Origin: Clostridia bacterium
GTDB taxonomy: Bacteria > Bacillota > Clostridia > Christensenellales > UBA1242
Direction of reading: 5' to 3'
Assembly (NCBI GenBank): GCA_050872785.1
Contig: JBNMHO010000001.1
Coordinates: 128,004-192,003, forward strand
DNA length: 64,000 nt
In this document: in pieces, positions 1 through 64,000 of the stretch
Numbering within the stretch: the first letter of the stretch is position 1
Layout of the letters: each line of letters begins with the position of its first letter
Translations under genes and position numbers: made by a program
The notes under the pieces: generated by a model
The model's input: only the letters and a program-made list of their open reading frames with translations
Database searches by the model: none
Told to the model about the DNA's origin: nothing

Positions 1-162
1 AAAGGCATGACTCAACGTGAAGTGGCAACTGAACTTAACAAATATCAATCAGATTATAGCAATTATGAAACGGGGTCAATTCAGTTAGACTATGAAAAAA
101 TTGTCTATCTTTGCAAACGACTTGACATCACTCCCAATGACTTATTCGGGTTCAAATACTGA
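1..162 (+). CDS. XRE-family helix-turn-helix transcriptional regulator, C-terminal fragment (5' end lies outside the window)
   Basis: Frame 1 is open from base 1. It reads KGMTQREVATELNKYQSDYSNYETGSIQLDYEKIVYLCKRLDITPNDLFGFKY and stops at TGA 160-162. The TQxEVAxxL...S..SxxExG...L..I..L.I.PNDL pattern is typical of Cro/C1 (XRE) HTH domains. Confidence 0.7.
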   Translation, partial: KGMTQREVATELNKYQSDYSNYETGSIQLDYEKIVYLCKRLDITPNDLFGFKY

Positions 163-347
163 TATATTTTAGTTTGCAAATTGTAGAGTAATAGTTCAAA
201 TCTTACTACCCCTCCGTCAACTTACGTTGCCACCTCCATTACAATGAGAGGCACACACTTAATATACTGAAAGACTAAAAACTTAATTTGAACAACAAAA
301 AATATAAAAAATATTGGATTGAACGGGCAAAATCTCTCAAAAGTTAT

Positions 348-375
348 TTTCAAATCTAAAATTATGTGCTAAAAT
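348..375 (+). promoter_or_regulatory. Candidate sigma-A promoter for asnS (TTTCAA-N16-TGcTAAAAT)
   Basis: Extended -10 TGCTAAAAT at 367-375 and a weak -35 TTTCAA at 348-353, about 55 nt upstream of the asnS ATG. Motif match only. Confidence 0.3.
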
Positions 376-430
376 GTTTAGGACAACTTTTTTTGTTGTT
401 TAATAAGGCTTAGATTAAAAAGAGGCAAAT

Positions 431-1810
431 ATGAAACTACTTGAAATTAAAAAATTGCACACAGAAACAAAAGAACTCAGTGGAAAAGCTGTTAAAGTCG
501 GTGGCTGGGTCAGAAGTGTGAGGGATAGCAAAAACTTCGGGTTTATTGACCTAAATGACGGCACAAGTTTTAAAGGCGTGCAGATTGTTATTACACCAGA
601 GAAAATTGAAAACTATGCAGAAGTTGCAAAACTTAATGCTGGGTCTAGCATAATTTGCACTGGGACTTTGGTCGAAACTCCAAACAACAAGCAAGCGTTT
701 GAAATTCAAGCAGACAGCATAACAGTTGTTTGCAAAACAGATACAGATTATCCACTTCAAAAGAAAGGTCACTCTATGGAATTTTTGAGAGAGCAAGCCT
801 ATCTTAGACCAAGGACAAATTTGTTTAACGCTGTGTTTAGAGTTAGAAGTGAAAGTTCTTTTGCATTGCATGAGTTTTTCCACAAAGAAGGGTTTGTGTA
901 TGTGCATGCCCCAATTTTGACATCTTCCGATTGCGAAGGTGCGGGCGAATTGTTTAGAGTTAGCACGCAAGACATTTATGCGGGCAAGAAACTTGACCCA
1001 AAAGACGAACTCTTTGGCAAAAAGGTCTTCCTTTCCCCATCGTGCCAACTTGAAGGCGAAGCCTTTGCACTCTCTATGGGAAAGATTTATACATTCGGGC
1101 CATCGTTCAGAGCGGAAAACAGCAATACTGTAAAACACGTCAACGAGTTTTGGCACATTGAACCAGAAATTGCTTTCTATGAACTTTTTGACGACATGGA
1201 CCTTATGGAAAAAATGATAAAATATGTTATCAATCACCTATTCACCCGTTGCCATGACGAACTTGAATTCTTTGACAAATTTGTGGAAAAAGGGCTGCTT
1301 GAAAAACTGCACAATGTGGCAGACAGCGAGTTCGCAAGAGTGACCTACACGGAAGCGATAGAACTTCTTTCCAAAAACAACAAAAAATTTGAATTCCCTG
1401 TTAAATGGGGTGACGACATTCAAACAGAACACGAAAAATATCTTACACAAGAAATTTACGGCAGACCAGTTTTTGTTTATGACTACCCAAAAGAAATTAA
1501 AGCATTCTATATGAAGTTAAATGATGATAACAAAACAGTTAAGGCAACGGACCTACTTGTGCCTGGCATTGGCGAACTTTGTGGAGCAAGCGAAAGAGAA
1601 GAAAGATATGATGTTTTGCTTGAAAGAATACACGAACTTGGACTTAATGAAAAAGACTATTGGTGGTATCTCAACCTTCGTAAATTTGGCAGCGTAAAAC
1701 ACAGTGGTTTTGGCATGGGCTTTGACCGATTTGTCATGTATGTCACTGGCATGCAAAATATTCGTGACGTCCTTCCATTTCCAAGAACTCCAAAGAACTG
1801 TGAGTTTTAA
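431..1810 (+). CDS. asnS: Asparagine--tRNA ligase (AsnRS, class IIb)
   Basis: 459-aa ORF with AAGAGG RBS. It has an N-terminal OB-fold (VGGWVRSVRDSKNFGFIDLNDGT), class II motifs (FRAENSNTxRHxxEFWxIEPE-like: SFRAENSNTVKHVNEFWHIEPE) and the characteristic C-terminus GFGMGFDRFVMYVTGMQNIRDVLPFPRTPKNCEF. Confidence 0.95.
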   Translation: MKLLEIKKLHTETKELSGKAVKVGGWVRSVRDSKNFGFIDLNDGTSFKGVQIVITPEKIENYAEVAKLNAGSSIICTGTLVETPNNKQAFEIQADSITVVCKTDTDYPLQKKGHSMEFLREQAYLRPRTNLFNAVFRVRSESSFALHEFFHKEGFVYVHAPILTSSDCEGAGELFRVSTQDIYAGKKLDPKDELFGKKVFLSPSCQLEGEAFALSMGKIYTFGPSFRAENSNTVKHVNEFWHIEPEIAFYELFDDMDLMEKMIKYVINHLFTRCHDELEFFDKFVEKGLLEKLHNVADSEFARVTYTEAIELLSKNNKKFEFPVKWGDDIQTEHEKYLTQEIYGRPVFVYDYPKEIKAFYMKLNDDNKTVKATDLLVPGIGELCGASEREERYDVLLERIHELGLNEKDYWWYLNLRKFGSVKHSGFGMGFDRFVMYVTGMQNIRDVLPFPRTPKNCEF

Positions 1811-1883
1811 ATGACAAAAACTGCTTGAACAGCAAGAAGAGCAAGGTATGTAAGTTTAGGGCGGTTGAAATAATGTTAATATT

Positions 1884-1922
1884 AAAAAAGAACTTTATCG
1901 CTTAAGATAGAGTTCTTTTTTT
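1884..1922. terminator. Bidirectional rho-independent terminator between convergent asnS and the 1,419-aa membrane protein gene
   Basis: 11-bp stem AGAACTTTATC (1889-1899) / GATAGAGTTCT (1906-1916) with one G-U pair and a 6-nt loop. A-run upstream (1884-1889), T-run downstream (1916-1922). Confidence 0.6.
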
Positions 1923-2061
1923 GTTTATAATGTTGCTTTCTCTTGCTAGCAAAATTGGTTTATCTCTTAAAATTAAAGTCGTTTTCTAACCGAGATGAAT
2001 TTTCGCATAAACAAAATTCTCTTTGTTAATCAATCTTTATCAAGAGAGATTTGCATATTCT

Positions 2062-5000
2062 TTACACAGCTGGCACAAGGTCAATTTGGTGGAATTCTGC
2101 TTGAAGGTCGGTCATTAAGTCTGCATAGTAGGTGTCGCCAGTGTAGGTTTCTTGAGGAGCATCTGTTGCATGAGAGTTGAAGGCATATTTTTCGTTGTTT
2201 AGGATTTCGTCAACTCGTGCAGAGCCTCCCTTATTCTCTGGGTCGGAAGATGTTGGAAGTTTTTCTTCTGCCACTGTTTTCATTTGGTCGAAGGCAATGC
2301 TTGCGATGTCTTTTGCAATTTTCTCGTCCGCCACCCATTGCATTGAGGCGATGTCGTCAAGTTTTTGTCCGACTGACACTGCGTTCACTTTAAATTCGTC
2401 ATAAGTTGAAACAGCTTGCAAGTCGTCAAGTTTGTTTTTGAGAGATATAACTTCGGCGAACATCTTTTCATATTTGCCAGTTTCTGTGCTATCCACCACC
2501 TCAAGGGCTTTTGCTTTGACGTTTGAAGCGATGTCTTTATATTCAGAGTCTGCGGCGATATATGTTTTCATTTTTTGATTGAAGAAGTAGTCAAGCACTT
2601 TTTTGATTATAACTTTGTCAAAGAGTTTGCTTCCGTCTGCTTCAGCGGCGTCAAGTTTTCCGCCAAGTCTATCCACATCAACAGTTTGATTATTCATTTC
2701 TGTGAGCAAGGTGTCCATATGCTTAAATTCCATTTCATAATCTTCAATGTTCGCTGCATTGTTCCCTATTGTTTTGACAATGGCTTTTAGTTCGTCACCC
2801 ATATCGTTGTAAGTTGCAAGTTGTTTGTCAATAACAATCTTAATAACTTCAGCAATAACATCTCTTGTCAAAATGACACTGGCTGTTTGTGGGTTTGCAG
2901 TTATTTGATTAAATAGTTCGCCAGCAATAATTGCGTCTGGGTCATCAGAGGTCTTTCTTACAATCTTAATTGGATTTTGCTCTGCCAGTTCCTTAAGTTG
3001 AGCCATATATCCAAATTCTCTTTCATAAGACAATATTTCAACTTTTTGCGAGCCGTCTGTTGGTTTAAGTTTGTTCTTAATGAGTGCTTTGGCTGAAGAG
3101 TAGTCATTTGGGACATTTTCGTTTACATAATACACAACAATGTCACTCAAAATGCTTGGCACTAGGACAGAATTTTCTTTTATTCCGTCAATGGTTTTGC
3201 CAATTTGGACAAGAGGTTTTGAAGTGTCTTTTGCAACGTCAACAAGTTTTGTCATGTTCACAAACTCTGTTTCATATGACACAATTTGTTCCATATTTGC
3301 ACAAAGTCCTGCATATTCACTGTTTCCAACAACAATGTTCTTCAAGCCGTCTTCAAGGTCTTTAGAATCGTCTTTAACAAAGTATTTCAAGAATTTTTGC
3401 AACACTTCATTTGTTAAAAGTTTGCTTTCAGTTGTTGTTTCCGATTCAAGATTGTCTGTTTTCTTGCCACTTAAAAGGTCAAATTGTCTGCCTATAGCTC
3501 CAAACTTCACTTGTTCAGCGGTGAGTTCTGGGGTTGCAGTCCAAGAAGCCTTGTTTACTGTGTCCATAAGGTTTGTAAGGTTCAAAATTTCTTTTTCATA
3601 TGAAGTTACATTTGGAACATTGTTCTTTATTGCATTTATGAGTTCACGTTTTTCATCATCGCCACCCACGAAGTCTGTTGCTTCTCTGTCGATATAATAG
3701 CAGACAACTGCCCTAACTTCCACTGGGGTAAATATTTCACTGCCCGAGATGTCGTCAAGAAGTTCCCCCATTTTCACAAGGTCGCTTGTTTCAAAGTCTG
3801 CAACAAACAATGTTTTAAGTTTGCCAAGTTCTGCTTCCCAACTTGTGACATTGCTTTCGCCGTCAAGATAAATGTTGTTAAGCACGCTTTCTTTGACTGT
3901 AAGTCTTGTAGCGCTGTTCACTTCAACTGCCATAATTTTGTCAATTTCAGTTTCCGTTTCGCCTTCTTTTGCCAAAAGATTTTTCTCCAAGAAGTTGTTT
4001 ATCAAGGCTCGAAGGACTTTATTTTCCACAAAGAGATGTGTATTCTTCTCGCCGTCAACAGTTTTCATTGCTTCGTCAATGGCAAGTCCTAGGTTTTCAA
4101 AAGACTTGTTTTCTGGGTCGGAAAGGGCTGCTTTGTCAAAGTTTGACAATGTTCCCATTGCTTTTCTTAAAACTCTTAAAGAGTATTTAAACTCATTACC
4201 CCAGTTTTTGATTTCACTTCTTCCGTTTGTTTTTTCGCCCGTCCAAATTTGCCCCAAGATATAGTCTTTAAGCGTCACATCTTGTTGTGTTTCGTCAACG
4301 AGTTTTGTATCAACAACAAGGTTTAGATAATCTTTGGTTGTTGTGTCAGTTAGGTCGTCAATCAAGTTTTTGAGGACGTCTTTGATGTTATAATTTGTGA
4401 TAAGCACAGATTTTCCAGCGATTGCTTTTTGAATAGCATTTCCAATTCGTTCTGCTGGGTCGTTTTCTTTTTCAACATAGTCTGCACTTAAAATCTTGTC
4501 AAATGCAAAGTCTGTTTCTTCGTTTTTAATTTGCATAACGGTGTTTATAACTGGAGCGACTGAACGAAGTTCTGCTTCCCAGCCACGAGTGACTGTTATG
4601 TCATAAAGTGAATTTAAGATTGCAGAATATTTGCTCTCCCCGCTTTCTGTTCCGCCCAACATTTCGTTTGCTTTTGTTTTCAAATAATCGAGCAAGCCAT
4701 TGTAACTGCTTTCAGATAGCAATCCGCTTCTTGCCACATCGACCACTTTGCCAAGTGAGCCATAGGCATCGCAAGCATCGTCTTCGTTTGCAAAATATCC
4801 GTCAGTTTTCTTATCTTCAAGTTTAAGATAGGTTATGAAGTTTTCCAAAATATCTTTTAAATTTTTGCTCAAAGAATCAGCTGTAATTTCTGCTTTTTGA
4901 TAGCCACTTATTCCCGTTCCCTCAAACACTTTTTCAACAGCGGAATCAACAAGGGTTGGATATTCGCTTGAAAGGAGTGTCACTTTGAAAAGGTTGTCAA

Positions 5001-6321
5001 CAAATGCGGAACTGAATGTTTTTGCGTTAACGTTGTTTCTAACAAGAATTTTCACCATTTCGCTGGTTGAAGTCACTTCACCTTTTATAATTGGCACCAT
5101 AAGCCCGTTATCGTTGAACAAGGTTGCAATATCAATAATGGCGTCAATTTGGTTCATAAACATATCCACTTTTATTGGGTTATCAAGAGTAGAATTTTTG
5201 TAGGCAGTTTTGAAGAGTTCTGCATAGTCTTGCCCGTCAATTACAATTTTCAAATCTTCATTTTCTGCAAAGAATTTGTCCATAAAATATGGCAAAAGGT
5301 CGTCGCCCAACGTGTCAACAAGTTTGCTGCCCTTAAGTCCAAACAGAATGTCTTTTACATTGCTCAAAGCGTCTGCAACAGATTCCTTTGTGCAGTTGTC
5401 TTTGTTGTCTAGGAAGTTTGAAAGTGCGGTGTATTTGTTATATAGATAAATTCCGTTGTCCACTTCGCTTGCAAGATAAATTTTTTCGCCACCGACATTT
5501 ACAGTTGCCAGCCCGTCAAAGACAAGGTTTGAGAAGAAACTTATTCCAGTGTATTTTGCCACTTTGGAAGCGACAGAATTTTCATAACTGTTAAGATATT
5601 GCTGCGTTCCTTCGTCAATGACTGTTGGAAGATATGGCACTTCTTCGCCCACTTCATTTTGCGTTACAAGGTTGGCGTTTGCCTTTTGATAAATTGCGTT
5701 AAGTCCCACAATTGGGCTTAGGGTTGCTACGCAGATAACAAAGCCCATAACAATGCCCACAAGCATGCCGCCAAATCTGTTTTTGCCGCTTATTTCAAGG
5801 TCTGAAGGCATATCGTCTTCGTCAACTGGAACTCCACGTTTTTTAAGATTTTTAATTTTTCTTTTATATGCTTTAAGTTCTCTCTTTTTCTTGTCAAAGC
5901 ATTTTGAAGCAATGATTGCCCAAATTGGATAAAGCAAAATTTTAAGCACCCAGAAGCCAAGGACAAACACAAGAACATTTAAAATCATAGTGGGAAAGTT
6001 TTCGGCGAATGTTCTTACTGCTTCGCTTTGAGATATTGCTTCGTCAAGATTGAGGCTGTTGAGAATGTTTACGCCAATGTCACTAAGTTTGCTTACGGGT
6101 CCATTTATATCAAGACCTAATGAGGAGATGTCAATGCTGTTTAGCCACGAGGAAATTACGGGCGTCAAAAACCACAGGATAACTCCCGTTACAAGAAGCC
6201 AAATAAGCCTAAAGGCAGACTTGCTTGCTCCACGTTTTAGCCCAAACAAAATGGACATCAACATGATAACACAAATCAATGCCAAGATTATATACCCAAT
6301 AACTGAACTGCTCATAGTCAA
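2062..6321 (-). CDS. Large membrane protein of unknown function: CvpA-like N-terminal multi-TM domain fused to a ~1,200-aa acidic, probably helical, repeat region
   Basis: 1,419-aa ORF with AGGAG RBS. The N-terminus (IGYIILALICVIMLMSILFGLKRGASKSAFRLIWLLVTGVILWF...) resembles CvpA-family membrane proteins, and about 4 hydrophobic helices fall in the first ~210 aa. The remainder is D/E/K/N-rich, with a recurring [SGN][YW]ExE[FL] motif. Confidence 0.85.
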   Translation of the reverse strand: MTMSSSVIGYIILALICVIMLMSILFGLKRGASKSAFRLIWLLVTGVILWFLTPVISSWLNSIDISSLGLDINGPVSKLSDIGVNILNSLNLDEAISQSEAVRTFAENFPTMILNVLVFVLGFWVLKILLYPIWAIIASKCFDKKKRELKAYKRKIKNLKKRGVPVDEDDMPSDLEISGKNRFGGMLVGIVMGFVICVATLSPIVGLNAIYQKANANLVTQNEVGEEVPYLPTVIDEGTQQYLNSYENSVASKVAKYTGISFFSNLVFDGLATVNVGGEKIYLASEVDNGIYLYNKYTALSNFLDNKDNCTKESVADALSNVKDILFGLKGSKLVDTLGDDLLPYFMDKFFAENEDLKIVIDGQDYAELFKTAYKNSTLDNPIKVDMFMNQIDAIIDIATLFNDNGLMVPIIKGEVTSTSEMVKILVRNNVNAKTFSSAFVDNLFKVTLLSSEYPTLVDSAVEKVFEGTGISGYQKAEITADSLSKNLKDILENFITYLKLEDKKTDGYFANEDDACDAYGSLGKVVDVARSGLLSESSYNGLLDYLKTKANEMLGGTESGESKYSAILNSLYDITVTRGWEAELRSVAPVINTVMQIKNEETDFAFDKILSADYVEKENDPAERIGNAIQKAIAGKSVLITNYNIKDVLKNLIDDLTDTTTKDYLNLVVDTKLVDETQQDVTLKDYILGQIWTGEKTNGRSEIKNWGNEFKYSLRVLRKAMGTLSNFDKAALSDPENKSFENLGLAIDEAMKTVDGEKNTHLFVENKVLRALINNFLEKNLLAKEGETETEIDKIMAVEVNSATRLTVKESVLNNIYLDGESNVTSWEAELGKLKTLFVADFETSDLVKMGELLDDISGSEIFTPVEVRAVVCYYIDREATDFVGGDDEKRELINAIKNNVPNVTSYEKEILNLTNLMDTVNKASWTATPELTAEQVKFGAIGRQFDLLSGKKTDNLESETTTESKLLTNEVLQKFLKYFVKDDSKDLEDGLKNIVVGNSEYAGLCANMEQIVSYETEFVNMTKLVDVAKDTSKPLVQIGKTIDGIKENSVLVPSILSDIVVYYVNENVPNDYSSAKALIKNKLKPTDGSQKVEILSYEREFGYMAQLKELAEQNPIKIVRKTSDDPDAIIAGELFNQITANPQTASVILTRDVIAEVIKIVIDKQLATYNDMGDELKAIVKTIGNNAANIEDYEMEFKHMDTLLTEMNNQTVDVDRLGGKLDAAEADGSKLFDKVIIKKVLDYFFNQKMKTYIAADSEYKDIASNVKAKALEVVDSTETGKYEKMFAEVISLKNKLDDLQAVSTYDEFKVNAVSVGQKLDDIASMQWVADEKIAKDIASIAFDQMKTVAEEKLPTSSDPENKGGSARVDEILNNEKYAFNSHATDAPQETYTGDTYYADLMTDLQAEFHQIDLVPAV

Positions 6322-6445
6322 CTCCTATATAATTATTTTTAAATTATACAACAATAATATACGACAAAATGCAAAAAGTTCAAAATGATTTTGTTTTGTT
6401 TGCGACAATTTTTGCCAACTTTTCATAAAAGAATAAGAGGTTTAT

Positions 6446-7525
6446 ATGAAAATTTGTGTTTATGCCATATGCAAAAACGAAGAAAAGTTTGCAAAACGCT
6501 GGATAGATAGCATGAGCGAGGCAGACGAAATTTACGTTTTGGACACGGGAAGCAGTGACAAAAGTGTTGAACTATTAAGAAGTCTTGGAGCAAAAGTTAC
6601 AGTCAAAGCAGTTTCCCCATGGCGGTTTGACGTTGCAAGAAACATAAGCCTATCCCTTGTGCCAGACGACTGCGACATTTGTGTTTGCACCGACCTTGAC
6701 GAGGTTTTTGAAAAAGGGTGGCGGGAAAAACTTGAAAATGCATGGCAAAAGAACATTCACCGCCAGTGCCTCTACACTTATGTTTGGGATGTCCTTGAAA
6801 ACGGCACAGACGGAACAACTTTTTTGTATCAAAAAATTCACGCACGACATGGCTTTGAATGGGTTTATCCCGTGCATGAAGTTTTATCCGCAACGCCCGC
6901 AGTGACTGCCCACGAAACATGCCCCTGCGAAAACATTGTTCTTAGGCATTATCCCGACAGCACAAAAAGCAGAGGACAATATTTAGAACTTCTTAAACTG
7001 AGTGTTGCCGAACACCCCGAAAGCGACCGCAACACACATTATCTTGCTCGTGAATTTATGTTTGCTGGCGACTACACCTCTGCCATAAAATACTTTAAAA
7101 GACATTTGAAACTTCCCACAGCAACTTGGAATGAAGAACGGAGTGCAAGTTTAAGATACATTGGCGATTGCTATTATTATCAGAACAAACTTCCGCTTGC
7201 AAGAAAGTTTTATGAAAAGTCAATTTGCGAATGTCCCGAAACACGAGAAGGATATTTTGCCCTAGCAAAACTTTTATATTTTCAAAAAAAATATTTTGAC
7301 TGCTTTGTTCTTCTAAAAGCCATGCTCGAAATTAAGACCAGAAACTTAACTTACATTTCTTCCCCCGAGTGTTGGGGCGATGCTCCATACGACTTGTTAT
7401 CCCTTTGCTCGCACTTTTTGGGCATGAAAAAAGAGGCATATAACTACTGCCTCTTAGCATTATCCAAAAACCCACAAGACAAACGGCTTAAGGATAATTT
7501 GCAATATTTTAAAACTCACCTTTAA
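6446..7525 (+). CDS. Family 2 glycosyltransferase with C-terminal TPR-like repeats
   Basis: 359-aa ORF with AAGAGG RBS. N-terminus MKICVYAICKNEEKFAKRWIDSM...VLDTGSSDKS...CTDLDE (DxD-type motif) is typical of GT2 (GT-A fold). The C-terminal half has TPR-like helical repeats (YLAREFMFAGDYTSAIKYFKRHL, LRYIGDCYYYQNKLPLARKFYEKSI, YFALAKLLYFQKKYFDC). Confidence 0.8.
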   Translation: MKICVYAICKNEEKFAKRWIDSMSEADEIYVLDTGSSDKSVELLRSLGAKVTVKAVSPWRFDVARNISLSLVPDDCDICVCTDLDEVFEKGWREKLENAWQKNIHRQCLYTYVWDVLENGTDGTTFLYQKIHARHGFEWVYPVHEVLSATPAVTAHETCPCENIVLRHYPDSTKSRGQYLELLKLSVAEHPESDRNTHYLAREFMFAGDYTSAIKYFKRHLKLPTATWNEERSASLRYIGDCYYYQNKLPLARKFYEKSICECPETREGYFALAKLLYFQKKYFDCFVLLKAMLEIKTRNLTYISSPECWGDAPYDLLSLCSHFLGMKKEAYNYCLLALSKNPQDKRLKDNLQYFKTHL

Positions 7526-8114
7526 AAGGTTCTAGTTTTCTATTTGCCATAATTTTTCTAACTCTGCTTGCATTTGAAAAGGTCAACCACGAACCACAAA
7601 CTGCCACGGCATCTCCGCCAAACCAAGCATAAGTAGAACGCAAAGTTGAAACGGAATCTGAAAGTTGCAAGAACATAACTCTGTAAGTCACATCAAAAAT
7701 TACAAAGCAACTTACAAAAATTGCAGTTATAAGTGACAATATCCATAATGCCTTATAAATCTTTGACTTTCTTTCTGGGAACATATTGTGTCTTCCCTTT
7801 GCCACACAAAACAAGCAAAATGTTGCAACAACAAGCCCCACCAAAATGGCAACTGAAACATATTTTGCATAAGTGAGCATAAGAAGTCTGACCCCTATTG
7901 GCTCTTGATAATTCATATTTATGTCAATGATAAGCCTAAGAATTTCCGAATAGACAATTTGATGAATAAGAGCAAAAAGAACGACAGCCGAAACGCACAT
8001 CAAAATCAAGCAGAATTTATACCCCGACTCCAGTCTTTCCGAAACCTCTATCCTTTCATAAAACATTTTGTTCACTTCGTCTGCTGAAAGTTCATTTTCT
8101 TTAACTTTTTCCAT
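7509..8114 (-). CDS. Hypothetical integral membrane protein
   Basis: ORF-track frame 7509..8168. I place the start at ATG 8114 (MEKVKENEL...) because GGAGAAAAAA lies directly upstream. About 4 hydrophobic segments. No family recognised. Confidence 0.65.
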   Translation of the reverse strand: MEKVKENELSADEVNKMFYERIEVSERLESGYKFCLILMCVSAVVLFALIHQIVYSEILRLIIDINMNYQEPIGVRLLMLTYAKYVSVAILVGLVVATFCLFCVAKGRHNMFPERKSKIYKALWILSLITAIFVSCFVIFDVTYRVMFLQLSDSVSTLRSTYAWFGGDAVAVCGSWLTFSNASRVRKIMANRKLEPFKGEF

Positions 8115-8248
8115 TTTTTCTCCTAACCAAACAAAATAAATTCTAACCTTTTTATCAAGTTTTATCAAGCGAATTCGCCATAAACATTAAAAATATAGCA
8201 CAAATTCATATAAAAACTAGGCATTTTTATGCAAAAAACATGCAAAAA

Positions 8249-8785
8249 TTAAGCATTTTTTTCAAAATATGCTAGGTTTTTTATATCAAAAGAAGTGTAT
8301 TTTGGGGCGTCATGGTCATGAAACCACTCTGTCCCCTCAAAATTATCTGTTCCAGTTATAACATTGACTGGCGCTTTGAAATATGTGGCTTCGCACTCGG
8401 CAAGAAGGGTTCCTTCTTCGTCTTCCACAAACCCTTTTGCAATGAAAATTCTTGAAGTGTCACGAGTTATTTTGCCAACACAAAAAATCTTCTTCCCAAG
8501 AGGCACTGGCTTTCTATATTTTATTTTAAGGTCACCCGTCACCCCCCAAGCATTTGGGTTTGCAATTTGAACAGCACGTCCAACAGTTTCGTCAAGCAAT
8601 GCACAAATAACTCCGCCATGCATTCTATTAGGATAACTTTGGTGTTCATTTCGCCCTGTGCAGACGGCAACAATATAGTCCCCCTCTGTTTCATAAAAAT
8701 GTGCTTGTAGCCCAAGAGCATTGCTTAGCCCGCACACAATACAACTGTTTGAATTGTTTTGAATTTTTGTCACTTTAAGTTCCAT
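8249..8785 (-). CDS. PaaI-family hotdog-fold thioesterase
   Basis: 178-aa ORF with GGGGAG RBS. The motifs CIVCG...NxxGL and NRMHGGVICALLDETVGRAV match the PaaI/4HBT thioesterase fold. Confidence 0.85.
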   Translation of the reverse strand: MELKVTKIQNNSNSCIVCGLSNALGLQAHFYETEGDYIVAVCTGRNEHQSYPNRMHGGVICALLDETVGRAVQIANPNAWGVTGDLKIKYRKPVPLGKKIFCVGKITRDTSRIFIAKGFVEDEEGTLLAECEATYFKAPVNVITGTDNFEGTEWFHDHDAPKYTSFDIKNLAYFEKNA

Positions 8786-9010
8786 TATTTTTTCTCCCCT
8801 TTTTTCTTTTATATTTTATACTTTCCGCTTATATTCACGAAGTTAGCAAATATTTATCGATTTAGTTTTGTAAATTAAATTTCATTTATAAATATTTTAC
8901 ACTTTTCGCTCATAATCTGTAATTTAGCAAATATAAGTTGTTTTTTAAATCAATATTATTTTTTGCTCTATTTAGAAATGCTTTTATATCATTATGTCTA
9001 ACTTCTCAAC

Positions 9011-9934
9011 TTATTTATCCTTACATTCGATATTGTCTTTTTTATTATCCGACTTGTTTTCAAGGACATTTTTATTTTCAAGATTATCGGTCTTATTGTT
9101 ATCAAAGACAGTTTCAAATGATTTAAGTTTTGTTTTTCGCATAATTTTGCCCATTAAATTGCCCGAATGTTGTGGGGTGAGTTTGTAAGCAAAGTTTAGA
9201 AGTTTTGCGTCAAAGCCCAATATAACTCTGGCTTTTCTTTTTCTCATTGCTTTTACAATCTTCCTTGCCATTTTGTCTGCTGACATACTAATTTTATCTA
9301 CAAAGGATTTATCTTGAACACAAATTGTGTCACGAGAATTATCTTTTGAAGAAAATAAATTCGTTTTTGCAAAGCCCGGCATTATTGTCGCCACATAAAC
9401 TTTCCCCTTTAGTTCGCTGTGCAAAATTTCACTAAACGACCTAAGTGCAGCCTTGCTTGCTGAATAGACCGCTGTTCCTGGAATAATTCCGAGGCTAGCC
9501 GCACTTGAAATGTTTATAACTGCTGGTGTTTTTGACTTCATAAGAAGCGGCAGCAATATTCTCGTTGCATAGGTTGCAGAAAAAAAGTTTGTTGCAAAAA
9601 CTCGTTCATACAATTCGCTTGTTGTGCTTGAAAAGCGTTCAAAAGGTGGCATAGTGCCTGCACAATTTATTAAAATATCAATGTTTATCTTGTTTTTTAT
9701 AACAAAGTCCTTAAAGTCACACCAATTTTGTTCCTTTGACACGTCCATTGGATACGCCACAAATTCCCCGCTAAGAGATTTAACCTTTTCTTGTGTTTCA
9801 TGTAATTTCTCAACATTCCTTGCAAGCCCTACAATTTTGCAGTGATATTTTTGTGCCAAAATGTAGCACATCTCTCGCCCCAAGCCACTTGACGCTCCAG
9901 ATATTACAACTGTTTTTTCAAAAAGCCAATTCAT
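9011..9934 (-). CDS. Short-chain dehydrogenase/reductase (SDR) family oxidoreductase with a K/N/D-rich C-terminal tail
   Basis: 307-aa ORF with GGAGG RBS. It has the TGxxxGxG-type cofactor motif (VVISGASSGLGREM), NCAG, and catalytic YSASKAAL. Confidence 0.9.
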   Translation of the reverse strand: MNWLFEKTVVISGASSGLGREMCYILAQKYHCKIVGLARNVEKLHETQEKVKSLSGEFVAYPMDVSKEQNWCDFKDFVIKNKINIDILINCAGTMPPFERFSSTTSELYERVFATNFFSATYATRILLPLLMKSKTPAVINISSAASLGIIPGTAVYSASKAALRSFSEILHSELKGKVYVATIMPGFAKTNLFSSKDNSRDTICVQDKSFVDKISMSADKMARKIVKAMRKRKARVILGFDAKLLNFAYKLTPQHSGNLMGKIMRKTKLKSFETVFDNNKTDNLENKNVLENKSDNKKDNIECKDK

Positions 9935-10176
9935 ATTTCCTCCAATAAATAAATTTTAGCAGAAAATAAGATTTTTAACAATCATTTTAAACTTCCACTC
10001 AAAATTCAAAATATAAGCGAGCGTGAATTATTTTCGCTGTATCATTTTAAATTCTTGAATTTACTGAGTTTGTTAAAATTGCCGAGGCTACTCTGTTTCT
10101 AGATAATTGAGGACTTTTATATGGAAAGTAATAATATAATTACATATTCTAGTTATTTATTTGTATATTATGACTA

Positions 10177-10205
10177 TTGACAATGGGGGTTCTGTGGGTT
10201 ATCAT
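10177..10205 (+). promoter_or_regulatory. Sigma-A type promoter for the paralog operon (TTGACA-N17-TATCAT)
   Basis: Perfect -35 TTGACA at 10177-10182, a 17-nt spacer, and -10 TATCAT at 10200-10205. It sits 26 nt upstream of ATG 10231, with GAGGTGA as RBS. Confidence 0.55.
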
Positions 10206-10230
10206 AAACACATAAAAATGAGGTGAAAAA

Positions 10231-11679
10231 ATGGGCAGACAGCATAACAAAAGCAGACATTATAAAAACTTCAACAGCAAAATGCGTCAATGGGGACTTT
10301 CTGCAAAAGAAAATCAAGAAAAAGAAATAAATTCTCAAGAACTCCGTTTGAACAATGACTCATTTGATATGCGAGCGGCAAGAAGAAAAAAATATAGCAT
10401 TGCAAGTAGTGTTTTTACAAAAGATGGTAAATTGAGCGATAAATTGCAGTGTGACCCATGCGCCTACACAGATATAAATAATACACTGGGCGATGACATT
10501 TTCTTTGAAAGTATAATTGATAGATATAACAAAATTCTAAATACTGAAAATTTATACAGGGTTCGCCCACTTATTGATATACACCCAGGTGGTTTTGGCA
10601 AAAACAACGCCGAAACACTAATTTGGCAAAATCGTGCATTAAAACTGCTTTCAATGAAGAAATATTTTGACAAAGTTGTTGATTTGGCAAATAACGCAAT
10701 CAAAAATAAATTCGGAGAAAATGCAATAACCGAGTATGGCATTTCGGGAAATCTTAGACAAAACTCAATGCCGGAAATCAATACATCTGAACTGAGCGAG
10801 CAATATCTTTTTATGCATGACAATAACTTTCTTAAAGCGATTACACACGCTCCAAAAATTCCTGTTGAAAACTGGAAAATTGTTGAGGATAATGAAGATT
10901 ATAGAAAAATATCTCAAAGATGTATTATGAACATTGACGGGCAGATTCTTCTTGGGGCGTCAACTGCAACAGTTTTTAAGACTGAAAGCGACAAATGCAA
11001 TAGTATTCAATTTGATGTCTTCTATCGTGGACTCGCAGAGGGTCAATTTAGGGTGGAGCGTTGGGACTATCTTCCACGTGGGACACATTACAACATTTTC
11101 CTTCCCGCAAAGTCTGTGGCATTTATAAAAGGCATTGTAATGGACAACACAAAATACAGCCACATACACAGAAGAACGTTAAGGCAACGAGTGATATTTG
11201 GCTCAAAGCAATCATGCGATGTAATCCCTGTTCCAATAAACAACGAGCCATATGAACTGGAAAGAAAATTTAATAGTTTTGATGACATGTGCAACTGCTT
11301 TATGGATAACTACAACATTTCAAGCAAAACACTGGATAAGGACCTTGTTGCGACAGTTCCACTAAAAGAACTGGGGCTATCACTTTGTCCAAGGTTCAAT
11401 TTCAAAACACGAAGGGCGGCTGAAGATGGCTCACTTCCAGCGGAATGTGCTGAATACTTTGACCCAGTAACAATTCGATGTGCTGAAAGATTTGATATAG
11501 ATAGAGATACCACTCAAATTGAAGAAGATTGGTCGCCAATGCAAGAGGATAGTCAGCAGTTCTTAAGATTTGACGGGTTGAGAGATTCAAGTAGTGAATG
11601 GCTGGCACGAAGGCTTTGGAAAAAACGCAAAGAAATGGACGACATGGCGAGTGAAGTTCCAAATAGTTATGAAAGATAA
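10231..11679 (+). CDS. Hypothetical protein, paralog A of an unrecognised ~400-aa family (no TM segment, no signal peptide)
   Basis: 482-aa ORF with RBS. It aligns by eye with the next gene over about 400 aa. Shared blocks: FFESIIDRYNKIL, YGISGNL, YLFMHDNNFL, APKIPVENW, QRCIMNIDGQILL, QFDVFYRG, RVERWDY, NTKYSHIHRRTLRQR, PLKELGL, IEEDWSPMQ, LRFDGL. Confidence 0.85.
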   Translation: MGRQHNKSRHYKNFNSKMRQWGLSAKENQEKEINSQELRLNNDSFDMRAARRKKYSIASSVFTKDGKLSDKLQCDPCAYTDINNTLGDDIFFESIIDRYNKILNTENLYRVRPLIDIHPGGFGKNNAETLIWQNRALKLLSMKKYFDKVVDLANNAIKNKFGENAITEYGISGNLRQNSMPEINTSELSEQYLFMHDNNFLKAITHAPKIPVENWKIVEDNEDYRKISQRCIMNIDGQILLGASTATVFKTESDKCNSIQFDVFYRGLAEGQFRVERWDYLPRGTHYNIFLPAKSVAFIKGIVMDNTKYSHIHRRTLRQRVIFGSKQSCDVIPVPINNEPYELERKFNSFDDMCNCFMDNYNISSKTLDKDLVATVPLKELGLSLCPRFNFKTRRAAEDGSLPAECAEYFDPVTIRCAERFDIDRDTTQIEEDWSPMQEDSQQFLRFDGLRDSSSEWLARRLWKKRKEMDDMASEVPNSYER

Positions 11680-11693
11680 GAGGGGTTAGAAAA

Positions 11694-13502
11694 ATGGAAA
11701 AATATAATAGAATAGCAAATAAATTTAAGAAATTTGATGAGGAAAAGTTCCTTGCAAAGGAACAAGAGCAAACAAATTTTAACGAGGATAGATTTCTTTC
11801 TAAAGATACAGAAGACAACAAGACAAGATTTAATGAAGAAAGATTCCTCACAAGAGGAGAATATACTCCTAGATTTAATGAGGAAAAATTTTTAGCTAAA
11901 AAAGATGAGATAGAGGAAGAAAAACAAGACTTTGACGAAGAAGGCTTTCTTGCAAAAAAAGAAACAGATGAGGACAAAGGGATATTCTTTGACGAGGAAA
12001 AATTCCTCTTTGACTTCCGTTATAAGCAAAGAAAAAATCATTTAATAAATATTCACCAAGCAAACAATAATTTTCAAGAAAACCATAATTATCAAGCGGA
12101 TAAGAACTATAAAGGCGAAAAATTTACACAACAAGAATTGATGGAAAAAGAGCCTATTGAGGAAAACAAGCAACAAGCGAAGTTAAAAAGGCTAAAGGTT
12201 GTTTTGAAAGAAAAGTCCGAAGAGAGTGATGAAAGTTCTGAAGATAAAAAATACAAAATGTCTAACTTGAAAGTTCGTTTTACACCTAAAGAATATCGCT
12301 CTTATATGAAAATTTCCGACACCGAATTTTTTCAAAGCGTGTTAGACAGATATTCCAATATTTTAAGAACCGACGGGAAATATAAGTCAGAACCATTTTT
12401 AAAAGTGAATGGACCAGTTGTAGAAAACGCTGCTTGGCAAAACAGAATGAACCAAATTATCACATCGGGCATGTGCTTTGGCAATCTCTGCAAATTGGCT
12501 CAAGATGTAATATGTGAACGCTTTGGCGATGATGCCTTGACAGATTATGGAATTTCTGGTGATTTATTCATAGGTTCCATTCCAAGTGCAAGAAACGTTT
12601 TGTCAAAAGAAAATTATCTCTTTATGCACAACAATGTTTTCCTTGACGCTATGATAAAAGCACCAAAAATTCCTATTGAACCTTGGCAAGAAATTGAGGG
12701 TGCGTTTAAAGGCACTATGTTTTATACACAAAGATGTATTATGAATGTTGACGGACAGATTATTCTATGCCAAAATAGCATATTTCCAAAAGAAATTTGC
12801 GACAAGTCCCAAGGTGAGATAAGATTTGATGTTTTCTTTAGGGGAAACAAAAGAGGCGACATTAGAATTGAAAAATGGGATTTTGAGCCAAACTATCAAG
12901 AAGTAAATAGATATATCGACTCTGAAATGGTGTATTTCATTCAAGAAGGAATTGTGCCAGAAAACACTAGATATAGCCACGTTCACAAAAGAACAGTTAG
13001 ACAAAGATTGGTCAACGGCTCTGGCTTTTTTGGCGACATTGTCCCAACACCAATCAACAAAGACCCAACCCTTCTTGAAAGAAGATACAAGACTTTTAAT
13101 GACATGCTAAATAGTTATTTGGATGAGCATAATGTTTCAAATCATATTTTGGATCAAGGAATGGTCGATAAATTGCCTCTTAAAGAGCTTGGACTTCTAT
13201 ACTGTCCACAATACAGTTCTGTGCTTAGAAAAGTTGTAAGCAGTTCAAAACATCCAGAGGAAAATTCTTTTTACTTTGAACCTTACATTGGCGACATTGA
13301 ACAAAAGCGATTTGACATTTTTAAAGATAGTTATATGATTGAAGAAGATTGGTCGCCAATGCAAATGGCAGGTCAACAGACTCTCAGATTTACTGGACTT
13401 AAGGACAAAGAAAGCAGATTTCATGGCAGACAACTTTGGGAACAACGTTTGAAAAATCATGACTTATCAACTGAAGCCCCTGGAATGGGACGTATAAAAT
13501 AA
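11694..13502 (+). CDS. Hypothetical protein, paralog B of the same family, with an extra ~190-aa N-terminal repeat/acidic region
   Basis: 602-aa ORF starting 14 nt after paralog A, with AGAGGGG RBS. It shares the blocks listed for paralog A (FFQSVLDRYSNIL, YGISGDL, YLFMHNNVFL, APKIPIEPW, QRCIMNVDGQIIL, RFDVFFRG, RIEKWDF, NTRYSHVHKRTVRQR, PLKELGL, IEEDWSPMQ, LRFTGL). Confidence 0.85.
   Translation: MEKYNRIANKFKKFDEEKFLAKEQEQTNFNEDRFLSKDTEDNKTRFNEERFLTRGEYTPRFNEEKFLAKKDEIEEEKQDFDEEGFLAKKETDEDKGIFFDEEKFLFDFRYKQRKNHLINIHQANNNFQENHNYQADKNYKGEKFTQQELMEKEPIEENKQQAKLKRLKVVLKEKSEESDESSEDKKYKMSNLKVRFTPKEYRSYMKISDTEFFQSVLDRYSNILRTDGKYKSEPFLKVNGPVVENAAWQNRMNQIITSGMCFGNLCKLAQDVICERFGDDALTDYGISGDLFIGSIPSARNVLSKENYLFMHNNVFLDAMIKAPKIPIEPWQEIEGAFKGTMFYTQRCIMNVDGQIILCQNSIFPKEICDKSQGEIRFDVFFRGNKRGDIRIEKWDFEPNYQEVNRYIDSEMVYFIQEGIVPENTRYSHVHKRTVRQRLVNGSGFFGDIVPTPINKDPTLLERRYKTFNDMLNSYLDEHNVSNHILDQGMVDKLPLKELGLLYCPQYSSVLRKVVSSSKHPEENSFYFEPYIGDIEQKRFDIFKDSYMIEEDWSPMQMAGQQTLRFTGLKDKESRFHGRQLWEQRLKNHDLSTEAPGMGRIK
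11733..12008 (+). repeat. Six copies of a short peptide motif F-[DN]-E-[ED]-x-F-L in the N-terminus of paralog B
   Basis: Read directly from the translation: FDEEKFLAK, FNEDRFLSK, FNEERFLTR, FNEEKFLAK, FDEEGFLAK, FDEEKFLFD, spaced 15-19 aa apart. Confidence 0.8.
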
Positions 13503-13536
13503 AAACATCTCCACCGAAATGGTGGAGATATTTTTT
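13501..13536. terminator. Bidirectional rho-independent terminator shared by paralog B (+) and the YjzC-like gene (-)
   Basis: 9-bp GC-rich stem ATCTCCACC (13507-13515) / GGTGGAGAT (13521-13529) with a 5-nt loop. A5 lies upstream and T6 downstream. Confidence 0.7.
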
Positions 13537-13693
13537 AGTTTTCTTTCATATAATAACTTCCGCTGTGTTGAGTTGCTGGAAAGCGTTGACCTTTTTCAAG
13601 ATAGCAACAACCTCCGTTTCTGCCTTGTTCATCAAAGGCACAATAGTTTCCGCTTTCTGGGGCAACTTCCCCTGGTCTGTAAGATTTACTCAT
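13535..13693 (-). CDS. Small YjzC-like protein (52 aa), absent from the supplied ORF track
   Basis: AGGAGGTAAAAC precedes ATG at 13693. Translation: MSKSYRPGEVAPESGNYCAFDEQGRNGGCCYLEKGQRFPATQHSGSYYMKEN, with TAA at 13535-13537. The RPGExAPxSGxY...L.KGxxFPxT pattern resembles the Bacillus YjzC small-protein family. This comparison is from memory, not a search. Confidence 0.65.
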   Translation of the reverse strand: MSKSYRPGEVAPESGNYCAFDEQGRNGGCCYLEKGQRFPATQHSGSYYMKEN

Positions 13694-13777
13694 GTTTTAC
13701 CTCCTAAGAATAGTTTTTGCATAAATTCCGGCGATATGCAGAAAATTATTTGGTGAAAAGTTACAAAAAATGTTACA

Positions 13778-13805
13778 ATTATACGAATTTTGTTGAAAAT
13801 GTGAC
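13778..13805 (-). promoter_or_regulatory. Candidate promoter for the YjzC-like gene (GTCACA-N16-TATAAT)
   Basis: Perfect TATAAT on the minus strand (plus-strand ATTATA at 13778-13783) and a weak -35 GTCACA (13800-13805). Motif match only. Confidence 0.35.
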
Positions 13806-13918
13806 GAAAAATTGCAATTTTTCTATAAATTAACGCTTAAAAATAAATTTTTGCAACGGCTAGACTAAACACAAACGCAAAATCACATAAAACAAATTAG
13901 AATAAAAGGAATGGGAAA

Positions 13919-15406
13919 ATGTCGGATAAAATATGTTTTGATGATGAAAAATATCTTGCTTTGCAAAGCAAACTGATAAGAGAACGAATGAAGCAATTTG
14001 ACAACAAACTATACATGGAGTTTGGCGGAAAGTTGTTTGACGATATGCATGCTTCAAGGGTTCTTCCTGGGTTTGACCCAAACATTCAAATTAAACTTTT
14101 GGACAACTTTAAAAAAGAAAGTGAAATTATTTTTGTTATCAATGCAAACGACATTGAAAAAAATAAAATTCGTGCAGACAATGGCATAACTTATGACATG
14201 GAAGTGTTAAGACTAGCGGACATTTTTCGCAAACGTGGGCTTGTTGTAAGTGCTTTTGTAATAACGCTTTTTGCAGACCAACCAAATGCTGTGGTATTTA
14301 AAAATAAATTGGAAGGTTTGGGAGAGAGAGTGTATATTCACTATCCAACAAAGGGTTATCCAGCAGATGTGGAAACGATTGTTAGCGACGAGGGCTATGG
14401 CAAAAACCCTTACATTGAAACATCAAAGCCTCTTGTCGTCATCACAGCCCCCGGTCCAGGAAGTGGAAAACTTGCAACATGTCTTAGTCAACTTTATCAC
14501 GAATACAAGCGTGGCGTTAAGGCGGGATATGCAAAGTTTGAAAAGTTCCCCGTTTGGAATTTGCCACTGAAACACCCAGTTAACCTTGCCTATGAAGCAG
14601 CAACGGCAGACCTTAAAGACGTAAATCAAATTGACTATTATCACCTTGAAAACTATGGCAAAGTGGCAGTTAGTTATAATAGGGATCTTGAAGCCTTCCC
14701 TGTTCTTCGAAATATTATAAGAAAAATTGCGGGCAAAGATATATATTTGTCGCCAACAGACATGGGCATAAACACCATTGCGGAATGTATTTTTGATGAC
14801 AATTTTGCAAGAGAAAGTGCAAAGCAAGAGATAATTAGAAGATACTTAAAGGCACTTGTTGACATAAAGCAAAATGGAACGTCTAAAAATGTTGCAGAAC
14901 GAATTAAACTTTTGATGAACGAGCTGGGGCTTAGTGTTTATGACAGAAAATGTGTAAAGCCAGCGGAAGAAAAGGAAGCAACTTCCCATCAGCCAAGTGT
15001 TGCCATTGAACTTAATGACGGACAGATTGCTGTTGGGCGAAGGACAATGCTTCTTAGTGCCAGCGCAAGTGTGGTGCTTAATGCGCTTAAAGTTATGTCT
15101 GGAATTGAAGACAAGTTTGAACTCATATCTGCTCAAGTTTTGGAGCCAATATTGAATTTGAAAAAAGATGTGCTTCACTCAGAAAACACAACTCTTTCAC
15201 TCAATGACGTTTTGACTGCTCTTTACATTTCCGCAAATTTGAACCCTAGTGCAAAAGTTGCTTGTGGATACATTCACAACTTAAAACACGCACAGGCACA
15301 TTCAACACATATTTTAAGCAGAGCAGACGAAGATTGCCTAAAAAGATTGGGGCTTAATGTTTCATGTGGAGATAAATTCTCTACCAGCAATCTTATTGAA
15401 GTTTAG
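13919..15406 (+). CDS. DUF1846 (UPF0371) family protein
   Basis: 495-aa ORF. It matches the UPF0371 family closely along its whole length, e.g. KLYMEFGGKLFDDMHASRVLPGFDPN, VITAPGPGSGKLATCLSQLYHE, YAKFEKFPVWNLPLKHPVNLAYEAATADL, EAFPVL, SPTDMGIN, KQEIIRRY. Confidence 0.92.
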   Translation: MSDKICFDDEKYLALQSKLIRERMKQFDNKLYMEFGGKLFDDMHASRVLPGFDPNIQIKLLDNFKKESEIIFVINANDIEKNKIRADNGITYDMEVLRLADIFRKRGLVVSAFVITLFADQPNAVVFKNKLEGLGERVYIHYPTKGYPADVETIVSDEGYGKNPYIETSKPLVVITAPGPGSGKLATCLSQLYHEYKRGVKAGYAKFEKFPVWNLPLKHPVNLAYEAATADLKDVNQIDYYHLENYGKVAVSYNRDLEAFPVLRNIIRKIAGKDIYLSPTDMGINTIAECIFDDNFARESAKQEIIRRYLKALVDIKQNGTSKNVAERIKLLMNELGLSVYDRKCVKPAEEKEATSHQPSVAIELNDGQIAVGRRTMLLSASASVVLNALKVMSGIEDKFELISAQVLEPILNLKKDVLHSENTTLSLNDVLTALYISANLNPSAKVACGYIHNLKHAQAHSTHILSRADEDCLKRLGLNVSCGDKFSTSNLIEV

Positions 15407-15554
15407 GATTTAATGATTAAGATATTTGCTAGATATTGCTTTATAAGTGAGTTTTGGCAAATATGTTAGGCTAAACAGCAAACAAAAGGCGTCCGCAAAG
15501 GAATACATTAAAGATAATTGCCACAATGCAGTTGTGAAGCATAGTTTGTGAAAT

Positions 15555-15592
15555 AAGTTATCCACATTTTTTGGACAAGTTGTGGATAACTT
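15555..15592. repeat. Palindromic element, copy 1: AAGTTATCCACA-N14-TGTGGATAACTT (each arm contains the DnaA-box consensus TTATCCACA)
   Basis: Perfect 12-bp inverted arms at 15555-15566 and 15581-15592, followed by T7. It lies between the DUF1846 gene and the TVP38-family gene, 25 nt before the latter's ATG. Confidence 0.8.
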
Positions 15593-15616
15593 TTTTTCTG
15601 TTGCATAATAATAAAT

Positions 15617-16213
15617 ATGGAAAAAATTAAGGGCAGACAATGGCGAGAGTTTGGCGTTGCAATGTGCAAGCTGTTTTTGACGTTTGGGTTGAGCGTTGCT
15701 TTTTTTGTCGGGCTTTATTATTTGCTCAAAAACACAGGCTGGATTGGAAAATTCTCCAATGTGGCAGAGTTGAAGGTCATAATTTCATCTGCGGGCTTTT
15801 GGTCGTATGCTGTGTTTGGGGTTATTCAGTTTTTGCAAGTGAGTGTTATTCCCATGCCGGCGTCTGTTAGCACCATTGTGGGAGTGATTTGCTTTGGACC
15901 GTGGATTGCTTTTGGGATAAGTCTGCTTGCCATTCTTCTTGGGAGTATTGTTGCGTTTTTGCTGGGCAAGACATTTGGCAGCAAAATAATTTTTTGGATT
16001 GTAGGAAAAGAGAAAGGCGAAGAATTTTGCAAGTTGCTACTTCGGGGCAAGTGGGCTTTTTTTGTAATGATGTTGTTGCCACTGTTCCCTGACGACATCT
16101 TGTGCCTTGTTGCGGGGGCATGCGGAATGGACTTTAAGTTTTTCCTTGTTACAAATATAATAACTAGAACGGTCGGAATATTCTGCCTATGTTTTTTAGG
16201 TGGGTTGTTCTAG
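15617..16213 (+). CDS. TVP38/TMEM64 (DedA-related, VTT domain) family membrane protein
   Basis: 198-aa polytopic ORF. The conserved VTT-domain features are present (FLQVSVIPMPASV..., GxxxGSxxAFLLGKxFG, LLPLFPDDILCLVAGA). There is no Shine-Dalgarno site upstream of ATG 15617, so the start is less certain. The next in-frame ATG is at 15662. Confidence 0.8.
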   Translation: MEKIKGRQWREFGVAMCKLFLTFGLSVAFFVGLYYLLKNTGWIGKFSNVAELKVIISSAGFWSYAVFGVIQFLQVSVIPMPASVSTIVGVICFGPWIAFGISLLAILLGSIVAFLLGKTFGSKIIFWIVGKEKGEEFCKLLLRGKWAFFVMMLLPLFPDDILCLVAGACGMDFKFFLVTNIITRTVGIFCLCFLGGLF

Positions 16214-16214
16214 C

Positions 16215-16247
16215 AAAAAAGCCAGACTTTCGTCTGACTTTTTTTTA
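16215..16247. terminator. Weak bidirectional terminator between the TVP38-family gene and recR
   Basis: A6, then GCCAGAC, loop TTTC, GTCTGAC, then T8. The core stem is 5-6 bp with one mismatch, extended by A/T pairing. The T-run overlaps the recR stop codon. Confidence 0.4.
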
Positions 16248-16832
16248 CAATTCTCTTCGGGCTTCGATTGCACGAGAAAGGGTTACTTCGTCTGCATATT
16301 CAAGGTCGCTGCCCATAGAAATTCCTTGGGCGAGGCGAGTTACTTTTATGCCGAGAGGTTTTAGCAAGCGAGCGATATACATTGCGGTCGCTTCCCCTTC
16401 CACATCGGGATTGGTCGCAACAACCACTTCTGTTATGCCGCCAGCGTTCACTCTTTCCAAAAGTTCCTTTATTCTTATGTCCTCTGGTCCTTTGTTTTCC
16501 AGTGGGCTTATGCAGCCATGCAAAACATGATAAACACAATCAAAGTTTTTCACTTTTTCTATGCTTGCAACGTCTTTTGGGTCTTTCACCACGCAAACGA
16601 TTGGGCTTTTTCTGCGTTTGCAAATTCCGCAAAGGTCGTCAGTGGCGAACCCACCACAAACTTTGCAAAATTTTACTTGCTCTTTGGCAACCACAATGCA
16701 CTGGGCAAGGTTGCGTGCACTGTCCTCATCGCCCCCCAAAATGGAGTAGGCATAGCGTTGTGCTGTTTTTCTGCCCGCTCCCGGAAGGCACATAAATGCC
16801 CCAACCAATTTTTCAATAACTTGTTCTTCCAT
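16245..16832 (-). CDS. recR: Recombination protein RecR
   Basis: 195-aa ORF. It has an N-terminal helix-hairpin-helix (FMCLPGAGRKTAQRYAY), a C4 zinc finger (CKVCGGFATDDLCGIC) and a Toprim domain (VCVVKDPKDVASIE..., EVVVATNPDVEGEATAMYIARLLKPLGIKVTRLAQGISMGSDLEYADEVTL). Confidence 0.95.
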   Translation of the reverse strand: MEEQVIEKLVGAFMCLPGAGRKTAQRYAYSILGGDEDSARNLAQCIVVAKEQVKFCKVCGGFATDDLCGICKRRKSPIVCVVKDPKDVASIEKVKNFDCVYHVLHGCISPLENKGPEDIRIKELLERVNAGGITEVVVATNPDVEGEATAMYIARLLKPLGIKVTRLAQGISMGSDLEYADEVTLSRAIEARREL

Positions 16833-16838
16833 AATATT

Positions 16839-16847
16839 ATTATATCA
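16839..16847 (-). promoter_or_regulatory. Extended -10 element TGATATAAT placed for a leaderless recR transcript
   Basis: The minus strand reads TGATATAAT-AATATT-ATG. The last T of the -10 is 7 nt upstream of the A of the recR start codon. No SD-like sequence is present. Confidence 0.45.
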
Positions 16848-16907
16848 CAAAATCAAGAATAATGCAAAGGGAAAGAGATTATTAAAAGATAATTACCGAT
16901 TATTTGT

Positions 16908-19900
16908 TTAAGCCTTAGGCCTGCCTAAATCAACCCAGAATTTCATACTTGCACTTGTCCCATACTTCTTAGTCTGAGATGCCCCACGACAGCAAAGCGA
17001 ACCGCTTGAACTGACACCTCTATTGCCATCCAAAGTATTTGTCGTGTTGTACCAAATTACATTTGTCTTTTGACAATTCACATCTCCGCCGAAACCAAGA
17101 ACTTCTTTACGTCTCCAAGTTACAGTAATGCCTCCACCGTCCTTAAATGTTATATTTTCACAAATGTAATCTTGATCATTATTGCATCTTATTCTTGAAA
17201 CTTTTTTGTGATCACTATGTCTGATCCAGTGTGCTGTGTTGTAGTGATTGCCCTTAAAGAGTATATGGCAATAGTAATAATTTTGCGACCCCTCATCCAG
17301 CGTTACTATTCTAGCATATTCGGCGTAATACTTCAAATAGGTTCGTGGATAAATGTTAACATTTCCAGTAATATGATCGGCAACGACAAGTGATAGGCTA
17401 AGATAACACGAACCAAGCCAAACTGAACCGTAGATGAAACCAGAGTTTTCCTTTATAATGCCAGCCCAAATGTTAATATCATACATATCAATTGATGACA
17501 CTTCCCCCGTAACATAAAGCGCAAAATTATTAGAGGATGTTTCTGATGTACCATTTGCACAAAGTTTGCTATTCCCCTTAATTGTAATTGTTGCATTGCC
17601 AAAGATATAAACCCCATTTGAAGTAGAACCACTATAATCCACATCATCATTAAATTTTTTGCTGTAATCGGTGCGTCCGCCCGTATTATTTGCAATCTGT
17701 GCGCCGTTTTCCATTGTTAAGGAGCCGCTGGCATTGAAGTATGCAGCACCGCCATGTAAAGTTGCTGTGTTGTTTAGAATTTTTGCACCAGTGCCACTCA
17801 TTGTAAGTTTTCTGTTGCTTTTGAAGTACACGCCGCCGCCATTTGCTTCTGTTTTGTTATTTTCAATGACGCCGCTTACTGTAAGGTCACCTATATCAAC
17901 ATACACACCACCACCATTATACTTTGCTGTGTTTTGAGTTTGAGATGACGAGCCAACAGAACCGCTTATTGTCCCGCCCGCTGCGAGATACAATGCACCG
18001 CCGTTTGTGGTTGCACGGTTGCCATAGGCTGTTCCGCTGAATGTTATGCCAGCTCCCGCATAGACTGCGCCGCCATTTGAGGCTTGAAGTCCACTAAGAG
18101 TGCCACCGATTGTTGAGCCACCCGCATTTGATGAGAGGCAAATTCCCCCACCGTCTTGTGCTACGGTTTTAATGTTTCCATTATTGTCTTTTGAGCCATA
18201 AATTTGCCCAGTGAATTCGAAACTTCTACCGGCGTAAATTCCGCCACCGTTGCCGTCTGTTGTGTTGCCTGCAAAGTAACTATAGACTGTGACTGAGGAG
18301 GAGCCATTTGCAATATACATTCCGCCGCCGCTTGAGGTTGCAGAGTTTTCTTGTATGGCATGGCTGCTGTCATTTCCAGTGAACTCCCATGTGACAGAGC
18401 CGTTGAGATACACACCGCCACCTTGGCTTGCTTTATTTCCATAGATTGAGTAAGCATTATTTGAACTATCGCTGACGCTGTCTTTCGCTGTGCCACCGTT
18501 CATATAAAGTCCGCCGCCGCCAACTTTTGCACCATTGTATTTGATGTATCCACCAATAAGATTGAATGTGCCACCATTTACATACACACCGCCGCCCTCA
18601 GTTGCATAGTTGTAACTGATTAGGCTACTTGCTTGCATTGTAAATGTGCCGCAATTGCCAACATACACACCGCCGCCTAGGTTTGCTTTGTTGGAGCAAT
18701 TTTCTTCCGTTGCAGCAGTTTTTGCTGTTACACCGATTGTGCCTTGCGTCATATTGAAACTTCCGCCACCAACATACACCGCACCGCCGTTTACAATAGA
18801 AGTCGAGCCGTCATATTGATATTTGTGTCTTATCATTGTGCCGCCATTGAAGTTTGTAGTGCCACCATTTGTTGCAACTGCACCACCGTTTTTGGCTTTG
18901 TTGTTTTCGAAGTTGGCTGCAATATTCACCGTGCCGCCCGACACATAGATTGCCCCACCGTTTCCGCCACGAGCCGAATTTTGTGTGAAGGTGACTTTGG
19001 TAGAGTCATAGATTTCGACCGTTCCGCCAGTTACCGCCAAAGCACCGCCATTCACCGAGTAGTTGTCGTTGAACTTAATTTCTGAAGATATGGAACTATC
19101 TGCACTGCTGATAGCCACATTTCCACCGCCAACTGCAATCGCACCACCCATTTGAGTTGAACCAGTGTTGGTGTAGTTCACTGCAAGAGTTCCGTCATTA
19201 AATCTCTTACCGAACAAGCCTGCGTAAATTGTTGTTGTGCCAATTGTGTAAATTGCTCCGCCCATATTGTTTGCTTTGTTGGATACAAAGATTACACCTG
19301 TGCCAGTTGCTCCAGTGTAGGTTGACTCTTTTTTACTTAGAATTCTAAGTGTGCCAGTTGTGTAGATTGCACCACCTTTGTCGCTTGCTGCATTGTTTTT
19401 GAATAAGATTGCATTTGCAAAGGTGTCGTGCTTTGAGTTGACTTTTCCCTCGCTCACGTATTGTGCTGCATTGTCGCCGCTTTCAAGTTTTACTGTGCCG
19501 TGGTTTGCAATGCCGCCACCATTTGGAGCGAAGTTGTATATCACTACTCCGCCGTTTAGGCTGAGGGTTCCGCCGTCTGCAACATATATGCCGCCGCCCT
19601 CACTGCCCGCAGAGTTGCCCGCCCCACGATTGTCGTTGATGTAATAGTAAGAAACCCCGTCTTGCACTTTCCCATAAGAGTTGTAGGATATTCCTCTCTT
19701 TTGAGATGTAACTCCCACACTTCCCGCTGTTGCAATCTCTTTATAGGCTTCATTGAGGAACTTTTCTGCACCGATAATTCCGTTTGCAATTTCAAGAGTT
19801 GCGCCCTTAGCCACATAAATTCCGCCGCCATAAACTGAAGCGTCATTGTAGCTTATTTGTGCGTCACTTAATATAACTGTGTTGCCGCCTATGAACAATG

Positions 19901-22900
19901 CACCGCCATTTTCTGCAATGTTATTTATGATTTTTGCTGAAAGAGCAATAGGGTTTGCATTGACCTCTGATGTGCCGACCAAATAAACCCCGCCGCCGTT
20001 TGTGGCTTCATTGTATGAGATTTCGCCGCTTATCAATTGAACATTGCACACATCAACAAATGAAAGTTCTGCATACACACCACCACCGTTTGCTGCATTG
20101 TTGCCGTGACTTGTAAGTTCTTTAATAAGATTTGTTTCATTTTGATTGTATTTGAGTTCTGCTCCGCCAATTATTGCACCACTGCCGTTCATTGTGAAGT
20201 GACCGCTTGCTGAAACAAACACGCCGCCGCCTTTGTCTGTTGCAATGTTGTTTGAAACTTCGCCGCCGGTCATTGTGAATGTGCCACTCATAACACAAAC
20301 ACCACCACCATTTGCTGCTTTATTGCCACCTATTGTGCCGCCAGTCATTGTAAATGTGCCACCCGCAACACAAACACCACCGCCGTTGTAACCTTTGACT
20401 TCTTCATCGTTTTTCCCTGTATTTGAGCCAGTGATTGAGCCAGCTTCAAGTGTAAGAGTTGATGATGTAAGTGAGCCACTGCCTGAACCGTTATCGTAAA
20501 GATATACACCGCCGCCGTTTTGGGCATTGTTGCCAGAGAGCGTTGCACCACTTATCGTGACTGCCGAGCCGCTGATGTAAAGTCCACCGCCGTTTGTGGC
20601 GTCGTTGCTGGAAATTGTTACATTCGAGCCAAGGGTAAGTTGGTTTGCGTCAGTGTATATTTTTGAATTTTCAATGCACAAGCCGCCACCGTTTGTGGCT
20701 GTGTTATTTGTAATTGTAACATTGCCGTCAAATGCGACTCTGCCGCCTGCTGTGAGATAAATTCCACCGCCGTAAGTTGCACTGTTGCTTGAAATTTGAA
20801 CGCCGCCATTAAGCACCACTTCACCGCCTGCAACATACAATCCGCCGCCGTTTCCAGTTGCTGTGTTTGAAACTATATTTGTTTCAAGTATCAAAGTGCC
20901 GCCTGCGACATGCACACCACCACCGTTTGTCGCTTTGTTGTTATCCGACAATTTGACAAAACTTGGAATAGTCAATGTGCCGTTTGCAAGGTAAATTGCC
21001 CCGCCGTTTGCTGCACTGTTGCCAGTAAGAGTGACCGTGCTTATTGTATTTGATGTGCCGAATGTTACATTTGCTCCGTCAACATACAATGCGCCGCCGT
21101 TACCTTTTGCAGTGTTGCCCGTAATAGACGAGCCATTGATATTAAGTTTTGTATTGCTGCCCACTGCTTTGATTGTTGTGTCTGTGACTGTGTTACTTGA
21201 TATTGTGACATCTGTTAGTGTTACATTTGTTTGATTGCCGTCAGTGGAATTCAAGTTGAAGATTGTTTCCGTGTCGCCGTCAGAGCCGCTGATAGTTGTG
21301 TTTGAGATATTAACTGTTGCTCCCGCCGTTGCCAAAACAATGTTTTTCGCTTTGACGTTACTTATTGTGCAGCCGCTGAGGGTTAAACTTGCGTTTTTCA
21401 CGTCAAAGAGATTGTTTGAAGTTGAGATGTTTTGGGCTGTTACATTCTTTGCCGTCAAACTTCCGCCAGTGAGTGTTGCAACTGAGATGTTGTTGCTGCC
21501 GTCTGAAGGGCCTATTGTAACATTTTCCATTGTAACACTGCCCGATAACACTTGAAGAACTGAGGACGTAGAGCCTATGATATTTACATTTTGAAGCACC
21601 AATTCGCCAGACGCCACTGCAAGCCATTGTTGTGACGAAAGTTCAAGTTTGACTGTGTATGTTGTGTCAGTGAATTTGTATTCACTTTCACCCAATTCAT
21701 TTTCACCCAATTCACATTCCGCCGACTTGATTGTAACTTTGTTTGAACTAAGGCTTGAAGTTGCGGACGTTGAAACATTGTTTTTAATTATATACACAAC
21801 ATATTTGTATTCTGAGCCCTTACCTGTTGCGGCAGAAATTGCACTGCTCATACTTTGATAGAACCTGCCACCGCTCTCATTTTCTCTTTGCACATAGAAG
21901 TTTCTTTCTGCAATGATAATGTCATGACCAGTAATTCCGCCCAAGATAAAGCAGTAAATGTTTCCGTCTGGGTCTTTCCCTTCAAAAATGTCTTCCAAAA
22001 TATAATCAGGTTTTGAAATATTTACATTGTTTGAATAAGAGCCAACTGTTGTATTATATTCTGTTGATTTGGCAGGGCTTGTAATCTTGATTTTTTGATT
22101 GTTATGGTTATAAGCCTTGTCAATTCTTATCTTCGCAAGTGAGCCTGCTGCACGTTCCAGATAAATTGAGTCGTTAATCTTGATATTTCCCGACAAATAT
22201 TCATCGTCTTTCCCTGCATTGAAAGTCATTGCAACATTGCTTGCTTGCTCGCTAAGATAAATGCCGTCACCATATTTTGCAGTGTTTGCCTTAGTCAAGT
22301 CTTCACTGTCACCTAACTTTAACATGCGAACTTCAATTTGAGATGAAGTGCTATCTGCGCCATAATTTACATAAATTGCTCCGCCTTTGCCAGTTTCAAG
22401 ATTTGCCGAGTTTTTGAACATTTTAAGATAACTTTCATCTGTTCCCTCAAAGCGTCCCATAGCGTCACTGAAGTAAATTCCGCCGCCGTCTGTTGCATTG
22501 TTTGATGAAATTTCTCCACCAGAGAATGTTGCTGCTGCTTTTGTTACATTGATGTCATTTGTAAACAATGTTGTAAGTTGCTCTGCTTTAGTTTCATCTT
22601 TTGATTTAATTTCAGCATATTTCAAACCATTTAGGAATATTCCGCCACCGTTGCCAGTTGCTGTGTTTCCAGAGATTGTTCCGCCGGACATTGTTATGTA
22701 AGTTTTATAATATGTCACTGTTGTTTTTACAGTTTCTTCACCAGCAGTTTCACCGTTTGAATTGTTGGCTAGGGTTACTTCTTTGCCGTTTACATAAACA
22801 CCGCCGCCGTCTTTGGCTTCGTTCATGGATATTTCACCGCCAGAGATATTTACATTGCACAAGATGTTTGCATACAGTCCGCCGCCATAAGTTGCGTAAC

Positions 22901-25900
22901 TTCCAGAGATTTTTCCGCCGCTTATTGTGACCGTTGACCAAATTTCCTCATTGTTTTGCTTTGACCCCGTTGCATAAATTGCACCGCCGTATTCTGCTGC
23001 ACCATTTGAAATGCCGCCCCCAGTCATTGTGAACGAAGAATTTTCAATATATACAATTCCGCCACGAAGTCCACTTTTTATGTCTGAAACAGAGGTCGCC
23101 TCGCCTTTAAGTTCTGCACCAGAGATAATGACTTCTGAACCATTCTTTGCAAGAACAATGCTTCCCTCTTGTGTTGAAGATTTGCCAGTTATAACAACAT
23201 TGTTACTCAACGTGAGTGTTGCACCGTTAACTTCAAAGACACGTCCGTCAAACTGCGAATCGGAATATACAACAATGTTCAATGTGCCGCAACCTTCGTA
23301 ACCGCCATACACTGCGTCAAAGTCGCCGTCATAGCCAATGGTTGTTGTTTGTGTAACTGCAAAACCGTTTCTGCATTTTTGATTGAACGTAACCTCGCCT
23401 TTTGCCGATAGAACAATGTTTGAAGAATTGAAGTTAATAGTATCTGTGATGTCATACTCTCCAGCGTTTGCGAGAACGAGATATTTTGAGTAGCCTTCGT
23501 CAAGTATAACAAGGTCTGCCAAAGCGCCGTCTAGTGTTTCACTTTCCGCATAAAGAATATTCCTATCAGATTTTTTGCCATAAACTTGGAAATTCTGCGC
23601 TCTTAAGACAGCACGGTCACCATTATCATTATCTACAACTGCTTTAAGTCCAAAGCCAGAGTTAATATCCAAGTTGAAGTAGTCGAGGTAGTTGAAACCA
23701 GCGGTTATGTCATCTGGCTTAAATTGCAAAATCTTATCTTCAACACTGAACTTGCCTGCTTCCAAATAGACATTTATTCTCTTCATATCTTTTTTGGTCA
23801 AATTTTGTGAAACATTCCTTGTGCTTCTGAAAAGTTTTGTCTTCGCTTCGTCTTTGTCAGCGGTCTTTATACTTACAAATGACTTATTTGTCAAAATGTA
23901 AATTCCGTCAGAAATGTCATCAATTTCGCCAGATAGAACAATACCTGTCTTAACGTCAAGTTCAGATTCTGCAGGCTTACTTTGTGTTGTGTCGGAAATT
24001 GCAATGGTTGCATTTTCGCCGTTTGAGATTGTGTTTGCGTTTTCGCCGTCTGCAATATCCAAAACACCACCCGCAACGGAAAGCCCCGCACCGATTGAAG
24101 AACCGTCTTGAAGACTATTGCCAGTGATTGTTGTCCCCTTGAGGGTTGTTGTGCCGCCAAAGGTGTAAATTGCACCGCCGCTTGCTTTGCTTGCTGCCGA
24201 GTTGCCAGTTATTTGAATTCCCACAAGTTCAACATTTCCGCCCGCAACATAAACTGCACCGCCAACGCCATTTGATGTGTTCTTCGAGAATGTTTCATTT
24301 CCGTCAGTATTTGTTCTGCTGTCGCTAACTTTTGTTATGCCGTCAAACACTGCCAATGCTCCGCCACGACTTTCTGCTGTATTTTTCTCTATGCTGCTGT
24401 TCATAATTTCCAAAGAACCATATGACACAATCGCACCACCAACAGTTGCATTGTTGCCGCTAAGGACGGAAGAACCTTTGATTGTCATTGCTCCATTTTC
24501 TGCAACATACACACCGCCACCGTTTGTGGCGCTATTGCCAGTTATTTTACAAGCGTCATCAATTTCCACCTTGCCGCTTGCAACATAAATTGCACCGCCA
24601 TTTATAGCTTTGCCGCTGTCAGAATTGCCGTTTTTATCAAATTTTGTTGAAGTTTTTATCAATGCGTTGCCAGATGAACCAAAGCCAAAGTAGCAAGCAC
24701 CGCCGTTTTCTGAAGCATAATTCGTTCTAAATGTTGCAGTTATCATTGTAACTTTTGCAGCCCCTTCAGCATACAATGCCCCGCCCATTCTTGCCGAGTT
24801 GCTTTCAAACAAGTTCTTCTCGCCAGTTTCGTTTGCTGTGCTGATATCAGTAATCTTGTTCAAGTTCAAACTTCCGTTTGCAACATAAATTGCACCGCCA
24901 TATCCGTTTGTGGAATTTGAAATGAAGTTTGTAAATTTGATTTCATGTCCTTCTCTGGAATTTAGATAAAGTGCGCCACCGTGAGCCACCTCTGTGCTGG
25001 AGGTTGCTCTGTTTTCACTAAATGTCACATCGCTTGTTACAAGTTTACCTTGTTTTTCAACTGCCACAGCACCACCTTGTTGTGCCGAGCAATTTGAAAT
25101 TGTGGAGTCACTAATATACAATTCCCCGCTGCCGCTCGTGTAGATTGCACCACCCATTGAAGATGAGCCAGCAGTTAATGTGGAATTTGAAATTGTAACA
25201 GTTCCACCCGCTTGATAAATCATTCCGCCATTGCCCGTGGCCGAGCAATTTTCGAATGTAGAACTATCAATAACAACATTTCCATCTTTAAGCCAAATTG
25301 CACCGCCATAACTTAAAACTGATTTGTCAAGATTTTCGTCTTTTACAGAAATCATGTTATCAAGATAAAGTTGGTCTGCTTTGGAATTTCTGATTGTCGT
25401 TCCGTTTGAAAGTTTGAGTGTGCCACTTGCAACATAGAACATGCTTGCACTTACGCTGCTGCTGTTTTTGCTGCCTTCCAAAATCATTGGATGACAAACT
25501 TTGCCGTCATTAAGTTTTAAGTCGTTATTTTTTAGGAAGTCGTCACTTAAACTTGTAAATTCCAAACTTCCTTTCACAACAAACATAAAGTCTTGATAGC
25601 CGCTTTCTCTCAAAACAACTGCCCCGTCTGCTGTTTCTCTGCAATCGACAAGAACGATGTCCTTGTTTGCTGCGACTTTAACTGTGTTTTGAGAATTTAT
25701 AACTTGTCTGCGGAAAAGCCCGAAGTAAGTTCTCTCGTTTTCTTTTGCTTGTTCAATAGCATCATTTATTGAAGCGAACATTTTGTATTTGCCATTTTCG
25801 TCCGCTTTAAGCGCACGGATAATTCCCGCCATGGCGTAAATATCTTTATCTCGCTTTGTGAAAACGATAATGTCCGAATCAAACTTGCCCGCCCCTGCAA

Positions 25901-28900
25901 AATCTGCGTTTGCAAATGTTGCAACCTTTATTTGAGCGTTGTCGCCAAGTTCTTCTTCCATAACAATATAAATCTTGCTATGTTTGCTTGAAATGTATTT
26001 ATCTTTAACATTTATAACAGCCTTTGTGGACAAGAACACTCTGTCTGAAATATTTGCTGCATTGTAAACACTAAGTGAATTTGACTCGACTGCTTCCACA
26101 TTTCCAGAAGTATTGGTCTTTTTTGCTCCAGCGACAAATATTCCAGCATAATCTACATTCTCATTTCCATTCCAGTTGCCGTAAATTTCACCGCCAAAAA
26201 TTTCCACCTTTGAACCCGTTGCAACAAAGATTGCTCCACCTTTGTCCGAAGCCACATTGTCTGTCAATGTTCCGCCATAAAGTTTGAGAGCCTTATCTGC
26301 ATAAATTCCGCCGCCCAAAGTTGCATTGTTGCCAGAGATGAGCGAGCCAGCATTTTCAAGCGTTGTGCGTTCAACATCGTTATAAATCTCAAGCGAGAGT
26401 TTGTCGCCAGTGGCATAAATTCCACCGCCCATGTTCCCCGCAACGTTGTTCAATATTTTCCCGTCACGCAATGTAACTTTGCCATTTGCCACATAAAGTC
26501 CAGCACCGTTTTGGGCGTTGTTATTGTCTATTGTTGCACCTGAAGAAAGTTCCACTTCGCCATAGTTCCCGCTTGCTGTCACATCTTCAACATACACGCC
26601 ACCGCCGTTTCCAGTTGCTGTGTTATTCAAAATGAGCGAAGCAGAATTTGTAGCAATAAGTTTGCCGCCAACGACATACACACCACCACCATTTGTTGCA
26701 TTGTTGCTTTCTATTGTTGCGTCATAGAGATAAAGCGTTCCATAAAGTGCCACGCCACCACCGTTCAGAGTGGCTTCGTTGCCAAGAACCCTTGCCCCTT
26801 GCATCAAGTAAACTGTTGTGCCAACTGCTGCATAAATTCCCGCACCTTCTGAAGAAGTGTTGTTTGAAATTTCAAAATTTGAAGAAATGTCAAGTCTGCC
26901 GCTTTCCACATACACACCACCGCCGAAGTTTGTTGCAGTGGAATTTGAAATTTTCCCATAGCCGAGCCAAGAAGCATTTGCCGTTTTGTTGTTTGTTGCA
27001 AAGTACACACCCGCACCATTTGTTGCAGTGTTTCCAGAAATCGCAACTACATCACTTGACTTAAGTGTTCTTAAAATGCCGTTTTCGCCAACATACACAC
27101 CGCCGCCAAGAGTTGCAGAGTTTGCTGAACCCAAATCGTCACTTTGACCTATGATTGCATTGTATATATCCACTTGTCCAACAAGTGTGCGACCATTAGC
27201 AGTTCTTGAGCCGATGTAAATTGCACCGCCGTTTGCAGTTGCTGCGTTGCCGCCTATAACTGTTTTGCCATCAATTTCCACAAGCCCACTTGCTACATAA
27301 ATTGCACCGCCATTTGTTGCAGTTCCGCCAGTTAGTGTAGAGTTAAGAATTGTTACATTTGCTGTGGAGCCTATTTGTGAAATATTAACATAAATAGTGC
27401 CGCCGTTTTCGCTTGCAGTTGAATTTGAAATTGTTGAATTTGTGACATTAAGTTTTGCTTGTCCGTCAATATAAATTGCACCGCCATTGACACTTGATGA
27501 GCCATTTATATTTGAAGTTTTGATTGTCACAACTGAGGTGTTTGCTGCATAAATTGCACCACCTCTGCCACTTTCGCCACTTGTTACACAATTTGAGATT
27601 GTCGAATTTTCAATTTCGAGTTTGCCGTCATAAATTGTTATTGCACCGCCGTTTGCTGCAGTGTTATCTCTTATTTCAACCCCGTCAAGGCGAAGAGTTC
27701 CGTTGCCACTTACGCAGAACAAACTTGCGTTTTGCGAATTACTTGTGCCGACTATTGTTATGTTGCCTGCTGCATATTGTGACACCCCGCCAAAGATTAC
27801 ATCGCTTGACACAATGTCAAATACCCAATCGGTTAAGCTTTCTGCACGAGAAAGTGTAACACCTAAGTCGTTTCCAGAAACGATTGTTACAGACTTATCA
27901 ATAACAACTTTTTGCTCTAGAACAAAGTCATCTCTTATGATTATTGTTTCACCGCCAAGGCATTGTGACAAGGCTTCATTAAGTGAAGTGAATTCGCCAA
28001 CAACATCTCCCTTGCTATCTCGCACTTCAATCATGTCTTCCACAACAATGTTATAACTTAAATATATTTCGCTGTTTGCACTGTTTTTGAGGAAGTTGTA
28101 GAAAGAAAGATTTGTGATAATTGTGCCGCTTGCCGACAGGCTGCCATTTCGTGGAGTTATCTTTGTTCCGTTTGTTGCTGCAAGGAAGGAAATTTCGTTA
28201 TAGACTTTTGCAGTTTTCAAATTGCTTCCCACAAAGGCATTGTTTTCGCTGCCAAGTGTAACATTTGTTTTTGGCAGAATAACATATTCAATGTTGCTGC
28301 CCTTAAACGCTTCGCCGCCAACTTTGTTTGCCATTTCAAGGCTTATTTTTTGTGGCAAAGATTTGCAATTTTCAAAGGCATTTTTGCCAATTTCTGTTAG
28401 TTTTTCAAAAGCAATTTCGCCATGTTTTCCAAGGATTGTAAACTCACCGCAGCCTTTGAAACTTGCTTCGCCTATTTTCTCTATTTCATTTTCAAATGTA
28501 ACTTGAGAGAGCATTGTGCAATTTTCAAAAGCGTGTGCTGGAACTGTGTTTGTGTTGCCAAGAACTTTTACAACATAAGCATTTGCTGGTTCATAATTTT
28601 GCCCGTCAAATGTAATTGTGTCGCCTAGACTTGAAACTTCTTTTGTGCTGTCGCCAAAGTAAGAAACAATCAAGGTCTTGAGGTCTTGCATCATGGCAAA
28701 GCAGCCGTCAAGTTGTCTGACAGTTTTTGAAACTTCCACAACTTCAGCATGAGAACCTGCAAAAGCAAGTGGCATAATTCCAGCGACTTCTTCAATCTTA
28801 ACATAACTATTTTTTGCGATGTATGTGTGAAGCATTGTGCCACTTGGAGTTGCAACAAGAACATTGCCCATATAGTCCACAAAGTAGTTGCTTTGAGGGT

Positions 28901-31900
28901 TGAATGTGACTTCTTCTATGCTGTCCGTGGCGAAAGCCCCATAGCCGACATTGCCGTTTATGTTAAGAACTGATTTAAGCCCAGACAAGTTTGCAAATGC
29001 CAAGTCTTTTATGCTACTTACTTGTGAAAGCCCAAGGTCAATAGTTTTGATTGTTGGATAGTCTTTAAGTTTTCCAATTCCGATAATATCTTCTGATATG
29101 GAAACTGTGCCGTTTGTAACTTCAAGGGCGTGTGCTGGAACTATAATCTTATCCCCAACTCTTGCTTCGCCTAAGGTTGAAAGCCCTGTTACATATCCGT
29201 TTTCTGTAGTTAGATAGAATGGGTTTGTCCAATCTTGCCACACTGCATAAAGTGTAACATTGCCAGCAAAGTTTGCCGAAGTTAGTCCGTCTTGCGACCA
29301 TTCGGCAACTATTGCATTTTTGTCAGTTGACCAGCCCATAAATTTTGCATATCTTGCGTCTAGGCTTGTGTAATTTGCGTCAGCAATTTCAAAGTCTGCA
29401 AAGAGAATTTGTGCCGCTTCGCTTGACAGAGCCGTTGGCATATTCTTTACGCCCGATACAAAGCCATTTTCTTGTGCCAAAAGAACATTGTGTGAGCCAG
29501 CGTTCAGATTGTATGTTAGATTATAACTATCCACAAAAACTGGATAAATGTTTAAAACTTGTTCGGAATTTCCGTCAAAAGTCATAACTGTTCTAAGTGT
29601 GTCGCTTGAAATTTCAAACATTCCGCCCATTTCAAAATCTCTTGTTTGATTTTGTTTTGTGAAGGAATATCCATATGCAATTTTGCCACAAAGTGATGTG
29701 AGTTCGCTTGAAGTTGGAAGTGCAAGTGTTGCGTCAGTTAGGTCGTTCGCCGTCACTCTGCCAGTCCAAATTGTAGAGCCATCAACAATGTTGACTGTTA
29801 TTTCTTTTGCTCTCCAAACAACAAACATTTCTGTGTCGTTTGAAATCGTTATGTCATTTGTTGCTTCAAGAATTGTGCTGTTTGATCCGTCTGAATTTTG
29901 AGCCAAAGCAACTACTTGGAAGCCCACAAAATTGAAGTAGTTTTCAATTTCTTGCATTGACACTGCCACGACACCTAGGTCATTTGCCGTCACAGTCATT
30001 TGTTCCGCTGTTGCTGCGTTTGTTATTGTCAAAACATAATTTTGCCACACTGGGTATAGGTGCAACTCATTGACATTTAGGACATTATCCACTTCGCCGC
30101 CGTCAAGGATAACTTTGCTTGGATTTTCTGTTTGTTCATAAGACCAGCCGATGAAGTTGGCCATCTTTGCAAGTCCAAGTTCTGCAAGTGTTGGAGCAAT
30201 AGCTTTTGTGCCAAATGAATATTCAACTTGTCTTGCAACACCACCATTTGTGTTGTGGAATATTGCAGTCCAAGTGTCGTCTGCCCACTCTGCATAAAGG
30301 GTTATTTTGCCACTTTCTGCAAGGTTTTTGACGGTTGCCCCGTTTGCATATCTCTCGCCGCTTTCAGTGACCCAGTTTTCAATGTGCTTGCCTTCCACTG
30401 CAAAGGAACTTACAAGTTTAAATTCGCTGTCATAAACAGCAGATATAATTTCGCTATCTTGTCTTCCAGCAAGGTTGATTGCGAGTTCAACTTGATATTC
30501 GTTGGCCGTCCACACGGCATAAAGTGTAACTTCAACTATTTCACCAATATTGTCTGGGTCAAAGTCTGCTACAAGTCTTTCTGGAAGGTTGTAGACTCTT
30601 TCATTTGAGTCAAACTCTGTTCCATTTTCGGCTCTCCATTTTGTAACACTCCAGCCGTTGGCAGAGAATTCTTGAGAAAGCCATTCATAGTTATCAAAAC
30701 TGAACTCTCTTGCAACACTTCCCGCTTGAACTGTTGAAGACGATTGAAGTTCGTCTGAAATGAAGTTGACTGTGTAAGTTTTATTAGTCCAAATTGGTCG
30801 CAAAACAATATTGTCGCTTGGCATTTCAAAAGCCTTTCCGTTTTCGTCAACCCAAACGCCATTTTGCAAAGTGACCGTTGAATTTGTTTGCAAGCAGACA
30901 AAGCCAGAAAGTGAATAATATCTTCTGCTCAAAGCGTCTTTGGCTACACTTAGAATTTGTTGCAAGTGATTTTCTGTGTGCAGATAAACTTTGGTCGAAG
31001 CATTTTCCACCAATGCATTTGTTTTTGAAATTGTCCAGATATTTGACTCGTCTTGTGGAGAGAATGTTGTGTTTTCTGTGCCAAGAAGAATTGTAAGAGT
31101 TCTGTATTCGTCAGAATATTTTGCTCTGATTGTCAAGTCATGCCTTGGCATAACCTTGTCTTTTGTAACTTCCACAATGTCGCCGTTTTCGTCAACAAAT
31201 GTCCAGCAGACAAAGTCATAATTATCCTTTGCACAGACCAGAGCATTGCTTGCAAACATTGTAAGAAGTGGTGTTTTGTATCTGATATCTTTTATCCAAT
31301 AAGTGTTGTCGATGTCAAATGCACCTTGTCCCGAAATCTTGCCGCCCGCTGGGTCAATGGTCAATGTGAAGAAGCTTTGGAAAACATATATCTTTCCGTC
31401 AATGGCTTTAATTCTGTAGTCGTCAATCTTGTCGTCAGTCACGTCAAATCTGAGGACAGATTCGCTCAAGTTTTCTTCATAAGAGCCAATTTCCACTCTG
31501 CCAGTTTCTGATGAAGGATAATTTGCTTCATCTATCAAAATTTTGATTATCTTTTGTCCAGAAATATCGTTTGAAATTACAAATCTTGAGTTGCTTCCAA
31601 CAAGTTTTAATGTGCTTTCAAAATTGCTTTCGCTTTCAAAAGTGAGTTTGCCATATCCCGACAAAACGACATAACTTTGTGCCTTGCCGATTGTTGCGGA
31701 ATTATCTTTTACAACCACTCTGCCAAAGACCGTTTGCGAACTTGAGCCGACAAATATTTCTTGGTCATTGTTTGATATCGTCCCGCCATTTATGTTGAGT
31801 GTGCCACGTAAAACTGCTACGCCGCCACCCGTTGTATTTTCTGAAATTGTGCCAGAAAGAATAACAACAATATGCTTGTCAGAAGTTTTTGACATGTCAC

Positions 31901-34900
31901 CTATTGCAATTCCGCCGCCATAGGTCGCAGAGTTGTTTTTGATAACTGCTCCAGAAATTACAATGTTGCCGTTTGAAAGCCCTGCTTGGCTGTCGCCGTC
32001 ATAATACACGCCGCCGCCATAGCCTGTCGCCACGTTGCTCAAAATTTCTGTCCCTTCGCCAATTACTGCTCTGCCGCAGTTTTCTGCAAAATACAACCCA
32101 GCACCATTTGTTGCATTGTTTTCTCTGACTTCTGTGTTTGTCATTTCAAAAGTGCCACTTCCGCCAAAGTAAACGCCAGCACCATTTGTCCCTTTGTTGT
32201 TTGAAATTGTGCCGCCAGTTGCAAGGAATGAGTTGTTTTCAACATAAATTCCGCCGCCATAAGTTGCATGGTTATCCGTTATTGTTGTTCCGTCAGCTAT
32301 TTCAATGCCACCCACTGCATAAACACCGCCGCCATTTTCTGTTGCCTCGTTTGAAGAAATTATAGCACCAGATAAAACAAGTTTGCCCACAGCATACACG
32401 CCAGCACCATTTGTCCCTTTGTTGTTTTGGACAAACACGCCGCCACCCAGTGTAAGTGTTCCGCTTGCGACATAAATTGCACTTTCACTTGACAAAACTT
32501 GTGATTTGCTGCCGTCAAAGATAATGTTTTCTACTTCAATATCTCCCGCGAATTCAAACATGTGACCAGTAAAGCCACTGCCTCGTGTAAATTGAGTTTG
32601 ATAAATTGAGGTTATAGAAATATTGCTATTAAATTTGTAAGTCTTCGATACGTCAATTCTTTCGCTTACGAATGATAGCACATCGCCCGCAACAGTTCTT
32701 GCTGTGCCGTCAAGCGAGAACAATGCCTTGCTGTCATCGGACTCAAATGTTGTAAAGTAAATTCTATTTACTCCGTCTTCTGCCGAGGCGTCCTGTCTAT
32801 CCACATAAGCCACAACCTCTTCCCAGTAACATTCAAAGACTAGGGTTGTTGCTTCTTCAATGTTATATGCTCTTGAAACAGCTCTTTTTGTGTCGCTTGA
32901 CTTTCTGCCCACATAAACATAACTTATTGCGCAGTTATATTTTGTGAAGTCTTTTGCCATTTCTTTGAAACTAAATCTCAAGTCGCCTTGTTTTAATGTA
33001 TATTTCCAGCCAGCAACTGTGTTGCCGTTTTCTGTTTCTTCAAATCTTTCTGCCTGAGAGAAGTTGCTTGATTGTGTTTCATTTGCTTCGCCTTCGCCAG
33101 CATAAACTTTAATCTCCACAATATTTGGCTCCCAACAAGCAACAAAGACTATTGTATTTTTGTCTGCATAGGTGCCTTTGTCTGTTAGGTGTCCACGGCA
33201 AATGGCAGTGTAGGCGTCAAACCATGTGTAATTTGTATCCCCAACATATTCGCCATATTCGTCAAGAATTCTATCAAATTTAAGTGGAGAGTTTGCAATG
33301 TTAAATGTTGACATTCCATTTGGGTCTGCCTTAACAAACACACCCGTTCTTATAACATTCAAACTGCCAAGAGTTTCTGCACCCGCAGTGTTTGCTTCGA
33401 CCAAATATCCAAGTTCCCACCTGTCAAAGTGATGATAAACCATTGGGTTTGAGATAAGTTCTTTTGCGTTGAGTGTTGCGTCTTGATTTACACTGACTTC
33501 TGCAACCTTTGCAAAAGAAGTAGAAAGTCGTCCAGTCTGTTTGTCTGCTTTTTGATAAACAATGTTAACTTGGAAGTTCACTTCTTTCCACTGTGCTTGA
33601 ATTACAAGAGTTTCCACTGGGAAGTTGGTCACAGTTCTATTCCAAGTTCTGCCAGAATAGTCGGAATCTGTTGTTAAAGTTGTGAAGTTTTCAAGCAAAC
33701 TCCAGCCGAATTCTTTGCCCAAAATGTTATCAAGGAACGAAAAGTCTGTCTTCCCCACAAGTGAGATATTAAACTGACCATTTATTTCTTCGCCTTCATA
33801 AACAACAGTTTTGCCATTTGTGTCAATGGTTATGCTTTCTGCAATTTTGCCCACGAGCAAGTAGTTATCTCTGCCATACAAGCAATAGCCCGAAAGCCCC
33901 TCAAGAGTAAACATATTCATGCCAGTTTGTCTTTGTGACCTGTCGCCAAATTCTGCCACAATCCAATTTGCAAGCAAGGCTTCTTCTGTCATAACTGTTC
34001 CCGTCTTGTCGCTTGCAGTGACGATTGCAATATTTTGCACGCCAGAAATAGCCTTTTCGACAGATATTCTAGCATTATTAAATAGATAAATCTTAGCGCC
34101 AAAGTAGCCGCTTGTTATGTCTGACAAGATGTTTAGTCCAGTTTTATCATTTCCGCCAACAAATATGCCGCCATAAACATTTGCACTTGAGGCATTAACT
34201 ACGCCGCCATTTTCGATGTAAATTGAGTATGGATAACTATCTGTGTTTACTGTTCCGACCGTGCCACCTTTAAGTGTAACAACGCCGTTTGCAGCAACAT
34301 AAATTTCAGAGCCAAGTGGAGTTACTTTGTCATAAGTGCCACTTGTGTCGCCCGCTTTGTTGTCTGTAACTGTGCCAAAGAGCAAAACGACTTCTTTTGT
34401 GGAAGCAATATACAAACCGCCGCCAAAGCCCGCTGTGTTGTTTGTGATAACAAAATTCTTCTTATTTATGACGTCAATAGAGCCATTGTCGCCAACATAA
34501 ATTGCACCGCCGTTGTTTGTGACTTGGTTGTTTGAAAGAGTGATTGGGTCAGTTTGTGTTGAGCCAAAGAAATTGAATTTTGCATTGCCCAAAACCGCAA
34601 CTGCACCGCCGTTTCTTGCCTTGTTATTTGACACAGAAACACCAAGATTTAAGGCACCATTTTCGCCCACGGCAAATGCCCCACCATAAGTTGTGCTGAT
34701 GTTGGTGTTGCCATTTTTAATGTAATATCCGTTCTTTTCAAATTTTGCTTCGCCACCAATGGAAACGCTTGCACTTCCGCCAACATAAATTGCACCGCCA
34801 TAAGTTGTTTCACCCGTTTTTGAAGTTGTGTAGTTGCCAGTAAACACGCCGCCAGTTATTCTTCCGCCGTCAGTGTTTTCTGAACCTGAGTTTGTTCCCT

Positions 34901-37900
34901 TTGAAATAGCAACCGCTCCGCCGTAGTTTTCAGAGAAGTTATTTTCAAATGTTCCGCCAGAGATGTCAACTCGGCCGTCACAACTTACTGCTCCGCCTTG
35001 CGCTTTGACTGTTGCGCCTTGATTTATTGCAGAGTTAGATGTAAACATTCCGCTTGAAATGCTTAAATTTCCTTTTGCGAAAACTGCACCACCAACTGTT
35101 GCAGAGTTTGAGGTGAATACAATGTCACTATTTGAAATTGTAACAGAGTTTGCGCTATACACTGCCCCGCCATACAAAGTTGCTGAGTTTGAAGTGAAAG
35201 TCATTTGACTTGAAAGAGTAACGCTGTCTTCAAAGTAAATTGCACCGCCGTTGCCGCTTGCAGAGTTCGTTGTGAATGTTACATTGTCAAATGAAACTAC
35301 AGCCCCGCTTGCAACATACATTGCACCGCCATTTGTTGCAATAGAATTTGTGAAAGTTGCACCGCTGACACTAACTGTAGCCCCGCTTGCAACATACATC
35401 GCTCCGCCCATATTTGCACTAAGATTGCCACGTGAGCCAAATGTTGTGCCGACTATATTAACATTGCTGCCCGCCGCTGCATAGACCGCACCGCCGCTCT
35501 CGGTTGCTGTAAGGTTGTTAAGTGCAAATGCTCCAAGAGTAACCGTGCCTTGGGCATAAATTGCTGCACCCGAAGTTGCTGTGTTGTCGGACAAAACAAG
35601 TCCGTCTTTTGCAACAAATATTCCACCCGTGGAAACTTTTATAAGCGAGTCGGAAGATGTTTGTTTGCCTTTTATGGACAATAGAGTTGTATCACTTGAC
35701 GAAGTTACGTTGCCAAGTGTAAGACTTCCGCCAGAAAGAATGTTGAACATATTGCCCGTCAAACTTTCGCTTGCGGAGATTGCGTAACTGCTGTTTGACA
35801 CAACAAGAATATTCTTTGAAACACTAATTGTGTTTGCCACTTCGCAGTTGTCTATAAGAACAACTTTATATTGTCCGTCAACATTTCTAACGACACCCGC
35901 TTCAATGTCTTCAAATGCTTTTTCAAGAGAGAGATAGTAAACATTTTTTCTCTCAGTTCCGAATGTTGCCCCGTTTTCTACATAGCAAGTTGCCTTGTTC
36001 CAAATTGCATAAAGTGTAAAGTCTTCTTTCATTGTGACTTCTACAACTTCCCCTGGCATGAAGTCTGGTTCTGTTGCAAGTGGGTCAAAAGCAAAGCCCG
36101 CTAGTAGATAATCTTTTCTTGCAAAGAACACTTCTTCGTCACCATAAGTCACAGAGTTTGTGGCAGTTGGAAGTGTAAACTTTTCGCCAACATATTTGTC
36201 AAATTCCGCTTTAACTGTGCCAGCGTTTGTGCTATCGGTGTAGTTGTTCCTTAAAGTTACAGTTTTGCTAATTGGGCTGAAACGTATTTCAAAAACAATA
36301 TTTCTTCCGCTGACTGTGTCAACACCCGCTGTTGTCATATCGAATGTTGCTCCAGCAGAATATTTCTTGCCGTTAAAGACAAAACTTTCAAATCTGAAGC
36401 CGTCTGGTCTGTTGACTGCACGAAGTGTCCAAGTTTCGCCGTTTATGATAAATGAATATTTCCCGTTTTGCTCTGCAACGTCAAATTGTTGTTCGCCAAC
36501 TGCAATCTTCTTTGGATAGAAATAATCATTTTCAGCAAATGTTTCCCCTTCGCCCGTTGCAACTGGAGAAATTTTGCCAAATGCTTCTTCGTCAAATCTA
36601 ACAAAAGCAGTTTTTCTTGTTGGCTCGACATAATATGTTGTGCCGTTTGCGACAAAGAAATAAAGCCTTTGTTGTTCGTTGTATTCTAGTCTGTTTGTTT
36701 CCGAGTTGCCTCTTACATATTTGTTGCCTTCAAACACAACAGAAGCAACTGACGCTCCGTCATAATTAACTTCAGAAAGCGTTACAATCTTAACTGCTTC
36801 CAGTTTGTTAATTTCGTCAAGAGTTGGAAGTTGCACTTGTCCAAAGTCGCCGCCCGTCAAATTGAAACTAATTCTGTAGTCTGACGCTGGCACACCGCCC
36901 ACTTCATAGGACAAAATATTTCTTCCACCGAAGATGTTGTCATATTTGTAACTTATTGTATATTTTGCTGGCTTCCAAACTGCATAAAGGAAGATGTCGC
37001 ACGCAATATATTTTTCTTGAGTTTCAAACCAGTCGTTTTGTGCTTCTTCAAGTGTTCTGTCATAATGCAATGCGAAGTTAAACATTCCCGAATATTCGCC
37101 ACCTGCATTTTGCATTTCTTGATAAATATCAACAAAGTTATCTGGCTCAAGGCGGTCGCTTGTTATTATGCTATAATAAGCCCAGCCGACAAATTCATAG
37201 TCGAATTTTCTTGGCACTCTTGCTTCAATTTGTTCAATTACGCCACTCGATTTTACATCAGCATTATACTTAAATTTAATTTCCGATTCTTCAAAATTAT
37301 CTTGAGATAGGTCGCACAGGTGAAGTGTGTAATCTTGGAAGTAAAGCACGAGTTTTGTTTCTGTGTCATGCTTTGCAAAAAGATAATTTGTCGTGTCGCC
37401 TGGGACAAAAATCTCCTCAAGATTTTCCCATTTTGCCGTTGAATATTGTTGATAATCTACAACAGTAAGACCCAGTTGAGCGGTTAAGTTCTCTGTGTCA
37501 CGCTCGAAGGATATAGCAAGATTTTTGCCGCCATTTGTAAAGTATTCATAATCAGAACTTGAAACAAGTCTGGCTCTGACTGTAAGAGGGGTAAATGTTT
37601 CGGTCATTCCCTCAGATTTAACATATTTTACAAAGAATTGTTCCAATGTTCCAAAGTTATTTTCGCCAAGGATAACGAATGTTGCTCCGTTGTAGATTGT
37701 TGCACTGGAATATGTTGAAGCAATGTCTTTCTTTTTGTTATTGTCTGTTGTTATTCCTTGAACGGTCACTGACCCCAAGTTATAAATTGTTGCAAATTCT
37801 TGTGCGGTGTTGTCATAGATATTTCCGCCTTGCCATGTAACTTCGCCCGACGCTGTTACATACATAACACCCGCCACTTGAGCTTCGTTCCCAGAAGCAT

Positions 37901-40900
37901 TGACTAGGCAAGGAATGTCTGCTGGAAGTGACTCCTCAAGGTTAAATTGCAAGTTGTCTTTGAGCATGTAATATTTTGTAGGCTCGCTGTCGTCTGTTGA
38001 AGTGACTGAGTAATAATATTTGTCATAATGTTCCGTTGCAGAAGTTATTGTGTCTCCCTTTCTATTGACGTAATTTCCGTCTGAACCCATTGCTTGCAAA
38101 TAGATAGGCACACCAGTTGATTCGCCGTCTTCATCAACTTCATAATAGTCAACAAATTTGTCGTCTGACGTTTTGTCAATATGATAACCCATCTTTGTTC
38201 TTAAGACGCCGTTTACATATTCCCACCTTTTTGCGAATGTTGAAACATTTTGCATTTCGCACTTGCCAGCGATGTGGAATGCTCCGCCATAATTTGCTTC
38301 GTTTCCATACAATTTAACATTTTCAAGACGCAAAAGTCCAGTGTTCAAGTTTATGCCGCCGCCATATGTTTCTGCGTCATCTGAGATTGCTAAGTTATTT
38401 GTTATGAATGCATATCTTATTGTGCTTGCACTGCTTGGCGAGCCAGAAATATAGACACCTGCACCTAAGAGGGCTTTGTTACCATTGATATTTGTCCATT
38501 CTGTTTCATTTTTTGGAGTGAAACTTATGTTGCTGTTTATGGCAATTCTTGCTAGGTCAAGAACACAAATGCCGCCACCCGTTTGGGCTGTGTTTTGAGT
38601 AAAGGACGATTGTGAAATATTTACAAGCACATCACTTCCACTTGCAACAAGTCCGCCACCAAATTCGTCTGCAGTGTTTCCGTCAAAGGAACAATTTGTC
38701 AAACTGTGAGCAACACTTGAAATGCCACCATAAATTGCCATTGCCCCGCCAGATTTTGCCGAGTTGCCGCCAGTGAACTGAGCGTTTGTGGTGGTTATCA
38801 AACTTTGAGTTCCGACATACACGCCGCCGCCGAAGTTGCTTGCAGTGTTTGCAACATAGGAAGCATTGCTAAGTCTAAGTTCAGATTTTTCAATATAAAT
38901 TGCCCCGCCATGCCCGTAGGTTGCTTTGTTTTGATTAAATCTTGCAAGAGAGTTTTCTCTGCCAGCGATTGTATTTGTTTCTTCAACACAATTTCTAAGA
39001 GCAATAGCACCGCCAATTTTTGCAGTGTTGTTTGTCCATTCCAAGTCACGAGTTGTGCTTGAGATGTCAAGTTTTACGCTTTCGGCATAAATTGCACCGC
39101 CATATGTGTTAGCAAGGTTCCCTGTGAAAATTCCGCCATGGAGTGAAAGATTTCCGCCAAGCATTGCAATGGCACCGCCAAGACCTTCTGTTCCCGAAAC
39201 AGAGCAGCCAGTGAATGTTGCGTAGTCAATATTGATTATTGAACTATCTGCATAGATTGCACCACCCATTGCTTGAGAGGAAGTATATGTGTTTTTGCAG
39301 TCATTAAAGGCCACGTTGTCGATGTTGACTGTTGCGTGTGCTGCATTTATCACGCTGCCATATTGCGTGGAAGAATTTGTTATGCCCGAGAACACAACAT
39401 TGTCTTTTATGTCAATATTTCCGCCATTAGTTAAAATCAAAACATCTTTTGCATTTCTTGAATTTTGTTCGACAAAAGTAAGGCTATTTAAATCACCGCC
39501 CATTAGGACCAAACTGCCAGACACGTTGAACATATTGCCAGTGAGTCCGCTTGCACGATAAATTGTAACATTGCTTGAAGCAAGTTTGAGAGTAAGTTTT
39601 TGGTCTTCAAGAATATTTAATGTTTGTCCAATAGTCAAAGTTGTTTCATTTGGCTGCACAACAACCATAACTCCGTCAGCGGAAGTTGAATGGCTTGCAG
39701 CGTTTGGTGCTTTGTCATTCAAAGCGTCTTGCAACGCCATATCCAAACTTGCATAATATTTGTGGAAGCCTGTGCTGTAATAATCTTTTATGTATGCACA
39801 AGCACTTGCCCAAACAACTTCAAATTCAACAATTTCGCTGTCAATTTTCATACTTAATGGGGTTTCTTTTCTTTCACCTTTATACAGATAATATGAAACA
39901 TACTTCCCGTCAAGATAGATATCGTCAAAACTTGGCATTGTATATTGTGAGCCAATGGTGTATGATGTGTCGTCTTGAAGATAAGCCGTGTCATCTTCTT
40001 TTACAAGTTTATAATTTTCAGAACCGATGTATCTTGCATTTATATTGCCAAGATTTATTTTAATGGTTGCCACATTGCTTTGCCACACGGCATAAACTTC
40101 TATTGTAACGCCGTCAATTATTGCATTTACAACGTCACTTAGGTCAGCCCCTTCGGATAACACAAAGTTATATCCCAAGTCATATTGTTTTGTGAGGTTA
40201 TTTTTAAGTTTTATAACATATCCAACATGATTGTATTCTGCCCTTTTCCAAGATGTAGTTTGTGGGAATTCAACAGTTTCGCCATAAGTTGCATTGACGA
40301 CTATTGCGCCGCCATAAGTTTGTGACGAGCCCATAGCATTGCTGTTAAATCTTATTGTATAAGCATATGGCTTCCAAATTGCAAAGAATGTTATATTTTC
40401 GTTTGCAAGATTTGAAACAGTTACATTTGGAGAGGCAAAAGTTGGGCGATACAAATCGCTATCGCTTCCGCCACCAGTGACATAGTCGTCATAATCTACA
40501 AAGTTGCTTGACCAGCCAAGGAAAATGTAACCCTTCTTAAATGGGCCAAGGTCACTTTGGGTCGTTTGATTTTTTGCAGTTGGCAAAGTTACAGAATAAC
40601 TATCTCCATTTGCTTCAAGATTTTTTGCTGCAATTTCTGTTGCACTAGAGCCATAAATTCCGCCGTTTAGGTCGAAATATGCTTTTGCTTGTGACCAAAT
40701 TGCATAAACCGTGAACACATCTCTCTTGTCAATTTCAAAGTCTTTCAAGCAATAGTTAACTGTTGAGTTTTCGTCTTCCCAGCCGCCGAAAGTTCCTGTT
40801 CCAGTTGCTGTTACAAGTTTTAGGTCGCTTGCTTTTATTTTTTGACCGAATTTAACTCTAACTGCAATCTTCCCGTCATATTCCGTTTGAGTGCCGCCGA

Positions 40901-43900
40901 CATTTGAAAGGAACGCATTAAAGTTGCTGTCCAAGTTCACACTGCCGTCCTTTGCGTCAAACACAAACATGACATTGTTTCCCAGCCACTCTACTTCAAA
41001 ATATCTATCCAAACTTGCCGCCACATCACTGTTTGCCACTTCAAAGCTTTCTCTTTCAAAGTTTGCAAAGACTTCCGAACTGATATTTATTTTCTTATAA
41101 GCAGTTGTCCAAGAGATAAGTTGAGTTCTGTCACTGCTTGCTATCCAGACAAGATTATCATAGGAACTTGTTTCAAAGGTGTCTTTAACCTTTCCGCCGT
41201 TGCCGTCAATAACGACTTTCACATCGTTGTAAACTGCATAAAGCACAAATGTTTGGGCGGCTTTTATGTCTTCGCTGTTTGACAAAACATAGGACAACAT
41301 ATTGCCGCTATTTTCGATAGGAGTGACATTTATATCTCCGCCGTCTGTCACCGACCAGCCAGCAAAGGTCATATCCCCCTTAAATATTTTTGTTGTGTCA
41401 ATGTTGACATTTGTTAGGTCAAAGCCCGCACGCAAAAGCGAGTATTCAATGTCAAAAGTTATGTTAAAGAAATATGTTCCAGTGCCACCATAATTTGCAT
41501 AGTTATATTCAAAGTCTGCCGCTCTGTCACCCTTATATTCGCCACCCAAGAGTTCAAGTCTAACGGAGTAAATATTTTCCACCCAGTTGCTGCTGAATAC
41601 AATTTCGTCTGCGTCAAAGTCTGCTTGCACAAAGAGGTTGTTTGTGCGAGAAAATTTAATCGTGTAGTCTTTTGGAATAACTCTTGAATTGTGAGAGAAG
41701 CCGTCAAAGTTATATACAAGCCCAGTATTTTCGTTGTAATAACTTGCAAAGTCTTCCTCATTAAACAAACTTGAAAGTGCAATTTCGCTGTCATATTTTA
41801 CAGTTTTTGTTGTAACAAATTTGCCAAACTCGTCAGTGAATTTGACTGTCACATCATTTTGCTCCCAAACTGGATACAAATCTACTGTGCCGTTTAGGTC
41901 GTATGTAAAGTTGAAAGTTCCACTTGGGCTGACAACCTCAACTGCCACTTCGCCTGTGTTTGGGTCTGTTATAACATTGCCATCATTATCCTTAATTTCC
42001 TGAGTTGTAAACAAGAAGACATTTCCGCCCACGCCTCTTATTTGATTTGCCACATTTTTCTCTGTTGTCCAGCCGACATGTGTCCAGCCGTCAAGGCTAA
42101 GTTGTCCCGCAAGAGTTGATAGTTCATAGCAGTAGAAAGTGCTTGAACCCATGTAGCCCGAGATATTTCCCGTTGCGTCTGCTGAGTATCCATTTGCCTT
42201 TTGTGGGAGGGCGTCTGTGCCGCTTTGATAATTTACGGTGTAATAGTTATTTGCCCACGCAAGAGTAAGCCAAATTTCAAAATGTCCGCCGTTTGTGTCA
42301 GAGGTGTAGAGTTTGTCAAAGTCCATACTTGAAGTGTCAACATCTCTAGACAATCTATAGCCGTCTTTGCTCACATAGACCGAGTCAGTTGGAGTTGTGT
42401 TTTCTTTGCCCGAGTAGTCAAGAAGCAAACGATAAGTAAAGTTCTTGCCAAGGACAGAAAGTTCTGGATAGTTTGCAAGCAAAATATTATCACCCAGTTT
42501 AAGATTTGAAACAACAAGTCTGCCCTCTGAGTCAATGCTCATTGTTGAACTGTCAAAGTTTTCAAGGTCTGCAGAATATTTTACAGTTTCGCTGCCGCCG
42601 ACCTTGCTGCCCGATGGGTCAATTACAAGTCTAATTTCTTTGCTTTCCCAAACGATTGAAAGTTCAATGTCAGTTGATGGCATACGGAACGAACGTTGTT
42701 TTAGAAGATAAGTCCCCTTTTCGTTTTCTGGAATGACGACATTTGTTTGATAATACACTGCCCTCATAACTGGATAAGTTTTGCCAAGGTCGTCTGTGTG
42801 AACAAGAGCATTTAGGTTTATTCCGCTCAAATTAACATCTGACGCATAGTCCACTCTAAATGTTGCTTCACTTGCGTTCACATAGTCCGTGCCGTGGATA
42901 TTGCCAGTAAATGTGGTGTCATTAAACTTAATTTTAACTTCAAAGTCTGTTGGCACCCAAACGCCATAGAATTCATACACATCGCTATAGCCAAAACTTG
43001 CCATATCGAAAATGCTGTTTTCCGAATTGAAAATCATTTCTTCTGCTGAATTTTTAAGCACAAAATAACTGAATTTGCAACCCAAAAATTCTTCATCATT
43101 GCTAAAGTGATAAAAATATTTTGAAAGGTCAATTCTTTGACCAAAGTTGACAGTCGCAGTGCTTTCTCTTTCACCGATGTTATATTTGTTTTGGCTCATG
43201 TAGAAGTCAAAGGACACTTCGTCCCCCAGCCAATCGCAATATAGATATGCAACTTTTGCTGACCTATCGACATTAAAGTATTCTTCCAAAAGTGCAACGG
43301 TCAAGTTATCGCAATCATAAGTGTATGCCCCACTGTTTAGGCTGCTTCTATAGCCATTTATTGTATAATGTTCTCTTGAGAAATTTACATATCCGCCACC
43401 AATTTTGTAGGCGTAACCGTCAAGTCTTATTTCTCTTTCGAACATGACTTCAGAGCCATAAGGAATTTTTGCCACTGCTTGATAATTATCGTCAAGAGAA
43501 TTGTAAACTCTTATTTCAATAATTTCATTATAGTTTGCAACATATCTTATAGGTTCAGAAGTTGGGCAACTTTCTGTTGAAGTTGGAGCCTTTGTTTCCG
43601 AGCCTTTTGTGTAGTTTTTCAGAACATAATCTGGACGAGAAATATATTCCGCACTTGGAAGTGTGAATGTTTGTCCAACATAGACATAAATTTTAAGAAG
43701 ATTTCCGACCATTTCAAATCGTTGAATATTTGTTTTATGTTCGTCTGTGCTTATGGTGTAAAGTGCTGCCAAGTCGCCATTTACGCCGTTGTTGTAGAAT
43801 ACGCCATTTGTTCCTAGGTCAATGGTGACTGTTGCAACGTTAAGGTCCCAATGAGCATAAAGATTTAGAGTATATGTTCCGTTTTGTTCCACAACGCCAT

Positions 43901-46900
43901 TTTCTTGAAGAACTTTCACTTCATTCAACACTTCGCCACCCGAAGTAGTTGTCATCCAGCCGTTTATATAATATCCCGCAAGGGTGTATGCTGGGGTTCT
44001 GTTTATGCTAACAGTTGAAGCGTAGTCTGACTCTGATGAGAAAGTTACTGGACTTGACGCACCGCCTGCCGATTCGTTGTTTTTGTGGAGCAAGATTTTA
44101 ACTTTTGCTGGTGAGAAAACTGCACACAAATTTGTTGCAATTTTTGGAACAGTATAACTCTTGCCCGCTTCTATTATGTCATAACTGCCGTCATAGTTCG
44201 TGTCACCCACAACGCCCGCAACCCAGCCACGGAAAACGTAGCCAAAAAGATAAGGCACGCCATTTTTCTTTATATCTTGATAACGGTTTGTCGAGTTGTC
44301 AAATTGTCTTATAAGGTCGTCATAAGAAAGCGTTTGCCCCGCAGTAACTTGCATGCCGTTTACATCGCTTCCAAACTTTTCGCCCAAATGATTTCTAAGT
44401 TCAATGACAAAGTTTGTTGAATACCAACTTGCATTGAATATCAAATTTTCAGAAATTTCAACCGCTGCATACTCTCTGCCCGCAACATTAAGCCAAGTGA
44501 GGAAAGCATAGTTGCTTTCTTGCAAATTAAAGCGATATTGCGTTGGGTCAATAAGTTCGCCGCAGTAGAAGTCAAGTGTTGGACGCCAACTGCCCGAAAT
44601 TGATTTGTATTCTTCTGGAAGGTCAATTTGCCCCGAAGGAGTGGACAAACTCGTAAGATTTACACCCGTTGGAAGATTTGGATTAAAGGTTATTGTTGAT
44701 TTCCAAATTGCATACAAAGTAACTGTGTTCGTTGTGGTCAAATAATTATCCACAACTTCACGAGTGAGGTTAAATCTGTTCCCCGCAACAAGGAACTCTG
44801 CGTCAGAAGTCCTCTCATTCGTGCCATTTGCTGCCCACCAAGAAGCAAAGTTTTGGCTCTCTGTAGCAAGTTTTGTTACATCATTTTCAAACCACCAACC
44901 AACAAAAGTTGCGCCCGTTCTTGCAAATTTTCTTGAAGGAATTTCAAACCCAGTTGCATAGTCTTGCTTGTAAATTGATGTTTTGACAACATCATAGGAA
45001 AGTGAAACAAAGTCGTTTTCACCCTCTGCAAGTTCCCCACCATTTAGGTCAAATCTGACGGCAAAAACTTCTTGCCAAACAATACTCAAAATGTCTTGAC
45101 TTGCGTTGAAGTCGTCTGCCGAGCCAGTGTAAACATATGTATATTTGTCGTTTGAGCTGTCATATGTCACTTGTCCCGACACAGTTTTGTAATCATTAAA
45201 TCTATAGCCCGCTTTTGTGTAACCCGCCGAAGGCATAATTTCAATTCCGCTCTTTACGTCAGCGTAAGTCACAGTTCTGACAAGTGTATTTTGAACACCG
45301 TTCACAAAGCCATAACTTGAAAGAGGTTTTGCCGCTTTTGAATTTTCCCAACTGCCGCCGTCAAGTTCAATTTGAAGATTGTATGTTTTGACTGACCACA
45401 ACGCATTTATAGTCACTTCGCCGTCACCCAAGTCTTCATCATCAAATATTCCGCCGCTAAGACTGCTTAACAAGACAATATTCTTGTCAAAAGCAACAGC
45501 ATAAGATTTATCGCCATAGGAATAGACGAAAGATTTTAAAACCCAATATGTTTTTTCACCATTTTCAGTGACGGAAATTTCTGTTTGCGAATAGGCACTT
45601 GAGCCAAAAGTAAATTCGCTTCCATAACTTACAGTCATATCTTCGTGAGTATTTGGACCCATAGCGTCAAGATATTTGACAGTTATTTCTGCCCCGACCC
45701 AAATTGCATAATATGTTGTGTCGCTATCAATAACTATTGCTCCGCTAACGCTGTCCGTTCCGCTTGAATTTGTTGACCAACGGCTAAAGATTTTGTGCGA
45801 ACAAGCAAAGCCATATTCGTCAGCCGTTTTAAGAACTAGAACATTATTCCCCACTTGATTTATTGCAATTTTGCCGTTTTCGTCTGCCAAAATGTGGTCT
45901 GCGCCAACATATTCATATGCCGTTTTGCTGTTTGAGCCGACATTTTCATAAAGTGAAACTGTATATTTGAAAACTGGAGTTAGAGTGTAAACAAATTCAT
46001 ATTCTGCTTTTGAACTATCCACCACAACTCTGTCAAAAATGTTCATATAATTTTCGACAAGTTGAGGAACTTCAATAACGAACTTTCCATTTGCTTCAAA
46101 ATAAGCGTAGTTGTCTTTACTTCTTAAATAATCTAATTCATGCAAAGTTTGAGTTGGAAGTGATGAAACTTCAACAAGTCTGTTTGCAGCATTATATGAA
46201 ACTGTATTTTGGAAAACTTTTGAGCCGTCTGAATTTAGGACTTCAAGTCTGACATCTCTAAGTCTCCAATCTGCCACTGCCGAAATTCTTTTGCCAATGT
46301 TTTCTTTTGCAAAACCATAGCCCACGCTGTCATCTGCGACAAATGTTGCAAGTTTGCTCTCTATCCCATTTCCGCTTACTCGCCAACCGTCAAACTGATA
46401 AACTGCTTTGTCGGAATACAAGTTTATTTCGTCTTTTGTTGGCAATGTGACAGTTGCCCCATATGTAACTTCTCTGCTTGTTGGAACTGTGCCAGTGATG
46501 TTGTAATTTTCGCCTGTTTTGCTTCCGCTGAAGCTTAAGACAAACCACACTGCAAATAAGTCAACACTGTCTTGTGCTCCAAAAAGTTCTACGAAATTTT
46601 GCTTTGCATCTTGAGCGACAACTTTTCTTCCCGTGCCGTCTGGTTTTGTATTGAAAGAATCAAATTTACTTCCTTCAAGACTTGACAAAACTAATGAAAG
46701 TTCGCTTCCATTTATTGCTATATTCCCATCTCTGTCCGAATAAATTTTTGTAGATTTTTCAAGAGTTTTTGTTGCGTCTGCATAAAGGGTTGCTGTTTTA
46801 AGTTTGACCCATTTTGCGACCAAAGTCATATCCGCTCTTGCAATCAAATTTTCTTGATCATAGTTATACAAAACGCCGTCACTTGTCCAGCCGTCAAACA

Positions 46901-49811: not shown

Positions 49812-50232
49812 AGTTTACTCCCTAGTATTATTTCACTACTTTGCGAAATTATTTTACTTAGCAAGATTTTTGTAAAAGCAGACTGTTTGCAAATAGAAAA
49901 ATTTTCAAATACAACACGTTGCAATTTGATAATCTTTTTTCTCGCCTTTTCGTCATTTCTAAAGTAACACTTTGCAGCATAATAAATTGCTTAAATCTTA
50001 GATGAGATTGCTATGCAAAGTTTAATTGCCACTTCCCGTTTGCCAAGCCACTTCTACGATACAATTTTACCATATAATGCATATAAAACACAAACAAAAG
50101 TGACACATTTTTACAATTTTTTTAATATATTTTTGGGCAAATTTGCTTGACATTTTTTATTAAATTTTTATCCTATTTTTTGTGCATAACTGGGCAAATT
50201 ATCTAATCGTTTTTGGGTTATTTTATACACAA

Positions 50233-50269
50233 AAGTTATCCACAATTTTTATCATTTTGTGGATAACTC
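50233..50269. repeat. Palindromic element, copy 2: AAGTTATCCACA-N14-TGTGGATAACT (DnaA-box consensus in both arms)
   Basis: Arms at 50233-50244 and 50259-50269. It lies inside the 1,026-bp divergent intergenic region between the giant gene and the ABC exporter operon, so no gene end is nearby for it to terminate. Confidence 0.8.
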
Positions 50270-50739
50270 TCTCGCAACACTCCTCTCGCCGTCTTGCCAG
50301 TCACATGGATTTTCTAAATTCTTAAACTTTCCCAACCCGTCATTCAGATTGTGTTTTGAGAATAAATAAAAATATCAGCAACTACATATCAAATAAACAA
50401 TATTATCACAAAATTCTGTTTTGCTTTTTGTCATTTTAATGCTTATTTGTTTTGTATTTTCGACCACTTGTTCGGGGTGTGCTATTTGGCAAATGTCACT
50501 TATTGTGCAGTATTGTCAAATTATTTACACGATTTTACGAACAATAAGTCGGACGATATACTTCGCTTATAGCCATGTGATTAGACCGTTTATCTTCATG
50601 TTATACAAATATAACGACCAGTTGGGTTTTTGTATATATTCACAAAACAAAGTCCTTCTGCATATATTTTTTGCTGTTGTGCAATATTTATGTTTATTAA
50701 GTTTTCTATATTGATTTTATAAATAGTCAAAAAAATTGC

Positions 50740-50770
50740 TTGACAAAAGTTAAAAAAAGTTAGATATTAT
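50740..50770 (+). promoter_or_regulatory. Candidate sigma-A promoter for the ABC exporter operon
   Basis: Perfect -35 TTGACA at 50740-50745. The -10 is either GATATT after a 17-nt spacer (50763-50768) or TATTAT after 19 nt (50765-50770). It sits about 70 nt upstream of ATG 50838. Confidence 0.4.
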
Positions 50771-50837
50771 GTAGCACAAAAAAACAAAAATTTACATATT
50801 TTTGTGAGAGAAAAATTGGTTTAAAGGAGAATTTGAT

Positions 50838-52574
50838 ATGATTAAAAAACTTGCAAAGTCCATAAGAGAATATAAAAAATCGGCCATTCTCACTTCGGTT
50901 TTTGTCATGCTTGAGGTGGTTCTTGAGGTGCTTATTCCATATGTTATGGCAAGTTTGATTGACGAAGGCGTGTCGGGCGGCAATATGCCTGTGACGTTAA
51001 AATTTGGGCTTATCCTCAGCCTTATGGCAATTATGTCACTTGTGTTTGGCTTTCTGTCGGGCAGTTTTTGTGCTACGGCAAGTTCGGGCTTTTCAAAAAA
51101 TTTGAGGAAAGATATGTTTAGAAAAATTCAAACTTTTTCATTTTCTAACATAGACAAATACTCCTCTGCTGGACTTGTGACAAGACTTACAACAGATGTT
51201 TCATATGTTCAAAACGCTTTTCAAATGCTTATTCGTCTTGCAATTCGTGCTCCACTTATGCTCATTTTTACAATGATTATGACCATTTCCATAAATGCAC
51301 AACTTGCCATTGTTTTTGCTGTGGCGGGACCTGTTTTGTGTGGGCTGCTTTATCTTGTTTTAAGAAAAGTTCACCCATCATTTAAGAAAGTTATTCAAGA
51401 ATATGAAGACCTAAACAGAGTTGTTGAGGAAAACGTCAGAGGGGCGAGAGTTGTGAAATCCTATGTTCGTGAGGAGCATGAAATTGAGAAATTTGACGTG
51501 ACAAGCGAGCAAATTTACAAGGACTACTCGCACGCAAGAAAACTGTTGGCACTGAACTCACCTATCATGTCAGCGACCATTTACGCTTGCTTACTTATTA
51601 TATCTTTCCTTGGGGCGAAGATTATAGTAAACTCTGGCGGAACTGCACTTGAATGTGGGCAACTTACAACGATGTTTTCCTACACAATGCAAATTTTGTC
51701 ATCGCTTATGATGCTTTCATTTGTCCTTATGGGCTTCACAATTTCCCGCCCTTCTGCAGAAAGAATTGTGGAAATTTTGGACGAAGTTCCTGCAATTAAA
51801 AACCCAGAAAACCCAGTTATGAAAGTGAAAAACGGCGACATTGACTTTGAAAATGTGTCATTTAGTTACAAAGACGACATTTCAAAATTGTGCTTGAAAG
51901 ATGTAGATTTGCACATAAAATCGGGCGAAACAATCGGCATTTTGGGTGCAACGGGCAGTTCCAAAACAACGCTTGTGTCGCTCATTCCCCGCCTTTTTGA
52001 CGCAACAAGTGGGGACGTTTTGGTCGGCGGCAAGAATGTGAAAGAATATGACCTAACAGTTCTCCGCGACAGCGTTTCAATGGTTTTGCAAAAGAATGTT
52101 TTGTTCTCGGGAACGGTGAAAGAAAATTTACTTTGGGGCAACAAAGACGCAACGGACGAAGAGATAAAACAAGCATGCGACATTGCATGTGCAAGTGAAT
52201 TTGTTGAGAAAATGCCAGACAAATATGACACTCGCATTGAGCAAGGCGGAAGCAACGTCAGCGGCGGACAAAAGCAAAGACTTTGCATCGCTCGGGCACT
52301 TCTTAAAAGACCAAAAATTCTTATTCTTGACGACTCGACCAGTGCAGTTGACACAAAAACTGATGCAAAAATTAAAAAGGCGTTGCGAGAAACAATGCCA
52401 AAAGTTACAAAAATTATTATTGCTCAAAGGGTTTCCAGCGTGCAGGACGCAGACAGAATTGTTATTCTTGACGGCGGAAAAATTGTTGCCGTTGGCTCGC
52501 ACAAGGAACTTTTGAAAACAAGTGAATTGTATAAAGATATTTATGACTCACAAACCAAAAAAGGAGGAAAATAA
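50838..52574 (+). CDS. ABC transporter permease/ATP-binding protein (type I exporter half-transporter, YheI/LmrC-like)
   Basis: 578-aa ORF with AAGGAG RBS. It has a six-TM exporter domain followed by an NBD with Walker A GATGSSKTT, signature SGGQKQRLCIARAL, Walker B ILILDDSTSAVD and an H-loop region. Confidence 0.92.
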   Translation: MIKKLAKSIREYKKSAILTSVFVMLEVVLEVLIPYVMASLIDEGVSGGNMPVTLKFGLILSLMAIMSLVFGFLSGSFCATASSGFSKNLRKDMFRKIQTFSFSNIDKYSSAGLVTRLTTDVSYVQNAFQMLIRLAIRAPLMLIFTMIMTISINAQLAIVFAVAGPVLCGLLYLVLRKVHPSFKKVIQEYEDLNRVVEENVRGARVVKSYVREEHEIEKFDVTSEQIYKDYSHARKLLALNSPIMSATIYACLLIISFLGAKIIVNSGGTALECGQLTTMFSYTMQILSSLMMLSFVLMGFTISRPSAERIVEILDEVPAIKNPENPVMKVKNGDIDFENVSFSYKDDISKLCLKDVDLHIKSGETIGILGATGSSKTTLVSLIPRLFDATSGDVLVGGKNVKEYDLTVLRDSVSMVLQKNVLFSGTVKENLLWGNKDATDEEIKQACDIACASEFVEKMPDKYDTRIEQGGSNVSGGQKQRLCIARALLKRPKILILDDSTSAVDTKTDAKIKKALRETMPKVTKIIIAQRVSSVQDADRIVILDGGKIVAVGSHKELLKTSELYKDIYDSQTKKGGK

Positions 52575-52575
52575 C

Positions 52576-54483
52576 ATGGACGACAAAAAGAAAATGCCAA
52601 GAGCAAAAAACGCAAAACAGACCATAAAACGAATTTTCTCCTATATGGGCAAGGGTCAAAAGATTATGCTTTTTGTTGTTGTTCTTTGTATTCTTATAAG
52701 TTCGGCAACGGGCGTTGTGGCTTCCCTATTTATAAAAAGTTTGATTGACAATTACATTACCCCTCTTCTTATTGCTGGCGGCGGCGACTTCAATCCTCTT
52801 TTAATGCAAATTATCCTCATGGCGTGCATTTTAGGATTTGGAGTGCTGGCGAGTTATGTTTACAACTACTTTATGGTCATAATTTCCCAAAGCATTTTGA
52901 AGAAAATTCGTGACGATATGTTTAGAAAAATGCAAAAATTGCCCATTAAATATTTTGACACCCACACACACGGCGACATAATGAGCCACTTTACAAACGA
53001 CACCGACTCACTTGAAAGCATGCTTTGTCAAAGCGTTCCTCAGATAATCTCGTCTGTGGCAACGGTCATAATGGTGTTCTTCGCAATGTTGTATTTAAGC
53101 ATTTATCTCACACTTGTTGTGCTGACATTCCTTTTTGGAATGATGATAATTGTGAAAAATCTTGGGGCAAAAAGTGGAAAGTATTTCATAGCACAACAAC
53201 AAACTTATGGCAAAACAACGGGCTTCGTGGAAGAAATGTTAAATGGGCAGAAAGTTATTAAAGTTTTCAATCACGAGCCAGAAACAATCGAAAATTTTGA
53301 CAAAGTAAATGAAGAATTGTGCTTTAATTCCACAAAAGCGAACAAATATGCAAATGTTTTTATGCCAATTATGAGCAACCTAAGCCACTTACAATATGTT
53401 GTCATTGCAATCATCGGTGGGCTTCTTGCAGTTTATGGGGCGAACAACCTCACTCTTGTTGGTTTTTCAATAGTCGAAGTTGGCACAATCGCATCGTTCC
53501 TTCAACTTTCAAGGTCATTTAGCATGCCAATAAGTCAAGTTTCGCAACAAATGAATTCCATTATTTTGGCACTTGCTGGGGCAGAGCGAATTTTCACACT
53601 TATGGACGAAATGCCAGAAGTGGATAATGGCAACGTGACATTGGTTCACGCAAAGAAAGTTGACGGAAAACTTGTTGAAACGGACGAAAAAACGCAAATT
53701 TGGGCATGGAAAGACCCAGAAAGAGCGGAAAATGACCAACTTATAGAACTTCGAGGCGATGTGAGATTTTATGATGTAAACTTTGGATATGAGCCAGATA
53801 AAACAATTTTGCACGACATTTCCCTTTATGCAAAACCTGGGCATAAAATTGCTTTCGTTGGTGCAACGGGGGCTGGCAAAACGACAATTACAAATTTGAT
53901 TAACAGATTTTATGACATCGCAGACGGCAAAATTAAATATGACGGAATTGACATAAACAGAATTAAAAAAGACGACCTAAGACACTCTATTGGAATGGTT
54001 TTGCAAGACACAAATCTTTTCACTGGAACGATTAAAGAAAATATCCGCTATGGCAACCTTGACGCCACGGACGAGCAAATTTTTGAAGCGGCAAAACTTG
54101 CCAACGCAGACGACTTTATTCAACGTCTTCCACAAGGATATGACACAATGCTAACTGGTGACGGAGCCAACCTCTCTCAAGGGCAAAAGCAACTTCTATC
54201 CATTGCACGAGCAACTGTTGCAAACGCTCCAGTTATGATTTTGGACGAAGCAACATCAAGCATTGACACCCACACCGAAGCACTTGTGCAACAAGGCATG
54301 GATAGTCTTATGCACGGCAGAACGGTTTTCGTTATTGCTCACAGATTGTCCACCGTTCAAAATTCAAACGTTATTATGGTTCTTGAAAACGGCAGAATAA
54401 TTGAAAAAGGCACACACGAAGATTTGATAGCGCAACATGGCAGATATTATGAACTATATTCTGGTGCATTTGAGCTTGAGTAA
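52576..54483 (+). CDS. ABC transporter permease/ATP-binding protein (partner half-transporter, YheH/LmrD-like)
   Basis: I place the start at ATG 52576 (MDDKKKMPRAKN...), 2 nt after the upstream stop and preceded by AAGGAGG. Walker A GATGAGKTT, signature SQGQKQLLSIARA, Walker B VMILDEATSSID, and H-loop AHRLST. Confidence 0.92.
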   Translation: MDDKKKMPRAKNAKQTIKRIFSYMGKGQKIMLFVVVLCILISSATGVVASLFIKSLIDNYITPLLIAGGGDFNPLLMQIILMACILGFGVLASYVYNYFMVIISQSILKKIRDDMFRKMQKLPIKYFDTHTHGDIMSHFTNDTDSLESMLCQSVPQIISSVATVIMVFFAMLYLSIYLTLVVLTFLFGMMIIVKNLGAKSGKYFIAQQQTYGKTTGFVEEMLNGQKVIKVFNHEPETIENFDKVNEELCFNSTKANKYANVFMPIMSNLSHLQYVVIAIIGGLLAVYGANNLTLVGFSIVEVGTIASFLQLSRSFSMPISQVSQQMNSIILALAGAERIFTLMDEMPEVDNGNVTLVHAKKVDGKLVETDEKTQIWAWKDPERAENDQLIELRGDVRFYDVNFGYEPDKTILHDISLYAKPGHKIAFVGATGAGKTTITNLINRFYDIADGKIKYDGIDINRIKKDDLRHSIGMVLQDTNLFTGTIKENIRYGNLDATDEQIFEAAKLANADDFIQRLPQGYDTMLTGDGANLSQGQKQLLSIARATVANAPVMILDEATSSIDTHTEALVQQGMDSLMHGRTVFVIAHRLSTVQNSNVIMVLENGRIIEKGTHEDLIAQHGRYYELYSGAFELE

Positions 54484-54510
54484 AAGTTATATTTTTGTTT
54501 ACTTTGCACA

Positions 54511-54539
54511 TTGAAATCCCCTTTTTTGCGTGATATAAT
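54511..54539 (+). promoter_or_regulatory. Near-consensus sigma-A promoter (TTGAAA-N17-TGaTATAAT) for the small acidic protein gene
   Basis: -35 TTGAAA at 54511-54516, a 17-nt spacer, TG at 54531-54532, and a perfect -10 TATAAT at 54534-54539. RBS GAGAGGGG and ATG 54568 follow. Confidence 0.6.
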
Positions 54540-54567
54540 ATGGACAATAAAAGAGAGGGGAAATAAA

Positions 54568-54951
54568 ATGAGAAATGATAATATAAAGGTTGAATTTGTT
54601 AATAAAAAAATTAAACAGTTGCAAAAGGAAATAAACAGTTATCTTCGCAATGGTGGGGAACTTGAATTTATGAAATACTGCGACCAAGACCTTTATCTTG
54701 ATTGCAAAAAGACAATTCGTCTTGTGCGTGATGTGTATGCGATTTATGTAAAATCTGTAAGAGGGTTGCTTTCTATCTTAGGTTATGAATACAAAGTCAA
54801 TTCTTGCCTTTATGACATTGATGACTTTGACAGATATGACGAAGCATATAAAGTTAGAATTAGAGATAGCTACAACGAATATCTTGATAGCAACGACTTG
54901 ACTGACGACAACGGATATTCAATTTATGCAAGTTATGACTATGCAAGATAA
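54568..54951 (+). CDS. Hypothetical small acidic protein (127 aa)
   Basis: Same frame as ORF-track entry 54511..54951. The start is moved to ATG 54568 (MRNDNIKVEF...) because the upstream TTG is the -35 box of the promoter and GAGAGGGG precedes 54568. No family recognised. Confidence 0.6.
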   Translation: MRNDNIKVEFVNKKIKQLQKEINSYLRNGGELEFMKYCDQDLYLDCKKTIRLVRDVYAIYVKSVRGLLSILGYEYKVNSCLYDIDDFDRYDEAYKVRIRDSYNEYLDSNDLTDDNGYSIYASYDYAR

Positions 54952-54997
54952 TTTACAAACTCCTCTCATAATGCGGAAAGTAGAAAATATAAATATA

Positions 54998-55030
54998 GAA
55001 AAAATCTCACAAAATTGTGAGATTTTTTTT
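54998..55030. terminator. Bidirectional rho-independent terminator between the small acidic protein gene and tex
   Basis: Stem AATCTCACA / TGTGAGATT with loop AAAT, A-run upstream, and T8 downstream (55023-55030). Confidence 0.7.
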
Positions 55031-55147
55031 GCAATATAAGTATTTTTTTGCCTATTTTCAAACAATATTTTTAGTGAGAATTTTTAATGAGTTCAAATAG
55101 AATGAACACCCCTTCATTAAAACTTTATCTCATTTAAAATCAATGTT

Positions 55148-57331
55148 TTACTCGTTTGAAACTCTAATTTCGTCTTGGTCTTCGTTTGCTTTTCTGATTG
55201 AAAGACCAATTCTTTGTTTTTGAAGGTCAATAGAGATAACTTTAACTTTGACCACCTGACCAACTGTCAATTCTTCGCTAGGGTGCTTTATGTATCTGTC
55301 GCACACTTCGGAAATGTGAACAAGTCCGTCTTGGTGAACACCGATGTCAACAAATGCACCAAAGTCAATAACATTTCGCACTGTTCCCTTCATAATCATT
55401 CCAACTTTCAAATCTTCAATGCTCATGACGTCACTTCTAAGTTCTGGTTTTGGAAGGTCGTCACGAATATCTCTACCTGGTTTTAGGAGTTCCTTTATTA
55501 TGTCGTCAAGGGTTGGAACACCAACGCCACATTCCTTTGCAACGTTGTCTTCACCCTTTGCTCCAACAAGTCGAGGGAGATTTTGAATAGCGTCTGTTCC
55601 AATGTCTTTTTCGCTCATGCCAAAGAGTTTGAGAAGTTTCTTTGTGGCGTCATATGTTTCTGGGTGAACTCCTGTGTTATCCAAAATATTCTTTTCATTT
55701 GGAATACGCAAGAAACCTGCACATTGCTCGTATGCTTTTGCACCAAGTTTTGGAACATTCAAAAGGTCTTTACGCTCAACAAATTTACCATTAGATTTTC
55801 TGTATTCCACAATATTTTTTGCAATGCCTGCATTAAGTCCTGAAATGTGTTCCAAGAGTTTGTAACTTGCTGTGTTTAGGTCAACGCCAACAGAGTTTAC
55901 GCAGTCTTCAACAACACCGTCCAGCACTGTGGAAAGTCGTTTTTGTGGCATATCGTGTTGATATTGCCCAACGCCGATAGATTTTACGTCAATTTTGATA
56001 AGTTCTGCAAGTGGGTCTTGAAGACGTCTTGCAATGCTCACTGCGCTTCTTGTTGTGACTTCATATTCTGGAAATTCCTCTGCCCCAAGTTTTGAAGCAC
56101 TGTAAACTGACGCTCCTGCCTCATTTACAACCATATATTCCACTTTGCGTGGAAGTTTTTTGATAAGATTGCTGACAAAAATTTCGCTTTCCTTGCTTGC
56201 TGTGCCATTGCCTATAGAAATTGCGTCAACCTTATGTTTCATAATAAGATTTGTCAATACTTCTTCTGATTTTTCAATTTGATTGTGTGGTGGGGTTGGA
56301 TAGATAACGGTTTTGTCAATGACGTTGCCGTTTGCGTCAATAACTGCCACTTTGCAGCCCGTTCTGTATGCTGGGTCAAGACCTAAGATAACTTTATCTT
56401 TCAATGGTGGTTGCATAAGAAGTGGTTTAAGATTTACTTCAAACATTTTGATTGCTTGTTCGTTTGCCACGTCTGTAAGATTGTTTCTAAGTTCCCTTAC
56501 AAGTGATGGCAAAATAAGTCTGTCAAAACTGTCCTCAATGGCATTTTTCATAAAGTCCCCAAAGGTGCCGTTTTTTACAAGCACTTCGTCACTTATGAGT
56601 TCAATGCACTTTTCATTGTTTGTTTCAACGTCAACTTTCAAGCAGTCGTCTTTTTCGCCACGATTTATGGCCAAAATTCTGTGACTTGGAATTTTGTTCA
56701 CTGGTTCTTTGTAGTTTTCATAGGTTTGATAGATAAGATATTTTTCACCTGGTTTAAGAGTGGTGACAATTTGAGCAGATTCAGCCAAAAATTCTCTTAA
56801 AATCTTTCTGATGTCTGCATTGTCGGAAATCATTTCTGCAATAATATCCGAAGCACCAGCAACTGCTTCTTCAGCAGTTTTGACGCCTTTTTCTTCGTTT
56901 ATGTATTCTTTAGCAATTTCCAAAAGATCACGTGTGTCTTTTTGTGCAAACAAAATTTCTGCCAATGGTTTAAGTCCCTTTGCTTCTGCGATTGTTGCAC
57001 GAGTTTGTCTTTTTGGACGGAAGGGTCTGTAGATGTCTTCAAGTTCCGTCATTGTAAGTGCTTTGTCAAGTGCCGCCATAATTTCTGGGGTCATTTTTTC
57101 TTGTTCTGTGATAAGTTTGACAATTTCTTCTTTTCGCTTTTCAAAGTTGCGAAGATAGTCAAGTCTGTCTGCAAAATCTCTTATGACTTGGTCGTCACAA
57201 CTGCCGTGCATTTCCTTTCTGTAACGGGCAATGAATGGCACTGTGCAGCCTTCGTCAAGAAGTGAGATGATGTTGTTTGCGTATTCTTGTTTAATGTTAA
57301 ATTCCAAACTTAATGCTTTTGCAATATCCAT
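55148..57331 (-). CDS. tex: Tex-like transcription accessory protein (S1 RNA-binding domain protein)
   Basis: 727-aa ORF. N-terminal Tex signature (EGCTVPFIARYRKEMHG), YqgF/RuvC-like and HhH regions, and a C-terminal S1 domain (GMIMKGTVRNVIDFGAFVDIGVHQDGLVHISEV...VGQVVKVKVISIDLQKQRIGLSIR). Confidence 0.93.
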   Translation of the reverse strand: MDIAKALSLEFNIKQEYANNIISLLDEGCTVPFIARYRKEMHGSCDDQVIRDFADRLDYLRNFEKRKEEIVKLITEQEKMTPEIMAALDKALTMTELEDIYRPFRPKRQTRATIAEAKGLKPLAEILFAQKDTRDLLEIAKEYINEEKGVKTAEEAVAGASDIIAEMISDNADIRKILREFLAESAQIVTTLKPGEKYLIYQTYENYKEPVNKIPSHRILAINRGEKDDCLKVDVETNNEKCIELISDEVLVKNGTFGDFMKNAIEDSFDRLILPSLVRELRNNLTDVANEQAIKMFEVNLKPLLMQPPLKDKVILGLDPAYRTGCKVAVIDANGNVIDKTVIYPTPPHNQIEKSEEVLTNLIMKHKVDAISIGNGTASKESEIFVSNLIKKLPRKVEYMVVNEAGASVYSASKLGAEEFPEYEVTTRSAVSIARRLQDPLAELIKIDVKSIGVGQYQHDMPQKRLSTVLDGVVEDCVNSVGVDLNTASYKLLEHISGLNAGIAKNIVEYRKSNGKFVERKDLLNVPKLGAKAYEQCAGFLRIPNEKNILDNTGVHPETYDATKKLLKLFGMSEKDIGTDAIQNLPRLVGAKGEDNVAKECGVGVPTLDDIIKELLKPGRDIRDDLPKPELRSDVMSIEDLKVGMIMKGTVRNVIDFGAFVDIGVHQDGLVHISEVCDRYIKHPSEELTVGQVVKVKVISIDLQKQRIGLSIRKANEDQDEIRVSNE

Positions 57332-57369
57332 AATATATTCCTTGTTTGTGTAAAGAGTTTGTGTAAAAA

Positions 57370-58614
57370 TTAGATAAGTTTTATTTTGTGAGATTCAAGA
57401 TAATATCTCTTTTCTCTTGCTTCGCCAATGGAGAAAGATTTGCGTGGAAGAACGCCATGCTTAATGACAAATTCAAAAAGTTGAGATTTGTCGAGGGTTG
57501 GGAGTGTAAGCCCAATGCTGCCGTCTTTTGCACAAATTTCTTTAAGGCTATCAAGTCCATGCACATAATCAACAGACATTTCAAGTTGGTCTGAAAGGCA
57601 CTTGTCAATGTAGTCTTGCACAAGTTTTATGGCAAGAGGTGAATTGTTTGGAAGGTCATAAGTTTCTTCCTTGCTGCCGATGAAAATTTGTTCTTGCTTG
57701 GCGTCTTCTTTTGAACCCTTATATAGTTTCTTAAGTCCTTTGACAAAACTTGCGTCAGCACCTTTCACAACTCTGTAAATTGGGCTAAACTCAATGCCCT
57801 CGTCGTGAATATTAACTGCTTCCACAAGGACAAAACGTGCTGGGTGAGCTTCCCTTTCTGCTTCGGTCAAGTTTACTTTAATTCTGTTCCAATGTTCTTT
57901 TGCTGTTGCCAAACTGTGATTGCCGTCACCAACTGCAAAAAGAAGTGGGGTTTCAGTGTTAAATGTTTCTTTAAGATAATCTTTGTCAAGAAGTTTATCA
58001 AATTGAGAAATAACTTCGTCAACATTTTTAACTTTCCAGCCAGCGATATGCCCGCCACCCATGTTTAGGTCAAAGTCATAAACTTTTTCCAAGTTTTGTC
58101 TGTTTGCATAAAGGTTTTCCACAATTTTTTGCCTTCTGTCGTCAAACAAAAGCATAATGTGTGGGAATTCCAAAATGGCGTCTTTTCTTATTTCCACTCT
58201 TGGTGGGATACGCTCTATAATTGTGCCTTCAGTTGCTTTTATAAGTGCTGGCACGTCTGGGCGAAAGTCATATGTTTCAAGGTCCACGTTCATAACAAGC
58301 CCAAGTCTGTGTGGGTGAAGCGAAGTTGACCTGTCCACCAAAATCATGCAAGGGCCTGCGTCTTCCACAAGACCTTTTTCATAATATGACTTCATATTTT
58401 TGTTTATTTTATCAATTCTTTCATGATTGTCTTTGCTAAGATAAATTTCTGGGAATGTTAGGTCAAGAGTTGTAGGTGCTCCTTCAACATATTTTGCAAC
58501 CTCCTCCCAATATTTTGGCTCGCTCGTAAATTGGTCGCAAGCGATAACTGCCCATTTGGAGTAGTCCAAATGTTTCTTTGGCAGATAGATGTGTTGTTTT
58601 TTAATAACTGACAT
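57370..58614 (-). CDS. DUF1015 domain-containing protein
   Basis: I place the start at ATG 58614 (MSVIKKQHIYLPK...), preceded by GGAGGAAATT. Its length, the WAVIACDQFTSEP segment and the central motif FAVGDGNHSLATAKEHW fit the DUF1015 family. Confidence 0.8.
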   Translation of the reverse strand: MSVIKKQHIYLPKKHLDYSKWAVIACDQFTSEPKYWEEVAKYVEGAPTTLDLTFPEIYLSKDNHERIDKINKNMKSYYEKGLVEDAGPCMILVDRSTSLHPHRLGLVMNVDLETYDFRPDVPALIKATEGTIIERIPPRVEIRKDAILEFPHIMLLFDDRRQKIVENLYANRQNLEKVYDFDLNMGGGHIAGWKVKNVDEVISQFDKLLDKDYLKETFNTETPLLFAVGDGNHSLATAKEHWNRIKVNLTEAEREAHPARFVLVEAVNIHDEGIEFSPIYRVVKGADASFVKGLKKLYKGSKEDAKQEQIFIGSKEETYDLPNNSPLAIKLVQDYIDKCLSDQLEMSVDYVHGLDSLKEICAKDGSIGLTLPTLDKSQLFEFVIKHGVLPRKSFSIGEAREKRYYLESHKIKLI

Positions 58615-58696
58615 AATTTCCTCCATTGCAAATTTCTTTGCTTTTAACAAGTGTATTCTAGCACATTCTGTGCGATTTGTGAAACGTTTTGCCCCA

Positions 58697-60091
58697 CTAG
58701 AGCGAAGTTACAAATTCTTTTGCTCGGGCGGTTACCGTTTGCATATCTTTTTTGTTCTTAAACTCGCCCATAATTCGCATATATGGCTCTGTGCCAGAAA
58801 ATCTGAGCAACAGCCAGCTGCCGTCTTCAAAAAAATATTTGTGTCCATCAAGATTGCCAACTGACACAACTTTAACTCCAAGATTTGGAATAAACTTTGC
58901 AAGAGCTGTTTCCACTCTTTTCTTATTACCTACCATAACTGCCTCTGCAAAGCAAGTCATGTTATATCCCACATGCTTTTTAAAGTCTTTTATAATTTCA
59001 CTAAGTGGTTTCTTAAGATTTGCCACCATTTCAAGGAGCAAAAGATAAGTCATTATGCCGTCTTTTGTGTAAACATTTGAGCCAAGTTCAATTCCGTTTT
59101 CTTCCGCACCCATATAGGCATTATTGTTGATAAGTGCTTCGCCAATGTTCTTAAAGCCAACTTTTGTTTCAAAATAATCTGTGTGCAAAGTGTCGCAAAC
59201 AAGTTTTCCAAGAGAAGAAAATGCATAATTTGCAACAAAGCCACCCGATACACCTTTCATTTTGACAGCATAATAATAAAGCATTGGAGCAATGAGGTTG
59301 CCGTTGTAATAATTTCCCTTTTCGTCAATCACGCCAATTCTATCCCCGTCACCGTCTGTTGCAAAGCCAAAAGCATAGCCTTCATTAACAACTTTCTTTG
59401 CAAAGTCTTCCAAGTGATCTTCATTTGGAATAGGGGCGGAGCCTTCAAACTCCACATCTCTATTAGTTTTCACAAGATCACAGTTTAATTTCTTTTTGTC
59501 AACAAGCATTTCCACAACTTTTACACTTGAGCCATGCATACAGTTGAAAGTTGTTTTTAATTCTTTCATTCCTTGCAAAAACTTAACGTTTTTCATCATG
59601 TTGTCAATATACTCGCCATAAAGTGATGGTCTTATTTCAAAAAGCCCGTTTTCCTTTGCTTGAGAAAGTTCCATGGTCTTAATTTTCTTTTCGTGGTCGG
59701 CAAGAGAGTTGTATTCTTCTTCAAGATAATGTTCCAAATCCCTGCCGTCTTTTGAGAAAATTTTTATGCCGTTGTAATAATATGGGTTGTGGCTGGCAGA
59801 GATGAGAACACTTATATCATTGCCCAAAAATCTGCCCGCAAAACTGACAAGTGGACAAGGAACGCTTCCCCCTGTCATAACAACCTTTATGTTGTTTGCC
59901 GCAAGGACTTTTGCAAAAAGAGTTGCAAAACTGTCGGACAAAAATCTGTTGTCATAGCCCACAAAAACTTCTTTTTTAAATCTATGCCTTTTTATAATGT
60001 CACAAGTTGCCTTGGCTATTTTTGCCACAGCGTCAAATGTAAAGTCGTCTGCAATAATTCCCCTAAAGCCAGACGTTCCTATTTTCATCAT
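58697..60091 (-). CDS. Alpha-D-phosphohexomutase family enzyme (phosphoglucomutase/phosphomannomutase type)
   Basis: I place the start at ATG 60091 (MMKIGTSGFRGII...), preceded by GGAGGATATTCTT. It has the catalytic Ser loop ISASHNPYYYNGIKIF, the Mg-binding loop FATDGDGDRIGV, the sugar-binding GAEENG-type loop and the C-terminal LLRFSGTEP phosphate loop. Confidence 0.88.
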   Translation of the reverse strand: MMKIGTSGFRGIIADDFTFDAVAKIAKATCDIIKRHRFKKEVFVGYDNRFLSDSFATLFAKVLAANNIKVVMTGGSVPCPLVSFAGRFLGNDISVLISASHNPYYYNGIKIFSKDGRDLEHYLEEEYNSLADHEKKIKTMELSQAKENGLFEIRPSLYGEYIDNMMKNVKFLQGMKELKTTFNCMHGSSVKVVEMLVDKKKLNCDLVKTNRDVEFEGSAPIPNEDHLEDFAKKVVNEGYAFGFATDGDGDRIGVIDEKGNYYNGNLIAPMLYYYAVKMKGVSGGFVANYAFSSLGKLVCDTLHTDYFETKVGFKNIGEALINNNAYMGAEENGIELGSNVYTKDGIMTYLLLLEMVANLKKPLSEIIKDFKKHVGYNMTCFAEAVMVGNKKRVETALAKFIPNLGVKVVSVGNLDGHKYFFEDGSWLLLRFSGTEPYMRIMGEFKNKKDMQTVTARAKEFVTSL

Positions 60092-60295
60092 AAGAATATC
60101 CTCCAAATTGAATTCTAGGTCTATTATATAACACAATTTCTCGCTCGCAAAACAATTTACGGGGGTTCGTTTTAAAAGTTTTTTTAAGATATTTTGTCAA
60201 ATGCTTGCTTTATATTGAATTTTAGAATAAAATAAGGGTGTATTATATATAAAGATGTGTTTTATATGGATACAAAAGATAAGAAAGGAGAAAAA

Positions 60296-60721
60296 ATGGA
60301 CATTTATCTTATTACAACAATATTGCTTGGCGGCATTTGCCTTTTGATGCTAATTCTTCTTATTGCAATAAATAGCAAATATTCAAAAATGCTTCGTGCC
60401 ATGCAAAACAGAGAAGTGGATAACGTCAATCAAAAACATGGCGTTAGATACACTGTTGACCAAACTGTGGTTGACGAAAATGGCGACATGAATGTTTCAC
60501 TTTCGCAAAAGGACATTATCCTAAAGCAAAATGAAACGCAAACGGCGGGCATAAAAAACAAACTTAAGCCCGGCAAATACACTGTGCTTTCAAGTGGTGA
60601 CGATGACGTATTTAATATACGAATCGGAAGCCTTGTGAAAGAATATCGTCATGGGCAAAACATAATTATTGCCGAAGGCGAAAACATTACAGCCGTCAGC
60701 GGAACGGTAATTTTGAGATAA
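60296..60721 (+). CDS. Hypothetical single-pass membrane protein (141 aa), first gene of the SPFH cluster
   Basis: I place the start at ATG 60296 (MDIYLITTILLGGICLLMLILLIAINSKY...), preceded by AAAGGAGAAAAA. It has one N-terminal TM helix and a beta-rich C-terminal part. Confidence 0.65.
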   Translation: MDIYLITTILLGGICLLMLILLIAINSKYSKMLRAMQNREVDNVNQKHGVRYTVDQTVVDENGDMNVSLSQKDIILKQNETQTAGIKNKLKPGKYTVLSSGDDDVFNIRIGSLVKEYRHGQNIIIAEGENITAVSGTVILR

Positions 60722-60733
60722 TAGGAGAAAAAA

Positions 60734-61792
60734 ATGGGACTTTTTAGAATTCTTAAATCACAACTTTTAAAAAATATTGACTGGCTTGACAACACACAAG
60801 ACACCATGGTCTATCGCTTCCCTATGAACGGACGAGAGATTATGATTGGCTCTAAACTTACAGTTAGAGAAAGTCAAGTTGCTATCTTCATGGTCAAAGG
60901 CAAAATTGCTGATGTCTTTGGCCCTGGAATTCACACACTTATTGTGGATAACCTTCCAATTTTGTCGGCACTTCTTGCTTGGCCAAGAGGGTTTAAGTCA
61001 CCTTTCACTGCCGATGTATTCTTTGTGAACACAAAGCAATTTACAAATCAAAAATGGGGCACAACAAACCCAATTACAATGAGAGATAAGGACTTTGGCT
61101 CTATCAGAATAAAGAGTTATGGCACATTTGCTTTCAAAGTAAAAGAGCCAGTTGTTTTCTTAAAAGAACTCTTTGGAACAAACTCACTTTACACCACAGA
61201 AAGTGTTGTGAGTTATCTTAAGAGTATTCTTGTGTCGGGCATTTCTGACACCATTGCTCAAAGCAAAATTAGCGCCCTTGACTTGGCTTGCAATCTTCTT
61301 GAATTTAACGAACTAGCAAAAGGTCAAATTGACAATCAATTTGAAAAACTAGGTCTTGACCTCACCAACCTTGTTATTGAAAACATTTCCTTCCCAGAAC
61401 AAGTGGAAAAAGCACTTGACGCCAACACATCAATGGGCGTTATGGGCGACAAAATGGATATGTATCTGAAATATAAATCTGCCGAAGCCATTGGCGATGC
61501 TGCCAAAAACCCAGGCATGGCTGGGCTTGGAAGCCAACTTGGAGCGGGGCTTGCATTGGGACAAATTATGAAAGACTCAATCTCCTCTGCTTCCACTGAA
61601 AAAACACCTGCAAAGGAAGAAAAGAAAGGTCGCTTCTGCCCAGAATGTGGAGCAGAAAACGGACCTAGAGCAAAATTCTGCTGCGAATGCGGCAAACCTC
61701 TTGCACAAGCAAAGAGAACCTGCCCAAAATGCGGCGCAGAAGTTAGCAAAACTGCAAAGTTCTGCGGTGAATGTGGGAGCGAAATAAAATAA
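60734..61792 (+). CDS. SPFH (band 7) domain protein with C-terminal double zinc ribbon (COG4260 / B. subtilis YdjI-like, virion-core-protein-like)
   Basis: 352-aa ORF with AGGAG RBS. The N-terminus is typical of the YdjI class (MGLFRILKSQLLKNIDWLDNTQDTMVYRFP...LTVRESQVAIFMVKGKIADVFGPG). Two CxxC...CxxC ribbons are present: CPECGAENGPRAKFCCECG and CPKCGAEVSKTAKFCGECG. Confidence 0.85.
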   Translation: MGLFRILKSQLLKNIDWLDNTQDTMVYRFPMNGREIMIGSKLTVRESQVAIFMVKGKIADVFGPGIHTLIVDNLPILSALLAWPRGFKSPFTADVFFVNTKQFTNQKWGTTNPITMRDKDFGSIRIKSYGTFAFKVKEPVVFLKELFGTNSLYTTESVVSYLKSILVSGISDTIAQSKISALDLACNLLEFNELAKGQIDNQFEKLGLDLTNLVIENISFPEQVEKALDANTSMGVMGDKMDMYLKYKSAEAIGDAAKNPGMAGLGSQLGAGLALGQIMKDSISSASTEKTPAKEEKKGRFCPECGAENGPRAKFCCECGKPLAQAKRTCPKCGAEVSKTAKFCGECGSEIK

Positions 61793-62862
61793 TGGCACTA
61801 TCCAACAAATGCAAAAGTTGTGGAGCAGAACTGGTATTTGACATTGGCGAGCAGGCACTTGTTTGCACACACTGCTCGGGCAAAGTGGAATTTGAAAAGA
61901 CAACACAGAAACTTGAGAAAAAAGAATTTGATAGTTCTTCTACAATAGAAAAAGAGCCAACAAAATTCACTCAATTTTTGTGTTCAACTTGCGGTCGTGG
62001 GCATATTTCTCCAACGGATATGCCACTTTCTCGCTGCCCAAGTTGCGGAGCAATGACGCTGGAACGCACAATGAAAGTTGCCTACAGACCAGACGGCATT
62101 ATTCCCTTTAAGATAAAGAAATCTGTTGCACTTGACAAGTTTTATGGCTGGGTGAAAAGAAGAAAACTTGCACCAAACAACCTCAAAAAAATTGCTCGTG
62201 CGGAAACTTTGAATGGCATGTATATTCCCGCCTATGCTTTCGACTTTGAAGCAGACAGCAGATATTCTGGCATAGGAGAAACAGACCACAGGGACAGCAA
62301 AGGAAACACCCACACCACAAGAAAACATTTCAGCGGCACAGACCACAATAGTTATAGAAACTACTTTGAAAGTGCTTGCAGCGAAGTGTCGTCATACAAA
62401 CTTCAATCGCTTGGCGGATATAACTTTACAGACATTTGCCTCTATTCCCCAGAATATCTTTATGGTTGGATGGCAAGCGAAGTTGTAAACAAATTGCAAG
62501 AAGCACACAAGAATATGATAAGTTGTGTGGAAAATGAAATTGCAAGCAGAATTCGCTCGCAAAAAGAAATGTACTACGACCGAGTTTGGAATTTTCAATG
62601 TTCAACAACTTTCAGTGACCAAAAATATAGTTATGTCTATCTTCCCGTTTGGAAAGGCACATACAAATACAAGGCAAAAGATTACTATTATTATGTCAAC
62701 GGCGAAAACGGCGCAGTTACAGGCAATGCCCCAAAGAGTTTTTGGAAGATACTTCTTATTGTCCTTGCCTTCCTTGGTTTTACAGCACTTGTTGTGTGGC
62801 TTGTTATGAAGTTTGGAACATCTGCAGACGAGCCTTTTGACAAATTTATTCCTAATTTATAA
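61792..62862 (+). CDS. Zinc-ribbon protein with C-terminal TM anchor (possibly YdjG-like)
   Basis: I place the start at ATG 61792, overlapping the upstream TAA by 1 nt (TAATG). It has two ribbons, CKSCGAEL...CTHCSG and CSTCGRGH...CPSCGA, and a C-terminal helix FWKILLIVLAFLGFTALVVWLVMKF. The YdjG comparison is from memory of the B. subtilis pspA-ydjGHI operon and is unverified. Confidence 0.7.
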   Translation: MALSNKCKSCGAELVFDIGEQALVCTHCSGKVEFEKTTQKLEKKEFDSSSTIEKEPTKFTQFLCSTCGRGHISPTDMPLSRCPSCGAMTLERTMKVAYRPDGIIPFKIKKSVALDKFYGWVKRRKLAPNNLKKIARAETLNGMYIPAYAFDFEADSRYSGIGETDHRDSKGNTHTTRKHFSGTDHNSYRNYFESACSEVSSYKLQSLGGYNFTDICLYSPEYLYGWMASEVVNKLQEAHKNMISCVENEIASRIRSQKEMYYDRVWNFQCSTTFSDQKYSYVYLPVWKGTYKYKAKDYYYYVNGENGAVTGNAPKSFWKILLIVLAFLGFTALVVWLVMKFGTSADEPFDKFIPNL

Positions 62863-62867
62863 ACAAA

Positions 62868-62906
62868 AAGTTATCCACAATTTCATTGTGGAAATGTGGA
62901 TAACTC
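62868..62906. repeat. Palindromic element, copy 3: AAGTTATCCACA-N16-TGTGGATAACT (DnaA-box consensus in both arms)
   Basis: Arms at 62868-62879 and 62896-62906. The loop contains a further partial box (TTGTGGAAA). It lies between convergent gene ends, next to a separate canonical terminator. Confidence 0.8.
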
Positions 62907-62923
62907 AAAATATGATATAAAAA

Positions 62924-62955
62924 ATCCCGAGGAAATTCCTTGGGATATTTTTTTT
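62924..62955. terminator. Bidirectional rho-independent terminator
   Basis: A5, then ATCCCGAGG, loop AAATT, CCTTGGGAT, then a T-run. The stem is 9 bp with one G-U pair. The T-run overlaps the stop of the minus-strand gene at 62954. Confidence 0.65.
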
Positions 62956-64000
62956 ATTGTTCTCTTTCTAATTCGCTTTCAAGCACCATTTGGCGTCTGC
63001 GTGCTGCCAAAATATCTTCCGACCATTGACAGCCTGGAACACGATGTTCGTTGGTGTTATACAGTTCATGCATAAGTTCGCCATAATGGACACTGTCTTC
63101 TTTCATCAATAGAGGGCCCACAATATCATTTGCCATGCCATCGAGCGTTCTTTCAATTTCTTTTTCATTGTTTTCTATTGGCTCTTCTTTAACTCTGTTC
63201 ATATAAAAAAAATCGCCTGAATTTGTGTAAGAAAATATAACTGATGGAACTTTCTTTTGAATTTTAACTGCCTTTTGCCCCAAAAGCCCGTCAACAATGT
63301 TGTAACATGCCCCTTCATAAAGTTCGCAATAAATATCCTCTAAATCAGTTTCATACTCTCTATGCCCAATTCTCTTATACATTTCAAAATAGTTATTGCC
63401 AACGTCAAGAGCGTTCTTGATGTCGCCTTTGTCTGGCGTTGCATCGTCTGTTGCCGACACTCCAATATAAAATTTTGGGTGAGCATTGAAATATGCTGGA
63501 TTTTTTTTATCGCTATTCTCGTCAACAGGAATCTCTCTATACTCAATGGAGTCATTTCGGAATCTCAAAATGTAGTCTGCGGCACTTTGAGATTCAATTC
63601 TTTGTGGAACCTTAAATCCGCTTTCTTCTTGCTCAACGCAAAACTTGTCGCATAGGGCTTTAATTTCTGGGTTATATTCCATTTTATCATTTTTGCAAGC
63701 CTTTTCTATACACATTGCCAAAACATAATCTAACATCCTTTGAGTAGAGTCTGGGTCGGCGTCATAAAGTCTGGTGTGAGTTGTGAAGTCAAGCATATCA
63801 AATTCTTTGCCGTTGTCAATGTTAAAAACAAAAACTCTCTTTGGCTTGGCGTGAAGTGCTGGGGTTGCTCTTGAAACAAAGTTTGGAATATTCCCGTCAA
63901 GGTCTGGCTTAACCTCATATCTTCTGCCCTCAGTAAAAAGCCCATAAATTCTACCCTCTTTTGTGTCACGCCAAATGGTGTCTATTATCTGATAAACATC
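62954..64000 (-). CDS. Hypothetical acidic protein; the frame stays open to the window edge, so the 5' end may lie outside the window
   Basis: The ORF track starts it at ATG 63796. Reading the same frame upstream gives no stop through base 64000 (DVYQIIDTIWRDTKEGRIYGLFTEGRRYEVKPDLDGNIPNFVSRATPALHAKPKRVFVFNIDNGKEFDM...). No family recognised. Confidence 0.6.
   Translation of the reverse strand, partial: DVYQIIDTIWRDTKEGRIYGLFTEGRRYEVKPDLDGNIPNFVSRATPALHAKPKRVFVFNIDNGKEFDMLDFTTHTRLYDADPDSTQRMLDYVLAMCIEKACKNDKMEYNPEIKALCDKFCVEQEESGFKVPQRIESQSAADYILRFRNDSIEYREIPVDENSDKKNPAYFNAHPKFYIGVSATDDATPDKGDIKNALDVGNNYFEMYKRIGHREYETDLEDIYCELYEGACYNIVDGLLGQKAVKIQKKVPSVIFSYTNSGDFFYMNRVKEEPIENNEKEIERTLDGMANDIVGPLLMKEDSVHYGELMHELYNTNEHRVPGCQWSEDILAARRRQMVLESELEREQ

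What the first reader, a model, noticed from the sequence alone, without database searches (positions are those of the whole stretch)
16908..49811. One uninterrupted 32.9 kb gene encodes a 10,967-aa, roughly megadalton surface protein
Seen: a single minus-strand frame runs from ATG 49811 (GGGAG 7 nt upstream) to TAA 16908. It has no internal stop and covers 51% of the window. Established: bacterial proteins above 10,000 aa are rare. The recurring motifs belong to extracellular families: Listeria-Bacteroides/Flg_new repeats, Chlamydia Pmp-type GGA[ILV]/FxxN beta-helix repeats, and BspA-type LRRs. Inference: it is a very long membrane-tethered fibre or adhesin, or a contact-dependent effector scaffold, in an AT-rich Bacillota/Mollicutes-like organism. 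I do not recognise this overall order as a described protein: Q/N tail, TM helix, ~3,000 aa of Flg_new, alternating cassettes, LRR, four fused beta-helices, orphan tip. The gene sits directly upstream of recR.
Basis: partly seen in the sequence, partly recalled or inferred. Interest (0 to 1): 0.85.

Follow-up and report, generated by a model that had tools for sequence, protein, structure and literature searches.

The report
Giant tethered surface fibre, swappable tip
A gut Clostridia-type bacterium really does encode one unbroken 10,967-residue (1.18 MDa) protein, most likely a membrane-anchored cell-surface fibre. Its stalk is conserved between strains, its outer rods diverge faster, and its last 138 residues come in at least two unrelated versions.

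Summary
ORF 16908..49811 (-) is open for 10,967 codons. Other assemblies carry orthologues called at 10,941 and 10,954 aa in the same gene neighbourhood, and dN/dS is 0.09-0.31 against them.

Layout:
- A basic Q/N/P-rich tail of 253 aa, then one TM helix.
- A 3,140-aa beta-rich stalk with scattered Flg_new modules. It is not "3,000 aa of Flg_new".
- Seven PMP-type beta-helix blocks of about 4,100 aa in all, alternating with spacers.
- One BspA-type LRR.
- A junction and a 138-aa terminal domain.

No catalytic, sortase, autotransporter or toxin domain was detected.

New here:
- Between strains whose recR is 98.5% identical, the stalk is 88-95% identical. The distal 3,100 aa are only 67-84% identical.
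- The terminal domain is either conserved (88%) or replaced by unrelated sequence.
- Distant orthologues (26-29% identity) keep the same module order over at least 6,900 aa.

Best reading: an N-terminally anchored adhesive fibre with a diversifying, cassette-like tip. This is inferred, not shown.

A 2023 preprint already notes 10-30 k aa Clostridia gut proteins with these repeat types. I therefore rate it an uncharacterised variant of a known kind and moderately interesting.

The parts
16908..49811 (-). Whole giant gene: 10,967 codons plus TAA. Predicted protein 1,175.7 kDa, pI 4.7.
49848..49876 (-). Sigma-70-like promoter match (TTTACA-17-AATAAT) in a 1,026-nt, 28.8% GC intergenic region. A consensus match only.
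49818..49822 (-). GGGAG ribosome-binding site, 6 nt before the ATG.
49053..49811 (-). aa 1-253: basic (pI 11) low-complexity tail with Q 20%, N 20%, G 11%, P 9%. Inferred to be cytoplasmic. The start MDKNLFG is conserved in close orthologues and recognisable in distant ones. dN/dS 0.31-0.34.
48972..49052 (-). aa 254-280: the only hydrophobic helix, flanked by KKKK and KKK. Inferred to be a signal-anchor, N-terminus inside.
39552..48971 (-). aa 281-3420: membrane-proximal stalk. It is beta-rich and not internally repetitive, with scattered Flg_new-like modules. The first module follows the TM helix directly. This is the most conserved part between strains (88-95% aa identity, dN/dS about 0.09-0.11).
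46812..47204 (-). aa 870-1000: the only Flg_new / Flg_new_2 pair above Pfam's cut-off (E 1.8e-17). TIGR02543 also matches.
38262..39551 (-). aa 3421-3850: PMP-type beta-helix block 1.
35850..38261 (-). aa 3851-4654: spacer 1. Has Flg_new-like motifs. No Pfam or PDB match.
34074..35849 (-). aa 4655-5246: PMP beta-helix block 2 (Chlam_PMP E 5.7e-12; POMP_repeat E 2.5e-16).
32631..34073 (-). aa 5247-5727: spacer 2. No match.
31653..32630 (-). aa 5728-6053: PMP beta-helix block 3.
27828..31652 (-). aa 6054-7328: spacer 3. Trp-rich, with Flg_new-like motifs. Contains the LRR module.
28218..28559 (-). aa 7085-7198: BspA-type LRR_5 (Pfam E 3.9e-21). It gave the only PDB sequence matches, 4fs7 and 4gt6.
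26049..27827 (-). aa 7329-7921: PMP beta-helix block 4. About 30% identical to hundreds of 0.8-1.4 k aa Beta_helix / Chlam_PMP / NosD proteins.
23928..25478 (-). aa 8112-8628: PMP beta-helix block 5, preceded by a 190-aa spacer (aa 7922-8111).
22227..23255 (-). aa 8853-9195: PMP beta-helix block 6, preceded by a 224-aa spacer.
17457..21458 (-). aa 9452-10785: PMP beta-helix block 7, the longest. Rungs of 25-27 aa read GGG(V/I)Y...N.A..N. The AlphaFold2 model has pLDDT above 90 over most of aa 10450-10710, lower (50-90) from there to about aa 10785, and three short strands per rung.
17325..17456 (-). aa 10786-10829: junction ending in GNVNI(Y/F)P..YL.YY. This is the last stretch that aligns between the two tip types. 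The flanking aa 10638-10837 is the most variable part between strains (40-70% identity).
16911..17324 (-). aa 10830-10967: terminal domain, rich in Cys, His, Trp and Tyr. It is 88% identical in the 10,954-aa lineage and unrelated (22%) in the 10,941-aa lineage. No Pfam hit at E <= 10. The last 267 aa (10701-10967) gave no hit in 1.84e9 representatives. AF2 confidence is low (pLDDT 30-50), with beta strands predicted.

Best explanation
This is a genuine, selected, single-polypeptide cell-surface fibre of an uncultured gut Clostridia-type bacterium.

Shown:
- One 10,967-codon ORF, reproduced at nearly the same length (10,941-10,967 aa) in independent assemblies.
- Purifying selection along its whole length.
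- One N-terminal hydrophobic helix after a basic, disordered Q/N/P tail.
- Everything after the helix is acidic and built only from module types found in extracellular proteins. These are Flg_new / InlB-B-repeat-like modules, seven PMP-type parallel beta-helix blocks and one BspA-type LRR.

Inferred mechanism:
- The helix acts as a Sec/SRP signal-anchor. The tail stays in the cytoplasm and about 10,690 residues are threaded outwards.
- The conserved 3,100-aa stalk carries the protein through and beyond the wall.
- The rigid beta-helix rods have about 158 rungs. At the standard 4.8 A rise per rung that is about 75 nm. Alternating with spacer modules, they push the C-terminus a few hundred nanometres from the cell.
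- The distal rods and the C-terminal 138-aa domain make contact with a host, particle or neighbouring-cell ligand.

The tip-contact step rests on the divergence gradient. Divergence and dN/dS rise from base to tip, and the terminal domain behaves as an exchangeable cassette with at least two unrelated alleles. This is the pattern expected for the exposed, ligand- or immune-facing end of an adhesin.
For: Real gene:
- Searches show the ORF. One search shows no long DNA repeats.
- Searches show same-strain contigs from other runs at 99.99% identity.
- Searches show complete calls of 10,941 and 10,954 aa in the same synteny.
- dN/dS is 0.11 over codons 1-6,753.
- dN/dS is 0.09-0.11 in the N-terminal 3,000 aa and 0.27-0.31 in the C-terminal 3,100 aa.

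Topology and surface location:
- A single hydrophobic segment at aa 254-280.
- Tail pI 11 against pI 4.7 for the rest.
- Small proteins consisting of a TM helix plus one Flg_new module show the same anchor arrangement.
- Flg_new, Chlam_PMP / POMP_repeat and LRR_5 hits.
- The beta-helix block matches 876 proteins, many annotated Beta_helix / NosD / Chlam_PMP.
- AF2 gives a confident three-stranded solenoid for aa 10450-10785.
- Rung period is 25-27 aa, with 104 GG[AGS]-hydrophobic motifs.

Conserved design:
- Orthologues at 26-29% identity are collinear over aa 30-6,880 with few gaps and the same Pfam content.

Tip behaviour:
- recR is 98.5% identical between lineages, while the distal region is 67-84% identical.
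- The terminal domain is 88% or 22% identical depending on lineage.
Against: - No experiment, transcript or peptide evidence is available.
- No ligand-binding domain of known specificity was found.
- The tip has no homologue outside this species group, and its fold could not be predicted.
- AF2 failed on the stalk, with pLDDT 35, so its rod-like shape is assumed.
- Foldseek gave no significant PDB match for the beta-helix model. The top, non-significant hits were Ag43 and pectin methylesterases.
- Length is conserved to within 0.25% and module order is fixed. That is unlike many repeat adhesins, which vary in copy number, and could point to a structural role instead.
- Positive charges flank the TM helix on both sides, so topology rests on the overall charge bias and on domain types.
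Confidence: 0.6

Rival explanations
1. Contact-dependent effector delivery. The fibre would be a monoderm, Sec-anchored analogue of CdiA-type or polymorphic-toxin filaments. The exchangeable C-terminal 138 aa would be a toxin or effector released onto a neighbouring bacterium or host cell.
For: - The extreme C-terminus is replaced by unrelated sequence between close lineages, with a sharp breakpoint after a conserved junction motif.
- The terminal domain is better conserved (88%) than the 330 aa before it (58-71%) within one lineage, as expected of a cassette.
- A long beta-helical filament precedes it.
- The domain is rich in His and Cys.
Against: - No ORF fits between the stop codon and recR, which lie 46-80 nt apart in every lineage, so there is no adjacent immunity gene.
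- Neither tip allele matches any Pfam family at E <= 10.
- Pfam reported no TPS, VENN, LXG, Rhs or other pre-toxin module anywhere in the protein. Tiles were scanned at E <= 0.01, or E <= 5 for aa 281-3480, and only the best 25 families per tile are listed.
- No conserved partner or secretion gene was found. Distant orthologues sit next to enolase instead.
- No processing site was identified that would release a tethered domain.
Confidence: 0.12
2. Structural envelope or spacing element rather than a ligand-specific adhesin. The fixed-length fibre would build a coat, keep cells at a set distance, or hold cells together in chains or aggregates.
For: - Length is conserved to within 26 aa across lineages that differ by up to 33% in the distal region.
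- Module order and size are preserved at 26-29% identity over 6,900 aa with few gaps.
- The gene sits among housekeeping genes, and its GC3 matches its neighbours'.
- The stalk is under strong purifying selection.
Against: - A purely structural element would not be expected to show a base-to-tip rise in dN/dS with allelic replacement of the terminal domain.
- No S-layer (SLH), cell-wall-binding or self-association module was recognised.
Confidence: 0.15
3. Artefact or pseudogene: a chimeric or collapsed assembly, or a decaying gene that is open by chance.
For: Some related contigs carry a single disruption:
- One-base frameshifts in L081 and L082.
- One in-frame TAA in L083.
- A split gene call in the MAG GCA_002437645.1.
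Against: - At least three independent full-length calls of 10,941-10,967 aa exist.
- Indels between strains keep the reading frame. All aligned segments translate without internal stops.
- dN/dS is well below 1 everywhere.
- There are no long repeats that could collapse.
- The disruptions are single events on short, low-coverage contigs, and homology continues straight across them.
Confidence: 0.02

Closest known systems
"Large" (10,000-30,000 aa) Clostridia genes from mammalian gut metagenomes, noted in West-Roberts et al. 2023 (bioRxiv 10.1101/2023.11.21.568195)
   Same: The size class, class-level host, gut origin and listed domain types agree. Those types are Listeria-Bacteroides repeats, leucine-rich repeats, and regions like a fibronectin-binding autotransporter adhesin (ShdA), which is beta-helical. 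The suggested role, adhesion to other cells, also agrees.
   Different: That paper gives about one paragraph: no architecture, anchoring, orthology or population analysis. I cannot tell whether this particular family was among the proteins it surveyed. The dockerin and YG repeats it mentions were not found here.
Chlamydial polymorphic membrane proteins (Pmp; Pfam PF02415, TIGR01376)
   Same: GGA(I/L/V)-type and FxxN-type repeat motifs form parallel beta-helix rungs. The repeat models hit every beta-helix block. From general knowledge, Pmps are adhesins.
   Different: Pmps are type V autotransporters of a diderm, with a cleaved signal peptide and a C-terminal beta-barrel. Here there is no barrel domain, the anchor is an N-terminal TM helix, and the host's neighbouring genes resemble those of Clostridia, which are typically monoderm. 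Seven helices are strung together in one chain ten times longer.
Giant Gram-positive surface proteins: S. aureus Ebh (about 10,000 aa) and Apilactobacillus kunkeei Giant1-5 (3,000-8,000 aa; PMC12863079)
   Same: They are megadalton-scale, extracellular, elongated proteins built from many imperfect modules in Bacillota. Giant1-4 carry a beta-solenoid domain at the far end from a conserved C-terminal segment. An estimated length of 0.2 um is given for Giant3.
   Different: Those proteins have cleaved signal peptides and C-terminal anchoring or conserved segments (the Giants' DUF5776; Ebh's C-terminal TM helix, from general knowledge). They are largely alpha-helical or made of Ig-like repeats. 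Here the polarity is reversed: the N-terminus is anchored and the C-terminus is distal. The modules are Flg_new, PMP and LRR types, and no sequence homology was detected.
CdiA / two-partner-secretion filaments and other polymorphic toxin systems
   Same: A very long beta-helical filament has an extreme C-terminal domain that differs between close strains after a conserved junction.
   Different: There is no TPS domain, FHA repeat, VENN or other pre-toxin motif, TpsB partner or downstream immunity gene. The organism is probably monoderm.
BspA-like LRR surface proteins and InlB-type B-repeat proteins
   Same: One LRR_5 module (E 3.9e-21; PDB 4fs7 and 4gt6) and Flg_new B-repeat-like modules are present.
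   Different: These are single small modules within a protein 10-20 times larger. The other defining parts of those families were not found.

Membership tests
Chlamydial Pmp / type V autotransporter | Repeated GGA(I/L/V) and FxxN motifs (PF02415 / TIGR01376) | tested here: met
   Chlam_PMP reaches E 5.7e-12 and POMP_repeat E 2.5e-16, with hits across the beta-helix blocks. There are 104 GG[AGS]-hydrophobic motifs at 25-27-aa spacing.
Chlamydial Pmp / type V autotransporter | C-terminal autotransporter beta-barrel | tested here: not met
   The Pfam scan of the last 967 aa at E <= 0.01, and of the last 200 aa at E <= 10, finds only Chlam_PMP or nothing.
Chlamydial Pmp / type V autotransporter | Cleavable N-terminal signal peptide and a diderm host | tested here: not met
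   A 253-aa tail precedes the only hydrophobic helix. The best retrieved RecR matches are Clostridia.
CdiA / polymorphic toxin system | Variable C-terminal domain after a conserved junction | tested here: met
   aa 10830-10967 is 88% identical in one lineage and 22% in another. Homology ends after GNVNI(Y/F)P..YL.YY.
CdiA / polymorphic toxin system | Recognisable toxin or pre-toxin domain (TPS, VENN, LXG, Rhs and similar) | tested here: not met
   No such Pfam family was reported for any part of the protein in the tiled scans. Neither tip allele has a hit at E <= 10.
CdiA / polymorphic toxin system | Immunity gene immediately downstream | tested here: not met
   recR starts 46-80 nt after the stop codon in all lineages.
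Sortase-anchored (LPXTG) Gram-positive adhesins | C-terminal LPXTG motif, hydrophobic segment and charged tail | tested here: not met
   There is no LP.[TSA]G anywhere and no second hydrophobic segment.
Right-handed parallel beta-helix (pectin-lyase-like) fold | Three-stranded rungs stacking into a solenoid | tested here: inconclusive
   The AF2 model of aa 10450-10785 has pLDDT mostly above 90 with three short strands per roughly 26 aa. Homologues carry PF13229 and PF05048. Foldseek against PDB gave no significant match, and handedness was not inspected.
Listeria-Bacteroides repeat (Flg_new, PF09479 / TIGR02543) proteins | Flg_new domains above the curated threshold | tested here: met
   aa 931-1000 gives E 1.8e-17 (63.6 bits against a cut-off of 27). 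Other copies are sub-threshold.
BspA-type LRR proteins (PF13306) | LRR_5 repeats | tested here: met
   aa 7085-7198 gives E 3.9e-21. PDB entries 4fs7 and 4gt6 match the same region.
Large Clostridia gut-metagenome genes (West-Roberts 2023; a descriptive group) | 10-30 k aa, Clostridia, mammalian gut, Listeria-Bacteroides repeats plus LRR plus ShdA-like region | tested here: inconclusive
   Size and domain types are met. Related contigs carry human-gut sample labels. Class-level placement rests only on RecR similarity. Identity with the proteins in that survey could not be checked.

The most novel reading that the evidence does not exclude
The fibre may be a modular contact device of a monoderm gut bacterium. 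A conserved, fixed-length, Sec-anchored stalk would present an exchangeable C-terminal cassette. That cassette would either recognise strain-specific targets or be delivered as an effector. This would be a CdiA-like logic evolved independently, with no two-partner secretion and no adjacent immunity gene. The conserved prion-like Q/N cytoplasmic tail would cluster or regulate the fibres from inside the cell.
Probability: 0.12. Interest if true: 0.8.

Novelty: new variant of a known kind. Interest (0 to 1): 0.52.

Why it matters
- **Cost and selection.** The gene takes 33 kb, plausibly around 1% or more of the genome, though genome size is unknown. It is kept intact under purifying selection in several uncultured gut lineages. 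Related contigs carry Hadza human-gut sample labels. The function is therefore probably central to how these bacteria live in the gut.
- **A testable target.** The stalk is conserved, the distal rods diversify, and the terminal domain comes in unrelated alleles. This singles out a short 138-aa piece that could be expressed and tested for binding or toxicity.
- **A clean example.** It shows that a megadalton protein can be a true single gene whose length is conserved to 0.25%. It also documents PMP-type beta-helices used outside autotransporters, in what is probably a monoderm.
- **Annotation caveat.** Fragmented assemblies split this gene into pieces, which hides such genes from protein catalogues.

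Tried and rejected
- **Shorter homology queries.** An 800-aa query returned only hits of 1,397 aa or less. This suggests a length window that hides giant relatives. The near-empty result for aa 6001-7000 is therefore not evidence of orphan status.
- **recR scan of GTDB genomes.** The best match was 62-63% identical and no giant ORF lay beside recR. It says little about taxonomic novelty.
- **Exact look-up of recR.** It found nothing in one index but was present in another.
- **Local Flg_new profile.** An iterative HMM seeded from the one good Flg_new copy found only itself.
- **AlphaFold2 on aa 281-1250.** A three-sequence alignment gave pLDDT 35 and was unusable.
- **AlphaFold2 on the tip.** Low confidence.
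- **Foldseek against PDB.** Nothing significant.
- **PDB sequence and profile searches.** Searches of the whole protein and of three spacers built from orthologues found only the LRR match.
- **Tip search.** The last 267 aa (10701-10967), searched against 1.84e9 representatives, gave 0 hits. That library keeps one representative per 50% cluster, which may be a giant with the other tip.
- **Horizontal transfer.** Rejected, because GC3 matches the neighbours.
- **Dedicated exporter.** Rejected as unsupported. The divergent ABC pair is not conserved next to distant orthologues, which sit beside enolase.
- **Other.** Rfam and tRNA scans of the window were empty. A paper search for GCA_002437645 found nothing.
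Full report
**1. Observation**

- The minus-strand ORF 16908..49811 is listed at 10,967 aa with an ATG start. Its translation has no internal stop and ends in TAA.
- GGGAG lies at 49818-49822, six bases before the ATG. An in-frame stop lies two codons upstream.
- The gene fills 51.4% of the window.
- recR follows 75 nt downstream on the same strand, with all four RecR Pfam domains.
- The predicted product is 1,175.7 kDa with pI 4.7.

**2. Is it real?**

*Assembly collapse is unlikely.*
- The longest DNA repeats inside the gene are 40-62 nt at 60-90% identity. They encode the GGG(V/I)Y rung motif.
- Paralogous protein blocks are at most 42% identical.
- Only two trivial tandem repeats are present.

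*The gene is not foreign DNA.*
- GC3 is 0.35, within the neighbours' range. The higher overall GC comes from second codon positions, that is from the Gly/Ala/Ser/Thr-rich composition.

*Independent assemblies reproduce it.*
- The window's housekeeping proteins are on record from an NCBI contig of 193 kb.
- Two Logan contigs from other runs (L110, L111) are 99.99% identical to the window. One keeps 6,259 codons open to its contig end.
- Related strains carry complete gene calls in the same neighbourhood.
  - 10,941 aa in L112 and L120, which are two assemblies.
  - 10,954 aa in L116/L122, on a 362-kb contig.
  - The neighbourhood is DUF1846, a VTT-family gene and recR on one side, and an ABC exporter pair and Tex on the other.
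- Contig ERZ808245 NODE_108 (L084 = L123) is collinear with window 59733..29534 at 93.7% nucleotide identity. It stays open for all 6,754 codons fetched. Only three indels separate it from the window, all in frame.

*The reading frame is under selection.*
- dN/dS is 0.11 overall against L084 and 0.05-0.19 in every 500-codon bin.
- The last 3,100 codons give 0.27-0.31 against the two other lineages.

*Some relatives carry single disruptions.*
- L081 and L082 each have a one-base frameshift.
- L083 has one in-frame TAA.
- The MAG GCA_002437645.1 has a split gene call.
- In each case homology continues straight across the lesion.
- I read these as assembly errors or occasional inactivation. I cannot tell which.

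**3. Anatomy**

| Residues (aa) | Feature |
|---|---|
| 1-253 | Basic low-complexity tail: Q 20%, N 20%, G 11%, P 9%; pI 11 |
| 254-280 | The only hydrophobic helix, flanked by lysines |
| 281-3420 | Stalk, not internally repetitive |
| 3421-3850 | Beta-helix block 1 |
| 4655-5246 | Beta-helix block 2 |
| 5728-6053 | Beta-helix block 3 |
| 7085-7198 | LRR_5 (E 3.9e-21), within the spacer at 6054-7328 |
| 7329-7921 | Beta-helix block 4 |
| 8112-8628 | Beta-helix block 5 |
| 8853-9195 | Beta-helix block 6 |
| 9452 to about 10785 | Beta-helix block 7, the longest |
| 10786-10829 | Junction |
| 10830-10967 | Terminal domain |

*Stalk.*
- Flg_new passes Pfam's threshold only around aa 870-1000.
- Sub-threshold copies lie at about aa 330, 1584 and 3066.
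- About 16-18 F.GW and LYA.W motifs are spread from aa 331 to 6,860.
- Flg_new-like modules are therefore interspersed with unassigned beta-rich sequence. "3,000 aa of Flg_new" overstates it.

*Beta-helix blocks.*
- Self-comparison defines seven blocks totalling about 4,100 aa.
- Rungs are 25-27 aa long and read GGG(V/I)Y...N.A..N.
- Chlam_PMP and POMP_repeat hit them repeatedly.
- Block 4 matches 876 proteins at about 30% identity. Many of those carry Beta_helix, NosD or Chlam_PMP domains.
- AlphaFold2 on aa 10450-10967 used 26 paralogous and homologous rows. It gave pLDDT above 90 over most of the first 260 residues, lower values to about aa 10785, and three short strands per rung.
- Foldseek found no significant PDB match. 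Its best, non-significant hits were Ag43 and pectin methylesterases.

*Spacers and other modules.*
- The spacers carry Flg_new-like motifs.
- The LRR_5 module gave the only PDB sequence matches, 4fs7 and 4gt6.
- Pfam and NCBIfam tile scans, and PDB sequence and profile searches, detected no catalytic, sortase-signal, S-layer, autotransporter-barrel or toxin domain.

**4. Relatives and evolution**

*Distant orthologues.*
- L085 and L086 are only 26-29% identical, yet collinear with aa 30-6,880.
- Identity is an even 0.2-0.45 per 100 residues with few gaps.
- Their Pfam content is the same.
- Both ORFs are open to the end of the fetched DNA, at least 6,911 and 6,652 aa.
- L083, L085 and L086 sit directly downstream of enolase, not next to recR or an ABC pair. 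No partner gene is conserved with the family.

*Closer lineages show a clear gradient.* Flanking genes are nearly identical between them: recR 98.5%, DUF1846 97-99% and the VTT gene 94-96.5%.

| Lineage | Stalk, N-terminal ~3,000 aa | Distal ~3,100 aa |
|---|---|---|
| 10,954 aa | 95% identical, dN/dS 0.09 | 84% identical, dN/dS 0.27 |
| 10,941 aa | 88% identical, dN/dS 0.11 | 67% identical, dN/dS 0.31 |

*The tip.*
- The most variable stretch is aa 10638-10837, at 40-70% identity.
- The final 138 aa are 88% identical in the 10,954-aa lineage. They are unrelated (22%) in the 10,941-aa lineage.
- Homology ends after the motif GNVNI(Y/F)P..YL.YY.
- L117 differs from L116 just upstream of the terminal domain but shares that domain with it. 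This suggests a mosaic origin.
- Neither tip allele hits Pfam at E <= 10.
- The window's last 267 aa found nothing among 1.84 billion cluster representatives.
- Total length differs by only 26 aa across lineages.

**5. Mechanism**

*Shown.*
- One real gene.
- One N-terminal hydrophobic helix.
- Strong charge asymmetry across that helix.
- Only extracellular-type modules after it.
- Long beta-solenoid segments.
- A base-to-tip gradient of divergence.
- A cassette-like terminal domain.

*Inferred.*
- The helix is a signal-anchor, with the N-terminus inside the cell.
- About 10,690 residues are exported by Sec.
- The stalk spans the wall.
- About 158 rungs at the standard 4.8 A rise give roughly 75 nm of rigid rod, interspersed with spacers. 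The total reach is probably a few hundred nanometres.
- The distal end contacts a ligand on host material or on other cells.

Adhesion is the most economical reading of the module types and of the distal diversification. I put it at about 0.6.

*Rivals.*
- An effector-delivery device (0.12). The swapped tip supports it. The lack of any toxin signature or any room for an immunity gene argues against it.
- A structural spacing or coat element (0.15). The strict conservation of length and order supports it. The tip polymorphism argues against it.
- An artefact or pseudogene (0.02).

**6. Comparison with what is known**

- The repeat families are known, and giant surface proteins are known. Examples are Ebh, and Giant1-5 of Apilactobacillus (PMC12863079).
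- West-Roberts et al. 2023 already remark that class Clostridia in mammalian gut metagenomes has 10,000-30,000-aa genes. They list Listeria-Bacteroides repeats, LRRs and ShdA-like regions, and suggest adhesion. That paper defines genes above 10,000 aa as "large" and shows them in many phyla.
- I found no description of the following features. My literature search was limited:
  - this family's N-terminal anchoring with a conserved Q/N tail;
  - the fixed collinear design across deep divergence;
  - PMP-type helices without an autotransporter barrel in a probable monoderm;
  - the allelic terminal domain.
- It is not a Pmp autotransporter, a CdiA or an LPXTG adhesin. A defining feature of each was tested and not met.

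**7. Verdict**

- It is a new variant of a known kind.
- Interest is moderate, about 0.5. It would rise if the tip cassette proves to be a delivered effector or a strain-specific recognition module.

Noticed in passing
window 2062..6321 (-): A second large ORF of 1,419 aa, with only a weak, sub-threshold CvpA / Colicin_V hit at its N-terminus. It is conserved at 1,418 aa in the related contigs L112, L116 and L117. Function unknown.
   Followed up: partly
window 10231..11679 and 11694..13502 (+): Two adjacent ORFs of 482 and 602 aa with no Pfam hit at E <= 0.01. The pair is conserved in related contigs (476/599 and 482/619 aa). In L117 only a 483-aa gene is called here, and in L118 the first gene is truncated to 250 aa.
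   Followed up: no
window 49812..50837: An unusually long (1,026 nt), AT-rich (28.8% GC) non-coding region separates the giant gene from the divergent ABC exporter pair. It is 87% and 73-87% identical in the two related lineages. It has no conserved ORF and no Rfam hit. It may be a large regulatory region.
   Followed up: partly
L092 (ERZ1643251 NODE-16, 342-kb contig), 53..28735: A different giant gene, stop-free across the whole 28.7-kb locus (at least 9,561 aa, running off the locus at its far end). It has an ordinary signal peptide and is only weakly related to this one.
   Followed up: no
L083 7975..20280; L085 2371..23103; L086 9929..29884: The distant orthologues (25-29% identity) all lie directly downstream of enolase. 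In L083 and L086, BipA, an MBL-fold gene and a small multidrug-export gene lie further upstream (only enolase is visible in L085). This context differs from the window's, so the family is old and its position has moved.
   Followed up: partly
L101-L105 (e.g. L101 9959..10351): Small proteins of about 130 aa consist of a short tail, one TM helix and a single Flg_new module. This is the same anchor-plus-first-module arrangement as the start of the giant protein.
   Followed up: partly
L081 ~5778; L082 ~10311; L083 17904; L118 16317-16379: Single frameshifts or stops interrupt the orthologous gene in several short or low-coverage contigs and in one public MAG (GCA_002437645.1). Gene callers therefore report it as 0.8-3.3 k aa fragments. 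Protein catalogues probably under-count such genes.
   Followed up: partly
tool behaviour: the search for homologous proteins returned no hit longer than about 1.75 times the query. Negative results from those two calls should not be read as absence.
   Followed up: yes

What the first reader, a model, noticed from the sequence alone, without database searches (positions are those of the whole stretch)
17460..39800. Seven beta-helix cassettes share a cap-repeat-tail layout; three alternate with Flg_new linkers and four are fused head to tail
Seen: each GGAIY/FxxN-rich block opens with a similar short element, a beta-strand followed by a [YF]xS[LI]xxA[LI]-type helix. The seven openings are: YYASLDMALQDAL (~39750), YYLSLEKAFEDI (~35930), RIYFTTFESDDSKALFSL (~32760), EFTSLNEALSQC (~27980), MFASINDAIEQA (~25780), YAESETLDGALADL (~23540) and FYQSMSSAISAA (~21860). 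Each block closes with a non-repeat tail of similar character, e.g. KIYIVMEEELGDNAQIKVATF..., QKIIKILIDEANYPSSETGRVEIGSY..., QKIKITSPAKSTEYNTTVGSY.... Cassettes 1-3 are separated by Flg_new-type segments. Cassettes 4-7 (28030 down to 17460, about 10.5 kb) abut directly. Inference: the gene grew by duplicating a whole supermodule, not single repeats, giving a segmented rod. Cassette number may differ between strains.
Basis: partly seen in the sequence, partly recalled or inferred. Interest (0 to 1): 0.7.

Follow-up and report, generated by a model that had tools for sequence, protein, structure and literature searches.

The report
Giant adhesin with seven capped beta-helices
One 10,967-residue, membrane-anchored surface protein of an uncultured gut Clostridia bacterium carries seven separately capped beta-helix domains in a fixed, anciently conserved order; it is a well-built but ordinary example of the giant adhesin-like proteins already known from gut microbes.

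Summary
The region lies inside a single 32.9-kb ORF (window 16908-49811, minus strand). Its parts are an N-terminal Q/N-rich segment, one TM helix, about 3,000 aa of Flg_new-like repeats, then seven GGxIY/FxxN blocks.

All seven "openings" are at the stated coordinates. They are homologous in register: 13 of 21 profile-profile pairs reach E<1e-3, and the reversed control gives p=5e-7. A cap HMM finds exactly seven. AlphaFold2 predicts strand-helix-strand caps on a confident beta-solenoid, and Foldseek matches only right-handed beta-helix proteins.

The "tails" are real beta-rich closures, but their similarity to one another is barely above chance. The linkers are only sub-threshold Flg_new. 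L2 gives no signal at all, and L3 also holds a BspA-type LRR domain.

Duplication, if that is how the cassettes arose, is ancient. There are no long DNA repeats and cassettes are 21-33% identical. Cassette order and size are conserved in four other metagenomic lineages at 83%, 68-84%, 48% and 26-28% identity. No copy-number variation was seen.

Multi-beta-helix adhesin-like proteins with N-terminal helix caps, and giant Clostridia proteins with Flg_new, LRR and ShdA-like domains, are already described.

The parts
16908..49811 (-). Single ORF of 10,967 aa (stop codon 16908-16910): the giant surface protein that contains the whole finding
   Evidence: ORF list and translation without internal stops. 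Collinear orthologs occur in four other metagenomic lineages.
49047..49811 (-). N-terminal Q/N/P-rich low-complexity segment, aa 1-255; presumed cytoplasmic
   Evidence: Read from the sequence. No family match.
48972..49046 (-). Single hydrophobic span, aa 256-280 (LTVIISAVVACVLMLSLGLGLLLGG), flanked by lysines; presumed signal-anchor
   Evidence: Read from the sequence. Topology is inferred, not computed.
39792..48944 (-). About 3,000 aa of divergent Flg_new-like repeats (aa ~290-3340); the proposed stalk
   Evidence: Pfam Flg_new at 61.4 bits for aa 931-1000. The recurrent G[WF]...LYAxW end motif is present.
37335..39785 (-). Cassette C1, aa 3343-4159. Cap aa 3343-3443 (39483-39785). Tail aa 4097-4159 (37335-37523). 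Holds a ~105-aa non-solenoid insert at aa 3870-3975.
   Evidence: Motif block. Cap HMM 51.9 bits. TIGR01376 POMP_repeat 34 bits, above the cut-off of 15.
35961..37334 (-). Linker L1, aa 4160-4617; two or more Flg_new-like units
   Evidence: hhalign against the Pfam-verified Flg_new stretch gives E 2.4e-3 and 4.7e-4. TIGR02543 scores 12.3 bits, below cut-off. The ortholog L1 scores Pfam Flg_new 17.4 bits.
33846..35960 (-). Cassette C2, aa 4618-5322. Cap aa 4618-4706 (35694-35960). Tail aa 5240-5322 (33846-34094).
   Evidence: Chlam_PMP 70 bits. Cap HMM 60.7 bits. Leave-one-out score 23.4 bits.
32790..33845 (-). Linker L2, aa 5323-5674; three units ending in h-x-h-x-C/A-x-W. Fold not established.
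   Evidence: No Pfam or NCBIfam Flg_new signal. hhalign E 0.075-0.25.
31377..32789 (-). Cassette C3, aa 5675-6145; the shortest. Cap aa 5675-5769 (32505-32789). Tail aa 6067-6145 (31377-31613).
   Evidence: 11 GGxIY motifs. 40-43% identity to parts of C4 and C7. Cap HMM 48.2 bits. PMP models are below cut-off.
28026..31376 (-). Linker L3, aa 6146-7262: about seven Flg_new-like units, then a BspA-type leucine-rich repeat domain (aa ~6900-7200; window ~28212-29114)
   Evidence: LRR_5 68.7 bits. TIGR02543 20.6 bits against a cut-off of 20.95. The ortholog L3 scores Pfam Flg_new 24.6 bits. hhalign E 6e-4 to 6e-3 for 6 of 7 units.
25824..28025 (-). Cassette C4, aa 7263-7996. Cap aa 7263-7347 (27771-28025). 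Tail aa 7924-7996 (25824-26042).
   Evidence: Pfam Beta_helix 44.4 bits and Chlam_PMP 32.3 bits. The AF2 model has pLDDT>90 over aa 7260-7880 and is an all-beta solenoid with a cap helix. Foldseek hits are all right-handed beta-helix proteins.
23595..25823 (-). Cassette C5, aa 7997-8739. Cap aa 7999-8092 (25536-25817). Tail aa 8636-8739 (23595-23906).
   Evidence: Chlam_PMP 55.2 bits. The AF2 junction model places the cap helix at aa 8015-8021 with pLDDT 80-95. Cap HMM 68.9 bits.
21903..23594 (-). Cassette C6, aa 8740-9303; it has the most divergent cap. Cap aa 8741-8836 (23304-23591). Tail aa 9215-9303 (21903-22169).
   Evidence: TIGR01376 20.5 bits, above the cut-off of 15. The cap profile matches C2 (E 3.9e-4) and C4 (E 4e-5). 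It is not recovered by the leave-one-out HMM.
17211..21902 (-). Cassette C7, aa 9304-10867: one long solenoid of about 46 rungs with no internal cap. Cap aa 9304-9400 (21612-21902). Tail aa 10796-10867 (17211-17426).
   Evidence: 44 motifs at a median spacing of 26 aa. Chlam_PMP 38.8 bits. No eighth cap match. This is the fastest-diverging part against L081.
16911..17210 (-). C-terminal ~100 aa rich in C/W/Y/H (aa 10868-10967); an orphan and the proposed distal tip
   Evidence: No homolog found for aa 10700-10967. No family. 85-90% identical in L081 but only 24-34% in L082.

Best explanation
The finding is the distal two-thirds of one giant protein of an uncultured gut Clostridia bacterium. 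The protein resembles a fibrillar adhesin.

Proposed layout:
- It is held in the membrane by a single N-terminal hydrophobic span. This is inferred.
- It projects a stalk of divergent Flg_new-like domains.
- It then carries seven autonomous right-handed parallel beta-helix domains built from PMP-type GGxIY/FxxN rungs. This is shown for C4 and for the start of C5 by structure prediction, and for the others by homology.

Proposed mechanism (inferred):
- Each solenoid opens with a conserved strand-helix-strand N-terminal cap and closes with a beta-rich C-terminal closure.
- The caps seal the open edges of each solenoid. Neighbouring solenoids in the same chain can then fold independently and do not run into one another or aggregate. 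This is the role established for alpha-helical caps of pectate-lyase-type beta-helices.
- In C4-C7 the closure of one unit leads straight into the cap of the next. This gives a four-unit block that is conserved as a block down to 28% identity.
- The membrane-distal end (C7 plus an aromatic/Cys-rich C-terminal tip) evolves fastest. It is the most likely ligand-contacting or immune/phage-exposed part.

Origin: the seven units probably arose by duplication of a whole capped unit. That happened before the known lineages of this family diverged, and the number is now fixed.
For: - Single ORF with a TM span after a Q/N-rich N-terminus.
- Seven motif blocks. Curated PMP-repeat thresholds are passed by six of the seven: C2, C4, C5, C7 with Pfam and C1, C6 with NCBIfam. 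Beta_helix is passed in C4.
- The AF2 model of C4 has pLDDT>90 over 620 residues and is an all-beta solenoid with an N-terminal helix. Foldseek PDB hits are exclusively right-handed beta-helix proteins: tailspikes, PL6 lyases, Rhombotarget A, pertactin and Ag43.
- The caps are homologous in register, and exactly seven are found.
- The junction model has mean pLDDT 83 and pTM 0.78. Tail strands lead directly into the next cap helix.
- The architecture is conserved in four other lineages, with synteny to recR, VTT and DUF1846 in L081, L082 and L085.
- Divergence rises toward the distal end while the flanking genes stay at 92-94%. L085 shows the same trend.
- Sister caps are closer to each other than to 64 outside caps.
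- Literature: Flg_new is a stalk domain of fibrillar adhesins (PMC9210967). PMP motifs form the coils of a beta-helix (PMC11166332). Multi-RBH adhesin-like proteins and the conserved N-terminal helix cap that prevents aggregation are described in PMC11532034, citing Bryan et al. 2011.
Against: - No binding, localisation or expression data exist. The adhesin role rests on analogy.
- Foldseek E-values are weak (best 6e-4, TM 0.15-0.3), as is usual for long solenoids.
- Only C4 and the C4/C5 junction were modelled.
- Tail similarity between cassettes is statistically marginal, so a common 'tail module' is not established.
- The Flg_new identity of the linkers is sub-threshold, and L2 gives no signal.
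- Membrane topology and secretion route were not computed.
- Cassette bodies are no closer to sister cassettes than to outside proteins. Internal duplication therefore rests on the caps alone.
- Orthologous genes are interrupted in other assemblies, which leaves open whether the protein is always made as one chain.
Confidence: 0.65

Rival explanations
1. The cassettes form a currently expanding and contracting array. Whole cap-repeat-tail units would be gained and lost by recombination between strains, giving rods of variable length.
For: The units share a layout and homologous caps. Short GGAIY-codon repeats recur throughout the gene and could in principle seed recombination.
Against: There are no long DNA repeats, and the short ones are only 60-80% identical. 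Cassettes are 21-33% identical. Five lineages spanning 83% to 26% identity have the same cassettes in the same order with nearly the same lengths. Examples are 3120 against 3132 aa, 4816 against 4887 aa, 2533 against 2532 aa, and 730/650/566/1370 against 738/743/563/~1560 aa.
Confidence: 0.05
2. The beta-helix cassettes are enzymes, not adhesive or structural modules. The protein would be an array of polysaccharide lyases or hydrolases displayed on a stalk to degrade host or dietary glycans.
For: Foldseek matches include PL6 alginate lyases, phage tailspike depolymerases, GH55 and pectate lyases. The organism's relatives live in ruminant and other guts.
Against: No lyase or hydrolase family is hit by Pfam or NCBIfam in any cassette. 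The rungs are PMP-type GGxIY/FxxN repeats, known from non-enzymatic chlamydial adhesin passengers (PMC11166332, PMC2997323). The fold matches are weak and generic to the fold. No conserved catalytic residues were looked for.
Confidence: 0.12
3. The protein is a contact-dependent delivery filament like CdiA or other polymorphic toxins. The beta-helices would form the shaft and the variable orphan C-terminal domain would be a toxin.
For: The extreme C-terminus has no homologs. It is much more diverged than the rest in L082 (24-34% against about 48%) and differs in P0121 and P0122.
Against: There is no TPS, FHA, PT-VENN or other pre-toxin motif and no toxin family hit. The gene immediately downstream is recR in the window, L081, L082 and L085, so there is no immunity-gene candidate. 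The organism is a monoderm-type Clostridia relative with an N-terminal membrane anchor, not a two-partner secretion substrate. The C-terminus is 85-90% conserved between the two closest strains, which is more than the adjacent C7.
Confidence: 0.05
4. The long ORF is an assembly artefact, for example a chimera of several repeat-containing genes collapsed into one reading frame.
For: Repeat-rich genes are prone to misassembly. Orthologous contigs show frame breaks.
Against: The 32.9-kb frame has no stop. Independent assemblies from at least five samples are collinear with it over 3-7 thousand residues each, including every cassette junction seen. The repeats are too diverged at the DNA level to collapse.
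Confidence: 0.03

Closest known systems
Archaeal adhesin-like proteins (ALPs) of Methanobrevibacter smithii and Methanosphaera stadtmanae with several right-handed beta-helix (RBH) domains (PMC11532034)
   Same: They are cell-surface proteins carrying several RBH domains in one chain. One M. smithii ALP is reported with seven. RBH units run up to about 1,200 aa. A conserved N-terminal alpha-helix cap is noted. They come from a gut habitat.
   Different: They are from a different domain of life and no sequence relationship was shown here. The present protein is about 5-10 times longer, combines the RBH units with Flg_new-like and BspA-LRR domains, and has four RBH units fused head to tail.
Chlamydial polymorphic membrane proteins (Pmp; Pfam PF02415, TIGR01376)
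   Same: The same GGA[ILV]/FxxN rung motif forms the coils of a parallel beta-helix (PMC11166332, PMC10715098). The Pmps have an adhesin function (PMC2997323). Curated repeat models are passed by six of the seven cassettes.
   Different: Pmps are type V autotransporters with a C-terminal beta-barrel and one passenger helix. Here there is no autotransporter domain, the anchor is N-terminal, the organism is a Clostridia relative, and there are seven separately capped helices.
Fibrillar adhesins with Flg_new stalks (PMC8286594, PMC9210967), and giant (10,000-30,000 aa) Clostridia proteins from mammalian gut metagenomes with Listeria-Bacteroides repeats, LRRs and ShdA-like adhesin domains (bioRxiv 10.1101/2023.11.21.568195)
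   Same: The domain vocabulary is the same (Flg_new, LRR, PMP/ShdA-type beta-helix). So are the size class, the taxon, the habitat and the stalk-plus-distal-module logic.
   Different: Those surveys list domains. They do not describe the cap-rungs-closure unit, the fixed seven-unit order or the fused four-unit block. No LPXTG or other C-terminal anchor is present here.
Pectate-lyase-type right-handed beta-helices with N-terminal alpha-helix caps (Bryan et al. 2011 PNAS, as cited in PMC11532034; Pfam Beta_helix PF13229)
   Same: An amphipathic helix packs over the first rung (predicted). The motif [YF]x[ST][LI]xxA[LI]xxA followed by a short strand is also the consensus of 64 outside homologs.
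   Different: Classical examples are single-domain enzymes. Here the cap recurs seven times inside one chain, four times directly after the preceding helix's closure.

Membership tests
Right-handed parallel beta-helix (pectin-lyase fold; Pfam Beta_helix PF13229) | Sequence match to the family model above the curated cut-off | tested here: met
   PF13229 scores 44.4 bits against a cut-off of 25.9, with four stretches. The best lies in C4, aa ~7583-7743. Only C4 passes. The other cassettes pass PMP-repeat models instead.
Right-handed parallel beta-helix (pectin-lyase fold; Pfam Beta_helix PF13229) | Three-stranded solenoid fold | tested here: met
   The AF2 model of C4 has pLDDT>90 over aa 7260-7880 and shows short strands with about 26-aa periodicity. 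All Foldseek PDB hits are RBH proteins, but with weak scores (best E 6e-4).
Right-handed parallel beta-helix (pectin-lyase fold; Pfam Beta_helix PF13229) | N-terminal alpha-helical cap over the first rung | tested here: met
   A helix is predicted at aa 7277-7282 (C4) and aa 8015-8021 (C5). The other five caps are homologous in register. Packing on the rung was not inspected.
Chlamydia-type polymorphic membrane protein repeats (PF02415 / TIGR01376) | GGA[ILV] and FxxN repeat models above the curated cut-off | tested here: met
   Pfam: C2 70 bits, C4 32.3, C5 55.2, C7 38.8, against a cut-off of 20.6. NCBIfam: C1 34 bits and C6 20.5, against a cut-off of 15. C3 is below cut-off in both.
Pmp / type V autotransporter proteins | C-terminal autotransporter beta-barrel and export across an outer membrane | tested here: not met
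   No autotransporter domain appears in any Pfam or NCBIfam scan of C7 or the C-terminus. The C-terminal 268 aa have no homolog. The protein is therefore not a Pmp family member. It only shares the rung repeat.
Flg_new / Listeria-Bacteroides repeat (PF09479, TIGR02543), for linkers L1-L3 | Match above the curated cut-off in the linker segments | tested here: not met
   - Window L1, L2 and L3: no Pfam Flg_new at E<=1.
- TIGR02543: 20.6 bits in L3 (cut-off 20.95), 12.3 bits in L1, none in L2.
- Ortholog linkers with Pfam: 24.6 bits (L3) and 17.4 bits (L1), against a cut-off of 27.
- hhalign against the verified stretch: E 5e-4 to 6e-3 for 8 of 11 units.

Conclusion: L1 and L3 are probably divergent relatives. 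L2 is unassigned.
Flg_new / Listeria-Bacteroides repeat, for the N-terminal stalk | Match above the curated cut-off | tested here: met
   PF09479 scores 61.4 bits at aa 931-1000. Only one stretch passes. The rest of aa 290-3340 is assigned by the recurring end motif only.
BspA-type leucine-rich repeat (PF13306 LRR_5) | Match above the curated cut-off | tested here: met
   68.7 bits against a cut-off of 27.7 at aa ~7085-7198. The ortholog scores 100.7 bits.
Fibrillar adhesin (sensu Monzon & Bateman) | Repeated stalk domains plus a cell anchor | tested here: inconclusive
   Stalk-type repeats are present. An N-terminal hydrophobic span was read from the sequence. No LPXTG or other known anchor motif was seen, and no topology predictor was run.
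Fibrillar adhesin (sensu Monzon & Bateman) | Demonstrated or family-assigned adhesive domain; surface location | not testable with these tools
   This needs binding assays, proteomics or microscopy.

The most novel reading that the evidence does not exclude
The closure-plus-cap junction may be a dedicated rigid coupler. It would stack consecutive beta-helices into one continuous, mechanically stiff segmented rod. Counting ~136 motif-bearing rungs at an assumed ~4.8 Å per rung gives roughly 65 nm of solenoid, on top of a Flg_new stalk. The conserved four-unit block C4-C7 could then act as a separable module. In one lineage this block is encoded as its own ORF, in two independent assemblies. Its fast-evolving distal tip would set binding specificity. 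If so, this would be a previously undescribed way of building very long rigid surface fibres from capped solenoids. The C4/C5 junction sequence is found in only 3 of 1.84 billion representative proteins.
Probability: 0.2. Interest if true: 0.55.

Novelty: new member of a known kind. Interest (0 to 1): 0.35.

Why it matters
The work gives a clean, ortholog-backed dissection of one of the very large surface proteins of uncultured gut Clostridia, a class that is usually left unannotated. It shows that the beta-helix part is not an amorphous repeat tract. It is seven discrete, individually capped domains whose number and order have been fixed since before lineages now only ~26-28% identical diverged, while the membrane-distal end evolves fastest.

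That gives practical domain boundaries for expression and structure work. It also supplies a usable cap profile for segmenting similar giants. Finally, it points to the distal C7 and C-terminal tip as the place to look for ligand specificity. It does not reveal a new kind of system.

Tried and rejected
1. Orthologs via the C-terminal 268 aa with the search for homologous proteins gave no hits.
2. An exact-match look-up of RecR found nothing on record.
3. A GTDB scan with RecR to see the 3' end of the gene in relatives found a best identity of only 62-63% (uncultured Clostridia from ruminant guts). None has a beta-helix giant next to recR.
4. The search for homologous proteins with C4 returned only proteins of 1,304 aa or less, at 35% identity or less. 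Giant relatives are invisible to it.
5. An iterative HMM seeded on the one Pfam-verified Flg_new stretch did not spread to other repeats.
6. An HMM built from outside caps hit caps and ordinary rungs alike, so it was not discriminating.
7. Automatic ortholog-segment mapping by BLAST picked paralogous cassettes. I replaced it with curated anchors.
8. Tail homology was tested four ways: pairwise shuffles, two leave-one-out HMMs, and hhalign. It stayed marginal. I therefore rejected the idea of a conserved 'tail module'.
10. Foldseek on the junction model gave only weak generic beta-helix hits.
11. I considered and rejected an autotransporter/Pmp membership (no barrel), a CdiA-like toxin filament (no motifs, and recR lies downstream), and an assembly chimera (independent collinear contigs).

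Full report
**What is there**

The finding lies inside one uninterrupted ORF on the minus strand, window 16908..49811, 10,967 aa. Positions convert as nt = 49811 - 3(aa-1).

The protein's parts, in order:
- A Q/N/P-rich low-complexity N-terminus, aa 1-255.
- A single hydrophobic span, aa 256-280, flanked by lysines.
- About 3,000 aa of repeats ending in G[WF]...LYAxW. One of these passes Pfam Flg_new (61.4 bits, aa 931-1000).
- Seven discrete blocks rich in GGxIY motifs.
- A C/W/Y/H-rich C-terminus of about 100 aa.

The neighbours are housekeeping genes. recR lies 76 nt downstream, and DUF1846, a VTT-domain protein, Tex and ABC transporters are nearby. The closest RecR proteins in GTDB are only 62-63% identical. 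They come from uncultured Clostridia MAGs of ruminant and other guts.

**Checking the observation**

I defined the units as follows:

| Unit | Residues (aa) |
|---|---|
| C1 | 3343-4159 |
| L1 | 4160-4617 |
| C2 | 4618-5322 |
| L2 | 5323-5674 |
| C3 | 5675-6145 |
| L3 | 6146-7262 |
| C4 | 7263-7996 |
| C5 | 7997-8739 |
| C6 | 8740-9303 |
| C7 | 9304-10867 |

Curated PMP-repeat models are passed by six of the seven cassettes:
- Pfam Chlam_PMP is passed by C2, C4, C5 and C7.
- NCBIfam POMP_repeat is passed by C1 and C6.
- C3 passes neither. It has 11 motifs at 25-aa spacing and is 40-43% identical to stretches of C4 and C7.
- Pfam Beta_helix is passed within C4.

**Caps**

- Raw pairwise Smith-Waterman scores against shuffles give z>3 for 8 of 21 pairs.
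- Leave-one-out HMMs place the omitted cap as the best non-training hit in the whole 10,967-aa protein for C1 (18.8 bits), C2 (23.4), C3, C5 and C7. C4 comes second and C6 is missed.
- After I recovered orthologs (see below), I built a small profile for each cap and compared them with hhalign. 13 of 21 pairs have E<1e-3, and most start at the same column in both profiles.
- Every cap, including C6 and C7, is linked to at least two others. Mean score is 25.8 against 12.1 for reversed-sequence controls (Wilcoxon p=5e-7).
- An HMM of all caps finds seven full-length matches (48-69 bits) and nothing else above 4.1 bits. There is therefore no eighth cap, and C7 is one long solenoid.
- The same element (strand, [YF]x[ST][LI]xxA[LI]xxA helix, short strand) is the consensus of 64 outside beta-helix proteins. 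It is a general feature of this domain class, not a peculiarity of this gene.

**Tails**

Each block does end in a non-GGxIY stretch of 60-105 aa with alternating hydrophobic residues. When the three fused junctions of several orthologs are aligned together, a common pattern appears..I.L...a.I.I.. / ..I.I.. / ..V[AG].[YF].. / ..F..D.. / ..F.L..G.DI.I...

Statistically this is weak:
- Only 1 of 21 raw pairs has z>3.
- Leave-one-out HMMs recover at most three tails, at about 0-5 bits.
- hhalign gives only C3-C4 (E 0.004) and C4-C6 (E 0.006).
- The overall score is barely above the reversed control (p=0.04).

I therefore accept 'a beta-rich closure of similar character' but not a demonstrably homologous tail module.

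**Linkers**

C1, C2, C3 and C4 are separated by linkers. C4-C7 abut with 0-5 residues between closure and next cap.

The 'Flg_new' label is only partly supported:
- Pfam finds nothing in the window's linkers at E<=1.
- TIGR02543 scores 20.6 bits in L3 (cut-off 20.95) and 12.3 bits in L1. It finds nothing in L2.
- Orthologous linkers reach 24.6 bits (L3) and 17.4 bits (L1) with Pfam, against a cut-off of 27.
- Small profiles of 8 of 11 linker units match the protein's verified Flg_new stretch at E 5e-4 to 6e-3, with reversed controls at 0.1 or worse. The L2 units do not match.

**Structure**

The first AlphaFold2 model covers aa 7240-8130 and used 69 sequences.
- It gives pLDDT>90 from aa 7260 to about 7880.
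- It has short strands with about 26-aa periodicity.
- It opens with strand-strand-helix(aa 7277-7282)-strand.
- The tail was less confident and the C5 cap was unmodelled, because the alignment had no coverage there.
- Foldseek against the PDB returned only right-handed parallel beta-helix proteins: Sf6 and HK620 tailspikes, PL6 lyases, Rhombotarget A, AlgE4, pertactin and Ag43. Scores are weak (best E 6e-4, TM 0.15-0.3).

The second model covers the C4/C5 junction, aa 7799-8301. It used an alignment of orthologous and paralogous junctions.
- It reached mean pLDDT 83 and pTM 0.78.
- The closure forms strands at aa 7924-27, 7931-35, 7947-51, 7960-66, 7982-87, 7990-95 and 7998-8000.
- These are followed by the C5 cap helix at aa 8015-8021.
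- The high pTM for a two-unit fragment suggests a defined relative orientation.
- Foldseek on this model gave only weak generic beta-helix hits.

**Orthologs and the duplication question**

A metagenome scan with the C4-closure/C5-cap region found two contigs:
- L081 is collinear with aa 7836-10967. It is 83% identical and has 3120 against 3132 aa.
- L082 is collinear with aa 6000-10886. It is 48% identical and has 4816 against 4887 aa.

An exhaustive HMMER search of 1.84 billion representatives with the same junction found only three proteins:
- P0121 is collinear with aa 7009-10829 at 68% identity. Its contig L085 also encodes aa 4252-6987 at 84%, has the same C2 and C3 caps, and shows recR/VTT/DUF1846 synteny.
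- P0122 is 3,333 aa long. It has four caps at positions 18, 748, 1398 and 1964, giving unit lengths of 730/650/566/1370. It is collinear with C4-C7 at about 28% identity.
- P0123 is a fragment.

On contigs L083 and L084, from two different samples, P0122 is preceded by a 7,138-aa ORF that overlaps it by 17 nt. The last 3,338 residues of that ORF are collinear with aa 3975-7259 at 26% identity. They include the C1 closure, L1, C2, L2, C3, L3 and LRR_5.

So all cassettes from the C1 closure to C7 are present in the same order in a lineage only 26-28% identical. In no lineage does the number or order of the cassettes seen differ.

Evidence on how the cassettes arose:
- At the DNA level the gene has only 40-62-nt GGAIY-codon repeats at 60-80% identity.
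- Cassette bodies are 21-33% identical, and are no closer to each other than to outside proteins.
- For C1, C2, C3, C5 and C7 the best sister cap outscores all 64 outside caps. For C4, only P0003, a probable ortholog fragment, scores higher.

My reading is that whole-unit duplication within this gene lineage is the likeliest origin, that it is ancient, and that the array is now fixed. The strain-variation prediction is not supported.

**How it most likely works**

*Shown:* one ORF; seven capped PMP-type beta-helix units; the conserved architecture; a divergence gradient. Against L081, nucleotide identity is 95-97% at the C4/C5 junction, falls to 77-85% in distal C7, and returns to 92-94% in recR and beyond. 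L085 shows the same trend.

*Inferred:*
- The N-terminal span anchors the protein in the membrane.
- The Flg_new-like repeats form a stalk, as in fibrillar adhesins (PMC9210967).
- The capped solenoids form stiff distal segments.
- The caps and closures seal solenoid edges so that adjacent units fold independently and do not aggregate. This is the role proposed for beta-helix caps by Bryan et al. 2011, as cited in PMC11532034.
- The fast-evolving distal C7 plus the orphan C-terminal tip contacts ligands or is under immune or phage pressure.

Rivals are an enzyme array, a CdiA-like toxin filament, a variable contingency array and an assembly artefact. All are less well supported. Their evidence is set out in the rival explanations.

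**Comparison with what is known**

- PMP motifs as beta-helix coils are described for Chlamydia (PMC11166332, PMC10715098). This protein lacks the defining autotransporter barrel, so it is not a Pmp.
- Archaeal gut adhesin-like proteins carry several RBH domains, one with seven, and the conserved N-terminal helix cap is noted there (PMC11532034).
- Giant 10,000-30,000-aa Clostridia proteins from mammalian gut metagenomes, with Listeria-Bacteroides repeats, LRRs and ShdA-like adhesin domains, have been reported (bioRxiv 10.1101/2023.11.21.568195).
- What is added here is the unit-level anatomy, the fused four-unit block, its deep conservation and the distal divergence gradient.

I classify it as a new member of a known kind. 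Interest is 0.35.

Noticed in passing
window 17,400-26,300 versus L081; giant aa 4252-10829 versus L085: There is a divergence gradient along the gene. Nucleotide identity to L081 is 95-97% at the C4/C5 junction, falls to 77-85% in distal C7, and returns to 92-94% in recR and the flank. L085 is 84% identical (aa) over C2-L3 but 68% over C4-C7. The membrane-distal part evolves faster than the housekeeping flank.
   Followed up: partly
L083 9,980-10,030 and L084; L085 ~616 and ~8,292-8,349: The orthologous gene is interrupted in other assemblies. In L083 and L084 (two samples) a +1 shift splits it into 7,138 aa and 3,333 aa, exactly between the LRR_5 domain and the C4 cap strand (VVVDD|MIAVFD). 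L085 has two frame breaks. These may be real splits, programmed frameshifts or assembly errors.
   Followed up: partly
window 16911-17426: The C-terminal ~100-170 aa are rich in Cys, Trp, Tyr and His. They have no detectable homolog and no family. They are 85-90% identical in L081 but only 24-34% in L082, and differ in P0121 and P0122. This could be the distal tip domain.
   Followed up: partly
window 49047-49811: A 255-aa N-terminal segment is made almost only of N, Q, P, G and short motifs (NGQ.., QNxQ). It precedes the single hydrophobic span. This is an unusually long presumed cytoplasmic low-complexity head for a surface protein.
   Followed up: no
window 37887-38204 (aa 3870-3975, inside C1): C1 contains a ~105-aa stretch without rung motifs (KRWEYVNGVLRTKMGYHIDKTSDDKF...). 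It interrupts the solenoid before three or four further rungs, and may be an inserted domain or long loop.
   Followed up: no
window 28212-29114 (aa ~6900-7200, end of L3): A BspA-type leucine-rich repeat domain (LRR_5, 68.7 bits) sits directly before C4. It is conserved in L083 (100.7 bits), in P0121 and in P0003.
   Followed up: yes
window 10231-11679 and 11694-13502 (+): Two adjacent ORFs of 482 and 602 aa have no Pfam family. They are conserved in the same position in L085 as genes of 476 and 599 aa, also without Pfam hits.
   Followed up: no
window 2062-6321 (-): A 1,419-aa ORF has only a weak, sub-threshold Colicin_V hit at its N-terminus (23.8 bits, cut-off 29.3). It is otherwise unassigned.
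   Followed up: no
method note: The word-indexed protein search listed no hit longer than 1,304 aa, so it could not see relatives of the giant protein. These were found only by the metagenome DNA scan and the exhaustive representative search. The C4/C5 junction sequence occurs in just 3 of 1.84 billion representative proteins.
   Followed up: yes
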